Below the pieces are notes generated by a model, which was not told the DNA's origin, searched no databases, and worked only from the letters and a program-made list of their open reading frames with translations. The position numbers and the translations under genes were made by a program. Below are positions 1-64,000 of a stretch of 64,000 nt of DNA, one piece after another; the stretch's first letter is position 1, and each line of letters starts with the position of its first letter. The stretch is from Rhizobiaceae bacterium (GTDB lineage: Bacteria > Pseudomonadota > Alphaproteobacteria > Rhizobiales > Rhizobiaceae), in NCBI GenBank assembly GCA_041397625.1, contig JAWKWH010000005.1, positions 86,271 through 150,270 on the forward strand. Reading direction: 5' to 3'.

Positions 1-57
1 ATCAAATCTTGCGGAAGGCAGATGGGCCCTGCCGACAGTCACTTGGGAGAAGCAATC

Positions 58-1143
58 ATGAAGGCAATCGGGGTACTGGTCGCGGCTGCGTCGGCCATGT
101 TGGCGACCGCTGCGTCAGCGGGCGAGGTACGCGTCTACAACTGGTCGGACTATATCGACGAAGAACTGTTGGGCAAGTTCGAGCAGGAGACCGGCAACAC
201 GCTGATCTACGACGTGTTTGATTCCAACGAGGTACTGGAGACCAAAATGCTCGCCGGCAGTTCGGGCTACGACGTGGTCGTTCCGACCGCCGACTTCCTG
301 CAACGCCAGATCGCCGCCGGCGCTTTCCAGAAGCTGGACTATTCGAAACTGCCCAATGCGAAGAACCTTTGGGATGTAATCAAGGAACGCACCGACCAGT
401 ATGACCCGGGCAATGCCCACGCGATCAACTACATGTGGGGGACCACCGGCATCGGCATCAACGTCGGCAAGGTCAAGGAAGCGCTGGGCGACGATGCGCC
501 GGTCAACTCGCTGGCGCTGATCTTCGATCCCGCCAATATGGAGAAGCTGGCCGGCTGCGGCGTTCAGTTCCTCGACGCGCCGACGGAGATAATTCCCGCG
601 GCGCTGAAATATCTGGGCGAAGATCCGAACAGTCACGATCCGGACGTCATCGCCAAGGCCGAGAGCGTGCTGATGCCCGTGCGACCGTATGTGCAGAAAT
701 TCCATAGCTCGGAGTACATCAACGCCCTTGCCAATGGCGATATCTGCGTGGCGTTCGGCTGGTCCGGCGACATATTGCAGGCGCGCGACCGCGCCGCCGA
801 GGCCGAAAACGGCGTGGAGATCGCCTACAACGCGCCCAAGGAAGGCGCGCTCATGTGGTTCGACATGATGGCCATTCCCGCCGACGCGCCCAATCCGGAC
901 GGTGCCCACCAGTTCCTGAACTTCATCATGGACGCACACAACATGGCGGCGGCGTCGAACTACGTTTACTACGCCAACGGCAACAAGGCTTCGCAGGAGT
1001 TCCTCGCCGAAGACGTGATCGGCGACCCGGCGATCTATCCCGACGAAGAAACGGTGGCCAATCTCTACACCCATCAGGCCTATCCGCCGAAGGTCCAGCG
1101 CGTGGTGACGAGGCTCTGGACCAAGATCAAGTCCGGCACCTGA
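58..1143 (+). CDS. potF: Periplasmic putrescine-binding protein of ABC importer (PotF-like)
   Basis: ORF 22..1143 trimmed to ATG 58 (GGGAGA 8 nt upstream), giving signal peptide MKAIGVLVAAASAMLATAASA. Near end-to-end resemblance to E. coli PotF (VYNWSDYI, DVFDSNEVLE, YMWGTTGIG, FHSSEYINALANGDICVA). Confidence 0.92.
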   Translation: MKAIGVLVAAASAMLATAASAGEVRVYNWSDYIDEELLGKFEQETGNTLIYDVFDSNEVLETKMLAGSSGYDVVVPTADFLQRQIAAGAFQKLDYSKLPNAKNLWDVIKERTDQYDPGNAHAINYMWGTTGIGINVGKVKEALGDDAPVNSLALIFDPANMEKLAGCGVQFLDAPTEIIPAALKYLGEDPNSHDPDVIAKAESVLMPVRPYVQKFHSSEYINALANGDICVAFGWSGDILQARDRAAEAENGVEIAYNAPKEGALMWFDMMAIPADAPNPDGAHQFLNFIMDAHNMAAASNYVYYANGNKASQEFLAEDVIGDPAIYPDEETVANLYTHQAYPPKVQRVVTRLWTKIKSGT

Positions 1144-1215
1144 AATCTTGCGCAAACCCCCGCGTCACGGAATTGTGGCGCGGGAACCTGTCCGACGCGA
1201 GGCGCTGAACCGAAG

Positions 1216-2355
1216 ATGCCGCATCCATCCAAATCAAACGTCTTCGCCCCATGGGACGATCCGGACGCCACGCCGCTGATCCGCTTTGCCGGCGTCACCA
1301 AACGGTTCGGCGAATTCACCGCCATCGACAATCTTGACCTCGATATCTACGAGCGCGAGTTCTTTGCACTGCTCGGACCGTCCGGTTGCGGCAAGACCAC
1401 GCTGATGCGCATGCTGGCCGGTTTCGAGGATCCGACCGAAGGCGCGATCACGCTCGACGGCGCCGACATCGTGCCGGTGCCGCCCAACAAGCGCGCCGTC
1501 AACATGATGTTCCAGTCCTACGCCCTTTTCCCGCATCTGACGGTGGCCGACAACATCGCCTTCGGGCTCAAGCGATCGCAAATGGGCAAGGACGAAATCC
1601 GGTCGCGGCTGGACGAGATGCTGCGCCTGACCCGGCTTGAGCCGTTCGCCAAGCGCAAGCCACATCAAATTTCCGGCGGCCAGCGCCAGCGCGTTGCCTT
1701 GGCCCGATCGCTCGCCAAGGCGCCGAAACTGCTGCTGCTCGACGAGCCGCTCGGCGCGCTGGACAAGAAGCTGCGCCAGGATACCCAGTTCGAGCTGATG
1801 GACATTCAGGAGAAGACCGGCACGACATTCGTCATCGTCACCCACGACCAGGAGGAGGCAATGACGGTTGCCAGCCGTGTGGCCGTAATGGACCATGGCC
1901 GGCTCATCCAGGTCGCCACCCCGGCGCAGATCTACGAGCAGCCCAACAGCACCTATGTCGCCGACTTCATCGGCGACGTGAACCTGATCGAAGGCAACGC
2001 CACCGCCGCCGGTGACGGCAAGGTCAGCGTCGCTTGGGCAGAGGGGAACTCGCCGATCCTGGCGACGGCCACCAATGCCGTCGATGACGGCGCCCGCGTC
2101 TCGGTGGCGATCCGCCCGGAAAAGATCGCCATCTCGTCCAAGCGCCCCAAGGATACCAGCAACGCCATCAAGGGTATCGTCGACGACATCGCCTATCTGG
2201 GCAATATCTCAACCTATCACGTCAGGCTGGAAAGCGGGCACGTCATCAAGGCGCAGACCGCAAATGTGCGCCGGGTCGGACGGCAGAGTTTCACCTGGGA
2301 GGACACGGTCTGGCTATCGTTTACCGACACCGCCGGCATCGTGCTCACGAGCTAG
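1216..2355 (+). CDS. potG: Putrescine/spermidine ABC transporter ATPase
   Basis: Walker A GPSGCGKTT, signature [14 protein letters not shown], Walker B LLLLDEP, PotA/PotG-type C-terminal domain. Follows potF. Confidence 0.9.
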   Translation: MPHPSKSNVFAPWDDPDATPLIRFAGVTKRFGEFTAIDNLDLDIYEREFFALLGPSGCGKTTLMRMLAGFEDPTEGAITLDGADIVPVPPNKRAVNMMFQSYALFPHLTVADNIAFGLKRSQMGKDEIRSRLDEMLRLTRLEPFAKRKPHQISGGQRQRVALARSLAKAPKLLLLDEPLGALDKKLRQDTQFELMDIQEKTGTTFVIVTHDQEEAMTVASRVAVMDHGRLIQVATPAQIYEQPNSTYVADFIGDVNLIEGNATAAGDGKVSVAWAEGNSPILATATNAVDDGARVSVAIRPEKIAISSKRPKDTSNAIKGIVDDIAYLGNISTYHVRLESGHVIKAQTANVRRVGRQSFTWEDTVWLSFTDTAGIVLTS

Positions 2356-2372
2356 GGTCTGTTGGGTATCTC

Positions 2373-3518
2373 ATGAATTTCCGCCGCCTTTTTCTTATCG
2401 TTGTTCCCTATTTCTGGCTCCTCGCCCTCTTTCTGATTCCCTTTCTGATCGTCGTGAAGATTTCGCTTTCCGACGTAACCATCGCCATTCCGCCATATAC
2501 GCCGACACTTGATTTCTCGGCCGGGTGGCTGGGCTTCAGGGAATTTCTCGCCGAGCTCGATTTCGAGAACTACGAATTCATAGGCGCCGGCGCCCTCATC
2601 GCGACCTTTGCGCAGATATTCCTGTATATCGCCATCTACGTCTGGGCGTTCAAACGGATCTTTCCGCGCCTCGGCATGCATTTCGAAAATTCCGTGGCAG
2701 CACCGACATTGCTCTCCGCCTTCCTTACGGCTCTGGCGGCGGGCGTACTCTGCATGGTGGCGACCGCGCTTATTTGGCTCGCATATACGGCCATCGTCAG
2801 CGTGTTCCCGTCGATCGGCGTCTTCTTCGAGATAACCGACGATCTCTACTGGAAAGCCTACCTTTCCAGCCTCTGGATCGCCGCCACATCGACCGTCATC
2901 ACCCTCATCGTCGGCTTCCCGATCGCCTATGGCATGGCGCAGGCGCCCGACGAGTGGCGCCCGACACTGATGATGATGGTCATCCTGCCGTTCTGGACCA
3001 GCTTCCTGATCCGCGTCTATTCGTGGATGGGAATCCTGAGCCAGGAGGGCTTTCTCAACCAGTTCCTGCTCTGGACCGGTGTCATCAGCGAACCGCTGAC
3101 CATTCTCAATACCAACATCGCCGTCTATATCGGCATCGTCTATACCTATCTGCCGTTCATGATCCTGCCGATCTACGCGACGCTGGAGAAGCTCGACGGT
3201 TCCCTGCTCGAGGCGGCCGAAGATCTCGGCTGCTCGCGTACGCAGGCGTTCTGGCTGGTGACCGTGCCCCTGTCGCGCTCCGGCGTCATTGCCGGCTGTT
3301 TCTTGGTGTTCATCCCGGCGCTTGGCGAATTCGTCATCCCGTCGATCCTCGGCGGTTCGGGCACGCTGATGATCGGCAAGGTGCTTTGGGAGGAGTTCTT
3401 CTCCAACCGCGACTGGCCGGTCGCCTCCGCCGTTGCGGTGGTGTTGCTGATCATTCTCATCATCCCGATCGTGCTGTTCCAGCGCAATGAACAAAAGCAG
3501 CGCGAGGCCGGCCAATGA
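2373..3518 (+). CDS. potH: Putrescine ABC transporter permease (PotH-like, extended N-terminal membrane region)
   Basis: Multi-TM protein with EAA loop LEAAEDLGCSRTQAFW. 381 aa, longer than E. coli PotH at the N-terminus. Confidence 0.85.
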   Translation: MNFRRLFLIVVPYFWLLALFLIPFLIVVKISLSDVTIAIPPYTPTLDFSAGWLGFREFLAELDFENYEFIGAGALIATFAQIFLYIAIYVWAFKRIFPRLGMHFENSVAAPTLLSAFLTALAAGVLCMVATALIWLAYTAIVSVFPSIGVFFEITDDLYWKAYLSSLWIAATSTVITLIVGFPIAYGMAQAPDEWRPTLMMMVILPFWTSFLIRVYSWMGILSQEGFLNQFLLWTGVISEPLTILNTNIAVYIGIVYTYLPFMILPIYATLEKLDGSLLEAAEDLGCSRTQAFWLVTVPLSRSGVIAGCFLVFIPALGEFVIPSILGGSGTLMIGKVLWEEFFSNRDWPVASAVAVVLLIILIIPIVLFQRNEQKQREAGQ

Positions 3519-4330
3519 GACGGTTCTCCTGGTTCAACGCCACCTCGCTGACGCTGGGTTTTGCCTTTCTCTACATCCCGATGATCATCCTCGTGATCTA
3601 CAGTTTCAATGCTTCGAAACTGGTGACCGTCTGGGCCGGGTTTTCGACCAGATGGTATGGCGAACTGCTGCACAACGATGCCTTTCTGGGTGCAGCCTGG
3701 GTAACCCTGAAGGTCGCGGTGTTCTCGTCCACCCTGGCGACGATCTTCGGTACGATGGCCGCATACGTCGTCGTGCGGGCCGGCCGCTTCTACGGCCGTA
3801 CCCTGTTTTCCGGCATGATCTACGCCCCGCTGGTCATGCCGGAGGTTATCACCGGCCTGTCGCTGCTGCTGTTGTTCATCGCCATCGATCTCGATCGTGG
3901 CGTCACCACCATCGTCCTTGCGCACACGACGTTCTCGATGTGCTACGTTTCCGTCGTTGTCTCCTCGCGCCTGGTCTCCTTCGATAAATCGCTGGAAGAA
4001 GCCGCACTCGACCTCGGCTGCACCCCGTTCGATGCCTTCAAAAGCGTCACGCTGCCGATCATCGCGCCGGCAGTGATTTCCGGCTGGCTGCTTGCCTTTA
4101 CCCTGTCGCTCGACGATCTGGTGATCGCATCGTTCACCTCCGGGCCATCCTCGACCACGCTGCCGATCAAGATCTTCAGCGCCGTGCGTCTTGGGGTTTC
4201 GCCGGAGATCAACGCGCTTTCAACTATCATGATCGCCATCGTGACCGTCGGCGTGCTGACCGCCTCCTTCGTGACCAAACGCAACATCGCGCTGCGTCAG
4301 CGCGACGAGCAAAAGGCGCTTGCCGCATGA
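3515..4330 (+). CDS. potI: Putrescine ABC transporter permease (PotI-like)
   Basis: ATGA overlap with potH stop. EAA loop LEEAALDLGCTPFDAF. Six-TM-type permease. Confidence 0.88.
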   Translation: MRRFSWFNATSLTLGFAFLYIPMIILVIYSFNASKLVTVWAGFSTRWYGELLHNDAFLGAAWVTLKVAVFSSTLATIFGTMAAYVVVRAGRFYGRTLFSGMIYAPLVMPEVITGLSLLLLFIAIDLDRGVTTIVLAHTTFSMCYVSVVVSSRLVSFDKSLEEAALDLGCTPFDAFKSVTLPIIAPAVISGWLLAFTLSLDDLVIASFTSGPSSTTLPIKIFSAVRLGVSPEINALSTIMIAIVTVGVLTASFVTKRNIALRQRDEQKALAA

Positions 4331-5667
4331 GCGACTTCGCCGCCGAGTACGAGGCTTACTGTGCTGAGTACGGCACGCCCGACCGCATCGAGATGATGCT
4401 GTGCGACCTCAATGCCGTGCTGCGCGGTAAGTGGCTTCCGGGCGACGAGATCGGCAAGCTGCTCGACTATGGCGTTCGGCTGCCGATGTCGACCTATGCC
4501 CCCAACATCATGGGGCTCGAGGTCGAGGCGACCGGTCTCGGCATTTCCAAGGGCGATCCCGACGGATACATCGTGCCCGTTGCCGGAACGTTGAAGCCGG
4601 TCCCCTGGGCCAACGGCAATGTAGCCCAGGTACTGGTCGAGATGGTCGACGAGGACGATCAGATCAGCCGACTGTCGACCCGCCTGCACCTCGCCAACAT
4701 CGTCGAGCGCTTCGCGAAGGAAGGCCTGCATCCGGTCGTCGCCACCGAGCTGGAATTCTACATCGTCAAGCACCGCGAGGATGCCGAGGACGCGCCGGAA
4801 CCGCCGGACGGCCTGCCTGACGCCCAGAACTACGATCTGGAAGTGTTGAGCCAGTCGGAAGCACTGCTGACGGAAATTCTGGATGCGGCCAAGATACAGG
4901 GCCTGCCGACCGATACGCTGATCGCCGAATACGGTGCCGGCCAGTTCGAGATCAATTTCCACCATACCGACGACGTGCTCGCTGCCGCGGATACAGCGCT
5001 GCTGTTTCGCCGACTTGTCATCGGGGTTGTCGACCGGCACGGCCTGGAAGCAACCTTCATGGCCAAGCCTTACGCGGACCAGCCCGGAAACGGGATGCAT
5101 GTCCATGTCTCGGTACTGGATGATGACGGCAACAACATTTTCGCCGCCGAGGATGGCGTATCGCCGACATTGCGCGCGGCTGTCGGCGGCGTCCTCGCCA
5201 CCATGCGCGAGATGCAGGCGATCTTCGCTCCGCACATGAATTCCTACCGGCGTTTCCAGCCGGGCAGTTTCGCGCCGTCGGCGCCGAACTGGGGGCTGGA
5301 CCATCGCGGCGCTGCCGTCAGGCTCCCCGAGACCGAAGGCAACGGCGCCCGCCTCGAACACCGTATCAGCGGAGCCGACGTGAACGCCTATCTGGCAGTC
5401 GCCGCCATTCTCGGCGGCGTTTTCCATGGCCTGCACAAAGATTGCCCGCTGCCGCCGGCGCTCGACGAGGACGACCAGCCCGACATCGAGCCGCTCACCC
5501 ATGACTGGATGACCGCGGTCGCCATTTTCGAGCAATCCGATTTCGCCGCCGACCTGTTCGGCGAAGACTATCGCCACATCTATTCCATGGTCCGCCACGA
5601 CGAGATCAAGGAACTGACGTCGATCATCACGGCAGTGGAATATCGCTACTATCTGAGCCGGCTTTAG
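4327..5667 (+). CDS. Glutamine synthetase family protein, probable gamma-glutamyl-polyamine (putrescine) synthetase
   Basis: ATGA overlap with potI stop. GS catalytic-domain motifs (FMAKPY..QPGNGMHVHVS, NSYRRF, RLEHRISGAD). Position after potFGHI fits PuuA-type enzymes. Confidence 0.8.
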   Translation: MSDFAAEYEAYCAEYGTPDRIEMMLCDLNAVLRGKWLPGDEIGKLLDYGVRLPMSTYAPNIMGLEVEATGLGISKGDPDGYIVPVAGTLKPVPWANGNVAQVLVEMVDEDDQISRLSTRLHLANIVERFAKEGLHPVVATELEFYIVKHREDAEDAPEPPDGLPDAQNYDLEVLSQSEALLTEILDAAKIQGLPTDTLIAEYGAGQFEINFHHTDDVLAAADTALLFRRLVIGVVDRHGLEATFMAKPYADQPGNGMHVHVSVLDDDGNNIFAAEDGVSPTLRAAVGGVLATMREMQAIFAPHMNSYRRFQPGSFAPSAPNWGLDHRGAAVRLPETEGNGARLEHRISGADVNAYLAVAAILGGVFHGLHKDCPLPPALDEDDQPDIEPLTHDWMTAVAIFEQSDFAADLFGEDYRHIYSMVRHDEIKELTSIITAVEYRYYLSRL

Positions 5668-5899
5668 GGTCTGTACTCATTAAATTGGCAGTAATGGTCG
5701 GAGCGGATTTGTGCGGATGCGAGAAGCAAGTCCGCGGGAAGGCTGAAGCCTTTCAAGGGCTTGCGACAAGGTAGCCCGTGCGAAGCCGTCCGATCCGAAG
5801 GACGGTCGAGCTGACGTCGACCTGCCGCGTCAAAGCCCTCGACCGGGGGGATTGGCCCCGCTCGTCGGGCCTTTCCGTCAATTTAATGAGTACGGACCC
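5667..5899. repeat. 233-bp element with 21-bp terminal inverted repeats (MITE/REP-like)
   Basis: GGGTCTGTACTCATTAAATTG at 5667-5687 and its reverse complement (1 mismatch) at 5879-5899. Hairpin-rich, non-coding core. Fills the convergent gap. Confidence 0.7.
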
Positions 5900-5913
5900 T
5901 GGAGCGCTTCAGG

Positions 5914-6750
5914 TCAGCCGGCACATTCCTCGGCCAGTTCGAGGTTTGCCACGGTACCCAGCGCCTCGATGATTTCGGCGGCAACGAGGCTGGCGATCAC
6001 GGCGGGACGCTTGTCGTGCAACCTGCTCTTGCCGATCGGGCAGACAAGCCGGCCAAGCGCCGCCCTGTCGCCGCCCTGCTTAACGTACCAGCTGGCGAAC
6101 GTGGCGCGCTTGGTCTTCGAGCCGATCATGCCGACATAGGCCGCGTCACCGCGCGCCAGCGCTTCCTGGGCGATCAGGAAGTCGAGCGAATGGTCATGGG
6201 TAAGGATGACGAAGGCGCTGCCGGCGGGCGCCTCGCGAACCACCGATTCCGGCACGGCCGTCAGGCAGGTTTCGACCGATTTCGGCGCACGCTCGAGTTC
6301 GTTTGCCCGGGTGTCGACCAGCACGGGTCGCACCGGCAACAGCGCCAACGCACTGGCGAGCGCATTACCCACATGTCCCGCGCCGAACAGATAAATATGT
6401 GGTTCGGCGGCCATCTGCTTTTCAAGTTCTGTAACCGCGGCTTCGGCAAGCGCGTGGTCCAGCCGTTTCAGGCTGATGGCCACGCGGCCACCGCAGCACT
6501 GGCCGATCTCGGGTCCGAGCGGAATGGAAATTTCCGCGGCTGTCTCGCCGGCGGCAAGCATCGCCCGCGCGCGGTCGATCGCCATGTATTCGAGCTGGCC
6601 GCCTCCGATCGTCAGGAACAGCGCCGAGGGCGACACCAGCATCCAGGCCCCGCGTTCGCGCGGGGTGGAACCCCTCGCCTCGGCAACCTCCACCTTCACC
6701 GTTTCCGGATTGGCGCGGAGGAAATCCCTGATGTCGTCCGCAGCGGCCAT
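5914..6750 (-). CDS. xdhC: Xanthine dehydrogenase accessory/maturation protein XdhC
   Basis: ORF 5914..6843 trimmed to ATG 6750 (5 nt after the xdhB stop). XdhC/CoxI family with Rossmann-like YLFGAGHVGNALA. Last gene of the xdh operon. Confidence 0.85.
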   Translation of the reverse strand: MAAADDIRDFLRANPETVKVEVAEARGSTPRERGAWMLVSPSALFLTIGGGQLEYMAIDRARAMLAAGETAAEISIPLGPEIGQCCGGRVAISLKRLDHALAEAAVTELEKQMAAEPHIYLFGAGHVGNALASALALLPVRPVLVDTRANELERAPKSVETCLTAVPESVVREAPAGSAFVILTHDHSLDFLIAQEALARGDAAYVGMIGSKTKRATFASWYVKQGGDRAALGRLVCPIGKSRLHDKRPAVIASLVAAEIIEALGTVANLELAEECAG

Positions 6751-6755
6751 GACCG

Positions 6756-9104
6756 CTAACCTCGCTCGGCCGCCCCGGCGCGCATCCGCTCGGCGGCAAA
6801 CAGGACACATTCGGGCGTCGCCGGCGTATCGAGCCGCGGACATGTGCGATACCCGTCCAGGCTCGCCACCGCCATCGACAGCGCCTCGACCACCGAGTTC
6901 GCCAGCATGAACGGCGGCTCGCCTACCGCCTTGGAACGTCTGATCGTGTTCTCGCGGTTCGCCGACCAGTCGGCGAGCTCGACATTGAACACCGGGGGAA
7001 CGTCGGAAGCGAGCGGTATCTTGTAGGTCGAGGGCGCATGCGTCCTCAGGCGCCCGTCCTTATCCCACCAAAGCTCCTCGGTTGTCAGCCAGCCCATCCC
7101 CTGGATGAAACCGCCCTCGATCTGGCCGAGATCGAGCGCCGGATTGAGCGACTTGCCGACATCGTGGAGGATGTCGACGCGATCGACCTGGTATTCGCCG
7201 GTCAGCGTATCGACGCTGACCTCGGACACTGACGCGCCATAGGCGAAATAGTAGAACGGCCTGCCCTTGCCCGTGGCACGGTCCCAGTGAATCTTGGGCG
7301 TCTTGTAGAAGCCGGCGGCTGAAAGCTGAACCCGGCCCATATAGGCCTGCTTGATGAACTCGTCGAACACGATCGACTGGTTGCCGACCCGCACCGCGTT
7401 CGGCTCGAAGACCACCTGTTCGGCCGGAACACCGTAATGTTCGGCGGCAAAGGCGACCAGCCGGCTTTTGATCTGACCGGCAGCGTTGGCGGCCGCCATG
7501 CCGTTGAGGTCCGAGCCCGACGAGGCCGCCGTAGCCGATGTGTTGGGTACCTTGCCCGTCGACGTGGCGGTGATCTTGACGCGGTCGAGATCGACCTGGA
7601 ACTCGTCGGCCAGCACCTGCGCCACCTTGGTGTTCAGCCCCTGGCCCATCTCGGTGCCGCCATGGTTCAGGTGGATCGAGCCGTCGTTGTAGATGTGCAC
7701 GAGCGCACCGGCCTGATTGTACCACGTGGCGGTGAACGAGATGCCGAACTTCACCGGCGTCAGCGCGATGCCCTTGCGCACGATGCCGCCCTTGCGGTTG
7801 AACGCAAGCACAGCCTCGCGCCGCTCCGCGTAATCGGAGCGTTCCTCCAGTTCGGCGATGATCCGGCCGGCAATATTGTCCTCCACCTGCTGGTGATAGG
7901 GCGTCACGTCGCGGCCGTTGTCGCCATAAAGGTTGGCCTTGCGCACGTCCAGCGGATCCTTGCCGAGCGCATAGGCGATCTCTTCGATCATGCGCTCGCC
8001 GGCGATCATGCCCTGCGGTCCGCCGAAGCCGCGATAAGCCGTGTTGGAGACCGTGTTCGTCTTCAACGGCTTGGAAACCAGGTGCACGTCCGGGAAATAG
8101 TAGCAGTTGTCGGCGTGAAACAGCGCCCGGTCGGTGACCGGCCCGGACAGATCGGCCGAAAAGCCGCAACGCGCCGCAAAGCTTGCGTCAACGGCCTCGA
8201 TCCGCCCGTCGTCGTCGAAGCCGATGTCATAGGAGATAAGGAAGTCGTGGCGCTTGCCCGTCGCGGTCATGTCATCGTCGCGATCGGGCCTGATCTTCAC
8301 CGCGCGGCCATGCTTCTTGGCGGCGAGCGCGGCCACCGCGGCAAACAGGTTTGCCTGCGTTTCCTTGCCGCCGAAACCGCCACCCATGCGCCGCACATTC
8401 ACCGTAACCGCATTCGACGGCACACCGAGCACATGGCCGACCATGTGCTGGACCTCGCTTGGATGCTGCGTCGAGGAAAACACGATCACTTCGTCGTCCT
8501 CGCCGGGCATCGCATAGGCGATCTGGCCTTCGAGATAGAAATGATCCTGTCCGCCGACACGCATGCTGGCGCTGATGCGGTTGACTGATTTCGCCAGCGC
8601 CGCCTTGGCGTCGCCGCGCTTGAGCGTCAGCGGCTCGGTCACCAGCGGATTGCCTGCTGCTTCCGCCTCGGCGACATCGACGATGAATGGCAGATCGCGA
8701 TACTCGATCTTGGCCTGCGCTGCCGCCCGTCTTGCCTGGTCGCGGGTTTCGGCGATGACGGCGAAGACCGGCTGGCCCAGGAACTCGACCTTGTCCTCGG
8801 CGAAGACCGGCTCGTCGTTCAAGCCGGTCGAACTGACATCGTTGTGGCCGGTTACGTCGGTGGCTGTCAGCACGTCGACCACGCCTGGCGACTGCCTGAC
8901 CGCTCGCAGGTCGACCGACACGATTTCGGCATTGGCCCTCTCGGACAGGCCGAGATAAGCGTGCAGCGTTCCGGCCGCCTCGACGATATCGTCAATGTAT
9001 TCGGCCTGGCCGGTTACATGTTTGTGACCGGAATCATGGCGCTGCGGCTTGTGCACGCCACCCTTGATCTCGGCCGGCATCTCGGTACGGATCTCGCTCA
9101 CCAC
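6756..9104 (-). CDS. xdhB: Xanthine dehydrogenase molybdopterin-binding subunit
   Basis: ORF 6756..9173 trimmed to GTG 9104 (a second GTG lies at 9101; GGGAGG 4-7 nt upstream; start uncertain by a few codons). GGGFGGKETQ and KAVGEPPF motifs. Confidence 0.9.
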   Translation of the reverse strand: MVSEIRTEMPAEIKGGVHKPQRHDSGHKHVTGQAEYIDDIVEAAGTLHAYLGLSERANAEIVSVDLRAVRQSPGVVDVLTATDVTGHNDVSSTGLNDEPVFAEDKVEFLGQPVFAVIAETRDQARRAAAQAKIEYRDLPFIVDVAEAEAAGNPLVTEPLTLKRGDAKAALAKSVNRISASMRVGGQDHFYLEGQIAYAMPGEDDEVIVFSSTQHPSEVQHMVGHVLGVPSNAVTVNVRRMGGGFGGKETQANLFAAVAALAAKKHGRAVKIRPDRDDDMTATGKRHDFLISYDIGFDDDGRIEAVDASFAARCGFSADLSGPVTDRALFHADNCYYFPDVHLVSKPLKTNTVSNTAYRGFGGPQGMIAGERMIEEIAYALGKDPLDVRKANLYGDNGRDVTPYHQQVEDNIAGRIIAELEERSDYAERREAVLAFNRKGGIVRKGIALTPVKFGISFTATWYNQAGALVHIYNDGSIHLNHGGTEMGQGLNTKVAQVLADEFQVDLDRVKITATSTGKVPNTSATAASSGSDLNGMAAANAAGQIKSRLVAFAAEHYGVPAEQVVFEPNAVRVGNQSIVFDEFIKQAYMGRVQLSAAGFYKTPKIHWDRATGKGRPFYYFAYGASVSEVSVDTLTGEYQVDRVDILHDVGKSLNPALDLGQIEGGFIQGMGWLTTEELWWDKDGRLRTHAPSTYKIPLASDVPPVFNVELADWSANRENTIRRSKAVGEPPFMLANSVVEALSMAVASLDGYRTCPRLDTPATPECVLFAAERMRAGAAERG

Positions 9105-9114
9105 AATACCTCCC

Positions 9115-10587
9115 TCAGGCCGCCGCGCCGCGCCGGATTGTCGCCCCGGCTGCGCCATTCTGTTCCATGACAAAGCGGCGCAGCAGGTTCTTCGCCGTCA
9201 GCATGCGATATTCCGCGCTGGCGCGCATGTCGCTGATCGGCTGGAAGTCCGATTCCAGGGCCGTCACTGCATCGGCGATCGATTGATCGTCGAGCGCCTT
9301 GCCGACAAGGGCCTTTTCGGCGTTCCCAGCCCGTTTGGGCGTCGCCGCCATGCCGCCAAAACAGATTGCCGCCTCGGAAACCGTGCCATCGTCGCTGAGC
9401 CGAACGCGGATGGCTACGCAGACCGACGAGATATCCTCGTCGCGGCGCTTGGAGATCTTGTAGGCGGCAAACCGGTCGCCGGCGCCAGGTAGCGGCACGT
9501 CGATGCGCTCGACGAAATCGCCGGTCTCGCGGTCCTGCTTGCCATAGGCGATGAAGAACTTCTCCAAGGGCAGCGTCCGGCGTTTTCCGCCACGGCGCAA
9601 TGTCACCGTGGCGCCGAGCGCGATCAGCGGCGGCGGCGTGTCGCCGATCGGCGAACCGTTGGCGACATTGCCGCCGATCGTGCCCATGTTGCGCACCTGC
9701 TCGCCGCCGATCCGCTCCCAGAAACCCGACAATTGTGGAATATGCTTGCTGATCGTGTCGAAGGCCTGCGTGTAGGTGACGCCGGCACCAATGGCGATCG
9801 TACCGTCGCCGACACTGATCTCCTGCAACTCGGCGAGGTGGCCGATGAACACAGCCGGCGAAATTTCACGCATGAATTTCGTCACCCAAAGCCCGACATC
9901 GGTCGAACCGGCAACGATCGTCGCCTGAGGATGCTCTTCCAGAACCGCCGCCAGGTCGTCGGCGCTGGCCGGCACGATGATACGGTTTTCGTCCGGCCCG
10001 CATTCCACCCGGTTCCCGTCGGCAAGTTCCTTGAGTTTCGCGGTAACCGCCTCGCGCTCCCGGACCAGCGGGTCGTCCCCCGGCAGGCCGATCTTGCCGG
10101 CCGCCCTGGCCGCGCGCACGATCGGCGCATAGCCGGTGCAGCGGCACAGATTGCCCTGCAATGCCTTCTCCACCGCATGGTCATCGGGCGAGGGATTTCC
10201 CATCCAGAGCCCGTAGAGCGACATGACGAAGCCCGGGGTGCAGAAGCCGCATTGCGAGCCATGGTGGTCGACCATCGCCTGTTGCACCGGGTGCAGCGCG
10301 CCGTCCGTGCCGCGCAGATGCTCGACCGTCACCACATGACAGCCGTCAAGCGACCCGACGAAGCGGATGCAGGCATTCACGGTCTCGTAAACCAGTTCGC
10401 CGCCGAGCAGCCGGCCGACCAGCACCGTGCAGGCACCGCAATCGCCCTCCGCGCAACCTTCCTTGGTGCCGCGCAGGCGCCGTTCGAGCCTCAGATAGTC
10501 CAGCAATGTGTCGGACGCGCCCGCCGACCGGACCGACACCGGTTCGTCGTTGAGCAGGAAGCGGATTTCGTTACGGGGTTTGGCCAT
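9115..10587 (-). CDS. xdhA: Xanthine dehydrogenase Fe-S/FAD-binding subunit
   Basis: Two 2Fe-2S motifs (CAEGDCGACTV, CRCTGYAPI) followed by an FAD-binding CO-dehydrogenase-flavoprotein-type domain. Confidence 0.9.
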   Translation of the reverse strand: MAKPRNEIRFLLNDEPVSVRSAGASDTLLDYLRLERRLRGTKEGCAEGDCGACTVLVGRLLGGELVYETVNACIRFVGSLDGCHVVTVEHLRGTDGALHPVQQAMVDHHGSQCGFCTPGFVMSLYGLWMGNPSPDDHAVEKALQGNLCRCTGYAPIVRAARAAGKIGLPGDDPLVREREAVTAKLKELADGNRVECGPDENRIIVPASADDLAAVLEEHPQATIVAGSTDVGLWVTKFMREISPAVFIGHLAELQEISVGDGTIAIGAGVTYTQAFDTISKHIPQLSGFWERIGGEQVRNMGTIGGNVANGSPIGDTPPPLIALGATVTLRRGGKRRTLPLEKFFIAYGKQDRETGDFVERIDVPLPGAGDRFAAYKISKRRDEDISSVCVAIRVRLSDDGTVSEAAICFGGMAATPKRAGNAEKALVGKALDDQSIADAVTALESDFQPISDMRASAEYRMLTAKNLLRRFVMEQNGAAGATIRRGAAA

Positions 10588-10593
10588 GCCGGT

Positions 10594-10950
10594 TCAGCTC
10601 CCGCGATAAGTCGAATAGCCGTAGGGAGAGACGAGCAGCGGCACATGGTAATGCGCCGAAGCATCGCCGACTCCGAAACGGACAGGAACGACATTGAGGA
10701 AGGCGACGCCGCCGCCGCCGATATAGTCTCCGGCGTGAAACCGAAGCTCGTATTCGCCGATCCGGAAATCGGCACCCGCCAGCATGGGACCGTCTGTGCG
10801 CCCATCGTCATTGGTGCGCACCGACTTGACAAGTTCAGCCTCGTCGCCGTCGACGCGGTAGAGGTCGATCCGCATATCCGCGGCCGGGCACCCCTTGGCG
10901 GTGTCCAACACGTGGGTGGTCAGGCGGCCGTCCGCCGATCCGTCGCTCAT
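10594..10950 (-). CDS. hiuH: 5-hydroxyisourate hydrolase (transthyretin-like)
   Basis: ORF trimmed to ATG 10950. TTHVLD N-terminus and C-terminal YRGS signature. Stop is 6 nt before the xdhA start. Confidence 0.88.
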
Positions 10951-11149
10951 CTGGTCGTTCCTCCACTGGCCTGCAAACAACGTACTATGACGCGCCGCCC
11001 GGTCGGTGAAAATTGCCGGAGCATTGTAGCACTTTCAAAATTTCCAAGAGGATCAATCGCCGATTTCCCGAAACACGCGGCAAAACGGGACGATATCGCC
11101 GCTATCCGGGCGGGCCAGCGGCTTGTTCCCGCACATTGTTACAGGCCGC

Positions 11150-11815
11150 TCAGCCGGTCGCCGCGGCCGGCAGCAGCCGCGCGCCGGTCGCTTCCGCCAC
11201 CTCGTCGAAGCTGACGCCAGGCGCCAGCTTCGCCAGGCGGAACCCGTCGGGCGTGACATCGACGACGGCGAGATCGGAATAGATACGACTGACGACCCCG
11301 CTGCCGGTCAGCGGATAGGTACACTTCTCGACCAGCTTCGCCGCACCGTCCTTGGTCACATGTTGCGTGATGACGAAAATCGTCCTGACGCCGGCCACCA
11401 GGTCCATCGCACCACCAACGGCGGGGATTGCGTCCGCCGCCCCGGTCGACCAGTTGGCGAGGTCGCCTTTCTCGGAGACCTGCATCGCGCCCAGTACGCA
11501 TACATCGATATGCCCGCCGCGTATCATCGCGAAACTGTCGGCATGATGGAAATAACTGGCGCCCGGCACCACGGTCACCGCCTTCTTGCCGGCATTGATC
11601 AGTTCGGGATCCTCCTCGCCCGGCGCCGGCGACGGACCCATGCCGAGCAGGCCGTTCTCGGTGTGGTAGGTGAACTCGCGCCCCTCGGGCACATATCTGG
11701 CCACCAGTTCCGGAATGCCGATCCCGAGATTGACGTAGGAACCGTCCGGTATATCGGCGGCGGCCAGTTCCGCCATCTGCTCGCGGCTCCAGCCGCGGTT
11801 CTGCCGCTCGCTCAT
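11150..11815 (-). CDS. scoB: 3-oxoacid CoA-transferase subunit B
   Basis: Family I CoA-transferase beta subunit with the catalytic-Glu motif TENGLLGMGP. ATGA overlap with scoA. Confidence 0.88.
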   Translation of the reverse strand: MSERQNRGWSREQMAELAAADIPDGSYVNLGIGIPELVARYVPEGREFTYHTENGLLGMGPSPAPGEEDPELINAGKKAVTVVPGASYFHHADSFAMIRGGHIDVCVLGAMQVSEKGDLANWSTGAADAIPAVGGAMDLVAGVRTIFVITQHVTKDGAAKLVEKCTYPLTGSGVVSRIYSDLAVVDVTPDGFRLAKLAPGVSFDEVAEATGARLLPAAATG

Positions 11816-12522
11816 GGATAATGCGCCCCTTGCGCGATCAGTTCCGACTCGACCAGCGGGCTGGAGACTTCGACGATACGGTCGACGAAGATGCCGGGCG
11901 TGATCACGTGTTCGGGATCGATCTGCCCGGCAGCAACCAGCTTTCTTGCCTGGACAACGGTGGTGCGCGCCGCCATCGCCATGATCGGATTGAAGTTGCG
12001 CGCCGTCTTGTTGAAGACGAGATTGCCCTTCCCGTCGGCGATCTCGCTCTTGATTAGCGCGAAATCAGCCTTCAGTCCGTATTCCAGCACGTAAGCGCGC
12101 CCGTCGATGGTTCGCACCTCCTTGCCCTCGGCCAGCGGCGTGCCCACCGTGGTCGCCGTATAGAAGGCGGGAATGCCCGCACCGCCGGCGCGGATACGCT
12201 CGGCCAGCGTGCCCTGCGGCACAAGCTCGAGCTCGATCCTGCCGGCCCGGTAGAGTTCGGGAAACACCTTCGAGTGGCTCGACCGCGGATAGGAGCAGAT
12301 CATCTTCGCAACCTGGCCGTTGCCGATGAGCGCCGCCAGCCCCACCGCGCCGTTGCCGGTATTGTTGTTGATCACCGTCAGCGCGCGCGCGCCATGGTCG
12401 ATCAGCGCGTGGATCAGCTCGACCGGGCTTCCGGCCTCGCCGAAACCGCCGACCATCACAACCGCGCCGTCACCGATGTCGGCGATCGCATCGGCGGGAT
12501 TGTCGCGGATTTTCTGCTTCAT
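11812..12522 (-). CDS. scoA: 3-oxoacid CoA-transferase subunit A
   Basis: Family I CoA-transferase alpha subunit (GGFGEAGSPVELI, CSYPRSS). Confidence 0.88.
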   Translation of the reverse strand: MKQKIRDNPADAIADIGDGAVVMVGGFGEAGSPVELIHALIDHGARALTVINNNTGNGAVGLAALIGNGQVAKMICSYPRSSHSKVFPELYRAGRIELELVPQGTLAERIRAGGAGIPAFYTATTVGTPLAEGKEVRTIDGRAYVLEYGLKADFALIKSEIADGKGNLVFNKTARNFNPIMAMAARTTVVQARKLVAAGQIDPEHVITPGIFVDRIVEVSSPLVESELIAQGAHYP

Positions 12523-12633
12523 GCGTCACACCTCGTCCCCGGCGATATCGCCTGGTCGATATCCGTCATCGTGCTTGCCTCCATGCCGGGCCCCTTGTGG
12601 TCAACCGGTATTGGGCGGCAAGTCAAGGTGTTT

Positions 12634-12652
12634 TAGAGCAGTTCATCTTTAG
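12634..12652. repeat. Solo copy of the MITE terminal repeat (TA + GAGCaGTTCATCTTTAG)
   Basis: 16/17 match to the inverted repeats of the MITE at 24593-24898, also preceded by TA. No partner repeat nearby. Confidence 0.5.
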
Positions 12653-12662
12653 CTGGTGTCGT

Positions 12663-13829
12663 TCAGTTTAACGCAACGCCGCCCTGCCAGATCTGTCCGA
12701 CCCTGAACCGGTCGTCGAGATGGACGAAGTCCGCCCGCGCTCCGGGCCGCAAATGGCCGTGATGGTCCGCGCCGATGCACTCGGCCGGATAGGCCGTCGC
12801 CATCTTCAGAGCTTCTTCGATACCGACACCGACCTTGTCGACCATGAACGCAACGGCGCCTACCATGTCGAGATCGGCACCGGCAAGCGTACCGTCGGCG
12901 AGCGTCAGCCGGCCGTCCTTGCGATATATGGTGCGTCCGCCGAGCTTGAACGAGGTAAGCTCCGAACCGGTCACCGCCATTGCATCGCTGACCAGGAATA
13001 TTTTTCCCGGGCCGGTCTTGGCGGCAAGTGCGATCCGTATCGCGGCGACATCGACGTGATATCCGTCGGCGATCAGACCGGCATAAAGTTCGCCGGTCGT
13101 AAGCGCCGCGCCCACCATGCCCGGCTCGCGATGTGTGAGCGGGCTCATGGCATTGAAGAGATGGGTGACGCAGCGCGCTCCGGCTCGCGCCGCTTCCCGC
13201 GCCGCGCCAAGCCCGGCATCCGTATGGCCGAGGCTGATCACCACACCGGCCCTTGTCAGTACGGCAATCTGCGCCGGGGTTACGGATTCCGGCGCCACCG
13301 TCACCTTCAGATGCGGCAACAGTCCGGCCGCCGCCAACAGAAGCTCCAGGTCGTCATCCGTCATGGCACGTATCAGCGCCGGGTCGTGTGCGCCTTTGCG
13401 CGCCACCGAAAGATGCGGTCCCTCCAGATGCAGGCCGAGAAAGCCGGCAACGCGCTCATCGTTGGCGACGACGGCTGCTTCGACCGCCGCACGCACCTTT
13501 TCGGGCGTGTCGGTGATCAGCGTCGGCAGGATCGCCGTGGTTCCGAGTGCGGCGTGCGCCCGGCAAATCGCTTTGATGGTCTCGACCGAGGGATCGTCGT
13601 TGAGCATGCGGCCGCCGCCGCCATTGACCTGCAGATCGACAAAGCCCGGAACCAGCATGCCCGTATCGAGCCGGACGACCTCGCCGCCGGCCAGATCGGC
13701 GCGGCGCTCGATTTCTGCCGGTCCGACGATCTCCGCGACCATCCCGTCCTCGACCACTACGGCGGCGTCCTTGCAAAACGCCTCCCCGTCGAAGATCCTG
13801 CCCGCCTTGACTATGGTCCGGCCGTTCAT
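12663..13829 (-). CDS. nagA: N-acetylglucosamine-6-phosphate deacetylase
   Basis: Amidohydrolase motifs GFVDLQVNGGGG, HLEGPHL, THLFNAM. Confidence 0.9.
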   Translation of the reverse strand: MNGRTIVKAGRIFDGEAFCKDAAVVVEDGMVAEIVGPAEIERRADLAGGEVVRLDTGMLVPGFVDLQVNGGGGRMLNDDPSVETIKAICRAHAALGTTAILPTLITDTPEKVRAAVEAAVVANDERVAGFLGLHLEGPHLSVARKGAHDPALIRAMTDDDLELLLAAAGLLPHLKVTVAPESVTPAQIAVLTRAGVVISLGHTDAGLGAAREAARAGARCVTHLFNAMSPLTHREPGMVGAALTTGELYAGLIADGYHVDVAAIRIALAAKTGPGKIFLVSDAMAVTGSELTSFKLGGRTIYRKDGRLTLADGTLAGADLDMVGAVAFMVDKVGVGIEEALKMATAYPAECIGADHHGHLRPGARADFVHLDDRFRVGQIWQGGVALN

Positions 13830-14869
13830 ACCGTCTTGGTCACCTTGGCCAGATGCGGCGGCTGATCCGGGTTCATTCCCCGCCGGCGCGCCAGTTCCTC
13901 GATGAAGGCGTAAAAGCTGACAATGGTCGACAGCGGATCGGTCAACGGGTGGCCGGTCGCCACCGTCGCAAGTTCATGGGTGCCTGAGAGCTTCTCGGCT
14001 GTCGTGTGGACGTCGGCGCCGCTGCTGACAAGCCGTTCGATCGCGCCGGCGGTCGCCTCGCGCGTTGCGTCGCGGCCGGCAAGCACCAGCACCGGAAAAC
14101 CCTGGCCGACGATCGACACGGGCCCATGCATGACCTCGGCCGCGCTGTAGGATTCAGCGTGAATCTGGCAGGTCTCCTTGAACTTCAGCGCCACCTCGTT
14201 GGCGATCGAGTAGGTCGGGCCGCGGCCAAGCACGTAAAGCGAGTCCTCGTCTGCCATGCGCTCCAGCAGCCCATCCCAGCGGATCGACGTTGCCTCGGCG
14301 CACTGGCCCGGCAGCGCATGCATCGCATCGAGCAGCTCGCCGTCCTCGAGCCAGTGCGCCAAAAGCAGCAGGCCCGCCGCCAGAGAATTGACGAAGGTCT
14401 TGGTCGCAGCGACGCTTTTTTCCGGTCCCGCAGCAATGTCGAACGTGTAGTCGCAGACATTCGCCAGCGCCGAGCCGGTGTCGTTGGTGATCGCGATCGT
14501 CAGCGCGCCACCCAGCCGGCCCTGGCGTGCCGATTCGACGATATCGGGACTGCCGCCCGATTGCGAGATCGCGAGGCCGAGCGAATTGGCGAGCCGCAAC
14601 TTGGCGCCATAGATCGACGCGACCGATGGTCCGAGCGATGCGACGGCAAGACCGGCATGAATCTCGATTGCATATTTCAGGTAGCTCGCGCAGTGGTCCG
14701 ACGAACCGCGGGCAATGGTGGTGACGAAACTCGGTTCGAGCTGGCGCAGGCGCTCGGCAGCGCGCTCGATCTCGACCGAGCTTTCCTCGATCAACCGCTC
14801 CAGCGCCGCGGGGATTTGCCGGATTTCCCGCCACATCTGCGTCGGAGCGTCACGTGTTGGATCGTTCAT
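13826..14869 (-). CDS. SIS-domain protein, probable glucosamine-6-phosphate deaminase (NagB-II / GlmS isomerase-like)
   Basis: Two SIS domains, no glutaminase domain. ATGA overlaps with nagA and with the GntR regulator gene. Confidence 0.8.
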   Translation of the reverse strand: MNDPTRDAPTQMWREIRQIPAALERLIEESSVEIERAAERLRQLEPSFVTTIARGSSDHCASYLKYAIEIHAGLAVASLGPSVASIYGAKLRLANSLGLAISQSGGSPDIVESARQGRLGGALTIAITNDTGSALANVCDYTFDIAAGPEKSVAATKTFVNSLAAGLLLLAHWLEDGELLDAMHALPGQCAEATSIRWDGLLERMADEDSLYVLGRGPTYSIANEVALKFKETCQIHAESYSAAEVMHGPVSIVGQGFPVLVLAGRDATREATAGAIERLVSSGADVHTTAEKLSGTHELATVATGHPLTDPLSTIVSFYAFIEELARRRGMNPDQPPHLAKVTKTV

Positions 14870-15636
14870 TTGGTAGCTCCGGGAATATCGAGCTCGGCGA
14901 CGAACTCGTAGGCATCGCCGCGATAGCGCGACAGGGTGAACTCCACTACCTGACCCGATGCCAGATAGGAGATGCGCTCAATGCTCAGGCCGGCGGCGTT
15001 TTCGCTGACTTGCAACAGTTCGGCATCCGCCGTGTTCAGGGTAACGGCGGTGATGCGCTGGATCGCACGGACCGGTTTGAAGCCACGCGCATCGAGATAT
15101 TCGTAAAGCGATCCCCCAACCTGCTCCGGTTCGGGTACATAGTCCGGCGACAGAGAGGCGCGCTCGATCGCCAGCGGCGTGTCATCGGCAAAGCGCAGCC
15201 GCGAAATCCGCGCCACCTTGTCGTGAGGTTTGAGTCCGAGCGTTATCGTCTCGTCCAGCGACGGCGCCACAAGACCCCGCTCCAGCCATTGCGAACGTAC
15301 TTTTTTTCCTCGCAGCGCCATGTCTTCGCTGAAGGAGGTGAGCCTTGTCAGCGACTGCTCGACCCGGTCGACCGCCGGCGATACCGAGGTGCCGGAACCC
15401 TGGCGCTGGACGAGGAGCCCGTTGCGCGCCAGATCCTGAACGGCCTTGCGTACGGTTATGCGTGACATGCCGCTGATTTCGGCCAGATCGCGTTCCGAGG
15501 GTAACGCCTCTCCGGGTTTGACGCTGCCGTTGCGGATCGCCTCCTCGATGTGTTCGCGCAACTGCACGTAGATCGGTCCCTTGCCCTTACGCACCCAGCT
15601 TGCCGCGCGCAGAGTGTCTGCAAGGGTGCCGCTCAC
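14866..15636 (-). CDS. GntR/HutC-family transcriptional regulator of the GlcNAc locus (NagQ/NagR-like)
   Basis: ORF 14866..15744 trimmed to GTG 15636, which overlaps the nagK stop (GTGA). wHTH (LPSERDLAEISGMSRITVRKAV) plus a UTRA effector domain. Confidence 0.82.
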   Translation of the reverse strand: MSGTLADTLRAASWVRKGKGPIYVQLREHIEEAIRNGSVKPGEALPSERDLAEISGMSRITVRKAVQDLARNGLLVQRQGSGTSVSPAVDRVEQSLTRLTSFSEDMALRGKKVRSQWLERGLVAPSLDETITLGLKPHDKVARISRLRFADDTPLAIERASLSPDYVPEPEQVGGSLYEYLDARGFKPVRAIQRITAVTLNTADAELLQVSENAAGLSIERISYLASGQVVEFTLSRYRGDAYEFVAELDIPGATK

Positions 15637-16523
15637 CGCGCATCTCCCGCCGGCGCAAATCGCTTCAAGGCCAGTGTCACTGCGCCGTCGACTGCTTCGC
15701 CCAGCGGTTCGACGAGGTTCTGCCGGTACGCTTCGCCGACCCAATCACGGTATTTCCGGCCGAGCCCGCCGAGAAAACAGAGCGGCAGATCGCGACCTGC
15801 CAGGATCGCATCCAGCATTTCCTCCACATCGCTCACGGCCTGCATGAGAATGCTGCGCGCCGCCGTGTCGTTCTGGCTGGAATATTCAAACACCATCGGC
15901 GCAAAAGTTCCGAACGCCGCCGGCCTGGCCGCATGAACGAATTCGACAATGGCCTGGGGGTCGTTGTCGAAATGTTTGAGCACGGCTTCCATAAGGGGCG
16001 TTTGCGCATGGACGCCGTCATGCACCAGCAATGCTTCCTGCAGGAGGCTGCGGCCGAGCCGCGCGCCGCTACCCAGATCGCCGACGATGAAGCCCCAGCC
16101 GCCGATCGAGCGAATGTGCCCCGCCGAGCGCGATATGAAAACCGAGCCGGTACCGATGATCGCCACTGCGCCGTCGGAGTCGCCAAGCGCGCCCTGCAGA
16201 GCGATCGCCGCGTCCGTTCCGATCGCGCAACTGCGAAACGGCAGCACAGCCGCGATGCGCTCGCCAAAGTCGCCCACATTGGCTCCGGCGACGCCCAGAA
16301 AGGCATCTGAAGCGACCAGCGCGCACTCGTCCAGCCCGGCATCGTCGAGTGCCCGTCTGCATGCTTCGACGATGTTGTCACGCGCGCCTTCGAGGTTTGT
16401 CATGATGTTCGACGGGCCGGCCTTGCCCTGGCCCAGCCTGTTGCCGTCGGCGTCGCACACAACGGCACGGCAACCCGTTCCGCCGCCGTCAATGCCGAAA
16501 ATTGGATGCGCAAGCTGGATCAT
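15633..16523 (-). CDS. nagK: N-acetylglucosamine kinase (BadF/BadG/BcrA/BcrD ATPase family)
   Basis: ORF trimmed to ATG 16523. GIDGGGTGCR phosphate-1 motif. Genomic context. Confidence 0.8.
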   Translation of the reverse strand: MIQLAHPIFGIDGGGTGCRAVVCDADGNRLGQGKAGPSNIMTNLEGARDNIVEACRRALDDAGLDECALVASDAFLGVAGANVGDFGERIAAVLPFRSCAIGTDAAIALQGALGDSDGAVAIIGTGSVFISRSAGHIRSIGGWGFIVGDLGSGARLGRSLLQEALLVHDGVHAQTPLMEAVLKHFDNDPQAIVEFVHAARPAAFGTFAPMVFEYSSQNDTAARSILMQAVSDVEEMLDAILAGRDLPLCFLGGLGRKYRDWVGEAYRQNLVEPLGEAVDGAVTLALKRFAPAGDAR

Positions 16524-16531
16524 TCCTTCAT

Positions 16532-16549
16532 AATACCATTTTGATACCA
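16532..16549 (-). promoter_or_regulatory. Candidate NagQ-type operator TGGTATCAAAATGGTATT
   Basis: 7-4-7 direct repeat read on the minus strand, 8 nt upstream of the nagK ATG. Confidence 0.65.
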
Positions 16550-16664
16550 ATAACCAAGCGGTTTTTTCGAAAACTTCGCAATTCCACTAAATAACGGATA
16601 TTACAGTATTTTATTTTCCAGACATGGTAAATAACTGCTTAACGGGTAATTACCTCTGGACAAA

Positions 16665-16682
16665 TGGTATTAAAATGGTATT
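16665..16682 (+). promoter_or_regulatory. Candidate NagQ-type operator TGGTATTAAAATGGTATT
   Basis: Perfect 7-4-7 direct repeat, 22 nt upstream of the murQ ATG. Confidence 0.65.
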
Positions 16683-16704
16683 CTATGCGTCGTGGAGGAT
16701 CACA

Positions 16705-17592
16705 ATGCCGGTATCGACAACCGAATCCGTCAACAGCAGGTCTGTGGGTCTCGATACCCTTGCGCCGCGCAATATTCTGTCGATCCTGCTCGACGGTCAT
16801 ATCGCCGCTATCGGTACGGTTGAGAAGGCGCTCGCCGAGGTCGAGGCGGCAGCCGAAGCAATGGCGCGGACAGTTGAGGCCGACGGAACCATCGCCTACG
16901 CCGCCGCCGGCAGCTCCGCCCTGATGGCGATGGCCGACAGCCTGGAACTGCCCGGTACGTTCGGCATTCCCAGCGATCGCGTGCGCATCATGATCGCGGG
17001 CGGCGTATCCAGCCTGTCGGACCTGGTCGGCGGCACTGAAGACGATGCAGCGCAGGCCGCGCGCGATGTCGCCGGCATCGGCCCCGGCGACTGCATTATC
17101 TGCGTATCGGCAAGCGGCCGCACGCCCTACACCCTGGCCGCCCTGCGGGCGGCATCGAAGGCCGGCGCCATGACCCTCGCCATCGCCAACAATCCCGGCG
17201 CACCCCTTCTCGACGAAGCGGAAATCGCCATTCTGTTGTCGACGCCGCCGGAAATCGTCGCCGGTTCGACCAGGCTTGGCGCTGCAACGGCACAAAAGGC
17301 GGCGCTGAACATGATGTCGACGCTGATGGCGGTGCGGCTGGGCCATATCCATGATGGCCACATGATCAACCTGCGCGCCGATAACGACAAACTGCGCCGA
17401 CGGGCGCGAAGGATCGTAAGCGAGCTGGGCGGCTGCGACGAGGATACTTCCGGCCGGATGCTTGAACAGTCCGGCGGTTCGGTCAAGCATGCAATCCTGC
17501 TCGCCATCGGCGTGCCCGACATGGACAGGGCGGGCGAACTGCTTGCGCACAACCAGGGAAATTTGCGCCGGGCGCTTGCATCGCTTGCATAA
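16705..17592 (+). CDS. murQ: N-acetylmuramic acid 6-phosphate etherase
   Basis: ORF 16624..17592 trimmed to ATG 16705. SIS-domain MurQ family (LDTL...ILS, AAGSSALMA, SASGRTPY, GSTRLGAATAQK). Confidence 0.88.
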   Translation: MPVSTTESVNSRSVGLDTLAPRNILSILLDGHIAAIGTVEKALAEVEAAAEAMARTVEADGTIAYAAAGSSALMAMADSLELPGTFGIPSDRVRIMIAGGVSSLSDLVGGTEDDAAQAARDVAGIGPGDCIICVSASGRTPYTLAALRAASKAGAMTLAIANNPGAPLLDEAEIAILLSTPPEIVAGSTRLGAATAQKAALNMMSTLMAVRLGHIHDGHMINLRADNDKLRRRARRIVSELGGCDEDTSGRMLEQSGGSVKHAILLAIGVPDMDRAGELLAHNQGNLRRALASLA

Positions 17593-17641
17593 CGGCATTT
17601 GACTTCAATCACGCCCGAGGGGCGTAAACAGGGAGAAGACC

Positions 17642-18898
17642 ATGAAGAATTCCGCAATCATGCTGACACTGCTCGGCTCGACCATTCTCGCGGCCGGCAG
17701 CGCATCCGCCCAGGATGTTACGCTTACCATCGAGAGCTGGCGCAACGACGATCTAGCCATCTGGCAGGAGAAGATCATTCCGGCCTTCGAGGCCAACCAT
17801 CCCGGCATCAAGGTGCAGTTCACCCCATCCGCGCCGGCCGAATACAATGCGGCGCTGAACTCCAAGCTCGAGGCCGGTTCGGCCGGTGATCTCATCTCCT
17901 GCCGGCCTTTCGACGCCTCGCTTGCGCTCTACAAAGCCGGCCATCTGTCCGATCTTTCCGGTCTGGGCGCGATGGCCAACTTTTCCGACGTTGCGAAATC
18001 GGCCTGGCAGACCGACGACGGTTCGGCCACCTTCTGCGTACCGGTGGCATCCGTGATCCACGGTTTCATCTACAATAAGGATGCCTTTGCCGAACTCGGC
18101 CTCGAAGTGCCGGCCACGGTCGACGAGTTCTTCGCTGCGCTCGACAAGATCAAGGAAGACGGTACCTATGTTCCCATGGCGATGGGCACCAACGACCAGT
18201 GGGAAGCCGCGACCATGGGCTACCAGAATATCGGACCCAACTACTGGAAAGGTGAGGAAGGCCGCCTGGCGCTGATCAAGGGCGAGCAGAAACTCACCGA
18301 CGATGACTGGGTCGAGCCCTATCGTGTTCTTGCCCGGTGGAAGGATTATCTGGGCGACGGCTTCGAGGCCCAGACCTATCCCGACAGCCAGAACATGTTC
18401 ACGCTCGGTCGCGCGGCAATCTACCCCGCCGGATCGTGGGAGATCAGCGGATTCAACACCCAGGCCGATTTCGAGATGGGCGCATTCCCGCCGCCGGTCG
18501 CCAACGCCGGCGACGATTGCTACATTTCCGATCATACCGATATCGCCATCGGCATGAATGCCAAGACCGCCAATCCCGATGCAGCCAGGACGTTCCTGGA
18601 ATGGGTCGGCTCGACGGAATTTGCCTCGCTCTACGCCAACGCGCTGCCGGGCTTCTTCTCGTTGAACTCCACGGCGGTGGAGATGGCCGATCCGCTGGCC
18701 CAGGAATTCGTCGGCTGGCGCGGCAAGTGCAAGTCGACCATCCGCTCGACTTACCAGATCCTGTCGCGCGGCACGCCGAACCTGGAAAACGAGACCTGGA
18801 ACGCCTCGGCCAACGTGATCAAGGGTACCGAGACGCCGGAAGACGCCGGCAAGCGCCTGCAGGACGGGCTTGCCTCCTGGTACGACCCGCAGAAGTAG
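17642..18898 (+). CDS. Sugar ABC transporter substrate-binding protein (family 1), probable amino-sugar importer
   Basis: Signal peptide MKNSAIMLTLLGSTILAAGSASA. Extracellular solute-binding family 1 fold. Context with murQ/nag genes. Confidence 0.85.
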   Translation: MKNSAIMLTLLGSTILAAGSASAQDVTLTIESWRNDDLAIWQEKIIPAFEANHPGIKVQFTPSAPAEYNAALNSKLEAGSAGDLISCRPFDASLALYKAGHLSDLSGLGAMANFSDVAKSAWQTDDGSATFCVPVASVIHGFIYNKDAFAELGLEVPATVDEFFAALDKIKEDGTYVPMAMGTNDQWEAATMGYQNIGPNYWKGEEGRLALIKGEQKLTDDDWVEPYRVLARWKDYLGDGFEAQTYPDSQNMFTLGRAAIYPAGSWEISGFNTQADFEMGAFPPPVANAGDDCYISDHTDIAIGMNAKTANPDAARTFLEWVGSTEFASLYANALPGFFSLNSTAVEMADPLAQEFVGWRGKCKSTIRSTYQILSRGTPNLENETWNASANVIKGTETPEDAGKRLQDGLASWYDPQK

Positions 18899-18975
18899 TC
18901 AGAAGCCATCATTGCGGGCCGGATGAGCTCCGGCCCGCAACAGACGCCCAAGCGCGTTGGGAGGGAGAGAAGGTT

Positions 18976-19902
18976 ATGGATCAAGTCGGCTACAAGCGAC
19001 CGCCAAGATGGCACATCGGGGTGTTTCTGGCACCCGCGGTGGTCATCTACACCGCAATCATGATCCTGCCGTTGTTCGGCACGCTGCAACTTGCCCTCTT
19101 CAAGACGATCGAAAACCAGCAGGTCTTCGCCGGGCTTGAGAATTTCCGAACGCTGTTCGGCGACCCGCGCTGGGCCGAAAGCTTCTGGAACGCGCTCAGG
19201 AACAACACCTGGTTCTTCATCGTGCACATGCTGGTGCAGAACCCGATCGGCATCGTGCTGGCGGCATTGCTTTCGAGCCCCCGCCTGCGCATGGCCGTCT
19301 TTTATCGCACCGCGATCTTCATCCCGACAATCCTGTCCTTCGTCATCGTCGGCTTTGCCTGGAAACTGATCCTGAGCCCGCTCTGGGGTATTGCGCCCGG
19401 CCTGCTCGACGCCGTCGGCCTCAAGAGCCTCTATGCGCCCTGGCTCGGCAAGGAAGAATATGCGTTGACGACGCTCAGTCTGATTTCCGTTTGGCAGTTC
19501 GTCGGCATTCCGATGATGCTGATATACGCGGCGCTGCTGTCCATACCCGACGAGATACTGGAGGCAGCCGAATGCGACGGCGTTACCGGCATGGCGCAGT
19601 TCTGGAAAATCAAGCTACCGTTGATCCTGCCCTCGATCGGTATCATCTCGGTGTTGACGTTCGTCGGCAATTTCAACGCCTTCGACCTGATCTACGCTTC
19701 GCAAGGCGCGTTGGCGGGACCCGACTTCGCCACCGACGTGCTTGGTACATTCCTTTACCGCACCTTCTTCGGCTTCCAGCTCCAACTGGGCGATCCCAAC
19801 ATGGGCTCGGCGATTGCCACGGCCATGTTCCTGATCATCCTGGCAGGCGTGTGCGTCTATCTGTTCGGCATTCAGACGCGGCTTCGCCGCTACCAGTTCT
19901 AG
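18976..19902 (+). CDS. Sugar ABC transporter permease
   Basis: Real start ATG 18976 (GGAGGGAGAGAAGG upstream) inside the artefactually long ORF 18337..19902. MalF/UgpA-type permease with EAA loop (LEAAECDGVTGMAQFW). Confidence 0.88.
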   Translation: MDQVGYKRPPRWHIGVFLAPAVVIYTAIMILPLFGTLQLALFKTIENQQVFAGLENFRTLFGDPRWAESFWNALRNNTWFFIVHMLVQNPIGIVLAALLSSPRLRMAVFYRTAIFIPTILSFVIVGFAWKLILSPLWGIAPGLLDAVGLKSLYAPWLGKEEYALTTLSLISVWQFVGIPMMLIYAALLSIPDEILEAAECDGVTGMAQFWKIKLPLILPSIGIISVLTFVGNFNAFDLIYASQGALAGPDFATDVLGTFLYRTFFGFQLQLGDPNMGSAIATAMFLIILAGVCVYLFGIQTRLRRYQF

Positions 19903-19912
19903 GAGCGGAGCG

Positions 19913-20755
19913 ATGATGAATTCAGCACGCCACTCTGTCGGACGATCCATTGCCGCCCATGCGGTACTGGCGACCTACACGATTATCGCCCTGTTTCCGG
20001 TCTTCGTGATCATCATCAACTCGTTCAAGGCACGAAAGGCGATCTTCCGCTCGCCCCTTCAACTGCCCGACGCCGAGAGCTTCAGCCTGATCGGCTACCA
20101 GACCGTTCTGAAGCAGGGGGATTTCTTCCTCTATTTCCAGAACAGTCTGATCGTCACCGTCGTCTCGCTGGCGCTGGTGCTGCTGTTCGGTGCCATGGCA
20201 GCATTCGCCCTGTCGGAGTACCGCTTCCGCGGCAATTCGCTGATGGGCCTCTATCTCGCGCTCGGCATCATGATCCCGATCCGCCTCGGCACGGTCGCCA
20301 TTCTGCAGCTGATGGTGGCAAGCGGTCTGGTCAATACGCTGACGGCGCTGATCCTCGTCTACACCGCGCAGGGCCTGCCGCTTGCCATCTTCATCCTGTC
20401 GGAGTTCATGCGCGGCATTTCGGATGACCTGAAGAACGCCGGCCGGATCGACGGGCTCAGCGAATACCGTATTTTCTTCCGCCTTGTCCTGCCACTGGTA
20501 CGGCCGGCCATGGCGACGGTCGCCGTGTTCACCATGATCCCGATATGGAACGATCTGTGGTTCCCGCTGATCCTGGCGCCAGCCGAGCATACCAAGACCA
20601 TCACGCTCGGCGCCCAGGTCTTCATCGGCCAGTTCGTCACCAACTGGAACGCCGTACTCTCGGCGCTGTCGTTGGCGATCCTGCCCGTGCTTGTCCTCTA
20701 TCTGATCTTCTCGCGTCAATTGATCCGCGGCATCACCGCCGGAGCGGTCAAGTGA
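19913..20755 (+). CDS. Sugar ABC transporter permease
   Basis: MalG/UgpE-type permease with an EAA-like loop (LKNAGRIDGLSEYRIFF). Confidence 0.88.
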   Translation: MMNSARHSVGRSIAAHAVLATYTIIALFPVFVIIINSFKARKAIFRSPLQLPDAESFSLIGYQTVLKQGDFFLYFQNSLIVTVVSLALVLLFGAMAAFALSEYRFRGNSLMGLYLALGIMIPIRLGTVAILQLMVASGLVNTLTALILVYTAQGLPLAIFILSEFMRGISDDLKNAGRIDGLSEYRIFFRLVLPLVRPAMATVAVFTMIPIWNDLWFPLILAPAEHTKTITLGAQVFIGQFVTNWNAVLSALSLAILPVLVLYLIFSRQLIRGITAGAVK

Positions 20756-20856
20756 GCGAACGGAAAGCACAAGCACACCGTTGCGAATAGATACTCATGC
20801 GGCGCGCCGCCGGCGCCCGCCCTGCCAACACACTCTAACTCAGGGGGAATCGACCG

Positions 20857-21861
<1,005 letters not shown>

Positions 21862-21975
21862 CGGCACGCGGCCGCCGGCCAGGGCTGATATCGAAATAGT
21901 TACCCGCCTCCATTGGCACTTTGCGCTATTGTGACCCACATTAGCCGCAGCAAGACGGAGCGCGAGGAAACGACC

Positions 21976-22419
21976 ATGCGATACAGGAAGACGGACGAGG
22001 CGGTTGCCCGTCTGACGCCCGAACAATTCCGGGTCACGCAGAACAGCGGCACCGAACGCCCTTACACCGGCGAGTACGACAAGCATTTCGAGCCGGGTAT
22101 CTATGTTGACGTCGTCTCGGGCGAGCCGCTGTTCGCTTCTTCTGCCAAGTTCAACTCGGGCTGCGGATGGCCGGCTTTTTCCAAGCCGATCAACCAGGCA
22201 AATATCAACGAACTGCGTGATACGTCGCACGGCATGATCCGCATAGAGGTGCGATCGACCCATGGCGACAGCCATTTGGGTCACGTGTTCAATGACGGTC
22301 CGCGGGAACAGGGCGGCCTTCGCTATTGCATCAATTCCGCCGCGCTGCGTTTCATTGCGAAGGATGAGATGGAAGCCGAAGGTTATGGCGCCTATATCGA
22401 CCAGGTGGAGGACGGATAA
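21976..22419 (+). CDS. msrB: Peptide-methionine (R)-S-oxide reductase
   Basis: ORF trimmed to ATG 21976. SelR domain with catalytic RYCINSAAL. Confidence 0.9.
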
Positions 22420-22928
22420 TGACCGAACAACGTGCTGTTTTGGCAGGCGGCTGCTTCTGGGGCATGCAGGACCTGATCCGCAAACTGCCGGGGGTCTCCC
22501 GAACCAGGGTTGGTTACACCGGTGGCGATGTGCCCAACGCAACCTATCGAAACCACGGCACCCACGCCGAGGGTATCGAGATATGGTTCGACGGCGAAAA
22601 GACGAGCTACCGCGAACTGCTCGAGTTCTTCTTCCAGATTCATGATCCGACCACCAGGAACCGGCAGGGCAACGATCTCGGGATGAGCTACCGGTCGGCA
22701 ATCTATTATGTCGACGAGGAGCAGAAGCGCACGGCCGAGGACACGATCGCCGACGTGGATGCTTCAGGCTTGTGGCCGGGCAAGGTCGTCACCGAGCTGG
22801 AGCCCGTCGGGGAGTTCTGGGAGGCCGAACCGGAGCACCAAGACTATCTTGAGCGCTACCCCAACGGGTATACCTGCCATTTCCCGAGGTCCGACTGGGT
22901 TCTGCCCAGACGGCAGGCTGCCGAATAG
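22419..22928 (+). CDS. msrA: Peptide-methionine (S)-S-oxide reductase
   Basis: TAATG overlap with msrB. GGCFWG active-site motif. Confidence 0.92.
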
Positions 22929-22969
22929 GGGTATCTCCAACTCAGCATCGCGCCGACCGACAGGTTCAC

Positions 22970-24445
22970 ATGCACCCACCTTCCTTCAATTTCGACAACA
23001 GCTACGCCCGCGAACTGGAAGGTTTCTATGTACCTTGGGAAGGGGCCCGAGTGCCGGCGCCGCGCATGTTGCGCCTCAACCGGGCGCTGGCCAGGGAACT
23101 GGGGCTCGACCCCGATGCGCTCGATACCGAGGCCGGCGCTGCAATGCTCGCCGGCATGAGCCGTCCAGAAGGCGCCGAGCCGCTGGCAATGGCCTATGCC
23201 GGGCACCAGTTCGGCGGCTTCTCGCCACAACTCGGCGACGGACGGGCGCTGCTCGTCGGCGAGGTGATCGACAGGGACGGCAGGCGCCGCGACATCCATC
23301 TGAAAGGCTCCGGCCGAACGCCGTTTTCGCGCGGCGGCGACGGCAAGGCGGTTCTGGGTCCGGTGTTGCGCGAATACGTGATCGGTGAGGCGATGCATGC
23401 GCTCGGCATCCCGACCACGCGGGCGCTTGCCGCCGTCACCACCGGCGAGGAGGTTATCCGCGACGGCTACAAGCCGGGCGCGGTCCTGGCTCGCGTGGCC
23501 AGTTCGCACCTGCGTGTCGGCACATTCCAGTTCTTCGCCGCCCGCGGGGAAACCGAGCGGGTCCGTCGCCTGGCAGACTACGCCATCGGCCGCCACTTTC
23601 CCGACCTGGCGGATAGGGATACGCGTTATCTGGGCCTGCTCGCCCGCGTACGCGATACCCAGGCGGCATTGGTGGCGCGCTGGGTGCTGGTCGGTTTCGT
23701 CCACGGCGTCATGAATACCGACAACATGGCGATTTCCGGCGAAACGATCGACTACGGACCCTGCGCCTTCATCGACAGCTACGATCCGAAGGCCGTGTTT
23801 TCTTCCATTGACCAGTTCGGACGCTATGCCTACGGCAACCAGCCGACGGTGGCGCAGTGGAACCTTGCCCGTTTCGCCGAGACGCTGCTTGATCTCATCA
23901 ATCCGGACGACGGCGAAGATGCGGTTCGCCAGGCCACCGACGAGATCAACCGGTTCCCCGAAACCTATCAGGCCGAGTGGTTGAAGGGCATGCGCGCCAA
24001 GCTTGGCCTGTTGACGGAACAGCCGGACGATAACGACCTCGCCAACGCACTTTTCGCCGCGATGGAGGGAAAGGGCGTCGACTTCACCCTTTTCTTCCGC
24101 AGGCTTTCCGACCTGGTTCGCGGCAACCCGGCACCGGAGCGATCACTGTTTGCCGATCCGGCGGCGCTCGACGGCTGGCTTGAGCGCTACGAGCGCCGCC
24201 TGGCGGACGAAGACGTGCCCGCCGACGCGCGGGCCGGTGCGATGGACAGGATCAATCCGCTCCATATACCGCGCAATCACAAGGTGGAGGAAGCGCTGGA
24301 GGCGGCACTTGCCGGCGACATGGCGCCCTTCGACCGCCTTCTTCAGGCCGTGACCGCACCTTTCGAGGAGCGCGCCGGCCTTGAATCCTATGCCGAGCCC
24401 GCTCCGAAGGATTTCGGACCGTATACGACCTTCTGCGGGACATAG
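22970..24445 (+). CDS. selO: Protein adenylyltransferase SelO (YdiU family)
   Basis: Full-length SelO/YdiU pseudokinase fold (QLGDGRA, LKGSGRTPFSR, HGVMNTDNM). Confidence 0.9.
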   Translation: MHPPSFNFDNSYARELEGFYVPWEGARVPAPRMLRLNRALARELGLDPDALDTEAGAAMLAGMSRPEGAEPLAMAYAGHQFGGFSPQLGDGRALLVGEVIDRDGRRRDIHLKGSGRTPFSRGGDGKAVLGPVLREYVIGEAMHALGIPTTRALAAVTTGEEVIRDGYKPGAVLARVASSHLRVGTFQFFAARGETERVRRLADYAIGRHFPDLADRDTRYLGLLARVRDTQAALVARWVLVGFVHGVMNTDNMAISGETIDYGPCAFIDSYDPKAVFSSIDQFGRYAYGNQPTVAQWNLARFAETLLDLINPDDGEDAVRQATDEINRFPETYQAEWLKGMRAKLGLLTEQPDDNDLANALFAAMEGKGVDFTLFFRRLSDLVRGNPAPERSLFADPAALDGWLERYERRLADEDVPADARAGAMDRINPLHIPRNHKVEEALEAALAGDMAPFDRLLQAVTAPFEERAGLESYAEPAPKDFGPYTTFCGT

Positions 24446-24524
24446 CCGATCATCACCGCCAAGGTTGCCGCCATCATGACCATCATCAACTTCCGCAATT
24501 TCGCCGGCCGAACGGATGGGCGGC

Positions 24525-25096
24525 TCAGCGGCGGGGTACATAGTTGGTGACGAAGTCGACGACCTTTTCCTCCGATAGCTCGCTTGGTCTTAGAGCGGTT
24601 CATCTTTAGATGGCAGCGGTTTGATGGCAGGGATTTTTCGTACCGGCAAGGAGAATACCGCAGCATGATGTGATCATCATGCGAGGATTTCGACACAGCC
24701 GGCGCGGAAAAGGCCGCCAAGTCAGGAGAAGTCAAGGCGTTGAATTCACATTGCAAACCGCAATCGTTTCAACTTGGTCTTGTCGCGCCCCGGCGGTATC
24801 GTGGACGGCTCACGGTATTCATACCGCATCGCCTTTCGTGCCTCACCGGGACACGAAATACCGGCGTTCAAACGATTCCGGCTAAAGATGAACCGCTCTA
24901 GGATGGCCTTACCACCGTTCGGCAGATAGAGGTTGAAACTGACATGGTCGTTGCTGCCCAGTTCCTCGGCGTAAAGGGTCATGCGCCTGCCGTCCTCCGA
25001 GACGGTGAGCGTGGTGCCGTATCTGCGGCCGTCATAAGGCCCCGTGCTGTAACCGGCCGGAAGGAGGCACGGTTTCGGCAGGATCGTTTCCAACAT
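24525..25096 (-). pseudogene. Small conserved hypothetical gene (87 aa when restored) interrupted by a MITE
   Basis: 5' part 24901-25096 (…VSFNLYLPNGGKAI) and 3' part 24525-24590 (RPSELSEEKVVDFVTNYVPRR*) join in frame if the element and one TA copy are removed. Confidence 0.75.
24593..24898. mobile_element. 306-bp non-autonomous MITE (IS630/Tc1-mariner-like, TA target duplication)
   Basis: Perfect 17-bp inverted repeats GAGCGGTTCATCTTTAG (24593-24609) and CTAAAGATGAACCGCTC (24882-24898), flanked by TA at 24591-24592 and 24899-24900. No transposase ORF. Confidence 0.8.
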
Positions 25097-25167
25097 GTCC
25101 TCCGTCGGTTGGGCGACATTGTCCGGCGAGGATCGCGCGGCGGAACGACATTCGCAAGCGCCCCGAC

Positions 25168-26382
25168 ATGCTGACCTCTTCCCTGATCCTTATCGTCCTG
25201 ATGGCCTTCTTCGCCTACTCGCTATTCAGCGCCGGCATTGCCCGCACTGTCCTGACGTTGCCGATCCTGTTCGTGGCTTTCGGCTATATGATGTCCGAAC
25301 CGCTCGGCAACGCCGCCGATCCCGCATTGCTGCACGAGGGCAAGCGCCTGCTCGCCGAGGTCACCTTGATCCTCGTGCTGTTTTCTGACGCCAGCCACGT
25401 GCGGTTCATGCGCATACGCAGGACCTGGCAGATACCCGCCCGCATGCTGGTTATCGGCATGCCGCTCACGATCGCCCTCGGCACGGCGGCCGCCTATTGG
25501 CTCAACCCTGAATCCGGCCTTGCCATGGCGCTTCTGACCGCCTCCGTACTGACGCCGACCGACGCGGCACTCGGCCAGCCGGTGGTTTCAAACCCGGAAG
25601 TGCCCTCGCGACTCAGCCAGTCGATCAACGTGGAAAGCGGGCTCAACGACGGCCTCGCCCTGCCCTTCGTTCTGCTCGGCGCCATCCTGGCGTCGGCCGG
25701 CGCGGGCCGGGCGGAAACCGACGGTCTGGCGGTCTCCGCAATCATGCAGATCGTTCTCGGGCCCCTCGCCGGTATCGTCGTCGGTTGGGGAGCGGCGCGC
25801 ACCATGGACTGGGCGCAGAACCGAAATCTGACGGCGGAGGCCGCCGGCGGCATCGTTTTCCTCAGCACCGCGTTCGCCGCCTACATCCTGTCGACCGCCA
25901 TCGGCGGCAACGGGTTCATAGCCGCTTTCGTGGCGGGCATGGTTTTCGGCAACACCTACCGTCATGACATCCATTTCGTCTCGGAGTTCATGGAAGGCGT
26001 CGGCCAGCTGCTTACCATGGCATCCTTCCTGGTCTTCGGCGCCTTCCTGCTTCCCGACGGGATCGCCCATGTCACGCCCCGCACCGTGATCCTCGCGCTC
26101 CTGTTCCTGACCGTTGTGCGCATGGCGCCGATCTTCCTGTCGCTCGCAGGCTCCGGCCTGCCACCCATCGAGAAGCTGTTTCTCGGCTGGTTCGGTCCAC
26201 GCGGCCTCGCCTCGGTGCTGTTCACCCTGATCATGATGGATGAGTTCGAACTCCCTAACGAGCAGGAACTGCTCTCTTGCGTGTCGATGACCGTCGCCCT
26301 GTCCGTCCTTGTGCATGGCTTGTCGGCTACGCCGCTCGCCCGCCGCATCGGCCGTTCGACAGGTCGGGATCGGGCAGGATAG
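25168..26382 (+). CDS. Cation:proton (Na+/H+) antiporter, CPA1 family
   Basis: About 12 TM segments. Sodium/hydrogen exchanger family motifs (LTPTDAALG, WFGPRGLASV). Confidence 0.85.
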   Translation: MLTSSLILIVLMAFFAYSLFSAGIARTVLTLPILFVAFGYMMSEPLGNAADPALLHEGKRLLAEVTLILVLFSDASHVRFMRIRRTWQIPARMLVIGMPLTIALGTAAAYWLNPESGLAMALLTASVLTPTDAALGQPVVSNPEVPSRLSQSINVESGLNDGLALPFVLLGAILASAGAGRAETDGLAVSAIMQIVLGPLAGIVVGWGAARTMDWAQNRNLTAEAAGGIVFLSTAFAAYILSTAIGGNGFIAAFVAGMVFGNTYRHDIHFVSEFMEGVGQLLTMASFLVFGAFLLPDGIAHVTPRTVILALLFLTVVRMAPIFLSLAGSGLPPIEKLFLGWFGPRGLASVLFTLIMMDEFELPNEQELLSCVSMTVALSVLVHGLSATPLARRIGRSTGRDRAG

Positions 26383-26552
26383 CGCCGGATCGACTTATTC
26401 GCGGTAGCGATCGTAACTGGATCCGCCTTGGATCGGGGTCCGGCGCGGCTTTCCGCACGCACGGCACGTGACCCACAACCGGCATGTGGGATAGCGCCGA
26501 CAACCGTCGCCGGCATCGGTAATTAACTCATTGCTTACATATGCTTAGCAAG

Positions 26553-26564
26553 ATTGTTGACAAT
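26553..26564 (+). promoter_or_regulatory. Operator O1 ATTGTTGACAAT (candidate site of the GntR/FCD regulator at 38767-39558)
   Basis: Perfect copy of a 12-bp palindrome also found at 33900, 39570 and 39606. Intergenic, 233 nt upstream of the ABC substrate-binding-protein gene. Confidence 0.7.
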
Positions 26565-26602
26565 CCGCTTGCCATTTGGGGCGGATTGGTGTAGGTTCCA
26601 AA

Positions 26603-26615
26603 TTGAGTAGAAGCG
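26603..26615 (+). promoter_or_regulatory. Conserved leader block TTGAGTAGAAGCG
   Basis: Identical 13-mer occurs on the minus strand at 33862-33874, in both cases downstream of the operator. Function unknown (promoter element or leader RNA). Confidence 0.35.
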
Positions 26616-26797
26616 AACTTAGCGCTGACGGCGCTCTGGTAATTGCTCTCCGTTGTCCTGAGAACCGGGAGAGAGGGGACAATGCTTCGCTCACCAAACC
26701 CAAAACATATGTCATTCGTCGGCATGGGCTCGATCGCGAGCAGGTATGTGCGCCGCACTTATCCTGCGCTTTCGGCTGTGCCGGGAAATGGAGGAGA

Positions 26798-27784
26798 ATG
26801 ATGAAACGCTTGCTGACCGCGGCCGTCGCCGCGTTGACGATCACCGCGCCGGCTGCCGCTGCCGACCAGGTGAAATTCCAGCTCGACTGGCTGCCGGGTG
26901 GCGAGAAGGCGCCCATCTTCGTTTGCATGGAACGCGGTTTCTGCGCCGACGCCGGCCTTGAAGTGACGATTGAATCGGGCCGTGGTTCATCGGAAGCGCT
27001 GACCAAGCTGGCGACCGGCATTTCCGATATCGGCATTTCGGGCATCGGCGCGCTGATGGCCGCCCGCGCCACCGAAAACATCGCGGTAACCGCTGTGATG
27101 TCCGTCTTCAACAAGGGCCCGCACGCCTTCTTCACCATCGAGGGCAACGGAATTTCCAAGTTCGCGGACGTGGGCGGCCGCAGCATCGCCACTTCGCCGT
27201 TCACCTCGTCCAACATCTACCTGCCGCTGGTGCTGGCCGACAACGGCTTGTCGGAAGACAGCATCAAGGTCACCAAGGCCGATCCCGGCGCTCTCGGGCC
27301 GATGCTGGTAACCGGGCAGGTCGACGCGATCATCGCGTGGGTTACCGACGTGTCGCGCTACACCGGCCAGGCCACCGAGGCCGGCAAGGAACTGATCGTG
27401 CTGCCGTGGTCGGAAGCCGGTCTCGACATGTATTCGACGTCCGTCGTTGCCTCCGACAAGTTCCTGACCGAGCGCCCCGACGTGGCTCGCCGCTTCGTGG
27501 CCGCGTTCATGAAATCGATCGAATACTGCCGCGAGAACCCCGATGACGCCGCTCAGGCGGTGGTCGACGCGGTGCCGGAAATCGACGCCAAGAGTGCGCG
27601 CGGATCGCTTGCCGACGCGTTGGTGTTGATGTTCAACGAAGTGACGGAGCAATATCCGCTAGGTAGCTTCGATCCGGAGCGGCTGGCCGCCACCTGGAAG
27701 CGCGTCGCCGCCGCCCAGGAGCTCGACGAGAGCGCCGTCAACCCGGAAGACGTCGTCGATCGCAGCTTCATGCCGGGATCCTGA
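26798..27784 (+). CDS. ABC transporter substrate-binding protein, NMT1/THI5-like (nitrate/sulfonate/pyrimidine-type fold)
   Basis: ORF 26576..27784 trimmed to ATG 26798 (GGAGGAG upstream). Signal peptide [25 protein letters not shown]1/THI5-like fold ([14 protein letters not shown]). Confidence 0.85.
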
Positions 27785-27786
27785 AC

Positions 27787-28578
27787 ATGACTGCCGCAAC
27801 CCGAAACCAGACCGCGATCAGATTTGCCGGCGCCGGCATCACTTTCGACACGGCGTCCGGTCCCCTGGTTGCGCTGAAGGACGTTGATCTTTCCATCGAC
27901 GATCATGAGTTCGTTGCGATCCTCGGACCATCGGGTTGTGGCAAGTCCACGCTGATGCGGCTCGTCGCCGGGCTCCTGAGACCCACCGAGGGCACCGTGG
28001 AGGTGAACGGCCAGAAAGTCGTCCAGCCGCGCGACAATATCGGCATCGTGTTCCAGAAGCCGACCTTGCTGCCGTGGGCAACGCTGGAAGACAACGTCGT
28101 TTTCCCGATGAAGCACAAATACGGCAAGGTAACCGCCAGGCAGCGCCAGCGCGCCCACGAACTGCTCGACATGGTCGGGCTGGCAAAGCTGGAGAAAAGG
28201 CGCCCCGGCCGTCTTTCAGGGGGCATGCAACAGCGCGTGGGCATTGCGCGCGCGCTGTTGCACGATCCGGACATCCTGCTCATGGACGAACCGTTTTCGG
28301 CGCTGGACGCGCTGACGCGCGAGGAAATGGGTTTCGAACTGCTGAACATATGGCAGGAGACGCGCAAGACCGTGATGTTCATCACCCACTCGATCGCCGA
28401 GGCAGTACTGCTGTCCGACCGGGTGATCGTCATGAGCCGCGGGCCGGGAGCGAAAGTTGCCGAGGATCTCAAGGTGCCGGCCGGTCGGCCGCGACACGGC
28501 GAATCCATGCGCTCTTCCGACATGCAGGACCTTACCGCCCATCTGCGTGACATCCTCATGAAAAAGGAGGCGGCTTGA
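27787..28578 (+). CDS. ABC transporter ATPase (NitT/TauT family)
   Basis: Walker [10 protein letters not shown], signature [14 protein letters not shown], Walker B ILLMDEP. Confidence 0.9.
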
Positions 28579-29363
28579 CCATGGCCAGCGCTATCGATCG
28601 CATGAACCGGATCCCCGGCGGATTGCCGGCACTGACCTTCCTCATCATCCTCGTCATCTGGGAGGTCTCAACCAGGGTCCTCCAGATACCGTCCTTCCTG
28701 CTGCCCGCACCTTCGCGTATCGTCGAGGGTTTCGACGGTATAACCGTGGCGCGCTGGGCCGGCCATGTGTGGTCAACCTTCCGCGTGGCCATGACGGGCT
28801 ATCTGACGGCCATCGCGGTCTCGCTGCCGCTGGCGATCATGCTTACGCGTTACAAGACCGTGTCGAGCAGCATCTATCCGCTGCTGGTCGTCATCCAGTC
28901 GACACCGATCGTCGCGGTGGCGCCGATCATCGTCGTCACGCTCGGTTCGGGTGATCTGTCGCGGGTGCTGATCACCTTCCTGATTTCCTTCTTCCCGCTG
29001 GTCGTGTCGATGACCACCGGCCTGAAGGCAACGCCTGAAGAACTAATCGAGCTGTCGCACAGCCTCAGGGCGCCGCTGATCCGCGAGTTCACGCAGATCC
29101 GCATCCCCTTCGCCATTCCCTACATCTTCTCGGGCCTGAAAATCTCGGTGACGCTGTCGGTGATCGGCGCGGTGGTGGCGGAGTTCGTCGCCGCGGAAAA
29201 AGGCATCGGCTACTTCATCCAGTTCTCGACATCCCTGTTCAAGATCCCGCAGGCATGGGCAGGCCTCGCGATATTGGTGTTGATGTCGCTGACATTGTTC
29301 CAGCTCATTTCCTTCATCCAGCGCCGCTTCTTCCCCTGGTCGTTGCCGCGCGAAACGAAGTGA
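28575..29363 (+). CDS. ABC transporter permease (NitT/TauT family)
   Basis: Overlaps the ATPase stop (TTGA; start is TTG). Six-TM permease of the SsuC/TauC type. Confidence 0.88.
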
Positions 29364-29392
29364 ACGGCTTTGTTATAGCCGATGCATAGGAA

Positions 29393-29419
29393 ATCCTCAC
29401 CGCTAAAGCCGGTGAGGAT
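29393..29419 (+). terminator. 10-bp perfect stem-loop after the ABC operon (weak terminator candidate)
   Basis: ATCCTCACCG-ctaaagc-CGGTGAGGAT, 30 nt after the permease stop. No proper T-tract follows. Confidence 0.3.
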
Positions 29420-29688
29420 ATTCGCGTCAAAGATGGGGCGATCGCCGGGACCGGCTCCATCGAGCGCGCCGGGCGGGAAGGTGGTCGATACTTCCGGTGT
29501 GATGGTTACCCCGGTTTGGCCAATACCACCACCATCTTTCCGATGTTTCTCAAGGCGATGCCGGCGGGCATGGACAGGCCGCCTACACCACCACCGGATG
29601 CGGCCGGTTCCAATCTCCTGCTGACACGGGCTCGGCGTCGATATTCAGATAGTATCAATTCCGGGATTTGGTCGCCCGGCGGCGAAAC

Positions 29689-30276
29689 CTATTCGCTGCG
29701 CACGCCCTGCCAGCGATGCGCCAGCCCGACATCGAGGTCGAAGAGATCGAGCACGCGGCCGATCGTGTGGTCGACCATGTCGTCGAGGCTTTGCGGTTTT
29801 GCGTAGAAGGCGGGAACCGGCGGGTAGATGATGGCGCCGGCCTCGGTGACGGCGGTCATGTTGCGCAGATGGCCGAGATGTAATGGAGTTTCGCGCAACA
29901 AAAGCACCAGGCGCCGGCGTTCCTTCAGCGTCACATCGGCGGCGCGCGACAACAGGTTCGACGTGGTGCCGGTGGCGATCTCGGCCAGCGATTTGACCGA
30001 ACATGGCGCGACGATCATGCCGAGCGTCTTGTAGCTGCCCGAGGCGCAGGCCGCGCCGATATCCTTGTTGGAGTGGCTGACGGTGGCAAGCGCCTCCAGA
30101 TCCCTCAGCCCGAAATCGGTCTCCGCCGCCATCGTCACCCGTGCCGCATTGGAAACGACCAGATGCGTTTCGACGCCGATCTCGCGCAGCACTTCCAGCG
30201 TCCGCTTGCCATAGACGACACCGGACGCGCCGGAAATACCGACGATGATCCTTGGTTTCGCCTTGCTGTTGCTCAC
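29689..30276 (-). CDS. ubiX: Flavin prenyltransferase UbiX (prFMN synthase)
   Basis: Full-length UbiX/Pad1 family (IIVGISGASG, MIVAPCSVKSLAEIA). Confidence 0.92.
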   Translation of the reverse strand: MSNSKAKPRIIVGISGASGVVYGKRTLEVLREIGVETHLVVSNAARVTMAAETDFGLRDLEALATVSHSNKDIGAACASGSYKTLGMIVAPCSVKSLAEIATGTTSNLLSRAADVTLKERRRLVLLLRETPLHLGHLRNMTAVTEAGAIIYPPVPAFYAKPQSLDDMVDHTIGRVLDLFDLDVGLAHRWQGVRSE

Positions 30277-30282
30277 AATCGT

Positions 30283-31671
30283 CTAGCCTTGGCCTAGGCT
30301 CTTCAAGATCGCGGCCGCGCGTTCGCGGGCCGCGGCGCCGATCTCGGCGCGCACACCATGGAAATTCGGTCCGCGCGTAGCGTCAAGCCCCATGCGCGAG
30401 GTGGTTCCGATACCGCTTGCCGACGGGTCGAGCGCATTGCCGGGCAACCCCTCGATGATCACCACGTCGCGATGCGGCTGGAAGTGGGTGGACAGCGCCC
30501 ACAGCACTTCGGAATCATTGGTGATGTCGACATCCGAGTCGACGACAACCACGTTCTTCAGATATTGGTCCCAGCCGAGCAGGCCGAGCATGACCTGGCG
30601 GCCCTCGCCCTCGCGCGACTGGTCAATGGCGATGTAGGCGTGGAAATGCGTGCCCGACGATGGGTAGTGTACGGCGGTAACCGACGGAAAACGCGCCTTC
30701 AATTTCTCCACCACCTCGGCCTCGCGCGGAATGCGGCCGAGGTTGAGATGTTCGGCCGAGTTGCCGCCGGCGACGCTGACCAGGATGGCCTTGTCGCGGC
30801 GCATGACCGTCTCGACAGTGAACAGGTTATTGGTCGAACGGTCCGACGAATAGCCGGTGAACTCGCCGAACGGACCTTCTTCGACATGGGCCTCGTGGTC
30901 GATGACGCCTTCGAGCACGATCTCCGCATGGGCAGGGACGCGAATCCCGTATTTGGGCGTGCGCACGACCTCCAGCGCTCCGCCCATCAGCCCGCCGGCG
31001 ACCACGCGTTCGTCCTCGCCGAAGGCGAGCCGGGCCGAGGCGGCAATCATGAATTTCGGATGCCCGCCGATCACCATGGCGACCGGCATCGGTCTGCCCT
31101 TCTCCTTCGACATGTTGAGCAGCCGCCACAGATGGCCGCGCGAATGCAGGGAGGTGGCAAGCGTACTGGGCGAATTGATCATCGCCCGATGGTAGGAAAG
31201 GTTGCCGGCGCCGGTCTCCGGATGTTCGCCGATGATGATGCCGCTGGTGATGTATTTGGCGCGGTCGGTCTCGAAATGTTTGACCATCGGCAGGCGCGCC
31301 AGATCGATATCGGAGCCGCCCATAACCTGCTCGGTGATGGGTGCGGCGGAGACCTCTTTCGGCTCGACGCCGCGGCGGGCATGCTGCTGATAGGCCTCGT
31401 GCAGACGCGCCTCGTCGACGCCGAACATCGATGCGATGCGACGACGCGAACCGAAGATGTTGCAGATGACTTCCGTGTCCAGGCCGGCGACATTGCGCAG
31501 ATGCAGAATCGGGTGACGGCCCTTGGCGGCCAGGTTCCAGATCAGCGCGGTGGCATCCTGGTCGTCGGAGACCTCGGCCTCGATATCGAGGACATCGTCG
31601 GGATTGGCGGCGCGATAGTCGGCAAGAAAGCGCCTCACATCCTGGGTGTGGAACTGCTGGCTGTCCGACAT
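30283..31671 (-). CDS. UbiD-family prFMN-dependent (de)carboxylase, substrate unknown
   Basis: ORF 30283..31776 trimmed to ATG 31671 (GGGAGG 9 nt upstream). UbiD motifs (GNLSYHR, EGPFGEFTGY). Stop is 6 nt before ubiX. Confidence 0.88.
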   Translation of the reverse strand: MSDSQQFHTQDVRRFLADYRAANPDDVLDIEAEVSDDQDATALIWNLAAKGRHPILHLRNVAGLDTEVICNIFGSRRRIASMFGVDEARLHEAYQQHARRGVEPKEVSAAPITEQVMGGSDIDLARLPMVKHFETDRAKYITSGIIIGEHPETGAGNLSYHRAMINSPSTLATSLHSRGHLWRLLNMSKEKGRPMPVAMVIGGHPKFMIAASARLAFGEDERVVAGGLMGGALEVVRTPKYGIRVPAHAEIVLEGVIDHEAHVEEGPFGEFTGYSSDRSTNNLFTVETVMRRDKAILVSVAGGNSAEHLNLGRIPREAEVVEKLKARFPSVTAVHYPSSGTHFHAYIAIDQSREGEGRQVMLGLLGWDQYLKNVVVVDSDVDITNDSEVLWALSTHFQPHRDVVIIEGLPGNALDPSASGIGTTSRMGLDATRGPNFHGVRAEIGAAARERAAAILKSLGQG

Positions 31672-31729
31672 CGCGTCAATCCTCCCGAAAAAGGCGGCGG
31701 TCGCATATGCGGCCGCCGCGCGTGGTCTG

Positions 31730-32674
31730 TCAGGCGTCCACCTTGTGCTTGCCGGTAGCGCGGTCGACGCCGGCATAGCTGTCCTTCAGGCGCGCTTCGG
31801 CGTCGCGCTTGTCGCGCGGCGGCGGCGTCGGGTCGATGCCGACCAGCCTGGCGATGTTGTTGCCGAGATAGCCTTCCAGATCGTCCTCCGACAGGTTCAT
31901 GCCCTGCGGCGGCTCATGGCAGAGCACCTCCAGTTCGCGCAGCCACATGCCCGGATCGTTCGGCGGGCTGTCGGTGCCGAAGACAATTCTGTCCTTCGGC
32001 AATTGCTGGGCGAACTCGACGATGCGCGACTGGAAGCACCAGCCGCTCTCGCAATAGACATTGGGCGTGTCCATTGCCATCCAGAAGGCCTCGAACGAGT
32101 AATTGCCGCCGGTCTGGATGCCGAAATGGCCGATGATGAAGTTGACCATCGGGAACTCGCGGATGATCGGGTAGAACATCGTCGGGATGGTGTAGGGCCC
32201 GTCGCCGGTGTGGATCAGCACCACGACGCCGAGCTCGGCGCATTTCTTCATCGCCGGCCGCAGCCACTCCAGCGCCCGGTCCGGCCGGTAGCCGTGCATG
32301 TTGGCGTGCAGCTTGAGCATCTTGAAGCCATATTCCTTGACGTGGAATTCGAGCTCCGCGGCACCGTTCTCAGGCCCCCAACGCGGATTGTAGTTGAAGT
32401 TGCCGATGAACCGGTCGGGATATTTCTGGCACAGCTCGGCGCAGTAGGACATGTAGTCGCGGATACCCTCGCGGCCCATGCGGTTGCCGTCGCGATAGCC
32501 GGTATTGCCGGGCGGCGGCTGGATGAAGCCCATGTCGATGCGGCGCGGCTTGCCGTTGATCATGTAAGGGCCGTCCATCAGTTTCAGCATGCGCTCGCCG
32601 GTGAACGGCTCGCCGGTATGGCGCCACGCCTCGTCGACCAGGTTGGTCGGATGCAGGTGGGTATCGATGATCAT
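31730..32674 (-). CDS. Amidohydrolase_2 (ACMSD/LigW/IDCase-type) metal-dependent enzyme, paralog A
   Basis: N-terminal DTHLH (HxH), HTGDGP, GHFG and FGTDSPP motifs consistent with a metal-binding TIM-barrel hydrolase/decarboxylase. Confidence 0.8.
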   Translation of the reverse strand: MIIDTHLHPTNLVDEAWRHTGEPFTGERMLKLMDGPYMINGKPRRIDMGFIQPPPGNTGYRDGNRMGREGIRDYMSYCAELCQKYPDRFIGNFNYNPRWGPENGAAELEFHVKEYGFKMLKLHANMHGYRPDRALEWLRPAMKKCAELGVVVLIHTGDGPYTIPTMFYPIIREFPMVNFIIGHFGIQTGGNYSFEAFWMAMDTPNVYCESGWCFQSRIVEFAQQLPKDRIVFGTDSPPNDPGMWLRELEVLCHEPPQGMNLSEDDLEGYLGNNIARLVGIDPTPPPRDKRDAEARLKDSYAGVDRATGKHKVDA

Positions 32675-32714
32675 TGTCGTCTCCGTTGGAAAGTGTTTCG
32701 GTCAGGGGTGCCGA

Positions 32715-33641
32715 TCAAGCGGTTTCCAGCTCGATACCGTGCTGGCGCAGGCGGTCTTCGGCTTCCTTGACGGTGGCGGGCGGAGGGGTCGTGTCCAAGC
32801 CGATCATGCGGGCAACATTGTTGCCGAGGTAATCCTCGAGCGTATCCTCGTCGAGGTTCAGACCCTGCGGCGGCTCGTGGCAGAGCACCTCCAGCAAGTT
32901 GATCCACATACCCGGCTCGTTGGGTGGTGTGTCGGTACCGAACAGGATCTTGTGCGGCGGCAGTTCCTTGGCGAACTCGACGATGCGCGACTGCAGGCAC
33001 CAACCGCTCTCGGCGTAGACATTCGGCTCGTCCATCGCCATCTGGAACGGCTCGAACGTGTAGACGCCGCCGGTCTGGACGCCAAAATGCGCGAGGATGA
33101 AATTGACCTCCGGGAATTCGCGGATGATCGGCACGAATTCGGTGGGGATCGAATAGGGACCGTCGCCCGTATGAACCTTCACCATCACGCCGAGATCGGC
33201 GCATACGCGCATGGCCGGGCGCAGCCAGTCGAGCGCGCGGTCGGGACGGTAGGCATGCATGTTGGCCTGCAACTGCACCATCTTGAAATCGAACTCCTTG
33301 ACATAGCGTTCGATTTCCTCGGCTCCGTTCCCGGTGCCGTAACGCGGGTTGTAGACGAAGCAGCCGATGAAGCGGTCCGGATGCTCGGTGACCATCTTCT
33401 CGGTATAGGCCATGTATTCGCGGATGGCCGCCTTGCCTTCCTTCTCGTGGATGCCGTCGGTGTAGATGGTGTTGCCCTGCGGCGGCTGGATGAAAGCCAT
33501 GTCCACGCGGCGCGGCTTGCCGTTCACGTAGAAGGGGCCGTCCATCATCTTCAGCAGGCGCTCGCCGGTGAACGGCTCGCCATCATGGCGCCAGGCGAGG
33601 TCGACCAGATCGGTCGGATAGCAGCTAATATCAATGATCAT
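32715..33641 (-). CDS. Amidohydrolase_2 paralog B lacking the HxH metal motif
   Basis: ORF 32715..33797 trimmed to ATG 33641 (GGAGAA upstream). Roughly two-thirds identical to paralog A by eye, but the N-terminus is DISCY instead of DTHLH. HTGDGP, AHFG and FGTDTPP are retained. Confidence 0.78.
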   Translation of the reverse strand: MIIDISCYPTDLVDLAWRHDGEPFTGERLLKMMDGPFYVNGKPRRVDMAFIQPPQGNTIYTDGIHEKEGKAAIREYMAYTEKMVTEHPDRFIGCFVYNPRYGTGNGAEEIERYVKEFDFKMVQLQANMHAYRPDRALDWLRPAMRVCADLGVMVKVHTGDGPYSIPTEFVPIIREFPEVNFILAHFGVQTGGVYTFEPFQMAMDEPNVYAESGWCLQSRIVEFAKELPPHKILFGTDTPPNEPGMWINLLEVLCHEPPQGLNLDEDTLEDYLGNNVARMIGLDTTPPPATVKEAEDRLRQHGIELETA

Positions 33642-33861
33642 GGTGTTTCTCCTTGGATGCGTAGCAGGGGCTTGCCGGGGTTCGCGGAGGCGCGCTGACG
33701 AAGCCGGCCGGTTGCCGGCCCGTCGCGAACGGAATGGCCCGTTCTGCCAGCAGCATCCGCAAACGCCTTCGGCCGTCACCGACCGGGCGATGGTCAATTT
33801 CTCTTAGGGAAAAGTTGGTCACCGCAGCCCTCGAGATCAGAGTTCATCGAGCAATTGGCTG

Positions 33862-33874
33862 CGCTTCTACTCAA
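33862..33874 (-). promoter_or_regulatory. Conserved leader block TTGAGTAGAAGCG (minus strand)
   Basis: Identical to 26603-26615. Lies 25 nt downstream of operator O2 in the direction of transcription. Confidence 0.35.
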
Positions 33875-33899
33875 GCTGATTAAAGCGCAATCCTCCCGG

Positions 33900-33911
33900 A
33901 TTGTCAACAAT
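33900..33911 (-). promoter_or_regulatory. Operator O2 ATTGTTGACAAT (read on minus strand)
   Basis: Perfect 12-bp palindrome within GGATTGTCAACAATCC. 258 nt upstream of the paralog B start, just downstream of the cobW-like gene terminator. Confidence 0.7.
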
Positions 33912-33959
33912 CCTGTCCGGCCGTTTGCCAAGAAAACGATGGCATCGCGGTCGCGCGAC

Positions 33960-33996
33960 AAAAAAAGAAAGCCCGTACCGTCTGTCCGGTACGGGC
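33960..33996 (-). terminator. Rho-independent terminator after the COG0523 gene
   Basis: Minus strand reads GCCCGTACCG-gacaga-CGGTACGGGC followed by TTTCTTTTTTT. Lies 42 nt after the stop at 34038. Confidence 0.85.
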
Positions 33997-34037
33997 TGCG
34001 AGGTGGCGACCTCATCCGGTCGCGGCGGGAGATGGCG

Positions 34038-35084
34038 TTATTGCTCGACAAGGCATTCGCGCAGCCGGGCCTCGATTCCCCTGCGGTCGAGGCGACGGCC
34101 GATGAACACGATCTTCGACCTGCGTTCCTCGTCCTGCCAGGGGTGGTCCGGGCGCAGGTCGACCAGCTTGTGCACGGCCTGCAAAACGTAAAACCGGTCG
34201 TCGCCTGCAACCGACAGGATGCCCTTGGTGCGGAAGATGTCCTCGCCCTTCTCGTCGAGATAGTCGTGCAGGAAAGCCTGCAGCCTGCCGAGATCGAACG
34301 GCGCCTGCATGGTGAAGCTGTGCGAGGTCACCGTCTCGTCGTGCACATGGCCGGCGTGATGCGCGTGGTCGTGATGGTCCTGGCCGTCATCGTCCATGTC
34401 GATCTGCAGGATCTCGGCGCGCTCGCGAACATAGGAGGGCTGGAAACCGTTGACGTTGAGGATGCGGCTAAGATCGACGACACCGTAGCTGGAGCGCATG
34501 ATCTCGGCAGTCTGGTTCAGGCCGCGCAGTTCCTTTTCAAGAACGTCAAGATCGCCCTCGCTGGCAAGATCGACCTTGTTGACGATAATCCGGTCGGCGG
34601 CGACGATCTGGTCCACCGCCTGGTTGTCCTTGCCGTCGAGCACCGGATCGTAGAGGTGCTGGTCGACATGCTTGGCGTCGACCAGGGTAACGATCGCGTC
34701 GAGATTGACCTCGCCTGCCACTTCCTGATCGACGAAGAAGGCGGTCGCCACCGGCGTCGGATCCGCCAGTCCGGAGGTTTCGACAATAATGTGGTCGAAC
34801 TTGTCCTTCTGCGCGATCAGCTTCCTCATCACGTCGATCAGGTCGTTGCGCACGTCGACGAAGCAGCAGATGCAGCCATTCTGCATCTGGAAGATCTCCT
34901 CGTCGGAGGCGAGCACCAGATCGCTGTCGACGTCGATCTCGCCGACCTCGTTCTCGATCACCGCGATGCGGTAACCATGGCGTTCGGTAAGGATGTGGTT
35001 GAGTAGCGTCGTCTTGCCCGAACCGAGGAACCCGGTCAGGATCGTGATCGGAATCTTGCCGTCCTTGATCTCATGTATCTGCAT
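34038..35084 (-). CDS. COG0523 (CobW/ZigA-like) metallochaperone GTPase
   Basis: Walker A GFLGSGKTTLL, CxCC motif GCICCF, His-rich stretch DHHDHAHHAGHVHDE. Start ATG overlaps the stop of the Mo-subunit gene (TGATG). Confidence 0.88.
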   Translation of the reverse strand: MQIHEIKDGKIPITILTGFLGSGKTTLLNHILTERHGYRIAVIENEVGEIDVDSDLVLASDEEIFQMQNGCICCFVDVRNDLIDVMRKLIAQKDKFDHIIVETSGLADPTPVATAFFVDQEVAGEVNLDAIVTLVDAKHVDQHLYDPVLDGKDNQAVDQIVAADRIIVNKVDLASEGDLDVLEKELRGLNQTAEIMRSSYGVVDLSRILNVNGFQPSYVRERAEILQIDMDDDGQDHHDHAHHAGHVHDETVTSHSFTMQAPFDLGRLQAFLHDYLDEKGEDIFRTKGILSVAGDDRFYVLQAVHKLVDLRPDHPWQDEERRSKIVFIGRRLDRRGIEARLRECLVEQ

Positions 35085-37387
35085 CAGACCGCCTCCTTCT
35101 GCCTCAGCCCCTCGAGGATGTCCTCGGGCGTTATCGGATAATGGTGGAACCGGACGCCGATGGCGTCGTGGATGGCGTTGGCGATGGCCGGCCCGATGGC
35201 GATGATCGGATCCTCGCCGACGCCCTTGGCGCCCCAGGGACCGCCGGGATCGGGCGCCGCCTCGATAATGACCGTCCTTATGTCGGGCATGTCCATCGAC
35301 AGCGGCATCTTGTAGTCCACCAGGCCGGCATTGAGGGGGCGGCCGGTCTTCATGTCGACGATGTAGTCCTCGGTCAGCGTGTGGCCGATGCCCTGCTGGA
35401 TGCCACCCTCGATCTGTCCCTCGGCGGCAATCGGATGGATCACCCGGCCGACATCGTGCACGGGAACGACCCTGACGACTTCGACGATGCCCGTACCCGT
35501 ATCGACGGCGACCTCGACGAAATGGGCGGCAAACGAATAGGACTTGGTCGGCTCATAAGTGCCGTTGCCGATGATGTTGGCGGCCGGAACGCCACGCGAC
35601 GGCCCCATCGCCTCTGCGACCGTCATCGACCGGCCCGCGTCGCCCACGACGAAGATAACCCCCTCGTCGATGTCCAGCCTCTCGGCAGCGGCCTGCATCT
35701 TCTCGGCGGCGCGGTCGAGCACTTGCGCCCGCGCCTTTTCCGCCGCGAGCTTTGTCGCGCTTCCGACCAGATAAGTGGTGTGGCTGGCAAATGCGCCGAT
35801 GTCCCACGGCACGACATCGGTATCGCCATGGATGACACCGACGGTCTCGAAGGGAACACCCAGCGCCTCGGCGGCGATCTGGGCCAGCGCGGTGTGCGCC
35901 CCGGTGCCGAGGCCGGCAGCGCCGGTGAGCAGGGTGACCGATCCGTCCTCATTGACCTTGATCGTGGCATTGCCCTGCTCTTTGATACCGGGATAGGCCG
36001 ACGATCCGTGCATCTCGCAGCCTATGCCATAGCCCCGCAGCACCGCCGGCTTGCCCGGAACGCTGCGATCCGAGCCACGCAGCCTCGTCCATTCGAACTC
36101 GTCGAGGCCGCGCTTGATACAGGCTTCCAGGCCATGGCCGACGACCGGATGACCGGATGGGGCGACATCGCCCTCGCGCACGGCGTTCTTCAGTTTCAGT
36201 TCGGCGGGGTCCATGCCGAGCCGCTCGGCCGCCTCGTCGAGTTGGATGTCGATCGGGAAGTAGGTCTGCACCACTCCGTAACCACGGAAGGCGCCGGAGA
36301 TCGGCGTATTGGTATAGACCGCGCGGCCGTCGATACGGACGTTCTCGCAGCGATAGAGCGAGACCGCCGAATTAGTGCCGACGATCGTGACGCCGGGGCT
36401 GTGCGATCCGTAGGCGCCCGAATCGTAGACGATGCGCATGTCACGCGCGGTAATCGTGCCGTCTTTCCTGAAGCCCTGCTTGAGCGAGAGCTTGAAGGGA
36501 TGGCGTGAGCGCCCGGCAACGAAGGTTTCATGTCGGGTGAATTCCATGCGCACCGGCCGCCTCGTCTCCTTCGCCAGAAGCGCGCACAGGAATTCGTGCT
36601 GGAAGCAGTCCTGCTTGGCGCCAAAGCCGCCGCCCATGTGATCGACGAGCACGCGCACCTTGGTAAGCGGCAGCCCGAGCACCTCGGCAAGGATGCCGCG
36701 CACCATGAAACTGGTCTGGGTCGAGGTCCAGAAGGTCAGCTTGTTGGAGCCGTCCCAATCGGCCATGCAGACATTGGGCTCCATGTAGGCCGGGATCGGA
36801 CGGCCGCCTGAAAACTCTCCTTCCAGGATCAGGTCCGCCTCGGCAAATCCGCGCGCTAGATCGCCGCGCTCGACAATAACGGGATCGAGCACGAGATTGC
36901 CGCCCGGGCCGACATTATGGATCAGCGGCGCGCCCGGCTTCTGCGCTTCCTCAGGATCGAAGACGGCGGGCAGCGCCTCGTATTCGACCTCGATCAGGTC
37001 GAGCGCCTCGTCGGCGATTTCCTCGCTGATCGCGGCAATGGCGGCCACGCCCTCGCCCCAGAAGCGCACCCGGTCGTCGAGGATGTACTGGTCTTTGGTG
37101 CACGACGCCGAGCGTGGATGCGGCGAACCGTAGTGCAGCACGCGCGGCACGTCCTTGTGGGTCAGCACCGCCTTGACGCCCGGATGGGCGAGCGCCCTGG
37201 AAACGTCGATACGCTTGATTTTCGCGTGCGCGATCTCGGCGCGCTTGATCTTGCCGAACAACAGTCCGGGAAGCGTAATGTCGCTTGTGTAAAGCCCTTC
37301 GCCGGTGACCTTTTCCAGCACGTCGTCGCGCTTGACGCTCTTGCCGACGGTACGGAATTGGCGGTCGAATTTCACATGTTCGGTCAT
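35084..37387 (-). CDS. Molybdenum hydroxylase large (molybdopterin-binding) subunit, xanthine dehydrogenase/aldehyde oxidase family, substrate unknown
   Basis: ORF trimmed to ATG 37387 (ATGA overlap with the small subunit). HMGGGFGAKQD, ISGAFRGYG and AKGVGEDPII (active-site Glu) motifs. Confidence 0.88.
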   Translation of the reverse strand: MTEHVKFDRQFRTVGKSVKRDDVLEKVTGEGLYTSDITLPGLLFGKIKRAEIAHAKIKRIDVSRALAHPGVKAVLTHKDVPRVLHYGSPHPRSASCTKDQYILDDRVRFWGEGVAAIAAISEEIADEALDLIEVEYEALPAVFDPEEAQKPGAPLIHNVGPGGNLVLDPVIVERGDLARGFAEADLILEGEFSGGRPIPAYMEPNVCMADWDGSNKLTFWTSTQTSFMVRGILAEVLGLPLTKVRVLVDHMGGGFGAKQDCFQHEFLCALLAKETRRPVRMEFTRHETFVAGRSRHPFKLSLKQGFRKDGTITARDMRIVYDSGAYGSHSPGVTIVGTNSAVSLYRCENVRIDGRAVYTNTPISGAFRGYGVVQTYFPIDIQLDEAAERLGMDPAELKLKNAVREGDVAPSGHPVVGHGLEACIKRGLDEFEWTRLRGSDRSVPGKPAVLRGYGIGCEMHGSSAYPGIKEQGNATIKVNEDGSVTLLTGAAGLGTGAHTALAQIAAEALGVPFETVGVIHGDTDVVPWDIGAFASHTTYLVGSATKLAAEKARAQVLDRAAEKMQAAAERLDIDEGVIFVVGDAGRSMTVAEAMGPSRGVPAANIIGNGTYEPTKSYSFAAHFVEVAVDTGTGIVEVVRVVPVHDVGRVIHPIAAEGQIEGGIQQGIGHTLTEDYIVDMKTGRPLNAGLVDYKMPLSMDMPDIRTVIIEAAPDPGGPWGAKGVGEDPIIAIGPAIANAIHDAIGVRFHHYPITPEDILEGLRQKEAV

Positions 37388-37866
37388 GACCTTGTCGCCT
37401 CGATGTCGCTGGCAGCGCCTTTGACGGCGTCGAAAATCTTGGTGTAGCCGGTGCACCGGCAGATATTGCCCGACAGGCCGAAGCGGATTTCCGCGTCCGA
37501 CGGGTTCGGATTCTCGCGCAGCAACTGGTTGGCCATCATCAGTATCCCGGGCGTGCAAAAGCCGCACTGGGACGCACCGTGCTTCATGAAATTGTCCTGC
37601 AGCGGATGCAGGTCGTCGACCGACGCCTGAAGGCCCTCGACGGTTTCGACGCTCGCACCATCGGCTTCCACCGCCAGCATCAGGCAGGCATTGATCGGCC
37701 TGCCGTCGACGATGACGGTGCAGGCGCCGCAGTCGCCGACGTCGCAGCCCTTCTTGGTGCCGGTCAGGCCGACTTCCTCGCGCAGCGTGTCGAGCAGGGA
37801 ACGGTAGTCCTCGACGACGACTTCGCGCTCTTCACTGTTGATCGTCATATTGATGATGCGTTTCAT
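37384..37866 (-). CDS. Molybdenum hydroxylase small subunit (two 2Fe-2S clusters)
   Basis: ORF trimmed to ATG 37866 (ATGA overlap with the FAD subunit; alternative ATG at 37848). CDVGDCGACTV, CGFCTPG and CRCTGY motifs. Confidence 0.9.
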   Translation of the reverse strand: MKRIINMTINSEEREVVVEDYRSLLDTLREEVGLTGTKKGCDVGDCGACTVIVDGRPINACLMLAVEADGASVETVEGLQASVDDLHPLQDNFMKHGASQCGFCTPGILMMANQLLRENPNPSDAEIRFGLSGNICRCTGYTKIFDAVKGAASDIEATRS

Positions 37867-38726
37867 GCTGTCTGCTCCAGGGCTTGCAGGATGGCGCGTT
37901 CGGTGAGGACGCCAACCATGCGGCGCCGGTAGTCGGCGGAACTGCGTACATTGCTGATCGGCGTGCATTCCTGCATCGCCTTTGCCGCGGCGGCACCGAT
38001 CGCGTCGGGGCTCAGGTCGGACCCCTTGAGTAGTGCCTCGGCTTCCGAGGCGCGCAGCACGGTCGGGCCGACAGCGCCAAGCGCGACACGGATGTCGCTG
38101 CAACGGCCGCCGTCACGGTCAAGACTGACCGCTACGCCGACCGTTGCCAGCTCCATCGCCTTGCGCCTTCCGTGCTTTATATAGGCGCGGGCGCTGTCGG
38201 GCCTCGGAGCGGGCACCGACAGGCCGACCGCGATCTCTCCCGGCGACAGCACCGTGCGGCCGGGTCCTGTGAAAAATTCGGCCAGCGGCACCGTGCGGTT
38301 GCCGTCCGGATTGTAAATCTCGATTGCCGCTTCATCGGCGATCAGCGGTGGAATGGTGTCGGCCGACGGCGAAGCACGGCAGATATTGCCGATCACCGTG
38401 GCGCGGTTGCGCACCTGGATCGAGCCGAGTTCGCTCAGCGCCGCGGCGAAGTTCGGATAATGCCGGCGCACCTCCGCGGAAGTCTCCAACTCGCGCGCAG
38501 TGGTTAGCGCGCCGAATCTCAGCCCATCACTGTCATCGTAGGAGAAACCGTCGAGATTAGGGATCTTCTTGATATTGATGACGTGGCGGACGGTACGCAG
38601 CCGTTCGCGAATCTCGACCAGCAGATCGGTACCGCCGGCAAAGAAAAACGCCTCGTCGCCCAGTTCCTTCTTGAGGGCCGACGCCGCGGCCAGCGTCGTC
38701 GGTTCATGATATGCAAAGCGCCTCAT
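37863..38726 (-). CDS. Molybdenum hydroxylase medium (FAD-binding, CoxM-like) subunit
   Basis: FAD_binding_5 / CO-dehydrogenase flavoprotein domains (FFAGGTDLL, RNRATVIGNI). Confidence 0.88.
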   Translation of the reverse strand: MRRFAYHEPTTLAAASALKKELGDEAFFFAGGTDLLVEIRERLRTVRHVINIKKIPNLDGFSYDDSDGLRFGALTTARELETSAEVRRHYPNFAAALSELGSIQVRNRATVIGNICRASPSADTIPPLIADEAAIEIYNPDGNRTVPLAEFFTGPGRTVLSPGEIAVGLSVPAPRPDSARAYIKHGRRKAMELATVGVAVSLDRDGGRCSDIRVALGAVGPTVLRASEAEALLKGSDLSPDAIGAAAAKAMQECTPISNVRSSADYRRRMVGVLTERAILQALEQTA

Positions 38727-38766
38727 GCAAAGCCTTCCTTTCTTCCGCCCGCAAGCGGGCTCCCGC

Positions 38767-39558
38767 CTAGTCGGGGGATTGAAGACCGCGCCTTGCCTTT
38801 TGAGCGCTGCTACCGGTTCTCCGATTTCTTGACGATTTCTCTTTTCCCGCAGGACGCGCGACTTCCTCCGCCTTGCGCGCGCTTTCCTGCATCATGGTCG
38901 TTTCGAGTTCGCACAGCAGACCGGAATTCAGCCGTGCCGCCCTTTCGCCGTCGCCACGTTCCAGCGCCTCGATCGTTGCGAAATGGGTCGGCGTGCCGTG
39001 GAACTTCGACGTGCCGCCGACCCGCTCGGGCGAGAGCAACGGCTGGCAGTTCATCAGGTCTTCAAGGAAGCGGGTCAGCGGTGCGTTGCCGGCAAGCCGC
39101 GACATCGCCAGGTGGAAACTGCGCGACAGGCGATAGGCATCTTCGACGCGCCCCTTTTCATAGGCGCGATCCTCGGCTTCGACGATATCGCGCAGTTCTC
39201 CAAGCCCGGCCTCGTCGATCGTGGCGGCGAGCTTGCGCAACGCCATCTCCTCGACCGCCCGGCGCGCCTCGAACATTTGGCCGGCCTCGTCGGCATCAGG
39301 CTGGATAATCAGCGCGCCGCGGTTCTGGCTGAGTTCCACAAGCCCCATGCCGGCGAGCCGCACAAGCGCGTTGCGGATAGCCATGCGGCCGGCGCCGGTC
39401 GCTTCCGACAACTCGCGTTCGATAAGCCTGTCGCCGGCCTTCAGGCGAAACGCGTTGACCGCATCGACCACGCTATTGATCACACGCCCCTCGGCCTCAC
39501 GTCCGCTGCGACGTGTCCCGTTGGGCAGATCAAGAGCTGGAAACACGGAAGGCTTCAT
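38767..39558 (-). CDS. GntR-family regulator with FCD (FadR/VanR-type) effector domain
   Basis: wHTH (ERELSEATGAGRMAIRNALVRL) plus an all-helical FCD domain. ATG 39558 (GTG 39561 possible). 40 nt upstream of the FAD-subunit gene. Confidence 0.85.
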   Translation of the reverse strand: MKPSVFPALDLPNGTRRSGREAEGRVINSVVDAVNAFRLKAGDRLIERELSEATGAGRMAIRNALVRLAGMGLVELSQNRGALIIQPDADEAGQMFEARRAVEEMALRKLAATIDEAGLGELRDIVEAEDRAYEKGRVEDAYRLSRSFHLAMSRLAGNAPLTRFLEDLMNCQPLLSPERVGGTSKFHGTPTHFATIEALERGDGERAARLNSGLLCELETTMMQESARKAEEVARPAGKEKSSRNRRTGSSAQKARRGLQSPD

Positions 39559-39569
39559 CACGGCCTCGG

Positions 39570-39581
39570 ATTGTTGACAAT
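39570..39581. promoter_or_regulatory. Operator O3 ATTGTTGACAAT
   Basis: Perfect palindrome 8-11 nt upstream of the GntR/FCD start codon, next to the GAGG ribosome-binding site. Confidence 0.7.
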
Positions 39582-39605
39582 TCGGAGTGTACCAGCATCC
39601 GCGAG

Positions 39606-39617
39606 ATTGTCAACAAT
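39606..39617. promoter_or_regulatory. Operator O4 ATTGTCAACAAT
   Basis: Perfect palindrome 24 bp from O3 in the opposite centre orientation. Lies in the pyrF-gntR intergenic gap. Confidence 0.7.
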
Positions 39618-39808
39618 TTGCTTTCGCATACCGCGACTTTGCCTGCGATGCGGGACCGTATTCCACCGGCAATAACCATGGAGGCTGTCGAAGAACGGCG
39701 GCCAAAGCTGGTTTCGACCGGATTTCAGCGGTTGTCCTGACTGCCGAACGCCGCCTGCCTGACCGGTACGGGAGTCATGCCGCTCCAAGCCCCTTGCGAA
39801 TACAGCCC

Positions 39809-40726
39809 CTAGTTCGCAGCGAGGTTCGGCGCGTCCCTTCCCTTCGTGGCGCCGGGCCACGCAAGCAGCTCTTTGTAGTGGGCCATTCTGTCCAGCAGAA
39901 TGGCGCGATACTCTTCCAGGTCGATGGTGCGGTCGCTGATGCGCGTCATGCCGCGCGATACCGGCACCAGAAGATCGCCGGCATGCGTGCCCTTCAATGC
40001 ATGAATGGTCGCGACTTCACCGCCCTGGGCGCCCATCCCCGGCGCCAGAATGATCGTGTTCGGCAATTGTCGACGGAGCCTCCGCGCTTCGCCCGCCGCA
40101 GTCGCGCCGACGACGGCGCCTATGGCACTGAGTCCACCTCCGCCATTGGCCGATTGTGCGATCATGTAGATCAGCTCGGCCAACCGGTCAGATACAGAGT
40201 GATTGCCCGCCATCTGGTCTTGTAGCCACGCCGCACCCGGATTGGACGTGCGGCAAAGAACCAGAATCCCCTTGCCGAACTGCCGGGCGGCATCGACGAA
40301 TGGCTCCAGCGTGTCGGGTCCCATCAGGGGGTTGACCGTCATGCAATCGACTTCGAAATCGCCACTACCGCCGGCCGACGCCGGTACCAGATAGGCGCGC
40401 GCATAGGCAGCCGACGTCGCGTCGATGTCACCGCGCTTGGCGTCGAGAATTACACCGATGCCGGCAGAGCGTGCCTGTCTTATCCCCTGGGAAAGGGCAG
40501 TCAGACCGGCCAGTCCGCAGGCTTCGAAATAGGCCGCCTGAAACTTCACGAACCCCACACGACCTTCGATCAGCGGAAGCAGAAAGTCGACAAACCGCGC
40601 GATCCACTGAGGATCGTCGCCAAATGCATGCGGCAGGTCAGGGCGATTGGGATCGATGCCGATGGTCAGCGGGCCGAATTCGCTGGCGTTTTGAGCGACC
40701 AGGTCCTGCCAGGGCATTCGGTTCAT
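39809..40726 (-). CDS. pyrF: Orotidine 5'-phosphate decarboxylase, long type 2 form
   Basis: 305 aa. DAKRGDI active-site motif and type-2 architecture. Confidence 0.85.
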   Translation of the reverse strand: MNRMPWQDLVAQNASEFGPLTIGIDPNRPDLPHAFGDDPQWIARFVDFLLPLIEGRVGFVKFQAAYFEACGLAGLTALSQGIRQARSAGIGVILDAKRGDIDATSAAYARAYLVPASAGGSGDFEVDCMTVNPLMGPDTLEPFVDAARQFGKGILVLCRTSNPGAAWLQDQMAGNHSVSDRLAELIYMIAQSANGGGGLSAIGAVVGATAAGEARRLRRQLPNTIILAPGMGAQGGEVATIHALKGTHAGDLLVPVSRGMTRISDRTIDLEEYRAILLDRMAHYKELLAWPGATKGRDAPNLAAN

Positions 40727-40746
40727 CGGCTTGTTCTCCGCTGTGC

Positions 40747-41082
40747 TCAGTTCGATCCGTCGGTTCTGTGCGTATCCGCCAGCCGGCGCGCAGCCTCGTT
40801 CATGGCGTCCAGCTTCGCCTCCGCCGAGCCGCCGGCAAAGGCATTGCCCAGAAGCGTGACCATGCCGGTTATGTGATTGAACTCTTCGGCCGCTTCCTCG
40901 ACCGTCAGCGGTTGGTCGTCATAGGATTCGACGAAACGCTGGGCCGCATAGGAAATGAGAAGCAGGGCCGCCGAATTGTCGGGTTCCTTGGCAATTCGCG
41001 CACGCGCGGCGCGCGCGCAGGCATCATAGGCGCGGACGCCGCCTCCCGCGTCACTAATGGCCTTTACCAGCGAATCAAACAT
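40747..41082 (-). CDS. Hypothetical acidic helical protein (111 aa) between pyrE and pyrF
   Basis: ORF 40747..41091, ATG at 41082. Gaps of 18-20 nt to both neighbours. No recognisable motif. Confidence 0.55.
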   Translation of the reverse strand: MFDSLVKAISDAGGGVRAYDACARAARARIAKEPDNSAALLLISYAAQRFVESYDDQPLTVEEAAEEFNHITGMVTLLGNAFAGGSAEAKLDAMNEAARRLADTHRTDGSN

Positions 41083-41100
41083 AACGCGCACTCCTTGGAA

Positions 41101-41796
41101 TCATCGTGCCAACTCGGATATTCCGCCGTGATTTGCGGACCATGCGACCGGGCCGTTCAGAAACAGCTCCACCTCGGCGATCGTGGCGGTCGGAAAACGG
41201 TTCTCGTCCTTGCAAACCTTCAAAATGTCCCACCAGGTCGCGAGGTAATGCAGCCGCATGCCGGCCGCGGCGAGCTTCTCCGGCGTGTCCGGAAAGATGT
41301 CGTAATAGAAGACGGCGAACGTGTCGGTCACGCGCGCGCCGGTGCGCGCGATCGCCTCGGCAAATTTGAGTTTGCTGCCGCCGTCGGTCGTCAGATCCTC
41401 GACCAGCAGGACGCGCGCGCCTTCCGCCAGGGCGCCCTCGATCTGCGCATCGCGGCCGAACCCCTTCGGCTTCTTGCGAACGTATTGCATGGGCAACCCG
41501 AGCCGGTCCGCCAGCCATGCGGCAAACGGAATACCCGCGGTCTCGCCGCCGGCGACGGCATCGAACTGCTCGAAACCGACATTGCGGAAGATGATCGAGG
41601 CGCCGAAGTCCATCAACGCGGAGCGGATGCGCGGATAGGAAATGAGTTTGCGGCAATCGATATAGACAGGACTTGCGAGACCGGAGGTGAATGTGAACGG
41701 CTGATCGGCCCGGAAATGGACGGCGTTTATCTCCAACAGCATTTTCGCCACCGTCTCGGAAATCACTGCGCGATCTGGAAAAGTGTTTGAAAACAT
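41101..41796 (-). CDS. pyrE: Orotate phosphoribosyltransferase
   Basis: ORF trimmed to ATG 41796 (AGGAAG upstream). Alphaproteobacterial-type PyrE ([18 protein letters not shown] motif [13 protein letters not shown]). Confidence 0.9.
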
Positions 41797-41858
41797 GGCT
41801 GCTTCCTGCTGGTTGACCGTCACCCTCTCGCTAACAACATTGCCGCGGACTAGCCAGA

Positions 41859-42899
41859 CTACTCCCCGATATTCCAGTGGATAGGAAACCCCGGGTCGAA
41901 CACCGTGACCGGCCCCTCCGCCGTCTCGATCTTCTCGGGGAACGAAATCGGCGCATCGAGCCGGGTGAGCGTGACGCGGGCTTCATTCGCCGGCAGGCGG
42001 TAGAAGGCCGGTCCGTTCAGCGAGGCGAAGGCTTCCAGTCGGTCGAGCGCGCCTTCCTCCTCAAAAACGTGGGCCAGCAACGGCATGGTGTTGATCGCCG
42101 TGAAAATGCCCGCACATCCGCAGGCACATTCCTTCAGAGGGTCAAGATGCGGAGCCGAGTCGGTGCCGAGGAAGAAGCGCGTGTCGTCCGAAGTCGCTGC
42201 CTCGCGCAGGGCGAGGCGATGGTGCTCGCGCTTGGCAACCGGCAGGCAGTAATAGTGCGGCCGGATACCGCCGACCAGGATGGCATTGCGGTTGATGATG
42301 AGATGATGCGTGGTGATGGTGGCCGCCTGGTTGTGGTCCAGCGAGCGGACATAATCGACGCCATTCTTCGTGGTCACATGTTCCATGACAACGCGCATTT
42401 CGGGCAGCCGGCGCCGCAGCGGATCGAGTACGCGTTCGATGAACACGGCCTCGCGGTCGAATATGTCGATGTCCGGATCGGTCACTTCGCCGTGCACGCA
42501 GAGCGGCATGCCGATTTCCGCCATCTTCTCCAGCACCGGCATGGCCTTCTCGATGTCGCGCACGCCGCTCTGGGAGTTTGTGGTGGCGCCGGCCGGATAG
42601 TGCTTGACGGCGGTGACCAAACCGTCGCGGAAGCCGGCCTCGACGTCGGCCGGCTCCGTGGCCTCGGTGAGATAGAGGGTCATCAGCGGCGTGAAGTCAT
42701 GGCCTGCCGGCAGCGCCTCGAGGATGCGTTTCCGGTAGGCCGCCGCATCGCTCGTCGTTGCCACAGGCGGCACCAGGTTGGGCATGACGATGGCGCGGGC
42801 GAAATCGGCCGAACTGTATGGCAGCACCGCCTTCAACATCGCTCCGTCGCGCAGATGCAGGTGCCAGTCGTCCGGTCGTCTGATCGTCAGTGTGGTCAT
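41859..42899 (-). CDS. pyrC: Dihydroorotase (E. coli-type class II)
   Basis: Near end-to-end resemblance to E. coli PyrC ([34 protein letters not shown]). Confidence 0.92.
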
Positions 42900-44179
42900 T
42901 ATCCAACCTTCAGGAATTGGTGGACGATATCCGTCGCGGCGATGAAATCGGAAAAGTCCATCGCCTCCAGGGGATTGTGCGAACCGTTCCGGTTGCGCAC
43001 GAACACCATCGCCGAGGGCACGCCCGCGGTAGCGAAGACCGCCGCGTCATGACCGCCGCCGCTGGGCATTACAAACGGTTCCTGCCCGACTTCTTTCATC
43101 GCGACTTCCAGTTGGCGGACCAGTGCGGCATCGCACAGCGCCGGCGCAGTATAGAGTTCTTCGTCAAATTTGAACTCGACCTTCCGGTCCCGCTCCACTT
43201 GCCGCATTTCGGCTTCCAGCAGCGCGCGCATTTCGTCAAGCGTTTCGGCGCTCTGGCTGCGGATATCGAGGCTGAACGAGATCTCGTCTGGAATGCGCGA
43301 CATGGCGTGCTTGTCGGGGTCTGTGCCGACGATGCCGCTGGTCAGGACCAGGTCGTCGCCCTTGTTCAGGATTGTCGACCAGCTCTCGTCCAGCCGCACG
43401 AGCAGATCGGCCATCGCCAGAACCGGGTCGCGCCGGAACGCCCGCGGCACGGCGCCCGAATGCCCTGCCTCGCCGATGCAATGAATGTCGCGATGCCGTA
43501 TGTTGCCGCGAATGCCGGAAACGATGGCCGCCGGAATGTTCTTTCCGATCAGCAGCGGCCCCTGCTCGATATGCAATTCCAGATAGGCCTCGATCTGCCC
43601 GAGGTCGATCAGCGGGCGTCCGTGGCGCACCTCGTCCATCGGGATGCCGACACCGGCCATATGCTCGCCGAGCGTGCGCCCGTCGCCCCTGTGCTTTGCC
43701 GCCAGTTCCTCGGGCGACAGGCTGCCGGTCAGCGCTTTGGAGCCCGTGTAGCAGGGTCCGAACCAGGCGCTCTCCTCGCCGCGCATTGCCAGCACATGGA
43801 AGGGCCGGACGGTCGCCGCGCCGTCTCGTTTGGCCCTGGCCAGGCAGACGAGGCCCGCCACCACACCGGCAAGTCCGTCGAAATTACCCCCGAAGGGAAC
43901 GCTGTCAACATGCGAACCGACGACTGTGAAGGTCTTCGAGTCCCGATGCTCGGGAAGTGAGAAGTTGGCGTTGCAACCGGCATCATGCCAGACATCGATG
44001 CCCTGAGAACGGGCAAATCCCTCGAGCAGCTTCAGCGTCGCCGTCTCGATCTCGGAGAACGCCGGACGACTGACGCCCTCGACATCCGCCGTCTGCGAGC
44101 CGATCCCGTCGAACAACAGCCGCGCGATGCCGAGATCGTCGATGTTGCCGTCGGCAACGATTTGCGTCAGCGCGCTCAC
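42899..44179 (-). CDS. M20-family N-carbamoyl-L-amino-acid amidohydrolase (AmaB/HyuC/AllC family); candidate N-carbamoyl-L-aspartate hydrolase
   Basis: [26 protein letters not shown] and GEAGHSG motifs. GTG start overlaps the pyrD stop (GTGA). Stop overlaps the pyrC start (TAATG). Confidence 0.85.
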
Positions 44180-45120
44180 GGTGCGGCTTCCATGAAAACG
44201 ACGCTCGGCCGCTGCTCACCGTCGACAACGGTCCCGATCAGATCGCGAACCGAGGCGATCCCCTCGCCTTCCAGATGGCGCCGGAGATCGGAGATGATGG
44301 TTACCATGGCTTTCGGGTCGACGAAGGTGGCGGTGCCTACCTGCACGGCCGACGCACCGGCGATGAGGAACTCCAGAACATCGTCGCTGCCGGAGATGCC
44401 GCCGCAGCCGATCACCGGGATGCGCGTTGCCTTCGCGCACTGGTAGGCCATACGAAGCGCTATCGGCTTGAGCGAAGGGCCGGAAAGCCCGCCCATCAGA
44501 TTGCCGAGCTTGGGACGCCTGGTCGTGATGTCGATCGCCATCGCAAGCAGGGTGTTGGCCACGACGAGGGCATCGGCGCCTCCCTCTTCCGCCGCCCTGG
44601 CCACCTCCGGCGTCTCCCCCGTATTGGGCGTAAGCTTCGCCCACAACGGCAGGTGAGTCGCATTCCTGAGCCGGCGCATCACCTCATAGGTCGAGGATGG
44701 CCGGATGGCGAACGCCTTGCCGTCCTCCTCGATGTTGGGGCACGACACATTGACCTCGATGGCCGCAACGCCGTCGACCGTAACCTCGGCGCAAAGCGCC
44801 GCGAACTCGTCGACCGTGTTGCCGGAAATACTGACCACGAGCGGCGTCCGATAGGAACGGTAGAGCGGCACCGTCTTGTCGAGAAAGCTCTTCACGCCCT
44901 TGCTCGGAATACCGATCGAGTTGAGCATGGAGCCGCCGACTTCGCACACGCGGGGCGTCGGATTGCCGCTGCGATAGTCCCGCGTGATCGTCTTGGTCAC
45001 GTGGGCACCCAGGCACTCGATGTCGAACACCTCGGCCAATTCTTCGGAAAACGTGCCGGAGGCCGGCATGATCGGATTCTCAAGGCGCAACCCGGCGATA
45101 TCGACGGACAGGTCTACCAC
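44176..45120 (-). CDS. pyrD: Dihydroorotate dehydrogenase class 1B catalytic subunit
   Basis: ORF 44176..45783 trimmed to GTG 45120 (overlaps the pyrK stop, GTGGTAG). Class-1 catalytic-Cys motif NVSCPN; IPVIGCGGI. Confidence 0.88.
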   Translation of the reverse strand: MVDLSVDIAGLRLENPIMPASGTFSEELAEVFDIECLGAHVTKTITRDYRSGNPTPRVCEVGGSMLNSIGIPSKGVKSFLDKTVPLYRSYRTPLVVSISGNTVDEFAALCAEVTVDGVAAIEVNVSCPNIEEDGKAFAIRPSSTYEVMRRLRNATHLPLWAKLTPNTGETPEVARAAEEGGADALVVANTLLAMAIDITTRRPKLGNLMGGLSGPSLKPIALRMAYQCAKATRIPVIGCGGISGSDDVLEFLIAGASAVQVGTATFVDPKAMVTIISDLRRHLEGEGIASVRDLIGTVVDGEQRPSVVFMEAAP

Positions 45121-45962
45121 GGCATCGCCTCCTGAACATCGAAGACGGGACCTTCGCGGCAGACCCGCAACTGAACGCGCTCGCCCGCCCGCATGAACGG
45201 CCGAACGCAGCAGTGACACATGCCGAGCCCGCATGCCATTTGCTGCTCGAGAGCGATCTGTCCCGGAATTCCGTGGCGCCTGCCGAGCGTCTGGAGCAAG
45301 GTGAGCATGCGGTTCGATCCGCAGGTATAGAAGGCGTCGACGCCCGGCGCGGCAACGAGGCCTTCGATCACCGTTTCCAGGTGCTGCATGCCGGAGGTGC
45401 GCTCCGAATCGGTGACGGTTACGACCTCGGCGCCCATCTCGCGGATATAGTCGATGGACATGAGCAGGTCCGGGGTCCGCGCGCTGCAGATCGCGGTGAG
45501 CCGTTTTCCGCTGTTGCGTGCTTCGAGCGCAAGAGGCGCCAAGGTAGCCAGACCCACGCCGCGCGCGACCAGAATCAGGTGCTGCCAGTCTTCCTCGATC
45601 CGAAACCCGATGCCGAGCGGACCGAGCACATTGAGCCGGTCGCCCGGAGCGAGCTGAAACAGCGCCCGCGTACCGGTCCCGGTCACCTTGTAGAGGAACT
45701 GAAGTTCGCCGCTTTCGGGAAGGAAAGAGTAGATGCTCATCGGCCGTCGCAGATACGGCTTGTCGGCACCATTGGAAGGACACAGCAAGTGGAAGAACTG
45801 CCCCGCGTGGCAGCGATCGAGGAGTTCCGCCGATGCCGCAAGCGTCAGTTGCACGTATTCGCTGTTGACCGGCTTGTTGGACAGGACGGCGAGGTCGCCC
45901 TCAAACACCGTGTGTTCGGATGCGTTCGGGCCGGCAAGCGGTGGGGATGTCATGACGCCCAT
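45114..45962 (-). CDS. pyrK: Dihydroorotate dehydrogenase class 1B electron-transfer subunit (FAD, 2Fe-2S)
   Basis: Ferredoxin-reductase-type fold with C-terminal MACGLGMCHCCV...VCREGPVF cluster motif. ATG 45962 overlaps the dctM stop (TGATG). Confidence 0.88.
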   Translation of the reverse strand: MGVMTSPPLAGPNASEHTVFEGDLAVLSNKPVNSEYVQLTLAASAELLDRCHAGQFFHLLCPSNGADKPYLRRPMSIYSFLPESGELQFLYKVTGTGTRALFQLAPGDRLNVLGPLGIGFRIEEDWQHLILVARGVGLATLAPLALEARNSGKRLTAICSARTPDLLMSIDYIREMGAEVVTVTDSERTSGMQHLETVIEGLVAAPGVDAFYTCGSNRMLTLLQTLGRRHGIPGQIALEQQMACGLGMCHCCVRPFMRAGERVQLRVCREGPVFDVQEAMPW

Positions 45963-47248
45963 CACCCAAACGCCAGGTTGGGAAGGAAGGTGGATATGGG
46001 CGGCACATAGGTAATGATTGCCAGCGCCACGAGGTTGGCCGCAACGAACGGCCAGATGCCCGAGATGATGGTCATGACCGGCTTGCCGAGGGTCGAGGCC
46101 GCCACGAAAAGGTCGAGCCCGAATGGCGGAGTGATCATTCCGACGGAGATATTGAGGGTCACGATCATGCCGAAATGAATGGGATCGATGCCCATTGCCG
46201 TCGCCACCGGATAGAGTGGCGGCACGAGGATGAGCAGGGCCGAATTCGGATCGATGAACATGCCGGCGATCAGGAAGGCGACGTTGACCACCAGCAGGAA
46301 CATCACCGGGCCGGCGTCGGCGGCCGAAAGAAATGCAAGTATGTGGTTGGGCACCTGCGCAAGCGTGATGAAGTAGGACAAGAGACCGCCGAGTGCGAGC
46401 AGCACGAAAATGATGGCCGTCGAGATGGCGGCCCGTTCAGTGATCCCGAACAACCCTCTCAAGGTAAGGGTCCTGAAAACCACGGCCTCGACGAAAATGG
46501 CATAGACCACGCTGGCGGCGGCGGCCTCGGTCGTCGTGAAGAAGCCGCTATAGATGCCCCCAAGGATGATCAGCGGCATACCCAGCGCCCAGGCCGCGTG
46601 GCGGATGGAGGCGAAACGCTCGCGCCAGCTTGTTTTCGCGCCGCCGCTGACGCCGCTGCGCCGCGCCTCCACCGCAACCAGAACGGCAAAGACGACGCCG
46701 AGAACCAGACCCACGGCAATGCCGGCCACGAACAGCCGCGCGACCGACGCGCCGGTCATCCAGCCATAGATGATCAGCGTTATCGACGGCGGAATGAGCA
46801 AAGCCGTCTCGGCGCTTGATGCGACGAGGCCGAGCGAAAACCTGTCGCGAAAGCCGGCCGAGGTCATTTCGGGGTAGACCATGCGGCCCATGGCGGCGAC
46901 GGTGGCCGGCGCCGAGCCCGAAACCGAGCCGAAAGCCATCGAGCCGCCGATGACCGTGTAGCCGATTCCGCCCCTGCGGTGGCCGACAAGGGACTGGACC
47001 AGGTCGGTCAGCCGCCGGGCAATCTGGCCGTCGCCCATCAGCTCCGCCGCAAGGATGAAGAAGGGAATCGCCAGAAGCGTGGAATGATTGATCCCGCCGA
47101 CGACTTTCTGGACGATGACCGGATCGGGCAGTGAACCGTAGAAGAACTGCTTGACCATGATGGCCGGAACGCCGAGCACGAGAAACATCTCGAACCCGCT
47201 GACCAGCAGCACTATGGCGATAGCTATGACAACCGCAAACAGGATCAT
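45962..47248 (-). CDS. dctM: TRAP transporter large permease
   Basis: ORF trimmed to ATG 47248 (ATGA overlap with dctQ). 428-aa DctM-family polytopic membrane protein. Confidence 0.9.
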   Translation of the reverse strand: MILFAVVIAIAIVLLVSGFEMFLVLGVPAIMVKQFFYGSLPDPVIVQKVVGGINHSTLLAIPFFILAAELMGDGQIARRLTDLVQSLVGHRRGGIGYTVIGGSMAFGSVSGSAPATVAAMGRMVYPEMTSAGFRDRFSLGLVASSAETALLIPPSITLIIYGWMTGASVARLFVAGIAVGLVLGVVFAVLVAVEARRSGVSGGAKTSWRERFASIRHAAWALGMPLIILGGIYSGFFTTTEAAAASVVYAIFVEAVVFRTLTLRGLFGITERAAISTAIIFVLLALGGLLSYFITLAQVPNHILAFLSAADAGPVMFLLVVNVAFLIAGMFIDPNSALLILVPPLYPVATAMGIDPIHFGMIVTLNISVGMITPPFGLDLFVAASTLGKPVMTIISGIWPFVAANLVALAIITYVPPISTFLPNLAFG

Positions 47249-47751
47249 GCCCCGCCCTCCCGGTTCTCCGAGAAACGATCGATGACGCCTGCGAAACTGA
47301 GTAGATAGCGCAGCGCAAGCAACGCAAAGCCGATGGTGGGAGCGACATAGATCCAGCCCATCGGAAAGCCGAGGGTCGGGCTGCGCTGGCCGGTGCCGAA
47401 AACGAAGACGGTCATCTCGCAGCCAATCCAAACCAGGTAGAGCGCCAGGACGAAGCCGACCGTGTCGATGATCTTGCGCAGCGGCAACCGCGTGGCCTCG
47501 GCGATGGCGTTGCGCCAGGTATCGACGGCGACATGGCGGCCGCGCTCGAGCGCCAGCCCCAGCGCCAGGAACACCAGATAGACGTTCATCAGGCGTACCG
47601 CTTCCTCGATCCATGCGAGGTCCGAGGCAAGGCTGCTACCGGAAGCGCGCACGACGACATTGATGAAGTACAGGCCGACCATGGTCAGGAAGATGAGAAC
47701 AAGCGAGAGGCGCTCGGCCGTGCGCAGTAATGAAAGCGCCTTCCGCATCAT
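47245..47751 (-). CDS. dctQ: TRAP transporter small permease
   Basis: Four-TM DctQ-family protein. Confidence 0.88.
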   Translation of the reverse strand: MMRKALSLLRTAERLSLVLIFLTMVGLYFINVVVRASGSSLASDLAWIEEAVRLMNVYLVFLALGLALERGRHVAVDTWRNAIAEATRLPLRKIIDTVGFVLALYLVWIGCEMTVFVFGTGQRSPTLGFPMGWIYVAPTIGFALLALRYLLSFAGVIDRFSENREGGA

Positions 47752-47832
47752 CCGCTCCCGTATCGCGTCTCGACAAGATCAGGTTCCCGCGCGGACATCG
47801 GCCCGAAAGCCGCGCCCGCGCGAATGCATCAC

Positions 47833-48843
47833 CTATTCGGTGATCGCTGCGTATTCCTTCTCGTAGAGCTCGATCAACTTCGCACCCTCTTCGCCCGCCC
47901 GGTCGAGATAGGCTTGGCGGGTCGCCGGATACATGGTCTTGCGGAACGCCGCCTTTTCCTCGGCCGACAGTTCACGCACATCCAGGCCCGCCGCCTTTAT
48001 CTCCTCGAGCGAGGAGGCGACGGCGGCGCGCTTGTGAGCGATCAGCTCCGGAATGACCTCGGCAAATGCGTCGGTGATGACCGTCTGGTATTCCGGCGGC
48101 AGACTATCCCAGAATGCGGGATTGAACAGGATCACGTCTTCCATCGCGCCATGGCTGGAGACGACGAGGTATTTCTGAACTTCGTAGAACTTCATCGCCC
48201 TGATGGTGTCGAGCGGGTTCTCCTGGGCATCGACGACGCCGGTCTGCAGGGACGTGTAGAGTTCGCCGAACGGCAGCGCAATGGCCGAGGCGCCGAGCGA
48301 ATTGTACTGCTCGATCAGGATGTTGGAATCCATTACCCGGAACTTCTGGCCGGCAAAGGATTCGATATCGGTAAGTGGCTTGTTGGAAGTGAAACTCTTC
48401 TTTCCGTTCGGCCACAGCATCAGGCATTTCACGCCACGCGTGGCGAAGGAATCGCACAGAGCCTTGCCGAAGGCGCCGGTGCGCAGTTCCTGCGCTTCCG
48501 CGTCGTCGTCGGGAAGCAGGAACGGGATGTCGAGAATGGAGATCGCCGGATTGAAACCGCCCAGGAAGGCTGCGGGAGCCACGGTGGCTTCCAGCGTGCC
48601 GAGCTGAACGCCCTCTGTCATCTCGCGCTGCTGGCCCAACTGGCCCTGCGGGAATATCTGAAATTCGACGGCGCCGTTGGTCCGCTCGGCAACCAGCTTG
48701 GCCACTTTTTCCAGATGCACGTGGCGCGACTGCTGGGTCGATTCGAGATGGCCAATCTTGGCGACGAAATCCGCGGCCAATGCGCCCGATGCGCCGAATG
48801 CGAGAATGGCCGACAGGGTCAGGCTGCGAAGCAATTGTCTCAC
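47833..48843 (-). CDS. dctP: TRAP transporter periplasmic solute receptor (DctP family)
   Basis: ORF to 48852. GTG 48843 preferred because AAGGGAG sits directly on the first GTG. Signal peptide ending ALA-ADF. Carboxylate-binding Arg context GQKFRVMDS. Confidence 0.88.
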   Translation of the reverse strand: MRQLLRSLTLSAILAFGASGALAADFVAKIGHLESTQQSRHVHLEKVAKLVAERTNGAVEFQIFPQGQLGQQREMTEGVQLGTLEATVAPAAFLGGFNPAISILDIPFLLPDDDAEAQELRTGAFGKALCDSFATRGVKCLMLWPNGKKSFTSNKPLTDIESFAGQKFRVMDSNILIEQYNSLGASAIALPFGELYTSLQTGVVDAQENPLDTIRAMKFYEVQKYLVVSSHGAMEDVILFNPAFWDSLPPEYQTVITDAFAEVIPELIAHKRAAVASSLEEIKAAGLDVRELSAEEKAAFRKTMYPATRQAYLDRAGEEGAKLIELYEKEYAAITE

Positions 48844-48905
48844 GGGTTCCACCTCCCTTATGTTTCAGACTGCTGCGAAGCCAAGCCTATGGAACGGCAT
48901 ACCGG

Positions 48906-48917
48906 CTGTCAACAAAT
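48906..48917. promoter_or_regulatory. Degenerate operator-like site CTGTCAACAAAT
   Basis: 9-bp core TGTCAACAA shared with O1-O4. Lies in the dctP/XRE divergent promoter. A TTGACAAT half-site also occurs at 48989-48996. Confidence 0.3.
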
Positions 48918-48919
48918 AT

Positions 48920-48933
48920 TCTCAAAATTGAGA
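48920..48933. promoter_or_regulatory. 6-2-6 inverted repeat TCTCAA-AA-TTGAGA in an AT-rich divergent promoter
   Basis: Perfect arms. Located between dctP and the XRE regulator gene. Candidate operator. Confidence 0.35.
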
Positions 48934-49046
48934 CGTTTATATTTTTCGTCTATTTATTGATCTGTATGTGGATTGGTGATCCGGCCATTTGACAATCGGT
49001 GAAGACGGACCCGATAACATGGCTTCCTGACACCAAGGATAGGTCG

Positions 49047-49955
49047 ATGAGCGTATCGCAGGGGGACTCCATTCGGTTCGGGGATATCGGAGCCCGTTTG
49101 CGGGCCCATCGCCTCGGCAAGGAGTTCACACCCGACGAACTGGCAAGGAAGCTGGGAATTTCCCGCGCCGCGCTCTACAGGGCCGAAAAGGGCGAGATCC
49201 GCAAGATCGAAATGCTCACCAGCATCGCCGACGAGCTCGGGGTATCCCTTGCCAATCTCATGGGCGTCGGGGTCGAGTATGTCAGCACCGCGATCGGCTT
49301 CTTTGAAAGGATGCGGCAGCTCGAGGAGCAATGCCAGCAGATCATCGGCCTGTTCAGCCCGGTATCCTATCTCCTCACATCGGACAGCTACGACGCTGTC
49401 CTAAGGGAGGTGCTGCGCGAGTCGATTCCCGACGGCGTCGAACCGGACGGTACGTCGGTCAAAGCCGTCGACGCGCTGCTGGAGATTCTGCGCGCCCGCA
49501 AGAGAACGTTCGATCTGAAGCGGCCGCTGATCGTCAGCCTTATCGCGTCAGCCGATCTCGAACGGTTCCTGCTGCACGGGCTGATCGGTCGCCACGACCT
49601 GCCCGCCGGGATCATCGACGACCGGCGGATAAAGGCGCGCAGCGAGGCCGAATACATACTCTCCATGCTGCGCAGCCAGCCGATCGGCATCCAGATCGGC
49701 ATCGTTCGCGAACCGGTGCCGGCGACCAGCTTTCAGATCTTTCGGCAGGCGGACCGGTCAGTCCTGGCGATCAGCCCGTTCCGCCTGGGCGAACAGCCCA
49801 ATATCCGGTTGGGCGTGGCGCTGATAACATCGGCGCCAGAAGCGATGGATCTGCACGAGAGCATCGCTGAACGGCTATGGGGCGAGGCGCTGAAAGGCCC
49901 CGAAGCCGCCGCCTATCTGGAGGCCATGATCGACAAATATGCAATCAGCGCCTGA
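49047..49955 (+). CDS. XRE-family HTH regulator with a ~230-aa uncharacterised C-terminal domain
   Basis: ORF 48999..49955, ATG 49047 with AAGGATAGG upstream. HTH_3 motif (FTPDELARKLGISRAALYRAEKGE). Confidence 0.8.
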   Translation: MSVSQGDSIRFGDIGARLRAHRLGKEFTPDELARKLGISRAALYRAEKGEIRKIEMLTSIADELGVSLANLMGVGVEYVSTAIGFFERMRQLEEQCQQIIGLFSPVSYLLTSDSYDAVLREVLRESIPDGVEPDGTSVKAVDALLEILRARKRTFDLKRPLIVSLIASADLERFLLHGLIGRHDLPAGIIDDRRIKARSEAEYILSMLRSQPIGIQIGIVREPVPATSFQIFRQADRSVLAISPFRLGEQPNIRLGVALITSAPEAMDLHESIAERLWGEALKGPEAAAYLEAMIDKYAISA

Positions 49956-50005
49956 TCGGGGGCAAACCGCCTGCAAGCGGACTCATACCGATCTTGCGGC
50001 ACGGC

Positions 50006-50803
50006 TCAGGCGTCCGCGCCGGCGATCGTGGTGTAGGCATGCCAGGTACCGTGCCCGAGGATCGGAAAGATGACGATCAACCCCGCGAACCCTGTCAGCA
50101 GCGACAGCGCCAGACCGGCCGCCACGAGCATGCCCCAGGCGAGCATGGGCCGCAGGTTCTGGACGGTCATGGCGAAGCTTAGCCCCATCGCGGTCAGCGC
50201 ATCCGTTCTGCGCGACACCAGCATGGGAACGGAGAAGACGCTGATCGCAAAGGCAAAGGCCGCGAACAGCCCGCCCACCAGCGTACCTGTCGCGATAAGC
50301 GCCCAGCCCCGGGGCGTCGTGAACGCATTGATCAGGGCATCCGCCGCACCGGGAAACGGCGTCAGGCCAAAGAACAGCGCGTAGAGCAGATCCGCGGCCC
50401 TAAGCCAGAACAGGATGAGAAGGCCGAGCAAAAGCCCGGCATAGGCCAGTTGCGCCCCGGAAGCCGGCCGGAACGCCAGCATGTCGGCAAGCGCGACATG
50501 CTTGCCCGCCGATTGGCGGCGGCTTTTTTCATAGAGACCGATGGCCAGGAACGGCCCGACGATAAGGAAGCCCGAGACCGCCGGAAGCGCCAGATAGAGG
50601 AGTTGGCTCGCCTCAAGCGCCCACAGCACGGCGTAGGAGGCAAGGGTCAGGAACAGCCCGTAGGCGAGGCTGGACCAGGGCGCCGCCCACAGGTCGCGCC
50701 AACCGCCACGCAGCCAGCCGAACGCGGCCGATGCCGGCAGGTTGCGGGCGTGAGGCGATGCAGGGCGCTCGGGATTTCGAAGAGCGGGAAGCGGTTCCAG
50801 CAT
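50006..50803 (-). CDS. DUF2189-family integral membrane protein
   Basis: Five to six TM segments. N-terminal FGWLRGGWRDL motif typical of DUF2189. GAGGAAG RBS. Confidence 0.75.
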   Translation of the reverse strand: MLEPLPALRNPERPASPHARNLPASAAFGWLRGGWRDLWAAPWSSLAYGLFLTLASYAVLWALEASQLLYLALPAVSGFLIVGPFLAIGLYEKSRRQSAGKHVALADMLAFRPASGAQLAYAGLLLGLLILFWLRAADLLYALFFGLTPFPGAADALINAFTTPRGWALIATGTLVGGLFAAFAFAISVFSVPMLVSRRTDALTAMGLSFAMTVQNLRPMLAWGMLVAAGLALSLLTGFAGLIVIFPILGHGTWHAYTTIAGADA

Positions 50804-50815
50804 GGTATCTTCCTC

Positions 50816-50974
50816 TCAGCAGGCCCGCCTGGCAGGCGCGGCGTGCGCAAGCGCCACACATTCGGGTTGCGAACGAAGCGCCGCCGTCAGCAAATGCGCA
50901 TTGGCAGCCATTAACAAGATGGCGGCCAAGACGGCGCCGGCGACAGCCAGTCGTCCCTGCGCGCGCGGCGTCAT
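50816..50974 (-). CDS. 52-aa single-TM protein translationally coupled to ccoP
   Basis: ATG 50974 overlaps the ccoP stop (ATGA). One hydrophobic helix (LAVAGAVLAAILLMAANAHLL) and two C-terminal Cys. Stop is 12 nt before the DUF2189 start. Confidence 0.5.
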   Translation of the reverse strand: MTPRAQGRLAVAGAVLAAILLMAANAHLLTAALRSQPECVALAHAAPARRAC

Positions 50975-51846
50975 TGCGCCGACTGCCCGCCGCTTCGGCC
51001 GAGCCCGGCGACATAGAGCGCCAAGAGGTTGATTTCGGCGTCCGACAGACGGCCGATCCATGCCGGCATCACGCCATGGCGCCCGTGGCGAAGCGTTTTC
51101 AGCACCGTGCCGGGGTCCTGGCCGTAGATCACGGAAGCGTCTGCCAGCGACGGCGCGCCAACCTCAAGTCCACCCTGTCCCTTGTCGCCATGGCAGGCAG
51201 CGCAGTTGTCTGCGAAGAGGGCCGCCGCCGGGCTACCGTCATCGGCGGTCCCTGCCGGCAGGGCTGCGACATAGCCCGCCAGCGCGGCGCGGTCGGACCG
51301 CTCCATCCAGTCGAAGGCCGGCATCTCGGCGACACGCGCATCCGGGTCTTCGGTGTTGATCCCGTGGCGGATCGTCACGGCGATTTCCTCCGGCTCGCCG
51401 CTCCACAGCCACGTGTCGTCGGCGAGCACCGGAAAGCCCGGCCCACCCTGCCCTGACAGGCCGTGGCAGGCGGCACAATTGTCCTCGAACAGGCGGCGTC
51501 CGGCCGGAAGCGCCGTGGTCAGCAAAGCCGCGTCCGCTTGCAGCGCCGCGAAATCCCCGGCTGCGAAACGACCCAGCCATCCCTGCCGCCCCGATGCCAG
51601 ATCGCGATAGCCGTCGACCGCGAGATCTCCCTGGTCCAAACCCAGCAACCCGCGCGTATAGTCGCGCCCCACCGGCCATGCGGGCAGCAGAACCCATGCG
51701 ACGACGGAATAGAGGAAGGTCAGCACCAGCGCCCAGATCACCAGTTTCGGGAAGGGCGTGTTCAACTCTTTGATGCCGTTCCAGTCATGGCCGGTGGTGT
51801 CGTGGCCGGTGACCGGATCGATCTCGCGAACGTGGGGATCGGTCAT
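50971..51846 (-). CDS. ccoP: cbb3-type cytochrome c oxidase subunit P (dihaem c)
   Basis: ORF trimmed to ATG 51846 (ATGA overlap with ccoQ). N-terminal TM plus two CAACH haem-binding motifs. Confidence 0.9.
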   Translation of the reverse strand: MTDPHVREIDPVTGHDTTGHDWNGIKELNTPFPKLVIWALVLTFLYSVVAWVLLPAWPVGRDYTRGLLGLDQGDLAVDGYRDLASGRQGWLGRFAAGDFAALQADAALLTTALPAGRRLFEDNCAACHGLSGQGGPGFPVLADDTWLWSGEPEEIAVTIRHGINTEDPDARVAEMPAFDWMERSDRAALAGYVAALPAGTADDGSPAAALFADNCAACHGDKGQGGLEVGAPSLADASVIYGQDPGTVLKTLRHGRHGVMPAWIGRLSDAEINLLALYVAGLGRSGGQSAQ

Positions 51847-52004
51847 TCCACCTCCTCCGCATCTCGAAGGATCGAGCGGGCGGCGCTCTCGTGCGCCTCC
51901 CGGCGCGAGGGGCTGTAAGCGCGGATGACGACAATGACGAAGAACCCGACAAGCCAGATCAGCCCGACTGTCTTGGAAAGATAGACCAGTATTTCGTGCG
52001 TCAT
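51843..52004 (-). CDS. ccoQ: cbb3-type cytochrome c oxidase subunit Q
   Basis: 53-aa ORF not in the track (MTHEILVYLSKTVGLIWLVGFFVIVVIRAYSPSRR...). ATGA overlaps with both ccoO and ccoP. Confidence 0.8.
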   Translation of the reverse strand: MTHEILVYLSKTVGLIWLVGFFVIVVIRAYSPSRREAHESAARSILRDAEEVE

Positions 52005-52729
52005 TGGCCACCCTCCGCCAGAGCGTCGTATGGCGCCCTGGTCAGCGTGCCAAGCGACTGAAGATAGGCCACCAGCGCATCGAATTCGGTCAACCGCGAC
52101 GGATCGCCATCGAACGCACGCATCGCCGGCCGCTCGCCATAGCGTTCGCGGAACGCGTCGGCGCCGTCGTCGTCGGGACGGCTCTGGGCCAGCGCATCGG
52201 CTTGCGCCGACGCAATCATGGCATCGTCGTAGGGCACGCCCAGCCGGGCGAGGGCAGCAAGGGAATCCGGCAACAAATCGGTACCGAGCGAGCGCGTCAT
52301 CCAGGGATAGGACGGCATGATCGAGGCCGGCACCACGCTGCGCGGATCGGTCAGGTGCCGCACATGCCAGTCGTCGGAATACTTGCCGCCGAGCCGAGCC
52401 AGATCCGGGCCGGTTCGCTTCGAGCCCCAGAGCATCGGATGGTCGTAGGCCGACTCCCCGGCAAGCGAATAAGGCCCGTAGCGGTCGATCTCATCGGCAA
52501 GGCTGCGCACCATCTGACTATGGCAGGCATAGCAGCCCTCTCGGATATAGATCTCGCGCCCGGCCAGCTCCAGCGGTGTGTGCGGGCGCAAGTCGGCGGG
52601 TATCTCGACGGTTTCGTCGATGGTGAAAAGCGGCGCGATTTCGACCACGCCTCCGATGGAGGCCGCGACGATGATGGCCGCAACCAGCCCCATCGAGAGC
52701 TTTTCCAGATTGTAGTGCAGCCTCAGCAT
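52001..52729 (-). CDS. ccoO: cbb3-type cytochrome c oxidase subunit O (monohaem c)
   Basis: ORF trimmed to ATG 52729 (4 nt after the ccoN stop). CYACHS haem motif. Confidence 0.9.
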   Translation of the reverse strand: MLRLHYNLEKLSMGLVAAIIVAASIGGVVEIAPLFTIDETVEIPADLRPHTPLELAGREIYIREGCYACHSQMVRSLADEIDRYGPYSLAGESAYDHPMLWGSKRTGPDLARLGGKYSDDWHVRHLTDPRSVVPASIMPSYPWMTRSLGTDLLPDSLAALARLGVPYDDAMIASAQADALAQSRPDDDGADAFRERYGERPAMRAFDGDPSRLTEFDALVAYLQSLGTLTRAPYDALAEGGQ

Positions 52730-52733
52730 CGCA

Positions 52734-54359
52734 TCACTCCGCCGGCTGCGCGGCAAGCGGTCGGTCCGTGGCCTCGCCTCGGGCCGAACGCATCGTCGCG
52801 CGGCAATTCCAGGCGCAGATCACCGCCCCGGTGAGAAACAGCGCCCCGCCGATGGTGCGCAGCAGGTAATAGGGCGCCATCGCTTCCACCGACTGAAGGA
52901 AGCTGTAGGAGAGTGCGCCGTTCTCGTCGTATGTGCGCCACATCAGGCCCTGTGTGATGCCGGCGTTCCACATCGCCACGACGTAGATCAGCGTGCCGGA
53001 GACGGCGAGCCAGAAGTGCCATTCGACCGCACCGGGAGACACCATCGCCTCGCGCCTCGAAAGCTGCGGCACCAGCGTATAGATCGCACCGAAGACAATC
53101 ATCGCCACCCAGCCCAACGTGCCTGAATGCACATGCCCCACCGTCCAGTCGGTGTAGTGGCTGAGCGAGTTGACCGGGCGAATGGCGAGGAACGAACCCT
53201 CGAAAGTCGACAATCCGTAGAACACTGCCGCCACGAACATGAAACGCAATGTCGCGTCGTCGCGCACCTTGTGCCAGGCACCGTTGAGCGTCGCGATGGC
53301 GTTGCCGGCCGAAGCCCAGGACGGCACCAGCAACATCACCGAAAACGTCATGCCGAGCGTTTGCGCCCAGTAGGGCAGCGCGGTGTAGTGAAGGTGGTGC
53401 GACCCGACCCAGATGTAGAAGAAGGTGATGCCCCAGAAACTGACGATGGACAGCCGATAGGACCAGATCGGCCGTCCCGAGCGCACCGGCAGGAAGTAGT
53501 AGAGCATCCCCAGAAACCCGGCGGTCAGGAAGAAGGCGACGGCGTTGTGGCCGTACCACCATTGCACCATCGCATCCTGAACGCCCGACCAGACCGGAAA
53601 GCTTTCGGCCGAGGCCCATCGCACCGGCAGCGCCAGGTTGTTGACGATGTGCAGCATCGCCACGACCAGGATGAAGGCCAGATAGTACCAGTTGGCGACA
53701 TAGATATGCGGCTCGATCCGACGCGCCAGGGTACGGAGATAAAGGACGAGATAGGTTATCCAGACCACCACGAGCCACAGGTCGGCATACCACTCGGCCT
53801 CCGCATACTCCTTGGACTGGGTCGAGCCCATCAGATAGCCACTGACGGCCCAGATGCAGAACAGGTTGTAGCCCAGAAGCACGAACCACGGACTGACGGA
53901 ATCAGCCAACCGCGCCCGTGAGGTGCGTTGCAGGACATAGAACGAGGTGGCGATCAGGGCGTTGCCGCCGAAGCCGAAGATGATACCGGTCGTATGCACG
54001 GGACGCAGCCGACCGAAGCTGGTCGCCGGCCAAAGCGGCGTCGCCTCGGGCCAGTAGAGAAGTGCGGCCACCCAGACCCCGACGCCCATGCCGATCATCG
54101 CCCAGACCAGCGTTGCCGCAATGCCGAACCGGGTCGGCGCATCATAGTAGCGGCGCCGGTGGCCGGCTGGAGGCTCGGAATCGTAGATCGATCCGCCCAG
54201 GTGAAAGGCCAGGCCGACCCCGAGCGCGAGCGCCATGAAGCCGTGAACGGCCATAACGCCATGGCGCGCGCCTGCGGCCATGGTAAGCCCCATCATGGCC
54301 ACCAGGACCGACAGCAGCAGGCCGGTCCGGCGCTCGGCAACGGTAAGCGTGGCGGTCAT
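52734..54359 (-). CDS. ccoN: cbb3-type cytochrome c oxidase subunit N (catalytic)
   Basis: 541-aa haem-copper oxidase C-family subunit (WWYGHNAV, GSHHLHYT, WTVGHVHSG). Confidence 0.92.
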   Translation of the reverse strand: MTATLTVAERRTGLLLSVLVAMMGLTMAAGARHGVMAVHGFMALALGVGLAFHLGGSIYDSEPPAGHRRRYYDAPTRFGIAATLVWAMIGMGVGVWVAALLYWPEATPLWPATSFGRLRPVHTTGIIFGFGGNALIATSFYVLQRTSRARLADSVSPWFVLLGYNLFCIWAVSGYLMGSTQSKEYAEAEWYADLWLVVVWITYLVLYLRTLARRIEPHIYVANWYYLAFILVVAMLHIVNNLALPVRWASAESFPVWSGVQDAMVQWWYGHNAVAFFLTAGFLGMLYYFLPVRSGRPIWSYRLSIVSFWGITFFYIWVGSHHLHYTALPYWAQTLGMTFSVMLLVPSWASAGNAIATLNGAWHKVRDDATLRFMFVAAVFYGLSTFEGSFLAIRPVNSLSHYTDWTVGHVHSGTLGWVAMIVFGAIYTLVPQLSRREAMVSPGAVEWHFWLAVSGTLIYVVAMWNAGITQGLMWRTYDENGALSYSFLQSVEAMAPYYLLRTIGGALFLTGAVICAWNCRATMRSARGEATDRPLAAQPAE

Positions 54360-54378
54360 CTTCCCCTGCCCCTGTGCA

Positions 54379-54795
54379 TCATGCGGCCTCCTGCACCGGC
54401 AGGGCGATGTCGGCGAGCGTTGACTGGTTCAGGTCGTTGAGGAATTGCGCTTCGGCATGGCGCAGCCGCGCCTTGAGGCGGCAGCAACCCTCGATCGTGC
54501 AGTCGCTGCCACCGGACCTGAAACATTCGACCAGTGCTTGGCCCTGTTCGAGCAGGCGAACGACGTCGCCCAGCCGGATATCGGCGGGGTCCCTGCGCAA
54601 TACGGCCCCGCCGCTGCCGCCTCTCCGGGTCTCGACGATCCCGCCCCGGGCAAGCTGTTGCATGATCTTTGTCAGGTGATTGCGCGACAATTTGAACTCC
54701 TCGGCCAGATCGGCGGTCGAGAAGGCCTGTCGAGGCGCGCTGGCCATCCGCATCAGCATGCGAAGGCCATAATCGGTGAAGGACGTGAGACGCAT
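54379..54795 (-). CDS. nsrR: Rrf2-family NO-responsive regulator (NsrR-like)
   Basis: Rrf2 wHTH (MRLTSFTDYGLRMLM) and three-Cys cluster region VECF..GSDCTIEGCC. Stop is 19 nt before the ccoN start. Confidence 0.82.
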   Translation of the reverse strand: MRLTSFTDYGLRMLMRMASAPRQAFSTADLAEEFKLSRNHLTKIMQQLARGGIVETRRGGSGGAVLRRDPADIRLGDVVRLLEQGQALVECFRSGGSDCTIEGCCRLKARLRHAEAQFLNDLNQSTLADIALPVQEAA

Positions 54796-54814
54796 GTCGC
54801 TCCGCTGGCTTTAA

Positions 54815-54835
54815 ATCGGTATTTACAATACCTAT
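54815..54835. promoter_or_regulatory. 9-3-9 inverted repeat ATCGGTATT-TAC-AATACCTAT (candidate NsrR operator)
   Basis: 8/9 arm complementarity. AT-rich. Central in the 85-bp nsrR / truncated-haemoglobin divergent promoter. Confidence 0.45.
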
Positions 54836-54880
54836 TAACAGCTATAAGCCTTAATTCAAGTCCGAATATCGGAGACAGGC

Positions 54881-55324
54881 ATGCCGTCCATCGATTCTGT
54901 GATCGTTTCCGCGCGCCCGCAGATCACCGCGGAGATTATGGCGTCGACCGGGCTTGACGAGATGATTCTGACCGAACTCGTGCATCGCTTCTACGTCAAG
55001 GTGCGCCAGGATGCGGTTCTCGGCCCGATCTTCGCGCCCCGGATTTCGGACTGGGATGCGCATCTCGACCGTATGGTGGCTTTCTGGTCGTCCGTCGCGC
55101 TGATGACAGGCCGCTATCACGGTGCGCCGGTGCCTGCCCATACCGGCCTTCCGATACGGTGGGATCATTTCGAGCGCTGGCTTGAGCTGTTTGGCGAGAC
55201 CGCGTCCGAGACCTGCTCGCCGGAAGGCGCTGTGCATGTCGTCGAACGCGCCGAGCGGATCGCGCGCTCGCTGCATATGGCGGTCGAAGGCGCCAAGCAC
55301 TTGACCGCCGCGTCGCTGCCCTGA
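54881..55324 (+). CDS. Group III truncated haemoglobin
   Basis: 147 aa. trHb-III pattern (LVHRFYVKVRQDAVLGPIF, MVAFWSSVALMTGRYHGAP..H). Confidence 0.78.
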   Translation: MPSIDSVIVSARPQITAEIMASTGLDEMILTELVHRFYVKVRQDAVLGPIFAPRISDWDAHLDRMVAFWSSVALMTGRYHGAPVPAHTGLPIRWDHFERWLELFGETASETCSPEGAVHVVERAERIARSLHMAVEGAKHLTAASLP

Positions 55325-55339
55325 CTGGAGGATACCGAC

Positions 55340-55825
55340 ATGACGAGACCACCGCCCCCGCGGGACCCCGGCGACCTCACCCGATTTATCGAGACGCAGT
55401 ATCACGCGAAACACCGCGCTCAATTGCCTGCGCTGGCGGCACTGTCGGAAAAGGTCGAAACCGTCCATGCCGGACAGGCGGATGTCCCGGCGGGACTGGC
55501 CGAACTGCTGCGCACGATGATCGGCACATTGGAGGTCCACATGAAGAAAGAGGAACTGATCCTGTTCCCGGCCATTCGCAGGGCAGTGGTGGGGCTGGAC
55601 GCGCCGATCGCGGCAATGCGCGCCGACCACGACGATCACGAGGCGGAGGTCCGGCGCATCATGCAACTGACCGACGATCTGACATTGCCCGAAGGCGCCT
55701 GCCGAAGCTGGACGCGTCTCTATGCGGAAGTCGGGGAATTCCTTGACGATCTCAAGGAACATATCCGGCTCGAGAACGATATCCTGTTTCCACAGTTCGA
55801 GGCGCGGGGAGCGCAGAATGTCTGA
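55340..55825 (+). CDS. Hemerythrin-domain di-iron protein (DnrN/NorA/YtfE-like)
   Basis: Hemerythrin HHE-type repeats (YHAKHR...H.KKEE..LFP, DHDDHE, H..LEN..LFP). Confidence 0.8.
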   Translation: MTRPPPPRDPGDLTRFIETQYHAKHRAQLPALAALSEKVETVHAGQADVPAGLAELLRTMIGTLEVHMKKEELILFPAIRRAVVGLDAPIAAMRADHDDHEAEVRRIMQLTDDLTLPEGACRSWTRLYAEVGEFLDDLKEHIRLENDILFPQFEARGAQNV

Positions 55826-56162
55826 CCCGCACTTCCCGCGGCCGACCATGGATCTCGTCGACCGGCGTCATGCCCTGGCGCCGGGTGCCGAAGACGCTTT
55901 CCGCGCCTTCTCGACGGCGGTCTTTGCCGAAGGTGCCCTCGACGCGCGCACCAAGCAGCTTGTCGCCGTGGCGGTCGCCCATGTCACACAGTGTCCGTGG
56001 TGCATCGAAGGCCATGTCAAGGCGGCGCGGCGCGAGGGCGCTTCGGGAGAACAGATCATGGAGGCGATCTGGGTCGCATCCGAGATGCGCGCCGGCGCGG
56101 CCTGGGCGCACGCGCTGAAGGCCGTGGACCTGATCGGCGACGTGGAGAAGCAGGATACCTGA
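55818..56162 (+). CDS. AhpD-like / carboxymuconolactone decarboxylase family protein
   Basis: ORF 55722..56162 trimmed to ATG 55818 (8-nt overlap with the upstream stop). CxxC motif VTQCPWCIEGH. Confidence 0.78.
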   Translation: MSDPHFPRPTMDLVDRRHALAPGAEDAFRAFSTAVFAEGALDARTKQLVAVAVAHVTQCPWCIEGHVKAARREGASGEQIMEAIWVASEMRAGAAWAHALKAVDLIGDVEKQDT

Positions 56163-56602
56163 TGCCCCCGAGACCGCCCGTACCCGACGATCCCGGAGAG
56201 CGCATCCGTATCAAGCGGGTCTACAGGGCAGCGCGCGTATCCGACGGCAAGCGTATCCTTGTCGATCGCCTTTGGCCGCGCGGCGTGACGAAGGATCGCG
56301 CCCGGCTTTTTGCATGGTTGAAGGCAATCGCGCCAAGCGACGATCTTAGGCTGTGGTACCACGCCAATTCCGAACGATGGGGTGAGTTCGGCGTCCGCTA
56401 CAGGGCGGAACTTGCCGCCAGGGACGATCTGGTCCGTAAACTCGCGGAATATGCACGCGACGGCGTCGTCACGCTGCTCTACGCATCGAAGGACGAGGAA
56501 CACAACAACGCCGTCGTGTTGCAGGATCATTTGCGCCGCTGGCTCCAACGGGACGAGACCGGACATGACCGGCCGGCAGCGCGAGGTTTCACCGCCCTGT
56601 AA
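56162..56602 (+). CDS. DUF488-family protein
   Basis: ATG 56162 overlaps the AhpD-like stop (TGATG). DRLWPRGV and LLYASKDEEHNNA motifs typical of DUF488. Confidence 0.75.
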   Translation: MPPRPPVPDDPGERIRIKRVYRAARVSDGKRILVDRLWPRGVTKDRARLFAWLKAIAPSDDLRLWYHANSERWGEFGVRYRAELAARDDLVRKLAEYARDGVVTLLYASKDEEHNNAVVLQDHLRRWLQRDETGHDRPAARGFTAL

Positions 56603-56643
56603 TGTCGCGGAGACCGCATCGGCGCGTTGCGCTTTGCCAGAAC

Positions 56644-56868
56644 CTGCATCGAAACGGAAATGCCGACCTGCAGGCGGCCAAGTCCATTCTTTCGCCGCTT
56701 CTGGCCCCGGGAACCACGGCAGCCAGTGTCAGCTAGCTGCGGCGCCTCAACCGGGAGTTCTTCTTCTGTTCGCTGCGGGAGGCCCAGATCCTCATCGAGC
56801 AATGGCGGGCCTTCTACAACACCAGGCGACCGCACAGCTCACTGCGATATCGGCCACCAGCGCCTGAA
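56644..56868 (+). pseudogene. Decayed C-terminal fragment of an rve-domain (IS3/IS481-like) transposase
   Basis: Frame read by hand: ...SLREAQILIEQWRAFYNTRRPHSSLRYRPPAPE (56737-56868), preceded by an in-frame TAG (56734-56736) and degenerate upstream sequence. No start codon. Confidence 0.7.
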
Positions 56869-57074
56869 AGCCATCTTGCCACCACCAATCCTGACAGCCT
56901 ACGCTGCCGGTCGGGCCATCCAATCACAGGTCCAAGTCCATGCCAGATCCTAACTCCGGTGCTGCACCACCAAAGGGATCCCGGTCACCATCTTGGTATC
57001 TCGATGCTATCTTGGGGTAGCCACATCATCAAACTCAACAACAGCCAAAATCCAAACTGGCCGATCGGTGCCAG

Positions 57075-57893
57075 CTAGTCGGGTCTGGTGAGAACCTGGT
57101 CACAAAAGATTCTGAAAAGCTGACCCAGGCTGTTGATGTTCAGCTTTTCATAAACGTTTTTCCTGTGGACCTTGAGGGTACCCTCTGTGATTCCAAGTAC
57201 CTGGGCAGCCGATGCGGTCGAATGTCCGCGAAGCAATAGGCGCACGACGCTTTGCTCCCGTTCGGACAACGTTTCCTTCTGAAAATTGCGGAATGCATCC
57301 TCAAGGACAATGCCGCGTCTGCTCGTTTGGGCGGTTGGGCGGCGTGACGGGGAAAGGAGCGAGCGCCAATGGCGCGCGGCCAATTCATTCAGTAGCGGTG
57401 TAAATGTCCCGAGGTCCGATACCTCTTCCTGTGAAAAAACGTCCCTGCCGAGTGCGCGCATCATCGAAATGACCACGTGGATTCCATCCGTAATGCGTAG
57501 AATGAAAACGATCTCTTCCGCCAGCGATCCAGATTTCGGGGAAACACAAGGATGGTAGTGCGCCGTTCCGGCGAAATCCGCGCCATAATATTCATCAGGT
57601 GCCAAATCGACCAATCGATACAGGCCCGGTTCGACTGACGCGCTACAGGCGACATAGACGGCGTCCAGAAGATAGCCGCCCTCAAGAAAGTTTTTCACCA
57701 CGGTTTCCGAAGCGACTTCGCGCAGATTGTCGTGGATCAGGATCGGTCGGTCTTCGCCAATGTATCCGACCACCGCAAAATAATCGAAATCGGAGAGCTC
57801 CCGAAGCATGTCTACCAGCGCTGCGCCGAAAGTCTCATTTCTTTCCGCCGACAACAGCCGCGTCGCAAATTTGATGGCTACTTCAGAATCCAT
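57075..57893 (-). CDS. LuxR/GerE-family transcriptional regulator with an uncharacterised N-terminal domain
   Basis: C-terminal HTH (LSEREQSVVRLLLRGHSTASAAQVLGITEGTLKVHRKNVYEKL). Gene is visibly more AT-rich than its surroundings. Confidence 0.82.
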   Translation of the reverse strand: MDSEVAIKFATRLLSAERNETFGAALVDMLRELSDFDYFAVVGYIGEDRPILIHDNLREVASETVVKNFLEGGYLLDAVYVACSASVEPGLYRLVDLAPDEYYGADFAGTAHYHPCVSPKSGSLAEEIVFILRITDGIHVVISMMRALGRDVFSQEEVSDLGTFTPLLNELAARHWRSLLSPSRRPTAQTSRRGIVLEDAFRNFQKETLSEREQSVVRLLLRGHSTASAAQVLGITEGTLKVHRKNVYEKLNINSLGQLFRIFCDQVLTRPD

Positions 57894-58087
57894 CCCCGGT
57901 CGGTTGCCTCATATCCACTAGGCTTATTCGACCTAGCTTGACTGTGAACTCAGCGCGCGGGCGCTGTTCCGCATGTGAGGCATGGTATTTAATACCGTTG
58001 GCTTCGACCACCCCTGCGTCGGGCGAAACGCGTGGAAGGTTCGTATGTTGCGCGGCCGCCGAAAACCGGCAAAGGCTGATCGCCTTC

Positions 58088-59719
58088 CTAGTGGCTGGGA
58101 CGATGCTCGGGCTCCAATGTACGGCCACGGATACAATCCGCCAGTTTTTCGGCGACCATCAGCGTTGGGCATTGCAAATTGCCGCTTGTGACATGGCGCA
58201 TCACCGAGGCGTCCACGACCCGAAGGCCGGTGACGCCATGAACCCGGCCCTCTGCATCGACTGCGCTGTCCTCGCCGATCCCCATCCGGCAACTGCAAGA
58301 CGGGTGATATTGCGTGCCCGCTACGGATTTCAACCAGGTCAGAACCTCATCGTCACTCAGACGGCGCAAGGACGGGCATTGCGGCGTGCCCCTGAACTCG
58401 TCCCAGGCCCGTTGATGCGCGATCTCGTCGGTACGCTTGACGCCGGCGACCAGAATCCGCCGGTCTTCGGGATGGTTCAGATAGTTGTGCACGATTTCTG
58501 GATGCTGACGCGGGTCAGCCGAGCGCAACCGCACATGGCCTTGGCTTTTCGGGCGCATCAGGCAGGTCGAGAACTGGAAGCCGTCGGTCACGCGCAGGTC
58601 GCCGCTTATGAAATCCCCCAGCATGGGCAGGAACTCGTGCTGCATATCCGGATGTTCCGCGTCATCGCTGCTACGGAAGAACGCACCGGTTTCCCACAGA
58701 TTGCTGGCCCCAAGCCCGCGCCGCGCGAAGAGCCATTGCGCTCCGATCAATCCCATCTTCACCAAGTTCATATTGACCGCCGGCGACACGCCGGTGCGCG
58801 ACGCCGCATAGGCGATCGGAACGGCGGGGTGATCCTCCAGATGTCGTCCCACCGCCGGCACATGCGCCACAGTGTCAATCCCGTGTTCGCGCAAGTGGTC
58901 GCCATCGCCAACCCCAGACAGCATCAAAATATGCGGCGAGCAATAGGCTCCGCCACTGACAACGACTTCTTTGTGTGCCTCGACAAATTGACTGGTGCCC
59001 GCCGATTCGTACTCAACGCCGACCGCACGTCCTGAACCGTCGAACCGAATGCGGGTAGCCATGGCATTCAACCGCAGCTCGACCCCGCGCTGCCGCATCG
59101 CCGGACGCAGATAGGCCCGCGCCGAACTGGCGCGGACACCATGGTCGATATTGGCCTGATAGCGGTGTATGCCCTCTTGGCGGCGGCCATTATAGTCCTT
59201 GTTATAGGAAAGTCCGTACTGCTGGCCCGCTTCGAGATATGCGTGGTATAGTGCGTGCTCAGCCCTGAGCGACGTAATCCGAACCGGGCCATCACCGCCG
59301 CGATATGCATCTGCGCCGCCGTCGAAGCTTTCGAGCTTCTTGAAATACGGCAGGCAATGGGCATAAGACCACCCGGTCAGACCTTCCGAAGCCCATTCAT
59401 CGAAATCCCGTGCGTTGCCTCGGACATAAACCATCCCGTTGATCGAGGATGAACCGCCAAGAATCCTGCCTCGCACATGATGGATTTCCCGGTCGTCCAT
59501 GTTTGGCTCCGGCCCGGTATCGAACCCCCAGGTCCATTTCTTGTTCATGAGCGGATAGCCGAGCGCACCGGGCATCCTGATATAGATCGACAAGTCGGTG
59601 GGACCGGCTTCGAGCACCAGAACCGAGGTACCTTTGTCCTCGCTCAGACGCGCGGCGACCACGGACCCCGCAGCGCCTGAACCTATGACAACGTAATCGT
59701 AGCTCTTTGTTTGTCTCAC
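58088..59719 (-). CDS. GMC-family FAD oxidoreductase (choline dehydrogenase-like)
   Basis: GTG start overlapping the upstream stop (GTGA). N-terminal YDYVVIGSGAAGS and GMC signature regions. Confidence 0.88.
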   Translation of the reverse strand: MRQTKSYDYVVIGSGAAGSVVAARLSEDKGTSVLVLEAGPTDLSIYIRMPGALGYPLMNKKWTWGFDTGPEPNMDDREIHHVRGRILGGSSSINGMVYVRGNARDFDEWASEGLTGWSYAHCLPYFKKLESFDGGADAYRGGDGPVRITSLRAEHALYHAYLEAGQQYGLSYNKDYNGRRQEGIHRYQANIDHGVRASSARAYLRPAMRQRGVELRLNAMATRIRFDGSGRAVGVEYESAGTSQFVEAHKEVVVSGGAYCSPHILMLSGVGDGDHLREHGIDTVAHVPAVGRHLEDHPAVPIAYAASRTGVSPAVNMNLVKMGLIGAQWLFARRGLGASNLWETGAFFRSSDDAEHPDMQHEFLPMLGDFISGDLRVTDGFQFSTCLMRPKSQGHVRLRSADPRQHPEIVHNYLNHPEDRRILVAGVKRTDEIAHQRAWDEFRGTPQCPSLRRLSDDEVLTWLKSVAGTQYHPSCSCRMGIGEDSAVDAEGRVHGVTGLRVVDASVMRHVTSGNLQCPTLMVAEKLADCIRGRTLEPEHRPSH

Positions 59720-60786
59720 CGCTTCAGAACCACAAGATCTTCGGGGTTCCAGGTAAGCCCAACACGTTCCCCCGCCCTGGGCAGCCGAGAGGTACCGAGC
59801 AGTTGAACGCGAAAACTCAGTCCGCCCAGGTCAACCTCGACAAAGGCGCGGCTGCCCATATAGGCCTCGGACACGACGACAGCTCGTGCCTTGCAGGCTG
59901 CTGTGTCGTCGGCGGCAACAAAGCGCACTGCTTCGGGGCGGATCGATAGCGTCACCTTCTCATCTGTCTGGAAATCGTCATCAGCGGCGGATTCGATCTT
60001 CAGCCCATTTCTGGTAGCGACGGTAACTCGGCTCTCGCCGACCGCCTCGATCCGACCCTCGACGAGGTTGGTCTCGCCAAGAAACTTGGCAGCAAAGAGC
60101 GTGCGTGGCCGGCGATACATCTGATGAGGCTCGTCGATCTGAACGATCCGACCTTTTTCCACCAGTGCAATCCGGTCTGACAGGATCAACGCCTCGTCCT
60201 GGTCATGAGTCACATAAAGGAAGGCGGCGCCCGTCGCCTCATGGATGCGCTTCAGTTCGACCAGCATATGTTGGCGGATCTTGAGGTCCAGGGCCGCCAG
60301 CGGCTCGTCGAGCAACAGTACTTGGGGTTCATTGACCAGCGCGCGTGCGAGCGCGACGCGTTGGCACTGACCGCCCGACAACTCGTCGATAAAGCGGTCG
60401 CGGAGTGCTTCGAGCTGAACAATCTGGATCATGCGGTTGACCCGGTCTGCGATATCCGCCTTGCCCAGCCCCTTGACGCGAAGCCCAAATGCCACGTTCT
60501 CGAATACGTTGAGATGCGGAAACAGGGCATACCGTTGGAAAACCATGTTCACCGGGCGTTTTTCGGGCGGGGTGCCGTTGGCGACCTTGCCCGCGATCTT
60601 AACTTCGCCCTCGGTCGGATCTTCGAACCCGGCGACCAACCGCATGAGCGTACTCTTGCCGCAGCCCGACGGCCCCAGAAGCGTGACGATCTCACCTTCG
60701 CCAATTGTCAGATCGACGTTGGTCAGGGCGGCAAATGACCCGAAAAATTTGCTGACACCTTCAATTTCAACGATGTTTCTGGTCAT
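59716..60786 (-). CDS. ABC transporter ATPase (PotA-like)
   Basis: Walker [10 protein letters not shown], signature LSGGQCQRVALARA, Walker B VLLLDEP, TOBE-type C-terminus. Confidence 0.9.
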   Translation of the reverse strand: MTRNIVEIEGVSKFFGSFAALTNVDLTIGEGEIVTLLGPSGCGKSTLMRLVAGFEDPTEGEVKIAGKVANGTPPEKRPVNMVFQRYALFPHLNVFENVAFGLRVKGLGKADIADRVNRMIQIVQLEALRDRFIDELSGGQCQRVALARALVNEPQVLLLDEPLAALDLKIRQHMLVELKRIHEATGAAFLYVTHDQDEALILSDRIALVEKGRIVQIDEPHQMYRRPRTLFAAKFLGETNLVEGRIEAVGESRVTVATRNGLKIESAADDDFQTDEKVTLSIRPEAVRFVAADDTAACKARAVVVSEAYMGSRAFVEVDLGGLSFRVQLLGTSRLPRAGERVGLTWNPEDLVVLKR

Positions 60787-61580
60787 CAGTCTAGATCCGT
60801 GTTTGCAAGAGCGTTGGCGGTGCTCCGGCGGCGAACGGCGATCAGCCAGGCGACCACAAGAAGACCGACGGTGATGGCCAGGGCCAGCCCCGAAACCGCA
60901 TTGATTACCGGTGTGACCGTGCGCCTCATCATCGACCAGATGAACATTGGCAGCGTAGTTTCAGTGCCCGAGACGAAGGAGGTCACAATGAATTCGTCAA
61001 AGGACAGCGCGAAGGCTAGGATACCGGTGGCCACCAGCGTCGGCGCCATCAACGGAATTGTGACCCGCCGGAATGTACCGATGGTGCTGGCCCCGAGGTC
61101 ACGGGCGGCTTCCTCCAGCGCGGGATCAAACAACGCGAGCCGTGCCCGCATGGCCACCATGACCATCGGTACGGTCAACAATGTATGGGCAATCACAATG
61201 GTCCAGATCGACAGCTGGATCCTGGCCTGAGAGAACCCCACCAGAAGCGATACCCCCAAGAACAACGCTGGCAGGGCGATGGGAATGATACAGGCCAGTT
61301 CGAGAATCGTCCGCCCGCGACGCTCGAGCCTGAGCCATGCGAGCGATGCCGCGGTGCCAATCACCATGGTGATGATCGAGGTCAGCAGAGCCACTTTGAA
61401 GCTGAACCAGATGGCGCCGAGAAGCTGGTCGTTGGACAGAAGTTCCGAATACCAGCGCAGACTGAATCCGGTAAACGGAAAGGACAGCGACTGCGATTCG
61501 TGGAAGCTGAACAGGACGATGATCACCACCGGGCCGATCAGGAAAAGCAGGATCAGAAAGACGACCAGTCTTAGCAGCAT
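60786..61580 (-). CDS. ABC transporter permease (PotC-like)
   Basis: Six-TM permease with EAA loop LEEAARDLGASTIGTF. Confidence 0.88.
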   Translation of the reverse strand: MLLRLVVFLILLFLIGPVVIIVLFSFHESQSLSFPFTGFSLRWYSELLSNDQLLGAIWFSFKVALLTSIITMVIGTAASLAWLRLERRGRTILELACIIPIALPALFLGVSLLVGFSQARIQLSIWTIVIAHTLLTVPMVMVAMRARLALFDPALEEAARDLGASTIGTFRRVTIPLMAPTLVATGILAFALSFDEFIVTSFVSGTETTLPMFIWSMMRRTVTPVINAVSGLALAITVGLLVVAWLIAVRRRSTANALANTDLD

Positions 61581-61592
61581 GATCTCAACTCC

Positions 61593-62486
61593 TCAGGATG
61601 CGCGATTGCGGAGCTTTTTTGGCGCCAGACCCGTTGCGCGCAGCGTCGTAACCAGAACCACATAGACACCGGCCGACATGGCGAACATGATAAACGCCTG
61701 CGCCGCACCCAGAGGCCAGTTGCCGCTTTTTCGGAAGTAGTCGGCAATCAGAAGCCCGGTGGTCTGACCGGTCGTTCCGCCCAGCATCTGTGGCGTCACA
61801 TAATCTCCCGCCACCAGCAGGAAGGTGAGCATGAAGGCACCGATCAGGCCATTCACCGCATTGGGTGCGATCACCTTGAAGAACGCGCCGGACGCACTGG
61901 TTCCAAGGTCGCGCGAAGCTGCAATGAGATCGGGTTTGATCTCGCTGAACGAGGACATCACGAGAAGAATGCAAAACGGAAGATAGATTTGTGTAAGCGC
62001 AATGATCACCGCAAAGCGGCTGAACAAGAGCGCATCTATTGGCGCATCGACAATGCCTGCTTGTATGAGCAGCGTATTGAGCAATCCGTTGGTGCCCAGT
62101 AGCGTCCGCCAAGCGTAAATCCGGACGAGATAGCTTGAGAACCAGGTCAGCAGGATCGCATAGAAGATCATTTTCGATTTGGCGACGTAGACAAGGTAAT
62201 AGCAGACCGGCACCGCCAGGACGACGCAGATGGTGGCGGTCACCACCCCGATCAGCAGCGCGTTCCAGGTGACACTTAGAAACAGCGGAGATGTGACCGA
62301 CGAAATGTAATTGTCCAGCGACAGGTCCGGCTGGATACGAAATCCGCTAACGGTCCAGAAACTGTAGACCAGCAGAAACCCCGCCGGCACGAAGAAAAAG
62401 GCCAGCATGTAGCCGACCGCGGGCGAAGCGAGAATGGTCACGAGGAGTGGGCGTTGCTGCACGGCAAGTTCTCCTTCTGGTGCCAC
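61593..62486 (-). CDS. ABC transporter permease (PotB-like)
   Basis: Six-TM permease with EAA-like loop (LIAASRDLGTSASGAFF). Confidence 0.88.
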   Translation of the reverse strand: MAPEGELAVQQRPLLVTILASPAVGYMLAFFFVPAGFLLVYSFWTVSGFRIQPDLSLDNYISSVTSPLFLSVTWNALLIGVVTATICVVLAVPVCYYLVYVAKSKMIFYAILLTWFSSYLVRIYAWRTLLGTNGLLNTLLIQAGIVDAPIDALLFSRFAVIIALTQIYLPFCILLVMSSFSEIKPDLIAASRDLGTSASGAFFKVIAPNAVNGLIGAFMLTFLLVAGDYVTPQMLGGTTGQTTGLLIADYFRKSGNWPLGAAQAFIMFAMSAGVYVVLVTTLRATGLAPKKLRNRAS

Positions 62487-62534
62487 CGCCGCCGGGAGAA
62501 GCGGCGGTGGCGTTTTGCAGGCCGAGGCGAGCGG

Positions 62535-63671
62535 CTATTGGCCTGCTTTGTAGGCTTGCCAAGCCTCCAGCCAATCACCGTAGCCAGCGACGGTATCGGA
62601 ACCTTCTGCAGGCGGGATGCCCGGGAGGCCAGCCGAAAATATCTGGCCGATCGAATCGTAGTCGATCCGCTCCAGCGCAGCGGCATCCATGAACTCCAGT
62701 GCCTTTTTCGACACCGGTGCCTGTTGCACCGCCATCGCAATCTGGGCTTGGACCTGTGGGTCGAGGCTCTGGTTGATAAAGGCGGTGGCCGTTTCCACAT
62801 TGTCGGACGAGATCGGGATGAACCAGGCATCGACCCAGACAATCGGCCCTTCCTCCGGGATTGCCATTTGCAGATCCACGCCGAGTTCCCGTGCCTGCGG
62901 TATTATGGCCGGATCGGCACATAGCACTGCGGCAATCTCGCCCGAAGCGAAGAAGTTCAGCATCTCGCCCATGTTGAGTGCGATGAGCCGCGCCTGATCG
63001 CGATATTTGGTCATTTCGGCGAAAGAGGCCTTCATTTCCTCCTTGCTGAGGTTCGGGAACTTTTCACCGAAGCCACCCAGCCGTGAAGTGATCGGCCAGA
63101 AGGAAGTGGTTTCATCCCAGATCGCGATCTTGCCCTTGAGCGACGGGTCAAGCAGGTCGGTATAGGAGGTCGGCTTGTCCATCAGCGCCGGGTTGTAGAG
63201 GATCGAGTTGATGCCCCAGACGTAAGGCGCGCCCCAGAGTTTGCCTTCGGACGCCCAGGCCGGCTGTTCGTAGAACACGTCAAACATGTTCTCGGCGTTG
63301 TAGTTCGGGATTGCTGCCGGATCGAGCGGCCTGATGATCCCCAACTCCTTGGCATAGAGATCGGCATAGGCCTGGTTGTATTCCGCCAGGTCGATAGGCG
63401 GCGGGTTGCCCGCCAGGAACTTGGTATGGACGTCCTCCTGGGTGGTCATGGTCGTGGTCTGAACGCTCACGCCGGTTGCTTCGCGCCAGGCGGCCAGTTC
63501 CTTGTTCAGATCGTAACCCTCCCAAGCCATGATCTGCAATTCCCCCCCCGGCGCGGCAAAGGCCGGGCCTGCGAACATACGTGCGCTGAACGCCCCGGCG
63601 ACACCGTAGGCGGATGTCTTCAGAAAAGTGCGCCGGCTGGCGTTAATTGCGTTTTTGTTTTCCTTTTTCAT
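62535..63671 (-). CDS. ABC transporter substrate-binding protein (PotD/PotF-like) with twin-arginine signal
   Basis: N-terminal SRRTFLKTSAYGVAGAF...AFA Tat-type signal. Family 1 solute-binding fold. Confidence 0.85.
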   Translation of the reverse strand: MKKENKNAINASRRTFLKTSAYGVAGAFSARMFAGPAFAAPGGELQIMAWEGYDLNKELAAWREATGVSVQTTTMTTQEDVHTKFLAGNPPPIDLAEYNQAYADLYAKELGIIRPLDPAAIPNYNAENMFDVFYEQPAWASEGKLWGAPYVWGINSILYNPALMDKPTSYTDLLDPSLKGKIAIWDETTSFWPITSRLGGFGEKFPNLSKEEMKASFAEMTKYRDQARLIALNMGEMLNFFASGEIAAVLCADPAIIPQARELGVDLQMAIPEEGPIVWVDAWFIPISSDNVETATAFINQSLDPQVQAQIAMAVQQAPVSKKALEFMDAAALERIDYDSIGQIFSAGLPGIPPAEGSDTVAGYGDWLEAWQAYKAGQ

Positions 63672-63737
63672 CTTTGGTCTCCTGTTGGTTTCATTGTCTC
63701 GATCGTTTGCCGATCAAAGAGGGCAATGCGCATTGGG

Positions 63738-64000
63738 CTACTGATGGAGCTTCACAAACACTGACTTGCTTTCCATGAATTCCAGCAGGCCTTCGAGGCC
63801 GTTTTCCCGGCCAATGCCGCTGGCCTTCATTCCGCCGAAGGGAAGCTGCGGAACGGTTTCCAGATAGGTGTTGATGTAGACGGACCCGCTCTTCAGGCGG
63901 CGCGAAACGGAATGGGCGCGCCTGAGGTCATTTGTCCAAACGCCGTTGGCCAGTCCGTAATCTGTGTCATTTGCGATGCGAACAGCGTCGTCTTCGTCCT
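63738..64000 (-). CDS. Aldehyde dehydrogenase, C-terminal part (gene continues beyond the window)
   Basis: Hand translation of the minus strand: ...DTDYGLANGVWTNDLRRAHSVSRRLKSGSVYINTY...PFGGMKASGIGRENGLEGLLEFMESKSVFVKLHQ*. Stop at 63738-63740. Confidence 0.85.
   Translation of the reverse strand, partial: DEDDAVRIANDTDYGLANGVWTNDLRRAHSVSRRLKSGSVYINTYLETVPQLPFGGMKASGIGRENGLEGLLEFMESKSVFVKLHQ

Follow-up and report, generated by a model that had tools for sequence, protein, structure and literature searches.

A probable lumazine-degradation cluster abutting a putative orotate-utilisation operon in a Rhizobiaceae bacterium

Introduction

The closest described counterpart of the first gene set considered here is 'cluster I' for pterin/lumazine degradation in Cupriavidus sp. 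LA-1 (Doi et al. 2025, PMC12391406), for which the route from lumazine through 7-hydroxylumazine, 6,7-dihydroxylumazine and xanthine-8-carboxylate to xanthine has been established experimentally. In this cluster LA1_0144 has the UbiX role and LA1_0150 the function of xanthine-8-carboxylate decarboxylase (XCDC). The 6,7-dihydroxylumazine isomerase (DHLI) consists of a beta subunit, LA1_0151, with His6/His8 and Asp235, and an alpha subunit, LA1_0152, with neither histidine. The GTPase LA1_0143 is constantly co-occurring with DHLI beta, and Rhizobiales and Rhodobacterales are stated to carry the cluster (PMC12391406).

The second gene set is comparable to a reductive orotate route of the Clostridium oroticum type. 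A preliminary description of the locus did not recognise its gene combination as a described pathway. This no longer applies to the upper half, whose description appeared in 2025. The lower half involves long-known biochemistry, although our literature search found no paper describing the orotate operon and no experiment on any of its members.

Results and Discussion

Gene content of the block

Domain and family assignments across 26.5-50.0 kb of the window, i.e. the whole 64-kb stretch of DNA analysed, were made with Pfam and NCBIfam, and all five parts listed in the preliminary description were recovered. An NMT1-type ABC importer lies on the plus strand; the remaining upper genes and the lower genes lie on the minus strand, with an XRE regulator divergent from the latter. 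The genes given earlier as pyrF, orf and pyrE are present, but their order of transcription is PyrE, orf, PyrF. Several longest-ORF starts lie too far upstream and shorter starts are preferred, namely 26798 for the binding protein, 31671 for UbiD (a length supported by homologues of about 460 aa), 33641 for the second Amidohydro_2 protein (AH2_b), 37387 for the Mo large subunit, 37866 for the 2Fe-2S subunit and 39558 for GntR. The block had been called an island, a label that gets no backing from composition, since GC content is flat at 0.60-0.64 over block and flanks alike.

Our data suggest that the 23-kb block probably consists of two catabolic modules, independent of each other and adjacent by coincidence, and not of one new pathway. 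We likewise think it likely that module 1 is the published pterin/lumazine degradation cluster and, jointly with this, that module 2 is an XRE-regulated orotate-utilisation operon.

The probable lumazine module

The upper module (about 26.8-39.6 kb) comprises the following features.

26798-27784, plus strand, NMT1/THI5-type periplasmic binding protein (PF09084), with a signal-peptide-like start at 26798
27787-28578, plus strand, ABC ATPase of the NMT1-type importer (PF00005)
28575-29363, plus strand, ABC permease of the NMT1-type importer (PF00528)
29689-30276, minus strand, UbiX flavin prenyltransferase (PF02441), predicted to supply prFMN to the decarboxylase
30283-31671, minus strand, predicted UbiD-family XCDC (UbiD N, middle and C domains)
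31730-32674, minus strand, predicted DHLI beta (AH2_a), catalytic Zn subunit (PF04909)
32715-33641, minus strand, predicted DHLI alpha (AH2_b), non-catalytic Amidohydro_2 paralog, 67% identical to beta
33970-33997, minus strand, terminator-like hairpin with an 11-bp stem and T tail (consensus match only)
34038-35084, minus strand, COG0523/CobW-type GTPase (PF02492, PF07683), a relative of ZigA/YjiA-type GTPases
35084-37387, minus strand, predicted lumazine dehydrogenase (LuDH) Mo large subunit (Pfam)
37384-37866, minus strand, predicted LuDH 2Fe-2S subunit (Pfam)
37863-38726, minus strand, predicted LuDH FAD subunit (Pfam)
38767-39558, minus strand, GntR/FCD regulator of the module (PF00392, PF07729)

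The window matches LA-1 cluster I gene for gene, including the Mo-containing LuDH, the GTPase, the heteromeric Amidohydro_2 pair and UbiD/UbiX. Orthology to LA-1 was judged through the congeneric proxy C. campinensis together with the features described in PMC12391406; identities of 56-84% link the proteins of the window to those of a C. campinensis chromid cluster in which the gene order is that of LA1_0152 to LA1_0143. An eight-gene core is kept as a unit in 26 loci of Rhizobiales, Rhodobacterales, Acidiphilium and Burkholderiales.

The Amidohydrolase_2 pair, earlier regarded as possible decarboxylases, corresponds to the two subunits of the isomerase. AH2_a begins with MIIDTHLH, which contains His6/His8, and also has Asp235, while AH2_b begins with MIIDISCY and has neither histidine. 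The two are 67% identical, compared with 65% similarity reported for the LA-1 pair (PMC12391406). DHLI beta is strongly conserved, with 90-95% identity across Alphaproteobacteria, 81-84% in Betaproteobacteria and 84% to the Cupriavidus proxy. UbiX is kept in at least 20 loci and shares 60% identity with its C. campinensis counterpart; for XCDC this value is 65%, and the nearest solved UbiD, HmfF (6H6X), gives only 208 bits. The LuDH subunit genes overlap by 4 bp and their products are 67% (large) and 56% (FAD) identical to those of C. campinensis. The large subunit scores below all NCBIfam equivalog cut-offs, in contrast to the genuine XdhB encoded at another place in the window, which reaches 1355 bits. 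The GTPase is probably a Zn-insertion or folding helper for DHLI, and the terminator-like hairpin sits in the 396-bp gap between its gene and the DHLI genes. In loci of Rhodobacterales and Acidiphilium the corresponding place is taken by GntR/FCD copies with 45-52% identity.

The importer differs from the published cluster, being of the NMT1 ABC type instead of NCS2 permeases. The nearest PDB relatives of its binding protein are the pyrimidine binders ThiY (3IX1) and THI5, and in five Rhodobacterales loci a homologue with 67-69% identity adjoins the lumazine cluster, again in convergent orientation; ATPase and permease copies 76-84% identical adjoin the cluster in Rhodobacterales loci as well. 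The binding protein is thus a probable component of a lumazine/pteridine importer. The 64-kb window has no counterpart of the pterin deaminase or of the NCS2 transporters known from the LA-1 work, so the substrate range could differ from that of the published cluster; the missing deaminase points to lumazines rather than pterins as substrate, unless a deaminase is encoded elsewhere.

In the proposed pathway the ABC system would import lumazine-type pteridines and LuDH would hydroxylate C7 and then C6. The alpha/beta DHLI, matured by the GTPase, would open the pyrazine-ring amide and reclose it to xanthine-8-carboxylate, from which the prFMN-dependent XCDC, fed by UbiX, would remove CO2 to give xanthine.

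The window also contains, outside the block and 16 kb from it, genes whose products could consume xanthine from the lumazine module by oxidising it further (stop-to-stop coordinates):

5914-7059, minus strand, xdhC (TIGR02964, above cut-off)
6756-9197, minus strand, xdhB (TIGR02965, above cut-off)
9115-10593, minus strand, xdhA (TIGR02963, above cut-off)
10594-11034, minus strand, HIU hydrolase (PF00576)

The putative orotate operon

The lower module (about 39.8-50.0 kb) consists of genes that overlap or sit at most 81 bp apart, and of the divergent regulator.

39809-40726, minus strand, PyrF, OMP decarboxylase subfamily 2 (TIGR02127, 207.6 bits, cut-off 110.6)
40747-41082, minus strand, 111-aa helical protein (AlphaFold model)
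41101-41796, minus strand, PyrE, orotate phosphoribosyltransferase, operon-borne paralog (NF001729, 388.8 bits, cut-off 245)
41859-42899, minus strand, PyrC, dihydroorotase, dimeric type (TIGR00856, 436 bits, cut-off 293)
42899-44179, minus strand, M20 hydantoinase/carbamoylase-family amidase (TIGR01879, 257 bits, cut-off 204)
44176-45120, minus strand, PyrD, class 1B dihydroorotate dehydrogenase (NF005574, 351 bits, cut-off 269)
45114-45965, minus strand, PyrK, electron-transfer subunit (PF10418 Fe-S domain)
45962-47251, minus strand, DctM, TRAP transporter (Pfam)
47245-47751, minus strand, DctQ, TRAP transporter (Pfam)
47833-48852, minus strand, DctP, TRAP binding protein (Pfam)
48999-49955, plus strand, XRE-type HTH regulator of the operon (PF13560, PF01381)

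The most likely role of the lower module is uptake of orotate and its breakdown to aspartate, together with salvage to UMP; conversion of orotate to aspartate and/or UMP was suggested in the preliminary description and is found plausible here. DctP matches PDB 4NN3, a crystal structure with bound orotic acid (PMC11668362; PMC5812351), with 453 bits, E 5e-135 and 64% identity over 322 ungapped residues. This closeness speaks for orotate as the imported compound and for a reductive route to aspartate of the Clostridium oroticum type. The TRAP system would take up orotate, class 1B PyrD/PyrK, read as an NADH-dependent orotate reductase, would reduce it to dihydroorotate, and PyrC would open the ring to N-carbamoyl-L-aspartate. 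The M20 amidase, probably with the 111-aa protein, would then release aspartate, NH3 and CO2. Part of the orotate may be turned into UMP by the PyrE and PyrF paralogs, a branch that plausibly sustains pyrimidine supply while biosynthetic intermediates drain away.

In loci L038 and L040 the operon is collinear and flanked by unrelated genes, for example phn and sulfate-activation genes. Accessory plasmids of Nitratireductor, Pacificitalea, Agrobacterium, Roseomonas and Variovorax carry it too, and the transporter is then of either the TRAP or the MFS type. Its composition is variable, since PyrC is missing from some versions (L001, L034, L036) and PyrE/PyrF from another (L039); in-operon PyrC copies occur in L002, L038-L040 and L043. 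PyrE shares 85-98% identity with the other operon-borne copies from Rhizobiaceae/Phyllobacteriaceae, whereas its identity to the housekeeping enzymes of S. meliloti and Paracoccus is just 62-63%. PyrF is an accessory copy and the last gene of the operon, a position it shares with L038; it is also present in L040 and on the Agrobacterium plasmid L035. XRE homologues (46-81% identity) are found with the operon in L001, L002, L034, L035, L039 and L043, and HTH_31/HTH_3 regulators stand at the XRE position in L038 and L040.

Since all four Pyr enzymes are ordinary biosynthetic types by HMM, the catabolic direction is read from the genomic context. The module could instead be anabolic, a quinone-independent pyrimidine biosynthesis set with NAD-linked PyrDK for microaerobic life in which orotate uptake is merely salvage, and this would fit the passing of the biosynthetic equivalog models, the cbb3 oxidase genes fixN/O/P directly downstream (50971-54359) and the gene order shared with housekeeping pyrC-pyrE pairs. 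We consider it quite unlikely. Pfam and NCBIfam found no pyrB or carAB in the block, fixNOP adjoins the operon in no other locus, and an M20 carbamoylase, which would destroy a pathway intermediate, lies inside the operon in every version. The dedicated orotate-type binding protein, the carriage by accessory and conjugative plasmids and a Stappia version with neither PyrE nor PyrF also argue against biosynthesis.

It is unlikely, too, that the true substrates are others, with the lower module acting on dihydroorotate, N-carbamoyl-aspartate, 5-substituted orotates or hydantoin-5-acetate, or the upper on a non-lumazine pteridine or heterocycle. The identity of DctP to 4NN3 is 64% and not 100%, MFS transporters replace TRAP in some operon versions, in the upper module the importer is of another type and the deaminase is missing, and LuDH and XCDC are only 56-67% identical to the Cupriavidus proxy. 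Against this, the ungapped 4NN3 match is far above the next PDB match (172 bits), and DHLI beta is well conserved relative to the proxy, with the diagnostic residues intact. Several lumazines and pterins are reported as substrates of LuDH (PMC12391406), so that modest divergence need not mean a new substrate class.

Relation between the two modules

The preliminary description proposed a single coupled route, with the Mo hydroxylase, UbiD and Amidohydro_2 proteins turning carboxylated or oxidisable pyrimidine-like compounds into orotate or uracil, for the pyr genes to degrade or salvage. Members of these families are known to act on N-heterocyclic acids, and the modules are contiguous on the same strand with just 247 bp between PyrF and GntR. 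This gap contains a promoter-like site (39613-39586), giving the GntR gene one of its own. For this set of eight upper-module genes, however, an experimentally established pathway exists; it ends in xanthine, the match extends to the diagnostic residues, and the Amidohydro_2 pair bears the isomerase signature.

The synteny comparison suggested earlier was carried out by scoring adjacency at 34 related loci. The upper module stood alone in 26 of the 34 and the lower alone in eight, and none had both, i.e. no pyr genes at the 26 upper-module loci and no upper-module genes at the eight others. Beyond the FAD subunit/regulator, related loci have NCS2, LysR, deaminase or BMP-ABC genes. C. campinensis MJ1 carries both modules on one replicon, 1.46 Mb apart. 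The coupled route to orotate or uracil is largely refuted by the xanthine end product of the published pathway, the isomerase signature and the lack of joint loci, and we regard it as very improbable. The adjacency of the two modules in this window looks incidental.

The M20 amidase and the 111-aa protein

With the block read as two separate modules, the remaining interest lies in a candidate ureidosuccinase gene and its small conserved neighbour. The M20 enzyme does not reach the cut-off of any specific NCBIfam equivalog, the allantoate amidohydrolase and ErtE models included, and its best PDB match is the N-carbamoyl-L-amino-acid hydrolase 3N5F. Its gene lies between PyrD and PyrC or PyrE in all related operons, and the enzyme is a candidate N-carbamoyl-L-aspartate amidohydrolase (ureidosuccinase). 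The 111-aa protein has no Pfam or NCBIfam match, and its 78 homologues are all named just 'hypothetical protein'. The AlphaFold model is a five-helix bundle (pLDDT 89) for which fold comparison gave no PDB match. Homologues lie in the orotate operon in all six contexts examined, and on Agrobacterium pAt the protein is fused to the M20 C-terminus (hhalign probability 98.2%, E 4e-14), which makes it a probable partner of the M20 hydrolase.

Gene content of the block

The raw ORF list was noisy because of the high GC content; reading frames were chosen by third-position GC, the window was then scanned with Pfam and NCBIfam, and several start codons in the ORFs of the block needed to be moved. All components that the preliminary description had named were recovered in these scans. 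The pyrF, orf and pyrE genes were also present, but their order had been misjudged and in the direction of transcription is PyrE, orf, PyrF. The description of the block as an "island" finds no mark in base composition; GC is flat across the region, with no anomaly.

Genes of the block as assigned by Pfam and NCBIfam
Plus strand: NMT1/THI5-type binding protein, ABC ATPase and permease
Minus strand: UbiX, UbiD, two Amidohydro_2 paralogs and a CobW/COG0523 GTPase, in that order
Minus strand: large, 2Fe-2S and FAD subunits of a xanthine-oxidoreductase (XOR)-family enzyme, then a GntR/FCD regulator
Minus strand: PyrF (subfamily 2), an orf of no family, PyrE, PyrC (dimeric type) and an M20 amidase of the hydantoinase/carbamoylase family
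Minus strand: class 1B PyrD and PyrK, then DctM, DctQ and DctP
Plus strand, beyond DctP: divergent XRE-type regulator

Two modules that abut

The genes from the importer to the GntR regulator (about 26.8-39.6 kb, the upper module) and the pyr, M20, Dct and XRE genes (about 39.8-50.0 kb, the lower module) had been proposed to be coupled in one composite pathway. With the Mo large subunit as probe, 27 related loci were taken from species-representative genomes with 10-kb flanks, and all window proteins were mapped onto them. When adjacency was compared among the related loci, 26 had the upper module only, eight the lower module only and none had both, which speaks against such coupling. No pyr gene was seen within the 10-kb flanks of the upper-module loci fetched with the Mo large subunit. 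What is conserved in these loci is an eight-gene unit encoding the FAD, 2Fe-2S and Mo subunits, the GTPase, the two Amidohydro_2 paralogs (AH2_b and AH2_a), UbiD and UbiX, found in Shinella, Rhizobium, Pararhizobium, Mesorhizobium, Labrys and on pSymB of S. meliloti, and further in several Rhodobacterales, Acidiphilium and Burkholderiales including Cupriavidus. In Rhodobacterales the unit comes with the GntR regulator and the NMT1-type ABC importer, in the layout seen in the window.

The lower module recurs without upper-module genes. The complete series XRE-DctPQM-PyrK-PyrD-M20-PyrC-PyrE-orf-PyrF is fully collinear in two related loci of unrelated chromosomal context, one adjoined by phn genes (L038) and the other by sulfate-activation genes (L040), while the version in Stappia is without PyrE and PyrF. 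Nitratireductor, Pacificitalea, Agrobacterium, Roseomonas, Variovorax and Cupriavidus have further versions on accessory plasmids or chromids, where the transporter is of the TRAP type or, where any is annotated, of the MFS type. Both modules are present on the 2.8-Mb replicon of Cupriavidus campinensis MJ1 (NZ_CP043441.1; loci L032 and L043). Its upper-type cluster is at about 1.54 Mb, and its XRE/PyrK-PyrD-M20-PyrC operon at about 0.08 Mb; the distance of 1.46 Mb makes this co-occurrence without adjacency.

Two further features of the window bear on its transcription. Overall counts in the promoter and terminator scans were at the level expected by chance; these two sites alone stand out by position and strength, and both are no more than consensus matches.

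39586-39613, minus strand: promoter-like site in the 247-bp gap upstream of GntR (TTGACA, 16-nt spacer, TACACT; 10/12 sigma-70-like, with TG extension)
33970-33997, minus strand: strong terminator-like hairpin between the GTPase and AH2_b genes

The hairpin suggests that the upper module may comprise two transcription units. The separate distribution of the loci, the promoter-like site at GntR and the hairpin within the upper module together lead us to regard the block as two modules that happen to abut. A false lead is thereby removed, since the mixture of pyr genes with a Mo hydroxylase, a prFMN decarboxylase and amidohydrolases does not make up a new composite pathway.

The upper module as a probable lumazine cluster

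Degradation of lumazine by "cluster I" of Cupriavidus sp. LA-1 has been shown experimentally (Doi, Maeda and Takaya, Commun Biol 2025; PMC12391406). In that system the three-subunit, NAD-dependent Mo dehydrogenase LuDH (lumazine dehydrogenase, LA1_0145-0147) converts lumazine to 7-hydroxylumazine and on to 6,7-dihydroxylumazine, DHLI (6,7-dihydroxylumazine isomerase, LA1_0151/0152), a heterotetramer of two Amidohydro_2 paralogs, forms xanthine-8-carboxylate, and the UbiD enzyme XCDC (LA1_0150), with UbiX (LA1_0144), decarboxylates this to xanthine (PMC12391406). The GTP-binding protein LA1_0143 raises the solubility and activity of DHLI and always co-occurs with its beta subunit (PMC12391406). 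Rhizobiales and Rhodobacterales are stated to carry the cluster (PMC12391406).

The window was compared with LA1_0143 to LA1_0152 by way of a proxy, the collinear cluster on the C. campinensis chromid, whose gene order is exactly that of LA1_0152 to LA1_0143 (the LA-1 genome is AP031387-AP031390). Identities to this proxy were 84% for the beta subunit, 77% for alpha, 65% for UbiD, 67% for the Mo subunit, 56% for the FAD subunit, 60% for UbiX and 57% for the GTPase. The core gene set is the same as in cluster I of LA-1, with the order rearranged. Both the UbiD decarboxylase and the UbiX prenyltransferase of cluster I are represented, and the COG0523 GTPase, with its CobW domains, is adjacent in all full-length related loci. 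The dehydrogenase is likewise a non-canonical three-subunit member of the XOR family, being none of XDH, CODH, PAO or IOR; its Mo large subunit stays below every NCBIfam equivalog cut-off, while the true XdhB of the window scores 1355 bits, which is consistent with the "novel XOR group" in which LA-1 LuDH is placed (PMC12391406).

The two Amidohydro_2 genes had been taken for decarboxylases. As isoorotate decarboxylase, LigW or PicC they are poorly matched, the best PDB hit of AH2_a being LigW at E 1.5e-7 over about 110 residues, and AH2_b has no match in the PDB. An Amidohydro_2 decarboxylase with a single catalytic subunit is also a worse description than the isomerase, which the alpha/beta pair fits. 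Of the two DHLI subunits, beta carries His6, His8 and Asp235; alpha has neither histidine, yet activity depends on it (PMC12391406). The same heteromeric pattern is seen in the window, where AH2_a begins MIIDTHLH and has Asp235, AH2_b from its real start begins MIIDISCY, and the two are 67% identical to each other.

31730-32674, minus strand: AH2_a, predicted DHLI beta subunit
32715-33641, minus strand: AH2_b, predicted DHLI alpha subunit

Conservation of the beta subunit is unusually high: copies from Rhizobiales, Rhodobacterales and Acidiphilium share 90-95% identity with it and those from Betaproteobacteria 81-84%, far above the values for its neighbours (UbiD 63-81%, Mo subunit 64-82%).

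A UbiD/UbiX decarboxylase combined with a three-subunit Mo hydroxylase is also the likeness that the block bears to the HMF/furoate pathway (HmfF as UbiD, HmfG as UbiX, HmfABC), and HmfF is the nearest solved UbiD, yet at only 208 bits. This low score, the lack of furoyl-CoA ligase and hydratase genes in a Pfam domain scan of the block, and the inactivity of XCDC from LA-1 on furoate or FDCA (PMC12391406) led us to reject an HmfF/FDCA decarboxylase as the reading of the UbiD gene. The JGI automatic annotation of UbiD homologues as "FDCA decarboxylase" is not supported. The pipeline labels "xanthine dehydrogenase family", "amidohydrolase" and "2,5-furandicarboxylate decarboxylase" are here corrected to a pteridine-to-xanthine route.

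Judged by its genes, the upper module is a member of the already published lumazine system, with a variant importer and no deaminase, and its activity in this host is a prediction. The proposal that it feeds orotate or uracil gives way to the match, down to residues, with the published cluster from lumazine to xanthine. Where LA-1 cluster I has NCS2 permeases, the window has the GntR regulator and the NMT1-type ABC importer instead, as do the Rhodobacterales versions; NCS2 importers are found in the lumazine loci of Shinella, S. meliloti and Labrys. What is revealed is thus a variant of the pteridine-to-xanthine route that has an NMT1-type ABC importer and is without the deaminase.

Pterin deaminase and xanthine genes

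A tblastn search with the amidohydrolase of the S. meliloti cluster as query found no PDA-type or CDA-like pterin deaminase in the 64-kb window, where the sole Amidohydro_1 gene is nagA, and gave a match in 17 of the 27 related loci fetched. In these 17 loci the CDA-like amidohydrolase, a probable pterin deaminase, lies mostly 3-5 kb beyond the FAD subunit.

Related loci L003-L028, at about 3.8-6.8 kb: CDA-like amidohydrolase
Related locus L019, at 0.1-1.3 kb: CDA-like amidohydrolase

The replacement of PDA by a CDA-like protein in Alphaproteobacteria has been described (PMC12391406). The deaminase is an accessory and not a core feature of the lumazine cluster. From its absence in the window, this copy should handle lumazines; pterins would require a deaminase gene located elsewhere. 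The side of the cluster where the deaminase sits in relatives is occupied in the window by the lower module.

Some 16 kb away from the lumazine module, the window has genes for the use of xanthine.

5914-11034, minus strand: canonical xdhC, xdhB and xdhA, and an HIU hydrolase (transthyretin family)

These could take lumazine-derived xanthine onward, and "cluster II" of the published Cupriavidus system does much the same job.

The lower module as a probable orotate operon

The assignment of the lower module to a path from orotate to aspartate and UMP is supported by the HMM scores and by the transporter, from which the activities and their directions are predicted. PyrD-1B scored 351 bits against a cut-off of 269 (NF005574), with the PF10418 Fe-S domain of PyrK present, and PyrC 436 bits against a cut-off of 293 (TIGR00856); PyrE and PyrF were likewise above curated HMM cut-offs. 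The class 1B PyrD/PyrK and the dihydroorotase of reductive orotate degradation are thus both represented. The best match of DctP in the PDB was 4NN3, which scored 453 bits (E 5e-135) and is 64% identical to it over 322 residues, with no gaps in the alignment; the next PDB match was at 172 bits. The structure 4NN3 is Desal_2161 of Maridesulfovibrio salexigens, a bacterium of a different phylum from the window host, given in PMC11668362 as crystallised with orotic acid; PMC5812351 names orotic acid among the new TRAP ligands of the EFI screen. The similarity of DctP to this orotate-bound protein points to a dedicated uptake of orotate.

The features of a housekeeping pyrimidine operon were not found in the lower module, which includes a transporter, an M20 enzyme and a regulator. 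Neither ATCase nor CPSase domains (pyrB/carAB) were detected in the block by the Pfam and NCBIfam scans, and the operon-borne PyrE proteins of Rhizobiaceae and Phyllobacteriaceae share 85-98% identity with one another but only 62-63% with the housekeeping PyrE of S. meliloti and Paracoccus. The lack of pyrB/carAB, the location on accessory and conjugative plasmids, the operon's own regulator and the distinct PyrE group argue against biosynthesis.

Reductive fermentation of orotate by Clostridium oroticum was reportedly worked out by Lieberman and Kornberg in the 1950s. The route runs from orotate to dihydroorotate, N-carbamoyl-aspartate and finally aspartate, CO2 and NH3. In the window, too, the genes for an NAD-linked PyrD/PyrK of class 1B stand together with those for a dihydroorotase and for an amidase of the type that acts on carbamoyl amino acids. 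Unlike C. oroticum, the hosts of the orotate operon are aerobic or microaerobic Proteobacteria, and the operon includes a TRAP or MFS importer, additional paralogs of PyrE and PyrF, and a small, conserved protein of helical structure. The reductive route for uracil and thymine consists of dihydropyrimidine dehydrogenase, dihydropyrimidinase and beta-ureidopropionase or M20 beta-alanine synthase. It has a common logic with the orotate route, in that the 5,6 double bond is reduced, the ring is opened hydrolytically and the carbamoyl group is removed, but PreTA/DPD and dihydropyrimidinase are used there, and orotate-specific PyrDK and PyrC in the orotate operon.

The most economical mechanism for the lower module would be a reductive route of the C. 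oroticum type, in which PyrDK would reduce orotate with NADH to dihydroorotate, PyrC would open this to N-carbamoyl-L-aspartate, and the M20 enzyme would release aspartate, CO2 and NH3. PyrE and PyrF may direct part of the orotate to UMP, and so keep up the pyrimidine supply while carbamoyl-aspartate is being hydrolysed. The biosynthetic PyrDK and PyrC would in this way have been recruited to run in reverse, beside duplicate salvage enzymes.

Full-text literature searches on orotate catabolism returned no experimental paper on such an operon, and the sole match for "utilization of orotate" was a reference to dctA-mediated uptake. The chemistry is long known; of the operon itself, of the role assigned to M20 and of the small partner protein these searches gave no description. 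We consider it possible, if somewhat short of probable, that the lower module is an undescribed operon for aerobic orotate catabolism in Alpha- and Betaproteobacteria, in which M20 is the missing "ureidosuccinase" gene with a new 111-aa helical partner, and which has its own PyrE and PyrF to sustain UMP synthesis. The remaining interest of the block lies almost wholly in this operon, which is worth a modest follow-up.

The M20 amidase and the 111-aa protein

The M20 protein passes only the general hydantoinase/carbamoylase model of NCBIfam, its nearest solved relative is an N-carbamoyl-L-amino-acid hydrolase, and the M20 beta-alanine synthases are distant homologues. It stands in the place expected of ureidosuccinase (EC 3.5.1.7), an activity with no model or characterised orthologue, and from this context it is a candidate for that enzyme. 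The operon thereby offers a concrete and widely distributed candidate gene for N-carbamoyl-L-aspartate amidohydrolase.

40747-41082, minus strand: 111-aa orf between PyrE and PyrF

The 111-aa protein has no Pfam or NCBIfam family, and its 78 homologues are named "hypothetical protein" at most. Every context examined was an orotate operon, including the version without PyrE and that of a distant Variovorax homologue. An alignment-based AlphaFold model gave a confident five-helix bundle (pLDDT 89), for which a fold search of the PDB returned no match at E < 1. On plasmid pAtCFBP7129a of A. tumefaciens CFBP7129 (L035, 8119-9777, minus strand) the M20 enzyme is of 552 aa, and its C-terminal residues 444-548 are homologous to the 111-aa family (hhalign probability 98.2%, E 4e-14). 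This fusion suggests a joint function of the M20 amidase and the small protein, which would be its conserved partner.

Identities between the window and the collinear locus L038 (ERZ25084437, a 3.87-Mb contig) were 98% for PyrE, 90% for DctP, 87% for PyrC and 72% for the small orf. By these values the 111-aa protein seems to evolve faster than its operon neighbours.

Other neighbouring genes

The genes directly downstream of the block, and a hemerythrin gene farther on, are as follows.

50006-54359, minus strand: DUF2189 membrane protein and cbb3 oxidase fixP/fixO/fixN
55325-55825, plus strand: hemerythrin-domain protein

None of the fixNOP, DUF2189 and hemerythrin neighbours is conserved beside the orotate operon in the other loci. 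The orotate-type operon of Variovorax paradoxus VAI-C has as its neighbours (L002, 5671-9792) genes for a GntR/FCD regulator, for a molybdoenzyme of the DMSO-reductase family and for a 2Fe-2S oxidoreductase. A Mo-hydroxylase link at this operon was considered and rejected; the molybdoenzyme is unrelated to the XOR-family enzyme of the window, and the resemblance is therefore superficial. Upstream of the block, an amino-sugar utilisation cluster (12663-21861), with a nagA-like deacetylase, two SIS-domain proteins and a sugar-type ABC transporter, stands between the xdh genes and the genes for SelO and a Na+/H+ exchanger.

Follow-up and report, generated by a model that had tools for sequence, protein, structure and literature searches.

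A conserved inverted repeat as the likely operator of a GntR/FCD regulator of lumazine/pterin catabolic genes in a Rhizobiaceae bacterium

Introduction

PdhR, LldR, GntR, DgoR and HypR are GntR repressors of the FadR (FCD) subfamily with auto-regulated catabolic operons. The half-site consensus of this subfamily, as quoted in PMC6608401 from Suvorova 2015, is TKGT/ACMA.

Doi, Maeda and Takaya (2025, PMC12391406) described lumazine/pterin degradation cluster I in Cupriavidus sp. LA-1. In that strain lumazine induces the pathway, whose regulators are explicitly uncharacterised, and the cluster is also carried by Rhizobiales and Rhodobacterales (PMC12391406). The LA-1 isomerase pairs a beta subunit containing His6, His8 and Asp235 with an alpha subunit, about 65% identical, in which both of these histidines are missing, while LA1_0143 is a GTP-binding chaperone that always accompanies the beta subunit (PMC12391406). 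The xanthine riboswitch (NMT1 RNA motif, RF03054) works at the level of translation and turns expression OFF (Yu and Breaker 2020, PMC7373994); no link between this riboswitch and lumazine breakdown, a pathway that ends in xanthine, was found in the literature searched.

Here we analyse a 64,000-nucleotide stretch of DNA from a Rhizobiaceae bacterium (the window) together with related alphaproteobacterial loci. From comparison of these sequences we consider it likely that the GntR/FCD (FadR-subfamily) regulator encoded at 38767-39558 has ATTGT-N2-ACAAT as its operator. A search of the bacterial-regulation literature yielded no instance of the exact word ATTGT-YR-ACAAT.

Results

Gene content of the window

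The window genes, as judged from their sequences, match the lumazine/pterin catabolic cluster of Cupriavidus described in 2025 (PMC12391406). They form the following units:

38767..39558, minus strand: GntR/FCD (FadR-subfamily) regulator, 263 aa, candidate repressor, first gene of its operon (Pfam GntR and FCD)
35084..38726, minus strand: three-subunit XOR-family Mo hydroxylase, candidate lumazine dehydrogenase (Pfam and NCBIfam)
37863-38726, minus strand: FAD subunit of the Mo hydroxylase (corrected start)
37384-37866, minus strand: 2Fe-2S subunit of the Mo hydroxylase (corrected start)
35084-37387, minus strand: Mo-cofactor subunit of the Mo hydroxylase (corrected start)
34038..35084, minus strand: CobW/ZigA-like GTPase, candidate Zn chaperone of the isomerase (LA1_0143 equivalent), last gene of the regulator operon
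33970..33997, minus strand: intrinsic-terminator-like hairpin closing the regulator/LuDH/cobW operon (11-bp stem with 8 GC pairs, then a T run)
29689..33641, minus strand: isomerase/decarboxylase operon (Pfam)
32715-33641, minus strand: DHLI alpha-like subunit, same operon
31730-32674, minus strand: DHLI beta-like subunit, same operon
30283-31671, minus strand: UbiD, candidate prFMN-dependent decarboxylase, same operon (start corrected)
29689-30276, minus strand: UbiX, same operon
26799..29363, plus strand: ABC transporter operon (Pfam; signal peptide)
from about 26799, plus strand: NMT1/THI5-like binding protein (start from the signal peptide)
27787-28578, plus strand: ABC ATPase of the transporter operon
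28575-29363, plus strand: ABC permease of the transporter operon

An earlier sequence-only reading of this DNA had correctly called an NMT1-type ABC operon, a pair of Amidohydro_2 genes alongside UbiD and UbiX, and a Mo-hydroxylase-cobW operon headed by a GntR/FCD gene. With Cupriavidus sp. EM10 as a proxy for LA-1 in the protein comparison, the Mo-hydroxylase subunits are 53-67% identical to their counterparts, and the remaining enzymes 86% (isomerase beta), 72% (alpha), 66% (UbiD) and 59% (UbiX). The window beta subunit starts MIIDTHLHPT and has H6, H8 and D235, the alpha subunit starts MIIDISCYPT and lacks both histidines, and the two are 67% identical, so that residues and identity alike match the LA-1 pattern. 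In related loci the Mo-hydroxylase synteny is kept, and the CobW/ZigA-like GTPase again accompanies the cluster. A pterin deaminase gene adjoins the cluster in L001, L003, L005, L022 and pNSM5b; in the 64-kb window neither this gene nor a cytosine-deaminase-like substitute was found adjoining it. The window organism may use lumazines but not pterins, or encode the deaminase elsewhere.

The regulator contains an N-terminal winged helix-turn-helix GntR domain (PF00392, residues 27-85; 40.3 bits where the cut-off is 27, E 2.4e-10) followed by a C-terminal, all-helical FCD effector domain (PF07729, residues 95-211; 62.6 bits where the cut-off is 24.3, E 6.1e-17). Its start, read from the sequence, is the ATG at 39558 with GAGG 5 nt upstream, and homologue P0002 aligns with it over the full 263 aa. 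Both domains are present in 19 of 19 regulator homologues, among which the predicted recognition region is invariant.

Form and placement of the motif

Searched on both strands, the 64-kb window contains four exact matches to ATTGTCAACAAT (26553-26564, 33900-33911, 39570-39581 and 39606-39617), as the sequence-only reading had claimed, against 0.01 expected; at least four were reached in none of 100 shuffles. No extra site with one mismatch or a free centre was found in the same both-strand search. All four copies lie between genes after correction of the gene starts, in keeping with the earlier description. That description also called the 12-mer a perfect palindrome, which is wrong: its reverse complement is ATTGTTGACAAT, and symmetry is limited to the 5-bp arms ATTGT/ACAAT, the central CA/TG being asymmetric. 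Read on the plus strand, two copies have ...TCAAC... and the other two ...TTGAC...; the "opposite centre orientation" reported in the same reading thus contradicted its own palindrome. Its remaining details hold. The 39570 and 39606 copies are 24 bp apart (36 bp centre to centre), the match extends to GGATTGTYRACAATCC-like 16-mers, the 26553 and 33900 copies are identically oriented relative to their downstream genes, and the latter follows a strong terminator-like hairpin (33997-33970) after cobW. The -35 hexamer within the motif, the lumazine/pterin pathway and the xanthine-riboswitch-like leaders on two of the three units were absent from that reading. The arms TTGT/ACAA agree with the FadR-subfamily half-site consensus.

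The copies and the promoter predicted around two of them are arranged as follows:

39606..39617, minus strand: distal operator copy, regulator/LuDH operon (exact match; the gene strand reads ATTGTTGACAAT and includes the -35 hexamer TTGACA)
39586..39613, minus strand: sigma-70-type promoter predicted for the regulator operon (TTGACA-16-TACACT with TG extension; promoter scan, consensus match alone)
39570..39581, minus strand: proximal operator copy, regulator operon (exact match; near +1, directly after the -10 box)
33900..33911, minus strand: operator copy, isomerase/decarboxylase promoter (exact match; TTGACA points toward the genes)
26553..26564, plus strand: operator copy, NMT1-type ABC transporter operon (exact match; TTGACA points toward the genes)

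In the regulator promoter, the scan places the -10 box TACACT at 39591-39586, and the proximal copy ends 11 bp 5' of the start codon at 39558. As read from these predicted elements, a 39606 copy over the -35 box and a 39570 copy at about +1 is the classic layout of an auto-repressor, and the regulator would thus repress its own operon. A candidate -10 box, TTTAAT (33884-33879), lies 17 bp past the TTGACA of the 33900 copy, whereas no good -10 box was found 16-18 bp past the TTGACA embedded in the 26553 copy. By eye, an alternative transporter promoter can be drawn from TTGCCA (26569-26574) and TAGGTT (26592-26597) with a 17-bp spacer. The 26553 copy would perhaps lie at about -45 of such another promoter, outside the classic positions for repression. 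A stricter promoter scan called no promoter at either the 26553 or the 33900 copy.

Conservation of the motif across related loci

The comparison set comprised 21 non-redundant alphaproteobacterial loci (580,206 bp) whose regulators are 41-73% identical. The motif with perfect arms occurs 41 times in this set against 0.086 expected, and all 41 copies sit in promoters of these operons, of three kinds. The core TTGTTGACAA is found in the regulator's own promoter in 21 of 21 loci, fixed in place and orientation, and this comparative evidence supports the GntR/FCD regulon first read from the window. The upstream copy in the regulator promoter always includes TTGACA as its -35 box (all distal sites in the 21 loci), and most regulator promoters have TAnnnT-like -10 boxes 16-18 bp past it. 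A second copy follows 35-40 bp downstream (start to start) in the window and 13 other loci. The centres of these proximal copies vary (CA, TG, TA or CG) but their arms never do, which fits a two-fold symmetric protein site better than a promoter element.

Many of the 21 loci also have a copy ahead of the Amidohydro_2 operon or the NMT1 transporter operon. In L001, L003, L007, L012, L013, L014 and L016 the motif lies 27-29 nt 5' of the leader RNA of the isomerase operon; L003 has it, with TTGACA-18-TATGCT, ahead of its NMT1 operon, and L020 has a one-mismatch copy 5' of another riboswitch-like leader. The complete Paracoccus plasmid pNSM5b (141,151 bp) contains only two sites with at least 9 of 10 arm matches, both in the regulator's promoter. 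No motif copy precedes the isomerase operon in S. meliloti, in pNSM5b or in several roseobacter-type loci, the last having a single regulator copy, and the three-unit regulon is thus not universal. Cupriavidus sp. EM10 carries the enzyme cluster with neither a homologue of the GntR/FCD regulator nor the motif, so motif and regulator travel together. Other nearby regulators (LysR, a second GntR) are present in some loci and absent in others, and in the Acidiphilium locus a LysR gene lies at the far end.

Riboswitch-like leaders

The isomerase/decarboxylase and transporter operons each have a leader resembling the xanthine riboswitch and, beyond it, a short upstream open reading frame:

33844..33877, minus strand: xanthine (NMT1) riboswitch-like leader, short variant without a local P2 hairpin (RF03054, 22 bits, E 0.0058)
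33631..33822, minus strand: putative upstream ORF of 63 codons with a GTG start, after the leader RNA and ahead of the isomerase alpha gene
26600..26653, plus strand: leader resembling the xanthine (NMT1) riboswitch, local P2 hairpin present (RF03054, 20.9 bits, E 0.021)
26682..26801, plus strand: putative upstream ORF, 39 codons, with a GA-rich Shine-Dalgarno-like stretch 5'; its stop overlaps the NMT1 start (ATGATG)

Both scores (22 and 20.9 bits) are below the RF03054 gathering score of 36, and no gathering-level match was found in the window or in seven loci. In S. meliloti the orthologous leader of the isomerase operon, on pSymB, reaches 43.4 bits and passes the gathering score. The leader core GAGUAGAAGCG...AAUUGCUC is kept in the window and 12 other loci, and the P1 pairs are kept in all eight aligned leaders with one compensatory change; P2 hairpins differ in sequence from locus to locus. 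The minimum-energy fold of the 33844-33877 leader is a long hairpin extending to the start codon, with no P2. The stop of the 63-codon frame overlaps the alpha start codon, and a frame begins at the equivalent place, directly 3' of GGCUGCG, in L001 and L008-L012. The presence of such leaders on both non-regulator operons suggests a second layer of control that senses the end product of the pathway.

Discussion

On the sequence evidence, the lumazine/pterin catabolic genes are very probably controlled by a GntR-type repressor at this motif. A dimer of the regulator would contact each copy via its two 5-bp arms. At its own promoter, with one copy over the -35 hexamer and the second over the transcription start, it would repress its own gene together with those for the lumazine-dehydrogenase-like Mo hydroxylase and the CobW-like chaperone; the isomerase/UbiD/UbiX operon would be repressed through the single copy over its -35 box, and the NMT1-type ABC transporter would be controlled by the copy at or just 5' of its promoter. 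Release may be effected by a pathway compound, with lumazine, 7-hydroxylumazine, 6,7-dihydroxylumazine and xanthine-8-carboxylate as candidates. Control of this kind is ordinary for GntR-type proteins, yet undescribed for the recently discovered lumazine/pterin pathway.

TTGACA is the sigma-70 -35 consensus, and its gene-directed presence inside the 26553, 33900 and 39606 copies and every distal site in related loci could mean that the word is a strong promoter element with favoured flanks, read by RNA polymerase alone with no dedicated regulator. We regard this as very unlikely: the 39570 copy and most proximal copies are inverted, or have a TA or CG centre that destroys TTGACA, with both arms still perfect, the left arm ATTGT lies 5' of the hexamer and outside the -35 consensus, and roseobacter-type isomerase promoters have TTGACC or TTGACT without the arms, so that a promoter there needs no palindrome. 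Nor is the motif at all likely to be a piece of a dispersed repeat or a mobile-element end, the possibility that the sequence-only reading had set against itself; apart from multiplicity in the window nothing points that way, the shared length is merely 12-16 bp with unrelated flanks, all 41 copies in 580 kb proved to be confined to three promoter kinds, and a complete 141-kb plasmid has the motif solely in the regulator's promoter.

An operator of another factor, for instance a neighbouring LysR-type protein or some global purine/nitrogen regulator, is improbable as well, though slightly less so than a bare promoter element. LysR genes adjoin the cluster in L001, L005/L009, L022 and pNSM5b, and L003 has a second GntR paralogue; however, no LysR gene adjoins the regulator's upstream side in the window, L006 or L007, and the GntR/FCD protein is the sole regulator common to 21 of 21 loci. 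The motif is invariably in that gene's own promoter, its half-sites agree with the FadR-subfamily consensus, and Cupriavidus (EM10), which is without the regulator, is also without the motif. FadR activates fabA, and the GntR/FCD protein might likewise bind the motif but activate some promoters, notably that of the transporter, whose copy is 13 bp farther from the leader RNA than the 33900 copy, has no -10 box at 16-18 bp and would be centred at about -45 if the promoter is TTGCCA-17-TAGGTT. This is the least improbable of the alternatives but still unlikely, as the L003 transporter promoter is a canonical TTGACA-18-TATGCT with its -35 box within the motif and placement at the other two units is repressive (-35 and +1).

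Beyond repression at the motif, we tentatively raise the possibility, which we hold at somewhat short of even, that alphaproteobacterial lumazine/pterin catabolism is under two-tier control by the GntR/FCD repressor and a divergent xanthine (NMT1) riboswitch. The repressor on ATTGT-N2-ACAAT would sense a pathway substrate or intermediate, and the riboswitch in the isomerase/decarboxylase and transporter leaders would work via a short upstream ORF with translational coupling, shutting the pathway off as xanthine, its end product, builds up. Were this so, the puzzling OFF polarity of the riboswitch class would gain a physiological explanation, some of its gene associations (NMT1, amidohydrolases) would move from "purine oxidation" to pteridine breakdown, and the short leader, with no local P2 hairpin, would be a structurally new aptamer variant.

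Both riboswitch-like window leaders have the core GAGUAGAAGCG...AUUGCUC and a predicted P1 helix in common with the xanthine riboswitch RF03054, and one precedes an NMT1 gene as originally described. Unlike the described class they are sub-threshold, the 33844-33877 leader has no local P2 hairpin, and after each comes a short putative upstream ORF whose end overlaps the start codon of the main gene. The window shares with LA-1 cluster I a Mo dehydrogenase of three subunits, an Amidohydro_2 isomerase of two, a CobW-like GTPase and the UbiD/UbiX decarboxylase pair; it differs in having an NMT1-type ABC transporter rather than a nucleobase permease, and in having both the GntR/FCD regulator and the motif, which the EM10 cluster lacks. 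Like FadR-subfamily repressors, the window regulator combines a winged-helix GntR domain with an FCD domain, heads a catabolic operon under its predicted control, and has as its predicted operator an inverted repeat whose half-sites agree with TKGT/ACMA, with copies at the -35 box and at +1 of the regulator's own promoter. In contrast to the known members, it has low similarity to described proteins (best PDB match E 1e-11, best NCBIfam matches far below cut-off), and its predicted target pathway is pteridine catabolism.

A probable shared operator in the promoters of three transcription units

A search of both strands of the window finds ATTGTCAACAAT exactly four times, at the positions picked out by the sequence-only reading, where 0.01 copies are expected and none of 100 dinucleotide shuffles reaches four:

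26553-26564, site 1, before the NMT1 transporter operon
33900-33911, site 2, before the isomerase operon
39570-39581, site 3, before the regulator operon
39606-39617, site 4, before the regulator operon

As that reading had it, all four copies are intergenic and alike in their flanks, sites 3 and 4 are separated by 24 bp, and site 2 lies just past a strong terminator-like hairpin 3' of cobW (33997-33970). Its description of the word as a perfect palindrome has to be corrected, because the reverse complement reads ATTGTTGACAAT; the symmetry is limited to 5-bp arms, ATTGT and ACAAT, which flank an asymmetric CA/TG centre, and on the plus strand two copies carry one centre and two the other. Neither one mismatch, a free centre nor the 16-mer GGATTGTYRACAATCC yields a credible further site in the window, and the weak extra sites at one to three mismatches, all near-matches in coding regions, were rejected as unsupported.

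Gene families were assigned with Pfam and NCBIfam and start codons were corrected, giving three transcription units.

Genes of the three transcription units (i to iii)
38767-39558, minus, unit i, GntR/FCD regulator (Pfam/NCBIfam)
37863-38726, minus, unit i, FAD subunit of the candidate lumazine dehydrogenase
37384-37866, minus, unit i, 2Fe-2S subunit
35084-37387, minus, unit i, Mo-cofactor subunit
34038-35084, minus, unit i, CobW/ZigA-like GTPase, followed by a terminator
32715-33641, minus, unit ii, Amidohydro_2, alpha subunit of the candidate isomerase
31730-32674, minus, unit ii, Amidohydro_2, beta subunit of the candidate isomerase
30283-31671, minus, unit ii, UbiD
29689-30276, minus, unit ii, UbiX
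from about 26799, plus, unit iii, NMT1/THI5-like binding protein
27787-28578, plus, unit iii, ABC ATPase
28575-29363, plus, unit iii, permease

The encoded enzymes fit the lumazine pathway of Cupriavidus sp. LA-1 in enzyme set, diagnostic residues of beta and alpha, and subunit identity. In LA-1, a three-subunit Mo dehydrogenase converts lumazine to 6,7-dihydroxylumazine, a two-subunit Amidohydro_2 enzyme isomerises this to xanthine-8-carboxylate, Zn loading is aided by a GTPase, and a prFMN-dependent UbiD enzyme catalyzes the last step, decarboxylation to xanthine (Doi, Maeda, Takaya 2025, PMC12391406). The LA-1 isomerase subunits are 65% identical, with His6, His8 and Asp235 in beta and neither His in alpha; lumazine, 7-hydroxylumazine and 7-hydroxypterin each induce the LA-1 cluster, and Rhizobiales and Rhodobacterales also carry the cluster (PMC12391406). 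In the window, beta begins MIIDTHLHPT and has D235, alpha begins MIIDISCYPT, and the two are 67% identical. Likeness to LA-1 is judged by these described features; sequence identities were taken against the cluster of Cupriavidus sp. EM10, found by tblastn of plasmids, and are 86% for beta, 72% for alpha, 66% for UbiD, 59% for UbiX, 67% for the Mo subunit, 56% for the FAD subunit, 55% for the GTPase and 53% for the 2Fe-2S subunit. The beta family is 68-92% conserved across phyla. When the window is compared with the related loci, both isomerase subunits show unusually high identity between genera, 90-97% for beta and 84-94% for alpha, leaving aside a divergent Paracoccus kondratievae copy at 75%; the adjoining regulator reaches only 41-73%. 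No pterin deaminase adjoins the cluster in the window.

Conservation of the proposed operator across related loci

The regulator family is small, comprising 19 proteins at E <= 1e-20. Related loci, gathered by exact-protein look-ups, one scan of species-representative genomes and a plasmid collection, come from organisms that include Acidiphilium, Paracoccus, Mameliella, Sedimentitalea, Roseibium, Ponticoccus and Sinorhizobium (pSymB). Across 21 non-redundant loci totalling 580,206 bp, there are 41 occurrences of ATTGT-NN-ACAAT where chance would give 0.086, and every one of these perfect-arm copies lies in the promoter of the regulator, isomerase or NMT1 transporter operon. Every locus has the core TTGTTGACAA in a constant position ahead of the regulator gene, always with TTGACA toward the gene. 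In the window and 13 other loci, a second copy stands immediately ahead of the start codon, beginning 35-40 bp downstream of the start of the first; its arms do not vary, apart from one arm mismatch on the Paracoccus plasmid pNSM5b, but its centre can be CA, TG, TA or CG. The window and seven other loci also have a copy at the isomerase operon, 27-29 nt upstream of its leader RNA, and locus L003 has one before its own NMT1 operon. Since the sequence around the 12-mer is unrelated between genera, the operator constitutes a phylogenetic footprint.

The explanation that, by the sequence-only reading, would undo the regulon, a dispersed repeat scattered over unrelated loci, was rejected, as all 41 copies are promoter-located and the complete pNSM5b (141,151 bp) is clean elsewhere: its only two sites with at least 9/10 arm matches both lie in the regulator's promoter. 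A bare promoter element and a LysR target were considered as further rival explanations and likewise rejected. Regulator and motif co-occur; the EM10 cluster has the enzymes, but neither regulator nor motif was found there.

The three-unit regulon of the window is the fullest version and is not universal, as copies are missing in several lineages. Roseobacter-type loci (L008-L012, L021) have a single copy at the regulator, the one at -35, and, except in L012, their isomerase promoters are of a plain TTGACC/TTGACT type without the arms. S. meliloti has one copy before the regulator, overlapping -10/+1, and none before the isomerase operon, which also lacks a copy on pNSM5b. In L003, the transporter and isomerase promoters (8908-8941 and 15518-15551) each carry a perfect copy plus a degenerate one exactly 22 bp away, and a second GntR/FCD paralogue (8999-9841) lies directly upstream of the regulator. 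A distant regulator clade (41% identity) adjoins a classic XdhAB-XdhC set and a BMP-type ABC transporter (L026), and its intergenic region contains TTTGTCAACAAA at 9770-9781, which points to a broader group of GntR regulators for purine and pteridine genes that use related operators; such operators may serve xanthine dehydrogenase regulons.

Regulator gene and neighbourhood

In the public annotation of the source MAG, the regulator start is placed 25 codons further in (region 39483-39558), giving a protein of 238 aa (P0001). We prefer the 263-aa start, since it is preceded by a GAGG Shine-Dalgarno sequence and yields a protein that can be aligned end to end with the homologue P0002. In the homologue alignment (A1), a basic C-terminal tail, RRTGSSAQKARRGLQSPD, extends past the FCD domain (residues about 245-263, 38767-38825) in the window protein, P0002, P0003, P0004 and P0006, where it is conserved; the homologues from Paracoccaceae and Acidiphilium lack it.

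The neighbouring minus-strand cluster (39809-49955) resembles a route for catabolism or salvage of the reductive orotate/pyrimidine type, encoding a TRAP transporter (DctPQM), PyrK-like and PyrD-like dihydroorotate dehydrogenase subunits, an M20 amidohydrolase, a dihydroorotase-like amidohydrolase, a phosphoribosyltransferase and an OMP-decarboxylase-like protein, with a divergent XRE-type regulator at 48999-49955. ATTGT-N2-ACAAT does not occur in this cluster, and in other genomes the lumazine cluster is found without it as a neighbour.

Promoter placement and proposed repression

On the gene (minus) strand, the promoter scan calls TTGACA-16-TACACT with a TG extension at 39613-39586. The -35 hexamer of this predicted regulator promoter falls within site 4, and site 3 begins 4 bp past the -10 box, near +1, leaving 11 bp between its end and the ATG, a placement that we infer from promoter consensus. 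In most related regulator promoters, a TAnnnT hexamer likewise lies 16-18 bp past the embedded TTGACA. The stricter scan calls no promoter at sites 1 and 2, where candidate -10 boxes were identified by eye or with a looser script. At site 2, the looser script places TTTAAT 17 bp past the embedded TTGACA, with the leader RNA beginning a few bases on. Site 1 has no good -10 box past its TTGACA, and would be either the -35 box of a weak promoter or an element just upstream of TTGCCA-17-TAGGTT, noted by eye.

The regulator has GntR and FCD domains, and its predicted recognition segment is invariant in the homologue alignment. We consider it likely that a dimeric GntR/FCD repressor governs all three units. 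At its own operon the dimer would block both the -35 box and +1, and at the isomerase operon it would block the -35 box; the transporter operon would also come under its control, and a pathway compound would lift repression.

Riboswitch-like leaders and upstream ORFs

The leaders downstream of sites 1 and 2 contain GAGUAGAAGCG...AAUUGCUC. Both resemble the xanthine (NMT1) riboswitch RF03054, at 20.9 bits (26600-26653, plus) and 22 bits (33844-33877, minus), below the gathering score of 36; at the gathering threshold, Rfam gives no match in the window or seven related loci, so that the link is seen only at a relaxed threshold and in S. meliloti, whose orthologous pSymB leader (L022, 25384-25453) scores 43.4 bits, above gathering, with one P1 change that is compensatory. 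Ahead of the isomerase operon, the window and 11 other loci share the element, and further copies precede the NMT1 operon of the window and a gene in L020. Roseobacter-type loci (L008-L012, L021) keep the leader upstream of the alpha gene.

The P2 hairpin sequences differ between loci. MAFFT with RNAalifold recovered P1 and left the variable P2 hairpins unaligned, and covariation in P2 was accordingly judged by inspection alone. The common short form of the leader, which includes 33844-33877, has no local P2 and is predicted to fold as a long hairpin in which CGCAGCC pairs with GGCUGCG just before the next start codon; it may represent an expression platform or else a new topology of the aptamer. 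The short-variant fold was noted at 33815-33874 (minus) and in L008 (15619-15688), with an inner hairpin CUCGA/UCGAG in the window and CUCACC/GGUGAG in roseobacters that has CUC in common with P1. Between leader and main gene lie ORFs of 63 codons (33822-33631, minus) and 39 codons (26682-26801, plus), each with a stop that overlaps the start codon of the main gene, which suggests translational coupling. L001 and L008-L012 have an ORF start in the corresponding position.

Riboswitches of the NMT1 class turn expression off in response to xanthine and urate (PMC7373994). As the lumazine pathway ends in xanthine, product feedback is a natural reading. The riboswitch connection is tentative, slightly less likely than not, and we regard this layer as a lead rather than a demonstrated feature. 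In the literature searched, no paper connected the xanthine riboswitch with lumazine.

Discussion

Searches of the literature found no description of the operator, the word matching only unrelated primers and constructs, and nothing relevant on a GntR regulator with lumazine. The bacterial breakdown of lumazine and pterin pigments was elucidated only in 2025, and its regulation was left open by the authors (PMC12391406). For its alphaproteobacterial version, we offer a testable regulatory model with a named candidate repressor, its operator and three promoters that would be under its control; cluster and operator also occur on pSymB of the model organism Sinorhizobium meliloti, where tests are easy. 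The operator could help predict lumazine-responsive genes in genomes and could be a starting point for a pteridine biosensor, and the presence of operators and xanthine-riboswitch-like leaders on the same transcripts hints that induction by substrate may be combined with feedback by product.

The novelty lies in the assignment of an exact operator and target promoters to an uncharacterised regulator clade, in a pathway known only since 2025. In kind, the layout is an ordinary operator/auto-repressor arrangement of the FadR subfamily, and the TTGT and ACAA of the arms fit the half-site consensus TKGT/ACMA quoted for that subfamily (PMC6608401).

Follow-up and report, generated by a model that had tools for sequence, protein, structure and literature searches.

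A UbiD–UbiX operon with paired Amidohydro_2 paralogs in a Rhizobiaceae bacterium: a probable lumazine-to-xanthine module preceded by a xanthine-riboswitch-like RNA

Why should a UbiD-family decarboxylase and its UbiX partner share a run of genes with two tandem Amidohydro_2 paralogs? The run occupies positions 33641..29689 on the minus strand of a 64,000-nucleotide stretch from a Rhizobiaceae bacterium (the window). The ORF coordinates confirm the gene order of the original prediction and its intergenic spacings of exactly 40, 58, and 6 nt, and the Pfam and NCBIfam domain calls agree with the assignments made there.

33641..32715, minus strand: amidohydrolase B (alpha), ATG start, 308 aa
32674..31730, minus strand: amidohydrolase A (beta), 314 aa
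31671..30283, minus strand: UbiD, ATG start, 462 aa
30276..29689, minus strand: UbiX, GTG start, 195 aa

The analysis indicates, with a probability of about 0.88, that the products of these four genes carry 6,7-dihydroxylumazine through to xanthine. The gene anatomy, orthology, synteny, and ligand residues are taken from the window, and the activities from Cupriavidus sp. LA-1, whose cluster I for lumazine and pterin degradation was described by Doi, Maeda and Takaya (2025, Commun Biol 8:1292; PMC12391406). That pathway takes pteridine pigments (lumazine, pterins) to xanthine, and its enzymes, lumazine dehydrogenase (LuDH, LA1_0145-0147), 6,7-dihydroxylumazine isomerase (DHLI), xanthine-8-carboxylate decarboxylase (XCDC, LA1_0150), and UbiX (LA1_0144), were each purified and assayed; the cluster is also carried by Rhizobiales and Rhodobacterales (PMC12391406).

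Orthology to LA-1 is argued here via other Cupriavidus genomes, in which five loci (L014, L019, L022, L023, and L047) present the order alpha, beta, UbiD, two genes, FAD, FeS, Mo, UbiX, CobW, which is that of LA1_0152 to LA1_0143. The window holds the same six components as cluster I, namely a three-subunit Mo dehydrogenase, a COG0523 GTPase, the alpha and beta Amidohydro_2 pair, UbiD, and UbiX, but in a different order, with UbiX directly after UbiD and the LuDH-CobW unit upstream. Judged from sequence, the four genes thus appear to be an alphaproteobacterial copy of the pathway published in 2025, orthologous and syntenic to LA-1 cluster I. Actinobacterial loci without alpha and Burkholderia loci without the three-subunit LuDH both match the lineage patterns of PMC12391406.

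Amidohydrolases A and B share 67% identity and match Pfam Amidohydro_2 with E values of 8e-37 (B) and 2.5e-51 (A); the match of A spans its full length, that of B starts only at profile position 33. The N-terminus of B reads MIIDISCY, with Ser6 and Tyr8 in place of His6 and His8, such that the HxH metal ligands are absent, while A carries His6, His8, and Asp235, matching the ligands reported for LA1_0151 (PMC12391406). The same division recurs in the orthologs found, with xSCY in all 37 of alpha and THLH or THMH in all 46 of beta. LA-1 DHLI, purified and assayed, is an obligate alpha2beta2 heteromer (LA1_0152/0151) with subunits 65% similar, of which alpha lacks the two Zn-binding His residues and is inactive on its own (PMC12391406). 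Identity to the syntenic Cupriavidus orthologs is 77-79% for alpha and 84-87% for beta, and a single 90%-identity cluster of 1137 members unites the Cupriavidus and Ensifer/Sinorhizobium beta orthologs. By analogy, B is predicted to be the non-catalytic alpha subunit of DHLI, a pseudo-enzyme that fits LA1_0152, and A its catalytic, Zn-dependent beta subunit. The leading idea of the original prediction made the Amidohydro_2 proteins decarboxylases removing a second carboxyl group; this does not agree with one paralog that has lost its ligands and characterised orthologs that are subunits of a single isomerase.

An alternative along those lines would have Amidohydro_2 decarboxylases of the ACMSD/LigW/IDCase type and UbiD together stripping two carboxyls from 2,5-furandicarboxylate (FDCA), a pyridine dicarboxylate, or an orotate-related compound. 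The beta subunit does share the PF04909 TIM-barrel, the N-terminal HxH, and the late Asp metal site with LigW, ACMSD, IDCase, gamma-resorcylate decarboxylase, LigI, and LigJ, and its only structural matches are LigW decarboxylases. The similarity is, however, marginal (LigW E 1.5e-7 over ~110 residues, LigJ 7.6e-4), and those relatives are decarboxylases and hydrolases, whereas DHLI catalyzes a ring-contracting isomerisation as an obligate heteromer in which one paralog has no metal ligands. Orthology of the pair to an assayed isomerase, and the inactivity of that paralog alone, argue further against two successive decarboxylations.

The UbiD protein bears on the same alternative. It matches Pfam UbiD_N (E 3e-11), UbiD (E 8e-58), and UbiD_C (E 2e-35), reaches 303 bits with the NCBIfam 'UbiD family decarboxylase' model (cutoff 245), and carries the motifs N157-x4-R162 and E265-GPFG-E270, which align with the active-site motifs of HmfF. 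This FDCA decarboxylase is its best match among solved structures (E 2e-60), HmfF/HmfG (PDB 6H6V, 6H6X) having in common with the window the UbiD fold, the N-x4-R and E-GPFG-E prFMN motifs, and the partner UbiX, and JGI annotations call homologs '2,5-furandicarboxylate decarboxylase 1'. Nevertheless, HmfF is only 34% identical to the window UbiD and falls outside the clade, at least 55% identical, that travels with DHLI, and neither FDCA nor 2-furoate was a substrate for LA1_0150 (PMC12391406). The removal of two carboxyls from such a compound is therefore considered very improbable.

The homologs at least 55% identical adjoin a DHLI beta gene wherever the flanking DNA suffices; identity to the Cupriavidus orthologs adjoining DHLI is 65-66%, and UbiDs outside the DHLI-linked clade reach at most 40%. 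By analogy, UbiD is predicted to be a prFMN-dependent XCDC. UbiX (Pfam Flavoprotein, E 2.5e-41) scores 267 bits in NF004685 'UbiX family flavin prenyltransferase' (cutoff 188) and 246 bits in TIGR00421 (cutoff 109), is 55-61% identical to the UbiX of the Cupriavidus clusters, and would be the flavin prenyltransferase that supplies prFMN to XCDC. That UbiD acts on a heteroaromatic acid, as first proposed, agrees with the xanthine-8-carboxylate of the LA-1 ortholog; its substrate, then held to be unreadable from sequence, can be inferred from orthology and synteny. The candidates orotate, isoorotate, and pyridine dicarboxylates found no support. At 65% identity, the specificity of UbiD could still have shifted to some extent.

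Upstream of the four genes, and further away in the window, lie the genes that would form and consume the intermediates.

34038..35084, minus strand: COG0523 (CobW-like) GTPase, Pfam cobW and CobW_C
35084..38726, minus strand: three-subunit Mo hydroxylase (LuDH), from Pfam domains and start codons
38726..37863, minus strand: LuDH FAD subunit
37866..37384, minus strand: LuDH 2Fe-2S subunit
37387..35084, minus strand: LuDH Mo subunit
39558..38767, minus strand: regulator, Pfam GntR and FCD
10980..10594, minus strand: HIU hydrolase (Pfam)
10587..9115, minus strand: XdhA (Pfam)
9173..6756, minus strand: XdhB (Pfam)
6843..5914, minus strand: XdhC (Pfam)

For the Mo subunit, identity to the syntenic Cupriavidus counterpart is 66-68%, and its score stays below every NCBIfam cutoff for XDH, CODH, and PaoC, consistent with the 'novel XOR group' described in PMC12391406; the enzyme is by analogy a predicted lumazine dehydrogenase. 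The proposal that the operon acts on an N-heterocyclic substrate supplied by the adjacent Mo hydroxylase is borne out by this orthology (PMC12391406). The CobW-like GTPase contains a GCICC motif and a segment rich in His, shares 54-56% identity with its syntenic counterpart in Cupriavidus, and is presumed to be a Zn chaperone for DHLI beta; the LA-1 protein, LA1_0143, makes DHLI more soluble and more active, and it is present wherever the beta gene is (PMC12391406). The canonical xdhABC and HIUase genes (5914..10980, minus strand) offer a downstream route for xanthine, as does the conventional XDH cluster that consumes lumazine-derived xanthine in LA-1 (PMC12391406). A pyr-like operon adjoins the cluster in the window. 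It could be taken to favor an orotate-related substrate, but pyr-like genes stand beside the cluster in none of the related loci compared.

In the pathway proposed on this basis, LuDH would hydroxylate lumazine twice, first at C7 and next at C6. The two Amidohydro_2 paralogs would act as one heteromeric isomerase, DHLI, whose Zn site lies on beta (His6, His8, Asp235), with alpha, its two His ligands lost, serving only to yield an active beta subunit, and with the GTPase aiding folding or Zn loading. DHLI beta would attack the C7 amide, and ring closure by N8 at C6 would then shrink the pyrazine to the imidazole of xanthine-8-carboxylate. DHLI would therefore create the very carboxyl that UbiD removes. 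XCDC would take off this C8 carboxyl with the prFMN supplied by UbiX, and xanthine would enter the xdhABC/HIUase route. The earlier suggestion of one decarboxylation plus a ring hydrolysis comes close to the published chemistry.

Uptake is presumably provided by a separate importer unit under the same operator.

26551..29363, plus strand: ABC importer unit (Pfam)
26551-26566: operator upstream of the importer genes
26605-26648, plus strand: xanthine-riboswitch-like aptamer with P2, RF03054 20.9 bits
26683-26800, plus strand: importer leader uORF
26798-27784, plus strand: NMT1-type binding protein
27787-28578, plus strand: ATPase
28575-29363, plus strand: permease

From its context, the NMT1-type importer is presumed to take up lumazine or pteridines; loci L005 and L007 carry the same transporter and the same aptamer beside the cluster. 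Unlike LA-1, the window holds no pterin deaminase of the PDA or CDA-like type within its 64 kb. Its transporter and regulator classes also differ from those of LA-1 (purine/pyrimidine permeases; LA1_0142 and LA1_0148 in place of GntR/FCD with four palindromic operators) and of Ensifer (NCS2 and LysR). The entry substrate could for these reasons be another lumazine or pteridine, for instance a 2,4-dioxopteridine or related bicyclic brought in by the importer and handled by the same enzymology, instead of free lumazine or 7-hydroxypterin, and LA-1 LuDH already accepts several pterins and lumazines (PMC12391406). On the other hand, the identities of beta (84-87%) and of the Mo subunit (66-68%) to Cupriavidus argue for the same core substrates, and another part of the genome could encode a deaminase. 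We regard a different entry substrate as unlikely.

The claim that the operon stands behind an operator is confirmed, and several further elements lie in the leader and elsewhere.

33997..33970, minus strand: intrinsic terminator, 11-bp stem with 8 GC pairs, then UUCUUUUUUU
33913..33898: GntR-type operator palindrome GGATTGTTGACAATCC, overlapping the TTGACA -35 box
33849..33872, minus strand: NMT1-riboswitch-like RNA without P2, GAGUAGAAGCG-CAGCC-AAUUGCUC, at the 5' end of the operon leader
33631..33822, minus strand: possible leader uORF, SD GAGGG, GTG start, 63 codons, stop overlapping the alpha ATG
31694..31719, minus strand: GC-rich stem-loop followed by CUUUUUC, in the 58-nt beta-UbiD gap
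39568-39583 and 39604-39619: two operator palindromes in the regulator promoter

The operator core ATTGTNNACAAT has four exact copies in the window (26553, 33900, 39570, and 39606) against 0.03 expected, all within three promoter regions. The putative operon promoter reads TTGACA-17 nt-TTTAAT, its TTGACA being kept in relatives, and a promoter-like TTGACA-16-TACACT lies upstream of the GntR/FCD gene (39613..39586). Orthologs of this regulator, 49-51% identical, flank the cluster in L005, L007, L010, L011, and L045. We infer that expression of the four genes is driven by the promoter that the GntR/FCD operator overlaps. The terminator is strong, parts the operon from the upstream CobW-like gene, and closes the GntR-LuDH-CobW transcription unit. 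A single four-gene transcript stays a candidate, because a terminator-like hairpin separates the beta and UbiD genes; its centroid structure is at -20.5 kcal/mol with a z-score of only -1.1. A strong hairpin lies directly 3' of the beta stop codon in 17 of 17 related loci checked, with unrelated sequences, and might act as a partial terminator or stabilise the mRNA. As to the uORF, the window, L001, L005/L007, and L002-L009 share an SD and start codon ~50 nt past the motif and an ORF end 4 or 11 nt beyond the alpha ATG. No conservation of the peptide is seen among the loci compared, and the pattern argues only weakly for the uORF, since a GC content of 62% makes long ORFs frequent.

With the enzymes already explained, the RNA ahead of the operon is the one possibly new element. 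The word 'riboswitch' has no occurrence in PMC12391406, and the literature searched yielded no report of such leaders on the operon or the transporter. The xanthine riboswitch (NMT1 motif, RF03054) was described by Yu and Breaker (2020, PMC7373994) and its structure by Xu et al. (2021, PMC8266621). Both window copies retain P1 and the junction G7 A8 A9 G10 C11 G12 ... A39 U40, and the transporter copy keeps every xanthine-contacting position. Both fall below the Rfam gathering score of 36 (20.9 bits for the transporter copy, 22 for the operon copy), and the operon copy, with P2 absent altogether, thereby has no J2 strand to supply the G35 of the crystal structure. It is best described as a putative conserved variant resembling the xanthine riboswitch. 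The genes under control would produce xanthine, matching the logic of the class, and the transporter copy stands in front of a gene for an NMT1/THI5-like binding protein, the commonest gene context of the class; Weinberg et al. (2017) found isoxanthopterin-deaminase-like genes behind NMT1 RNAs. These leaders may play a regulatory role.

The core of the operon RNA shows no variation across 10 genome loci from Alphaproteobacteria and 17 metagenome contigs, and in every one of them it lies between the genes for the CobW-like protein and DHLI alpha. Cupriavidus has P2-containing versions at the same position, scoring 25.8 bits in RF03054, with compensatory changes in 9 of 20 pairs.

On the minus strand, four open reading frames run from 33641 to 29689 with gaps of 40, 58, and 6 nt between them, and Pfam and NCBIfam identify their products as a pair of Amidohydro_2 proteins, a UbiD with all three domains, and UbiX. 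In this the original prediction was accurate, as it was in placing an operator ahead of the operon; this is a palindrome, GGATTGTTGACAATCC, overlapping a TTGACA box and lying downstream of the terminator that closes the preceding gene. No promoter-like sites were found within the operon, and judging from the sequence a single four-gene transcript is likely. The features are as follows; the enzyme names are assignments by orthology, discussed below.

33997..33970, minus: strong intrinsic terminator, closing the preceding CobW-like gene
33641 (ATG), minus: putative DHLI α, 308 aa, upstream Amidohydro_2 copy, AAGGAG ahead of the start
32674..31730, minus: putative DHLI β, 314 aa, downstream Amidohydro_2 copy
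31694-31719, minus: GC-rich stem-loop in the 58-nt β-UbiD gap, right after the β stop and followed by CUUUUUC
31671 (ATG), minus: UbiD (putative XCDC), 462 aa, GGGAGG ahead of the start
30276 (GTG), minus: UbiX, 195 aa, the fourth ORF

A strong hairpin of unrelated sequence is found at the same post-β position in 17 of the 17 related loci that were checked (L001-L031), for example at about 9920-9950 in the Rhodobacterales locus L005. The β-UbiD hairpin may act as an intercistronic attenuator or as a stabilizer of the α-β mRNA.

The system is one that has already been described, its presence in Rhizobiales included. Working with Cupriavidus sp. LA-1, whose cluster I comprises LA1_0143 to LA1_0152, Doi, Maeda, and Takaya (2025, PMC12391406) purified four enzymes and measured their activities. 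There, a three-subunit lumazine dehydrogenase (LuDH) converts lumazine to 7-hydroxylumazine and further to 6,7-dihydroxylumazine, the 6,7-dihydroxylumazine isomerase (DHLI) is an α2β2 assembly of two Amidohydro_2 paralogs (about 65% similar in cluster I), and the xanthine-8-carboxylate decarboxylase (XCDC) is a UbiD-type enzyme paired with UbiX (PMC12391406). The LA-1 β subunit holds His6, His8, and Asp235, the α subunit lacks the two His residues yet is indispensable, and a GTP-binding protein raises the solubility and activity of DHLI (PMC12391406).

The two amidohydrolases of the window, α lying directly upstream of β, share 67% identity, and their N-termini show the same division, MIIDTHLH in β versus MIIDISCY in α. 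All three ligands of the catalytic β of cluster I (H6, H8, and D235) are present in the window β, while the DISCY of α places S6 and Y8 where the two Zn-binding His would stand. The pattern holds among the orthologs, with THLH or THMH in 46 of 46 β sequences and xSCY in 37 of 37 α sequences. The β subunit matches Amidohydro_2 with an E-value of 2.5e-51 and shares 84-87% identity with the syntenic β of Cupriavidus; conservation of this protein is strong enough to put Cupriavidus and Ensifer β into one 90%-identity cluster, LA-1 itself not being among the members listed. Orthology to LA-1 was judged through the syntenic loci of other Cupriavidus genomes. The COG0523 GTPase gene upstream of the operon is also syntenic in the related loci.

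We have also considered that the amidohydrolases are decarboxylases of the ACMSD, LigW, or IDCase type. The hits to LigW were weak and partial (E 1.5e-7, residues 78-190), a marginal similarity of β, and no NCBIfam model was matched by the amidohydrolases, NCBIfam having none for the isomerase subunits. A decarboxylase of this type would be expected to be a homomeric metal enzyme with significant full-length similarity to a characterized one. The window pair includes one paralog without metal ligands; the weak partial similarity, this paralog, and the assayed isomerase ortholog all oppose the decarboxylase assignment, which was rejected. Assignment of the pair as DHLI also bears on the chemistry of the original prediction, whose interpretation was partly right. 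Its sequential removal of two carboxyl groups is wrong, because the carboxylate that UbiD takes away is made by the amidohydrolase step. Its other proposal, in which a product of the Mo hydroxylase undergoes one decarboxylation and a hydrolysis of the ring, comes close to correct.

The UbiD protein carries PF20695, PF01977, and PF20696 and scores 303 bits against TIGR00148 (cutoff 245), and UbiX is likewise above the NCBIfam cutoffs. NLSYHR162 and E265-GPFG-E270 of UbiD line up with the HmfF motifs, the conserved Arg and the Glu-x4-Glu being what we take to be the active-site motif, by their role in Fdc1 and UbiD. HmfF is the closest relative with a solved structure, at only 34% identity. In a UbiD-alignment scan of species-representative genomes, the window protein belongs to a sharply bounded clade, with identities of at least 55% inside and at most 40% for every other UbiD. 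The members from Alphaproteobacteria are 76-81% identical to it, those from Cupriavidus 64-65% over the best tblastn segment (65-66% for the syntenic UbiD in the tblastn with all window proteins), from Burkholderia and Paraburkholderia 58-60%, and from Actinomycetota 57-64%. A tblastn search with all window proteins showed that the clade UbiD adjoins the DHLI β gene wherever the flanking DNA suffices. An HmfF-type FDCA decarboxylase was rejected on the 34% identity, the position of HmfF outside the clade, and the LA-1 ortholog, since LA1_0150 does not act on FDCA (PMC12391406). The hmf context, furoyl-CoA synthetase and hydratase, has no counterpart near the window operon, a Pfam survey of the neighbors having yielded no hmfD- or hmfE-like genes.

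The upstream genes of this strand encode a GntR/FCD regulator, a Mo hydroxylase of three subunits (FAD, 2Fe-2S, Mo), and the GTPase, and an ABC importer with an NMT1 domain in its binding protein converges from the other side. The genes relevant to the entry and exit of the pathway are listed here.

38726..35084, minus: putative three-subunit LuDH (FAD, 2Fe-2S, Mo), XOR-family subunits
35084..34038, minus: COG0523 GTPase with cobW and CobW_C domains, a GCICC motif, and a His-rich stretch
5914-10980, minus: canonical xdhA (fused FeS and FAD domains), xdhB, xdhC, and 5-hydroxyisourate hydrolase, about 20 kb off

The Mo subunit of LuDH shares 66-68% identity with its Cupriavidus counterpart and falls under every NCBIfam cutoff for XDH, CODH, and PaoC; judged by these comparisons, LuDH would be an XOR-family dehydrogenase outside the XDH, COX, PAO, and IOR groups. 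Anatomy, orthology, ligand residues, and synteny are established for the window, and the following reaction sequence takes the enzyme activities over from the LA-1 work. LuDH would prepare 6,7-dihydroxylumazine, the Zn-hydroxide of β would attack C7 and N8 would re-close onto C6 to give xanthine-8-carboxylate, and XCDC with prFMN would release CO2 to give xanthine, which XDH would carry onward. The xanthine that the operon yields is likely consumed through the products of the xdhABC genes and the 5-hydroxyisourate hydrolase.

The exact LA-1 gene order (α, β, UbiD, two genes, FAD, FeS, Mo, UbiX, GTPase) is found in five Cupriavidus loci, and the published peculiarities of other lineages recur in tblastn, Actinobacteria lacking the α subunit and Burkholderia the three-subunit LuDH. 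Compared with LA-1, the window has UbiX directly after UbiD, a GntR/FCD regulator with four operators, and an NMT1-type ABC system instead of permeases for uptake. The same GntR-plus-ABC architecture is seen in L005 and L007, both Rhodobacterales loci. The Ensifer cluster (L081, Ensifer sp. PDNC004, NZ_CP070354.1) has an NCS2 permease and a LysR regulator, of which no equivalent was found in the window, and adds an XdhC-like gene after UbiX and a 431-aa amidohydrolase. The latter is probably the CDA-like pterin deaminase. A pterin deaminase, either PDA or, in Rhizobiales, CDA-like, belongs to the published cluster (PMC12391406). Neither type was found in the 64 kb: a tblastn search with the 431-aa amidohydrolase gave nothing at E 1e-5, and in the Pfam survey of the window the only Amidohydro_1 proteins were NagA-like and PyrC-like. 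Pterin deaminase is an accessory entry step, outside the lumazine-to-xanthine core. The cluster is common on the megaplasmids of Sinorhizobium, Ensifer, and Shinella, where 97 PLSDB records were matched, and carries generic annotation only.

The NagA-like deacetylase is part of an N-acetylglucosamine-type cluster at 12663-17592, with SIS-domain proteins, a GntR/UTRA regulator, and a BadF/BcrA-type kinase; this cluster is unrelated to the operon, and its Amidohydro_1 protein is not the missing pterin deaminase. PyrC is part of a tightly packed pyr-like operon (39809-48852, minus) with a divergent HTH regulator (48999-49955, plus). It encodes a TRAP transporter (DctP, fused DctQM), a PyrK-like subunit, a class-1B PyrD, an M20 N-carbamoyl-amino-acid hydrolase-like protein, PyrE, a type-2 PyrF, and a 114-aa ORF without a family, and looks like a system for uptake-linked utilization or salvage of orotate, dihydroorotate, or carbamoyl-aspartate, not for housekeeping pyrimidine synthesis. 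A link of this operon (orotate/isoorotate) to the present cluster was rejected, as none of its genes stands beside the cluster in the related loci.

The operator core ATTGTNNACAAT occurs in four exact copies in the window (0.03 expected), at 26553, 33900, 39570, and 39606, all within three promoter regions. These copies would define a small GntR/FCD regulon composed of the ABC importer, the DHLI-XCDC-UbiX operon, and the regulator-LuDH-GTPase operon, the last carrying two of the four sites.

For the operon itself the value of the analysis is in annotation: public records label the genes only "amidohydrolase family protein", "UbiD family decarboxylase", or "FDCA decarboxylase", and the correct names give rhizobia a salvage route for pteridine pigments and folate breakdown products. 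The part worth experiment is the riboswitch-like leader RNAs, which stand ahead of two of the transcription units.

33849-33872, minus: operon-leader RNA, xanthine (NMT1) riboswitch-like, no P2 stem
33631-33822, minus: operon leader ORF, 63 codons, with SD and start codon
26605-26648, plus: transporter-leader RNA, xanthine (NMT1) riboswitch-like, P1 and P2
26683-26800, plus: transporter leader ORF, 39 codons, with SD and start codon

At the Rfam gathering threshold the window and seven related loci gave only tRNAs and no riboswitch call. An E-value search matched RF03054 (gathering score 36) in the operon leader with 22 bits (33877..33844) and, ahead of the ABC binding-protein gene, in the transporter leader with 20.9 bits (26600-26653). 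Both copies read GAGUA-GAAGCG...AAU-UGCUC and keep the xanthine-contacting nucleotides of P1 and J1 (G7-G12, A39, U40, A6-U41, U5-G42), the roles of these residues being known from the crystal structure (PMC8266621). In the transporter leader the aptamer is near-canonical, with both stems, P1 and P2, and all xanthine-contacting nucleotides of that structure. P2a/P2b of the xanthine riboswitch, with J2 supplying G35, are present in the transporter leader and absent from the operon leader, where P1 and the junction are kept and five nucleotides, one an invariant G, stand in for the whole of P2.

The P2-less form, GAGUAGAAGCG-CNGNC-AAUUGCUC, stands at the front of the DHLI-XCDC-UbiX operon in both Rhizobiales and Rhodobacterales. 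Ten alphaproteobacterial genome loci share its core without change, the remainder of a leader of roughly 230 nt being divergent, and 17 metagenome contigs carry it as well, in every case with the GTPase gene on one side and the α gene on the other; 13 of the 30 matches to the pattern in the metagenome scan were chance hits inside unrelated coding DNA. In Cupriavidus and some Alphaproteobacteria the operon leaders have P2, and this full-length version, in the same position, scores 25.8 bits and shows compensatory changes at 9 of 20 predicted pairs.

RNAs of the NMT1 class bind xanthine and urate and act as genetic OFF switches, with NMT1/THI5-like transporters as its main context (PMC7373994), and isoxanthopterin-deaminase-like genes were noted behind the NMT1 motif (Weinberg et al. 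2017). In the literature searched we found no link between the xanthine riboswitch and lumazine, and PMC12391406 makes no mention of a riboswitch. We tentatively suggest, with a probability of about 35%, that the pteridine-to-xanthine pathway is under the control of a xanthine (NMT1)-type riboswitch, for which feedback of xanthine on the pathway producing it would be the economical reading. Such control would explain why xanthine riboswitches stand ahead of "NMT1/THI5-like" transporters and isoxanthopterin-deaminase-like genes, and functional leaders would tie the riboswitch class of 2020 to the lumazine pathway of 2025. The P2-less form may be a ligand-binding aptamer; if so, this natural minimal aptamer would be the smallest of the xanthine riboswitch class and might sense xanthine (product feedback), xanthine-8-carboxylate, or a hydroxylumazine intermediate.

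The SD and start codon of each leader ORF lie about 30-50 nt past the aptamer, and its stop overlaps the main start codon; the ORF start is conserved among relatives, the peptide is not. In MFE and P1-enforced folds P1 competes with a helix over the SD of the leader ORF, the ON/OFF direction being unreliable from these folds. A column-wise covariation count for the competing helix is undermined by the MAFFT register, which differs between lineages (alignment A3). By manual comparison, the helix reads CUCGA/UCGAG in the window versus CUCACC/GGUGAG in the related loci L001 and L005.
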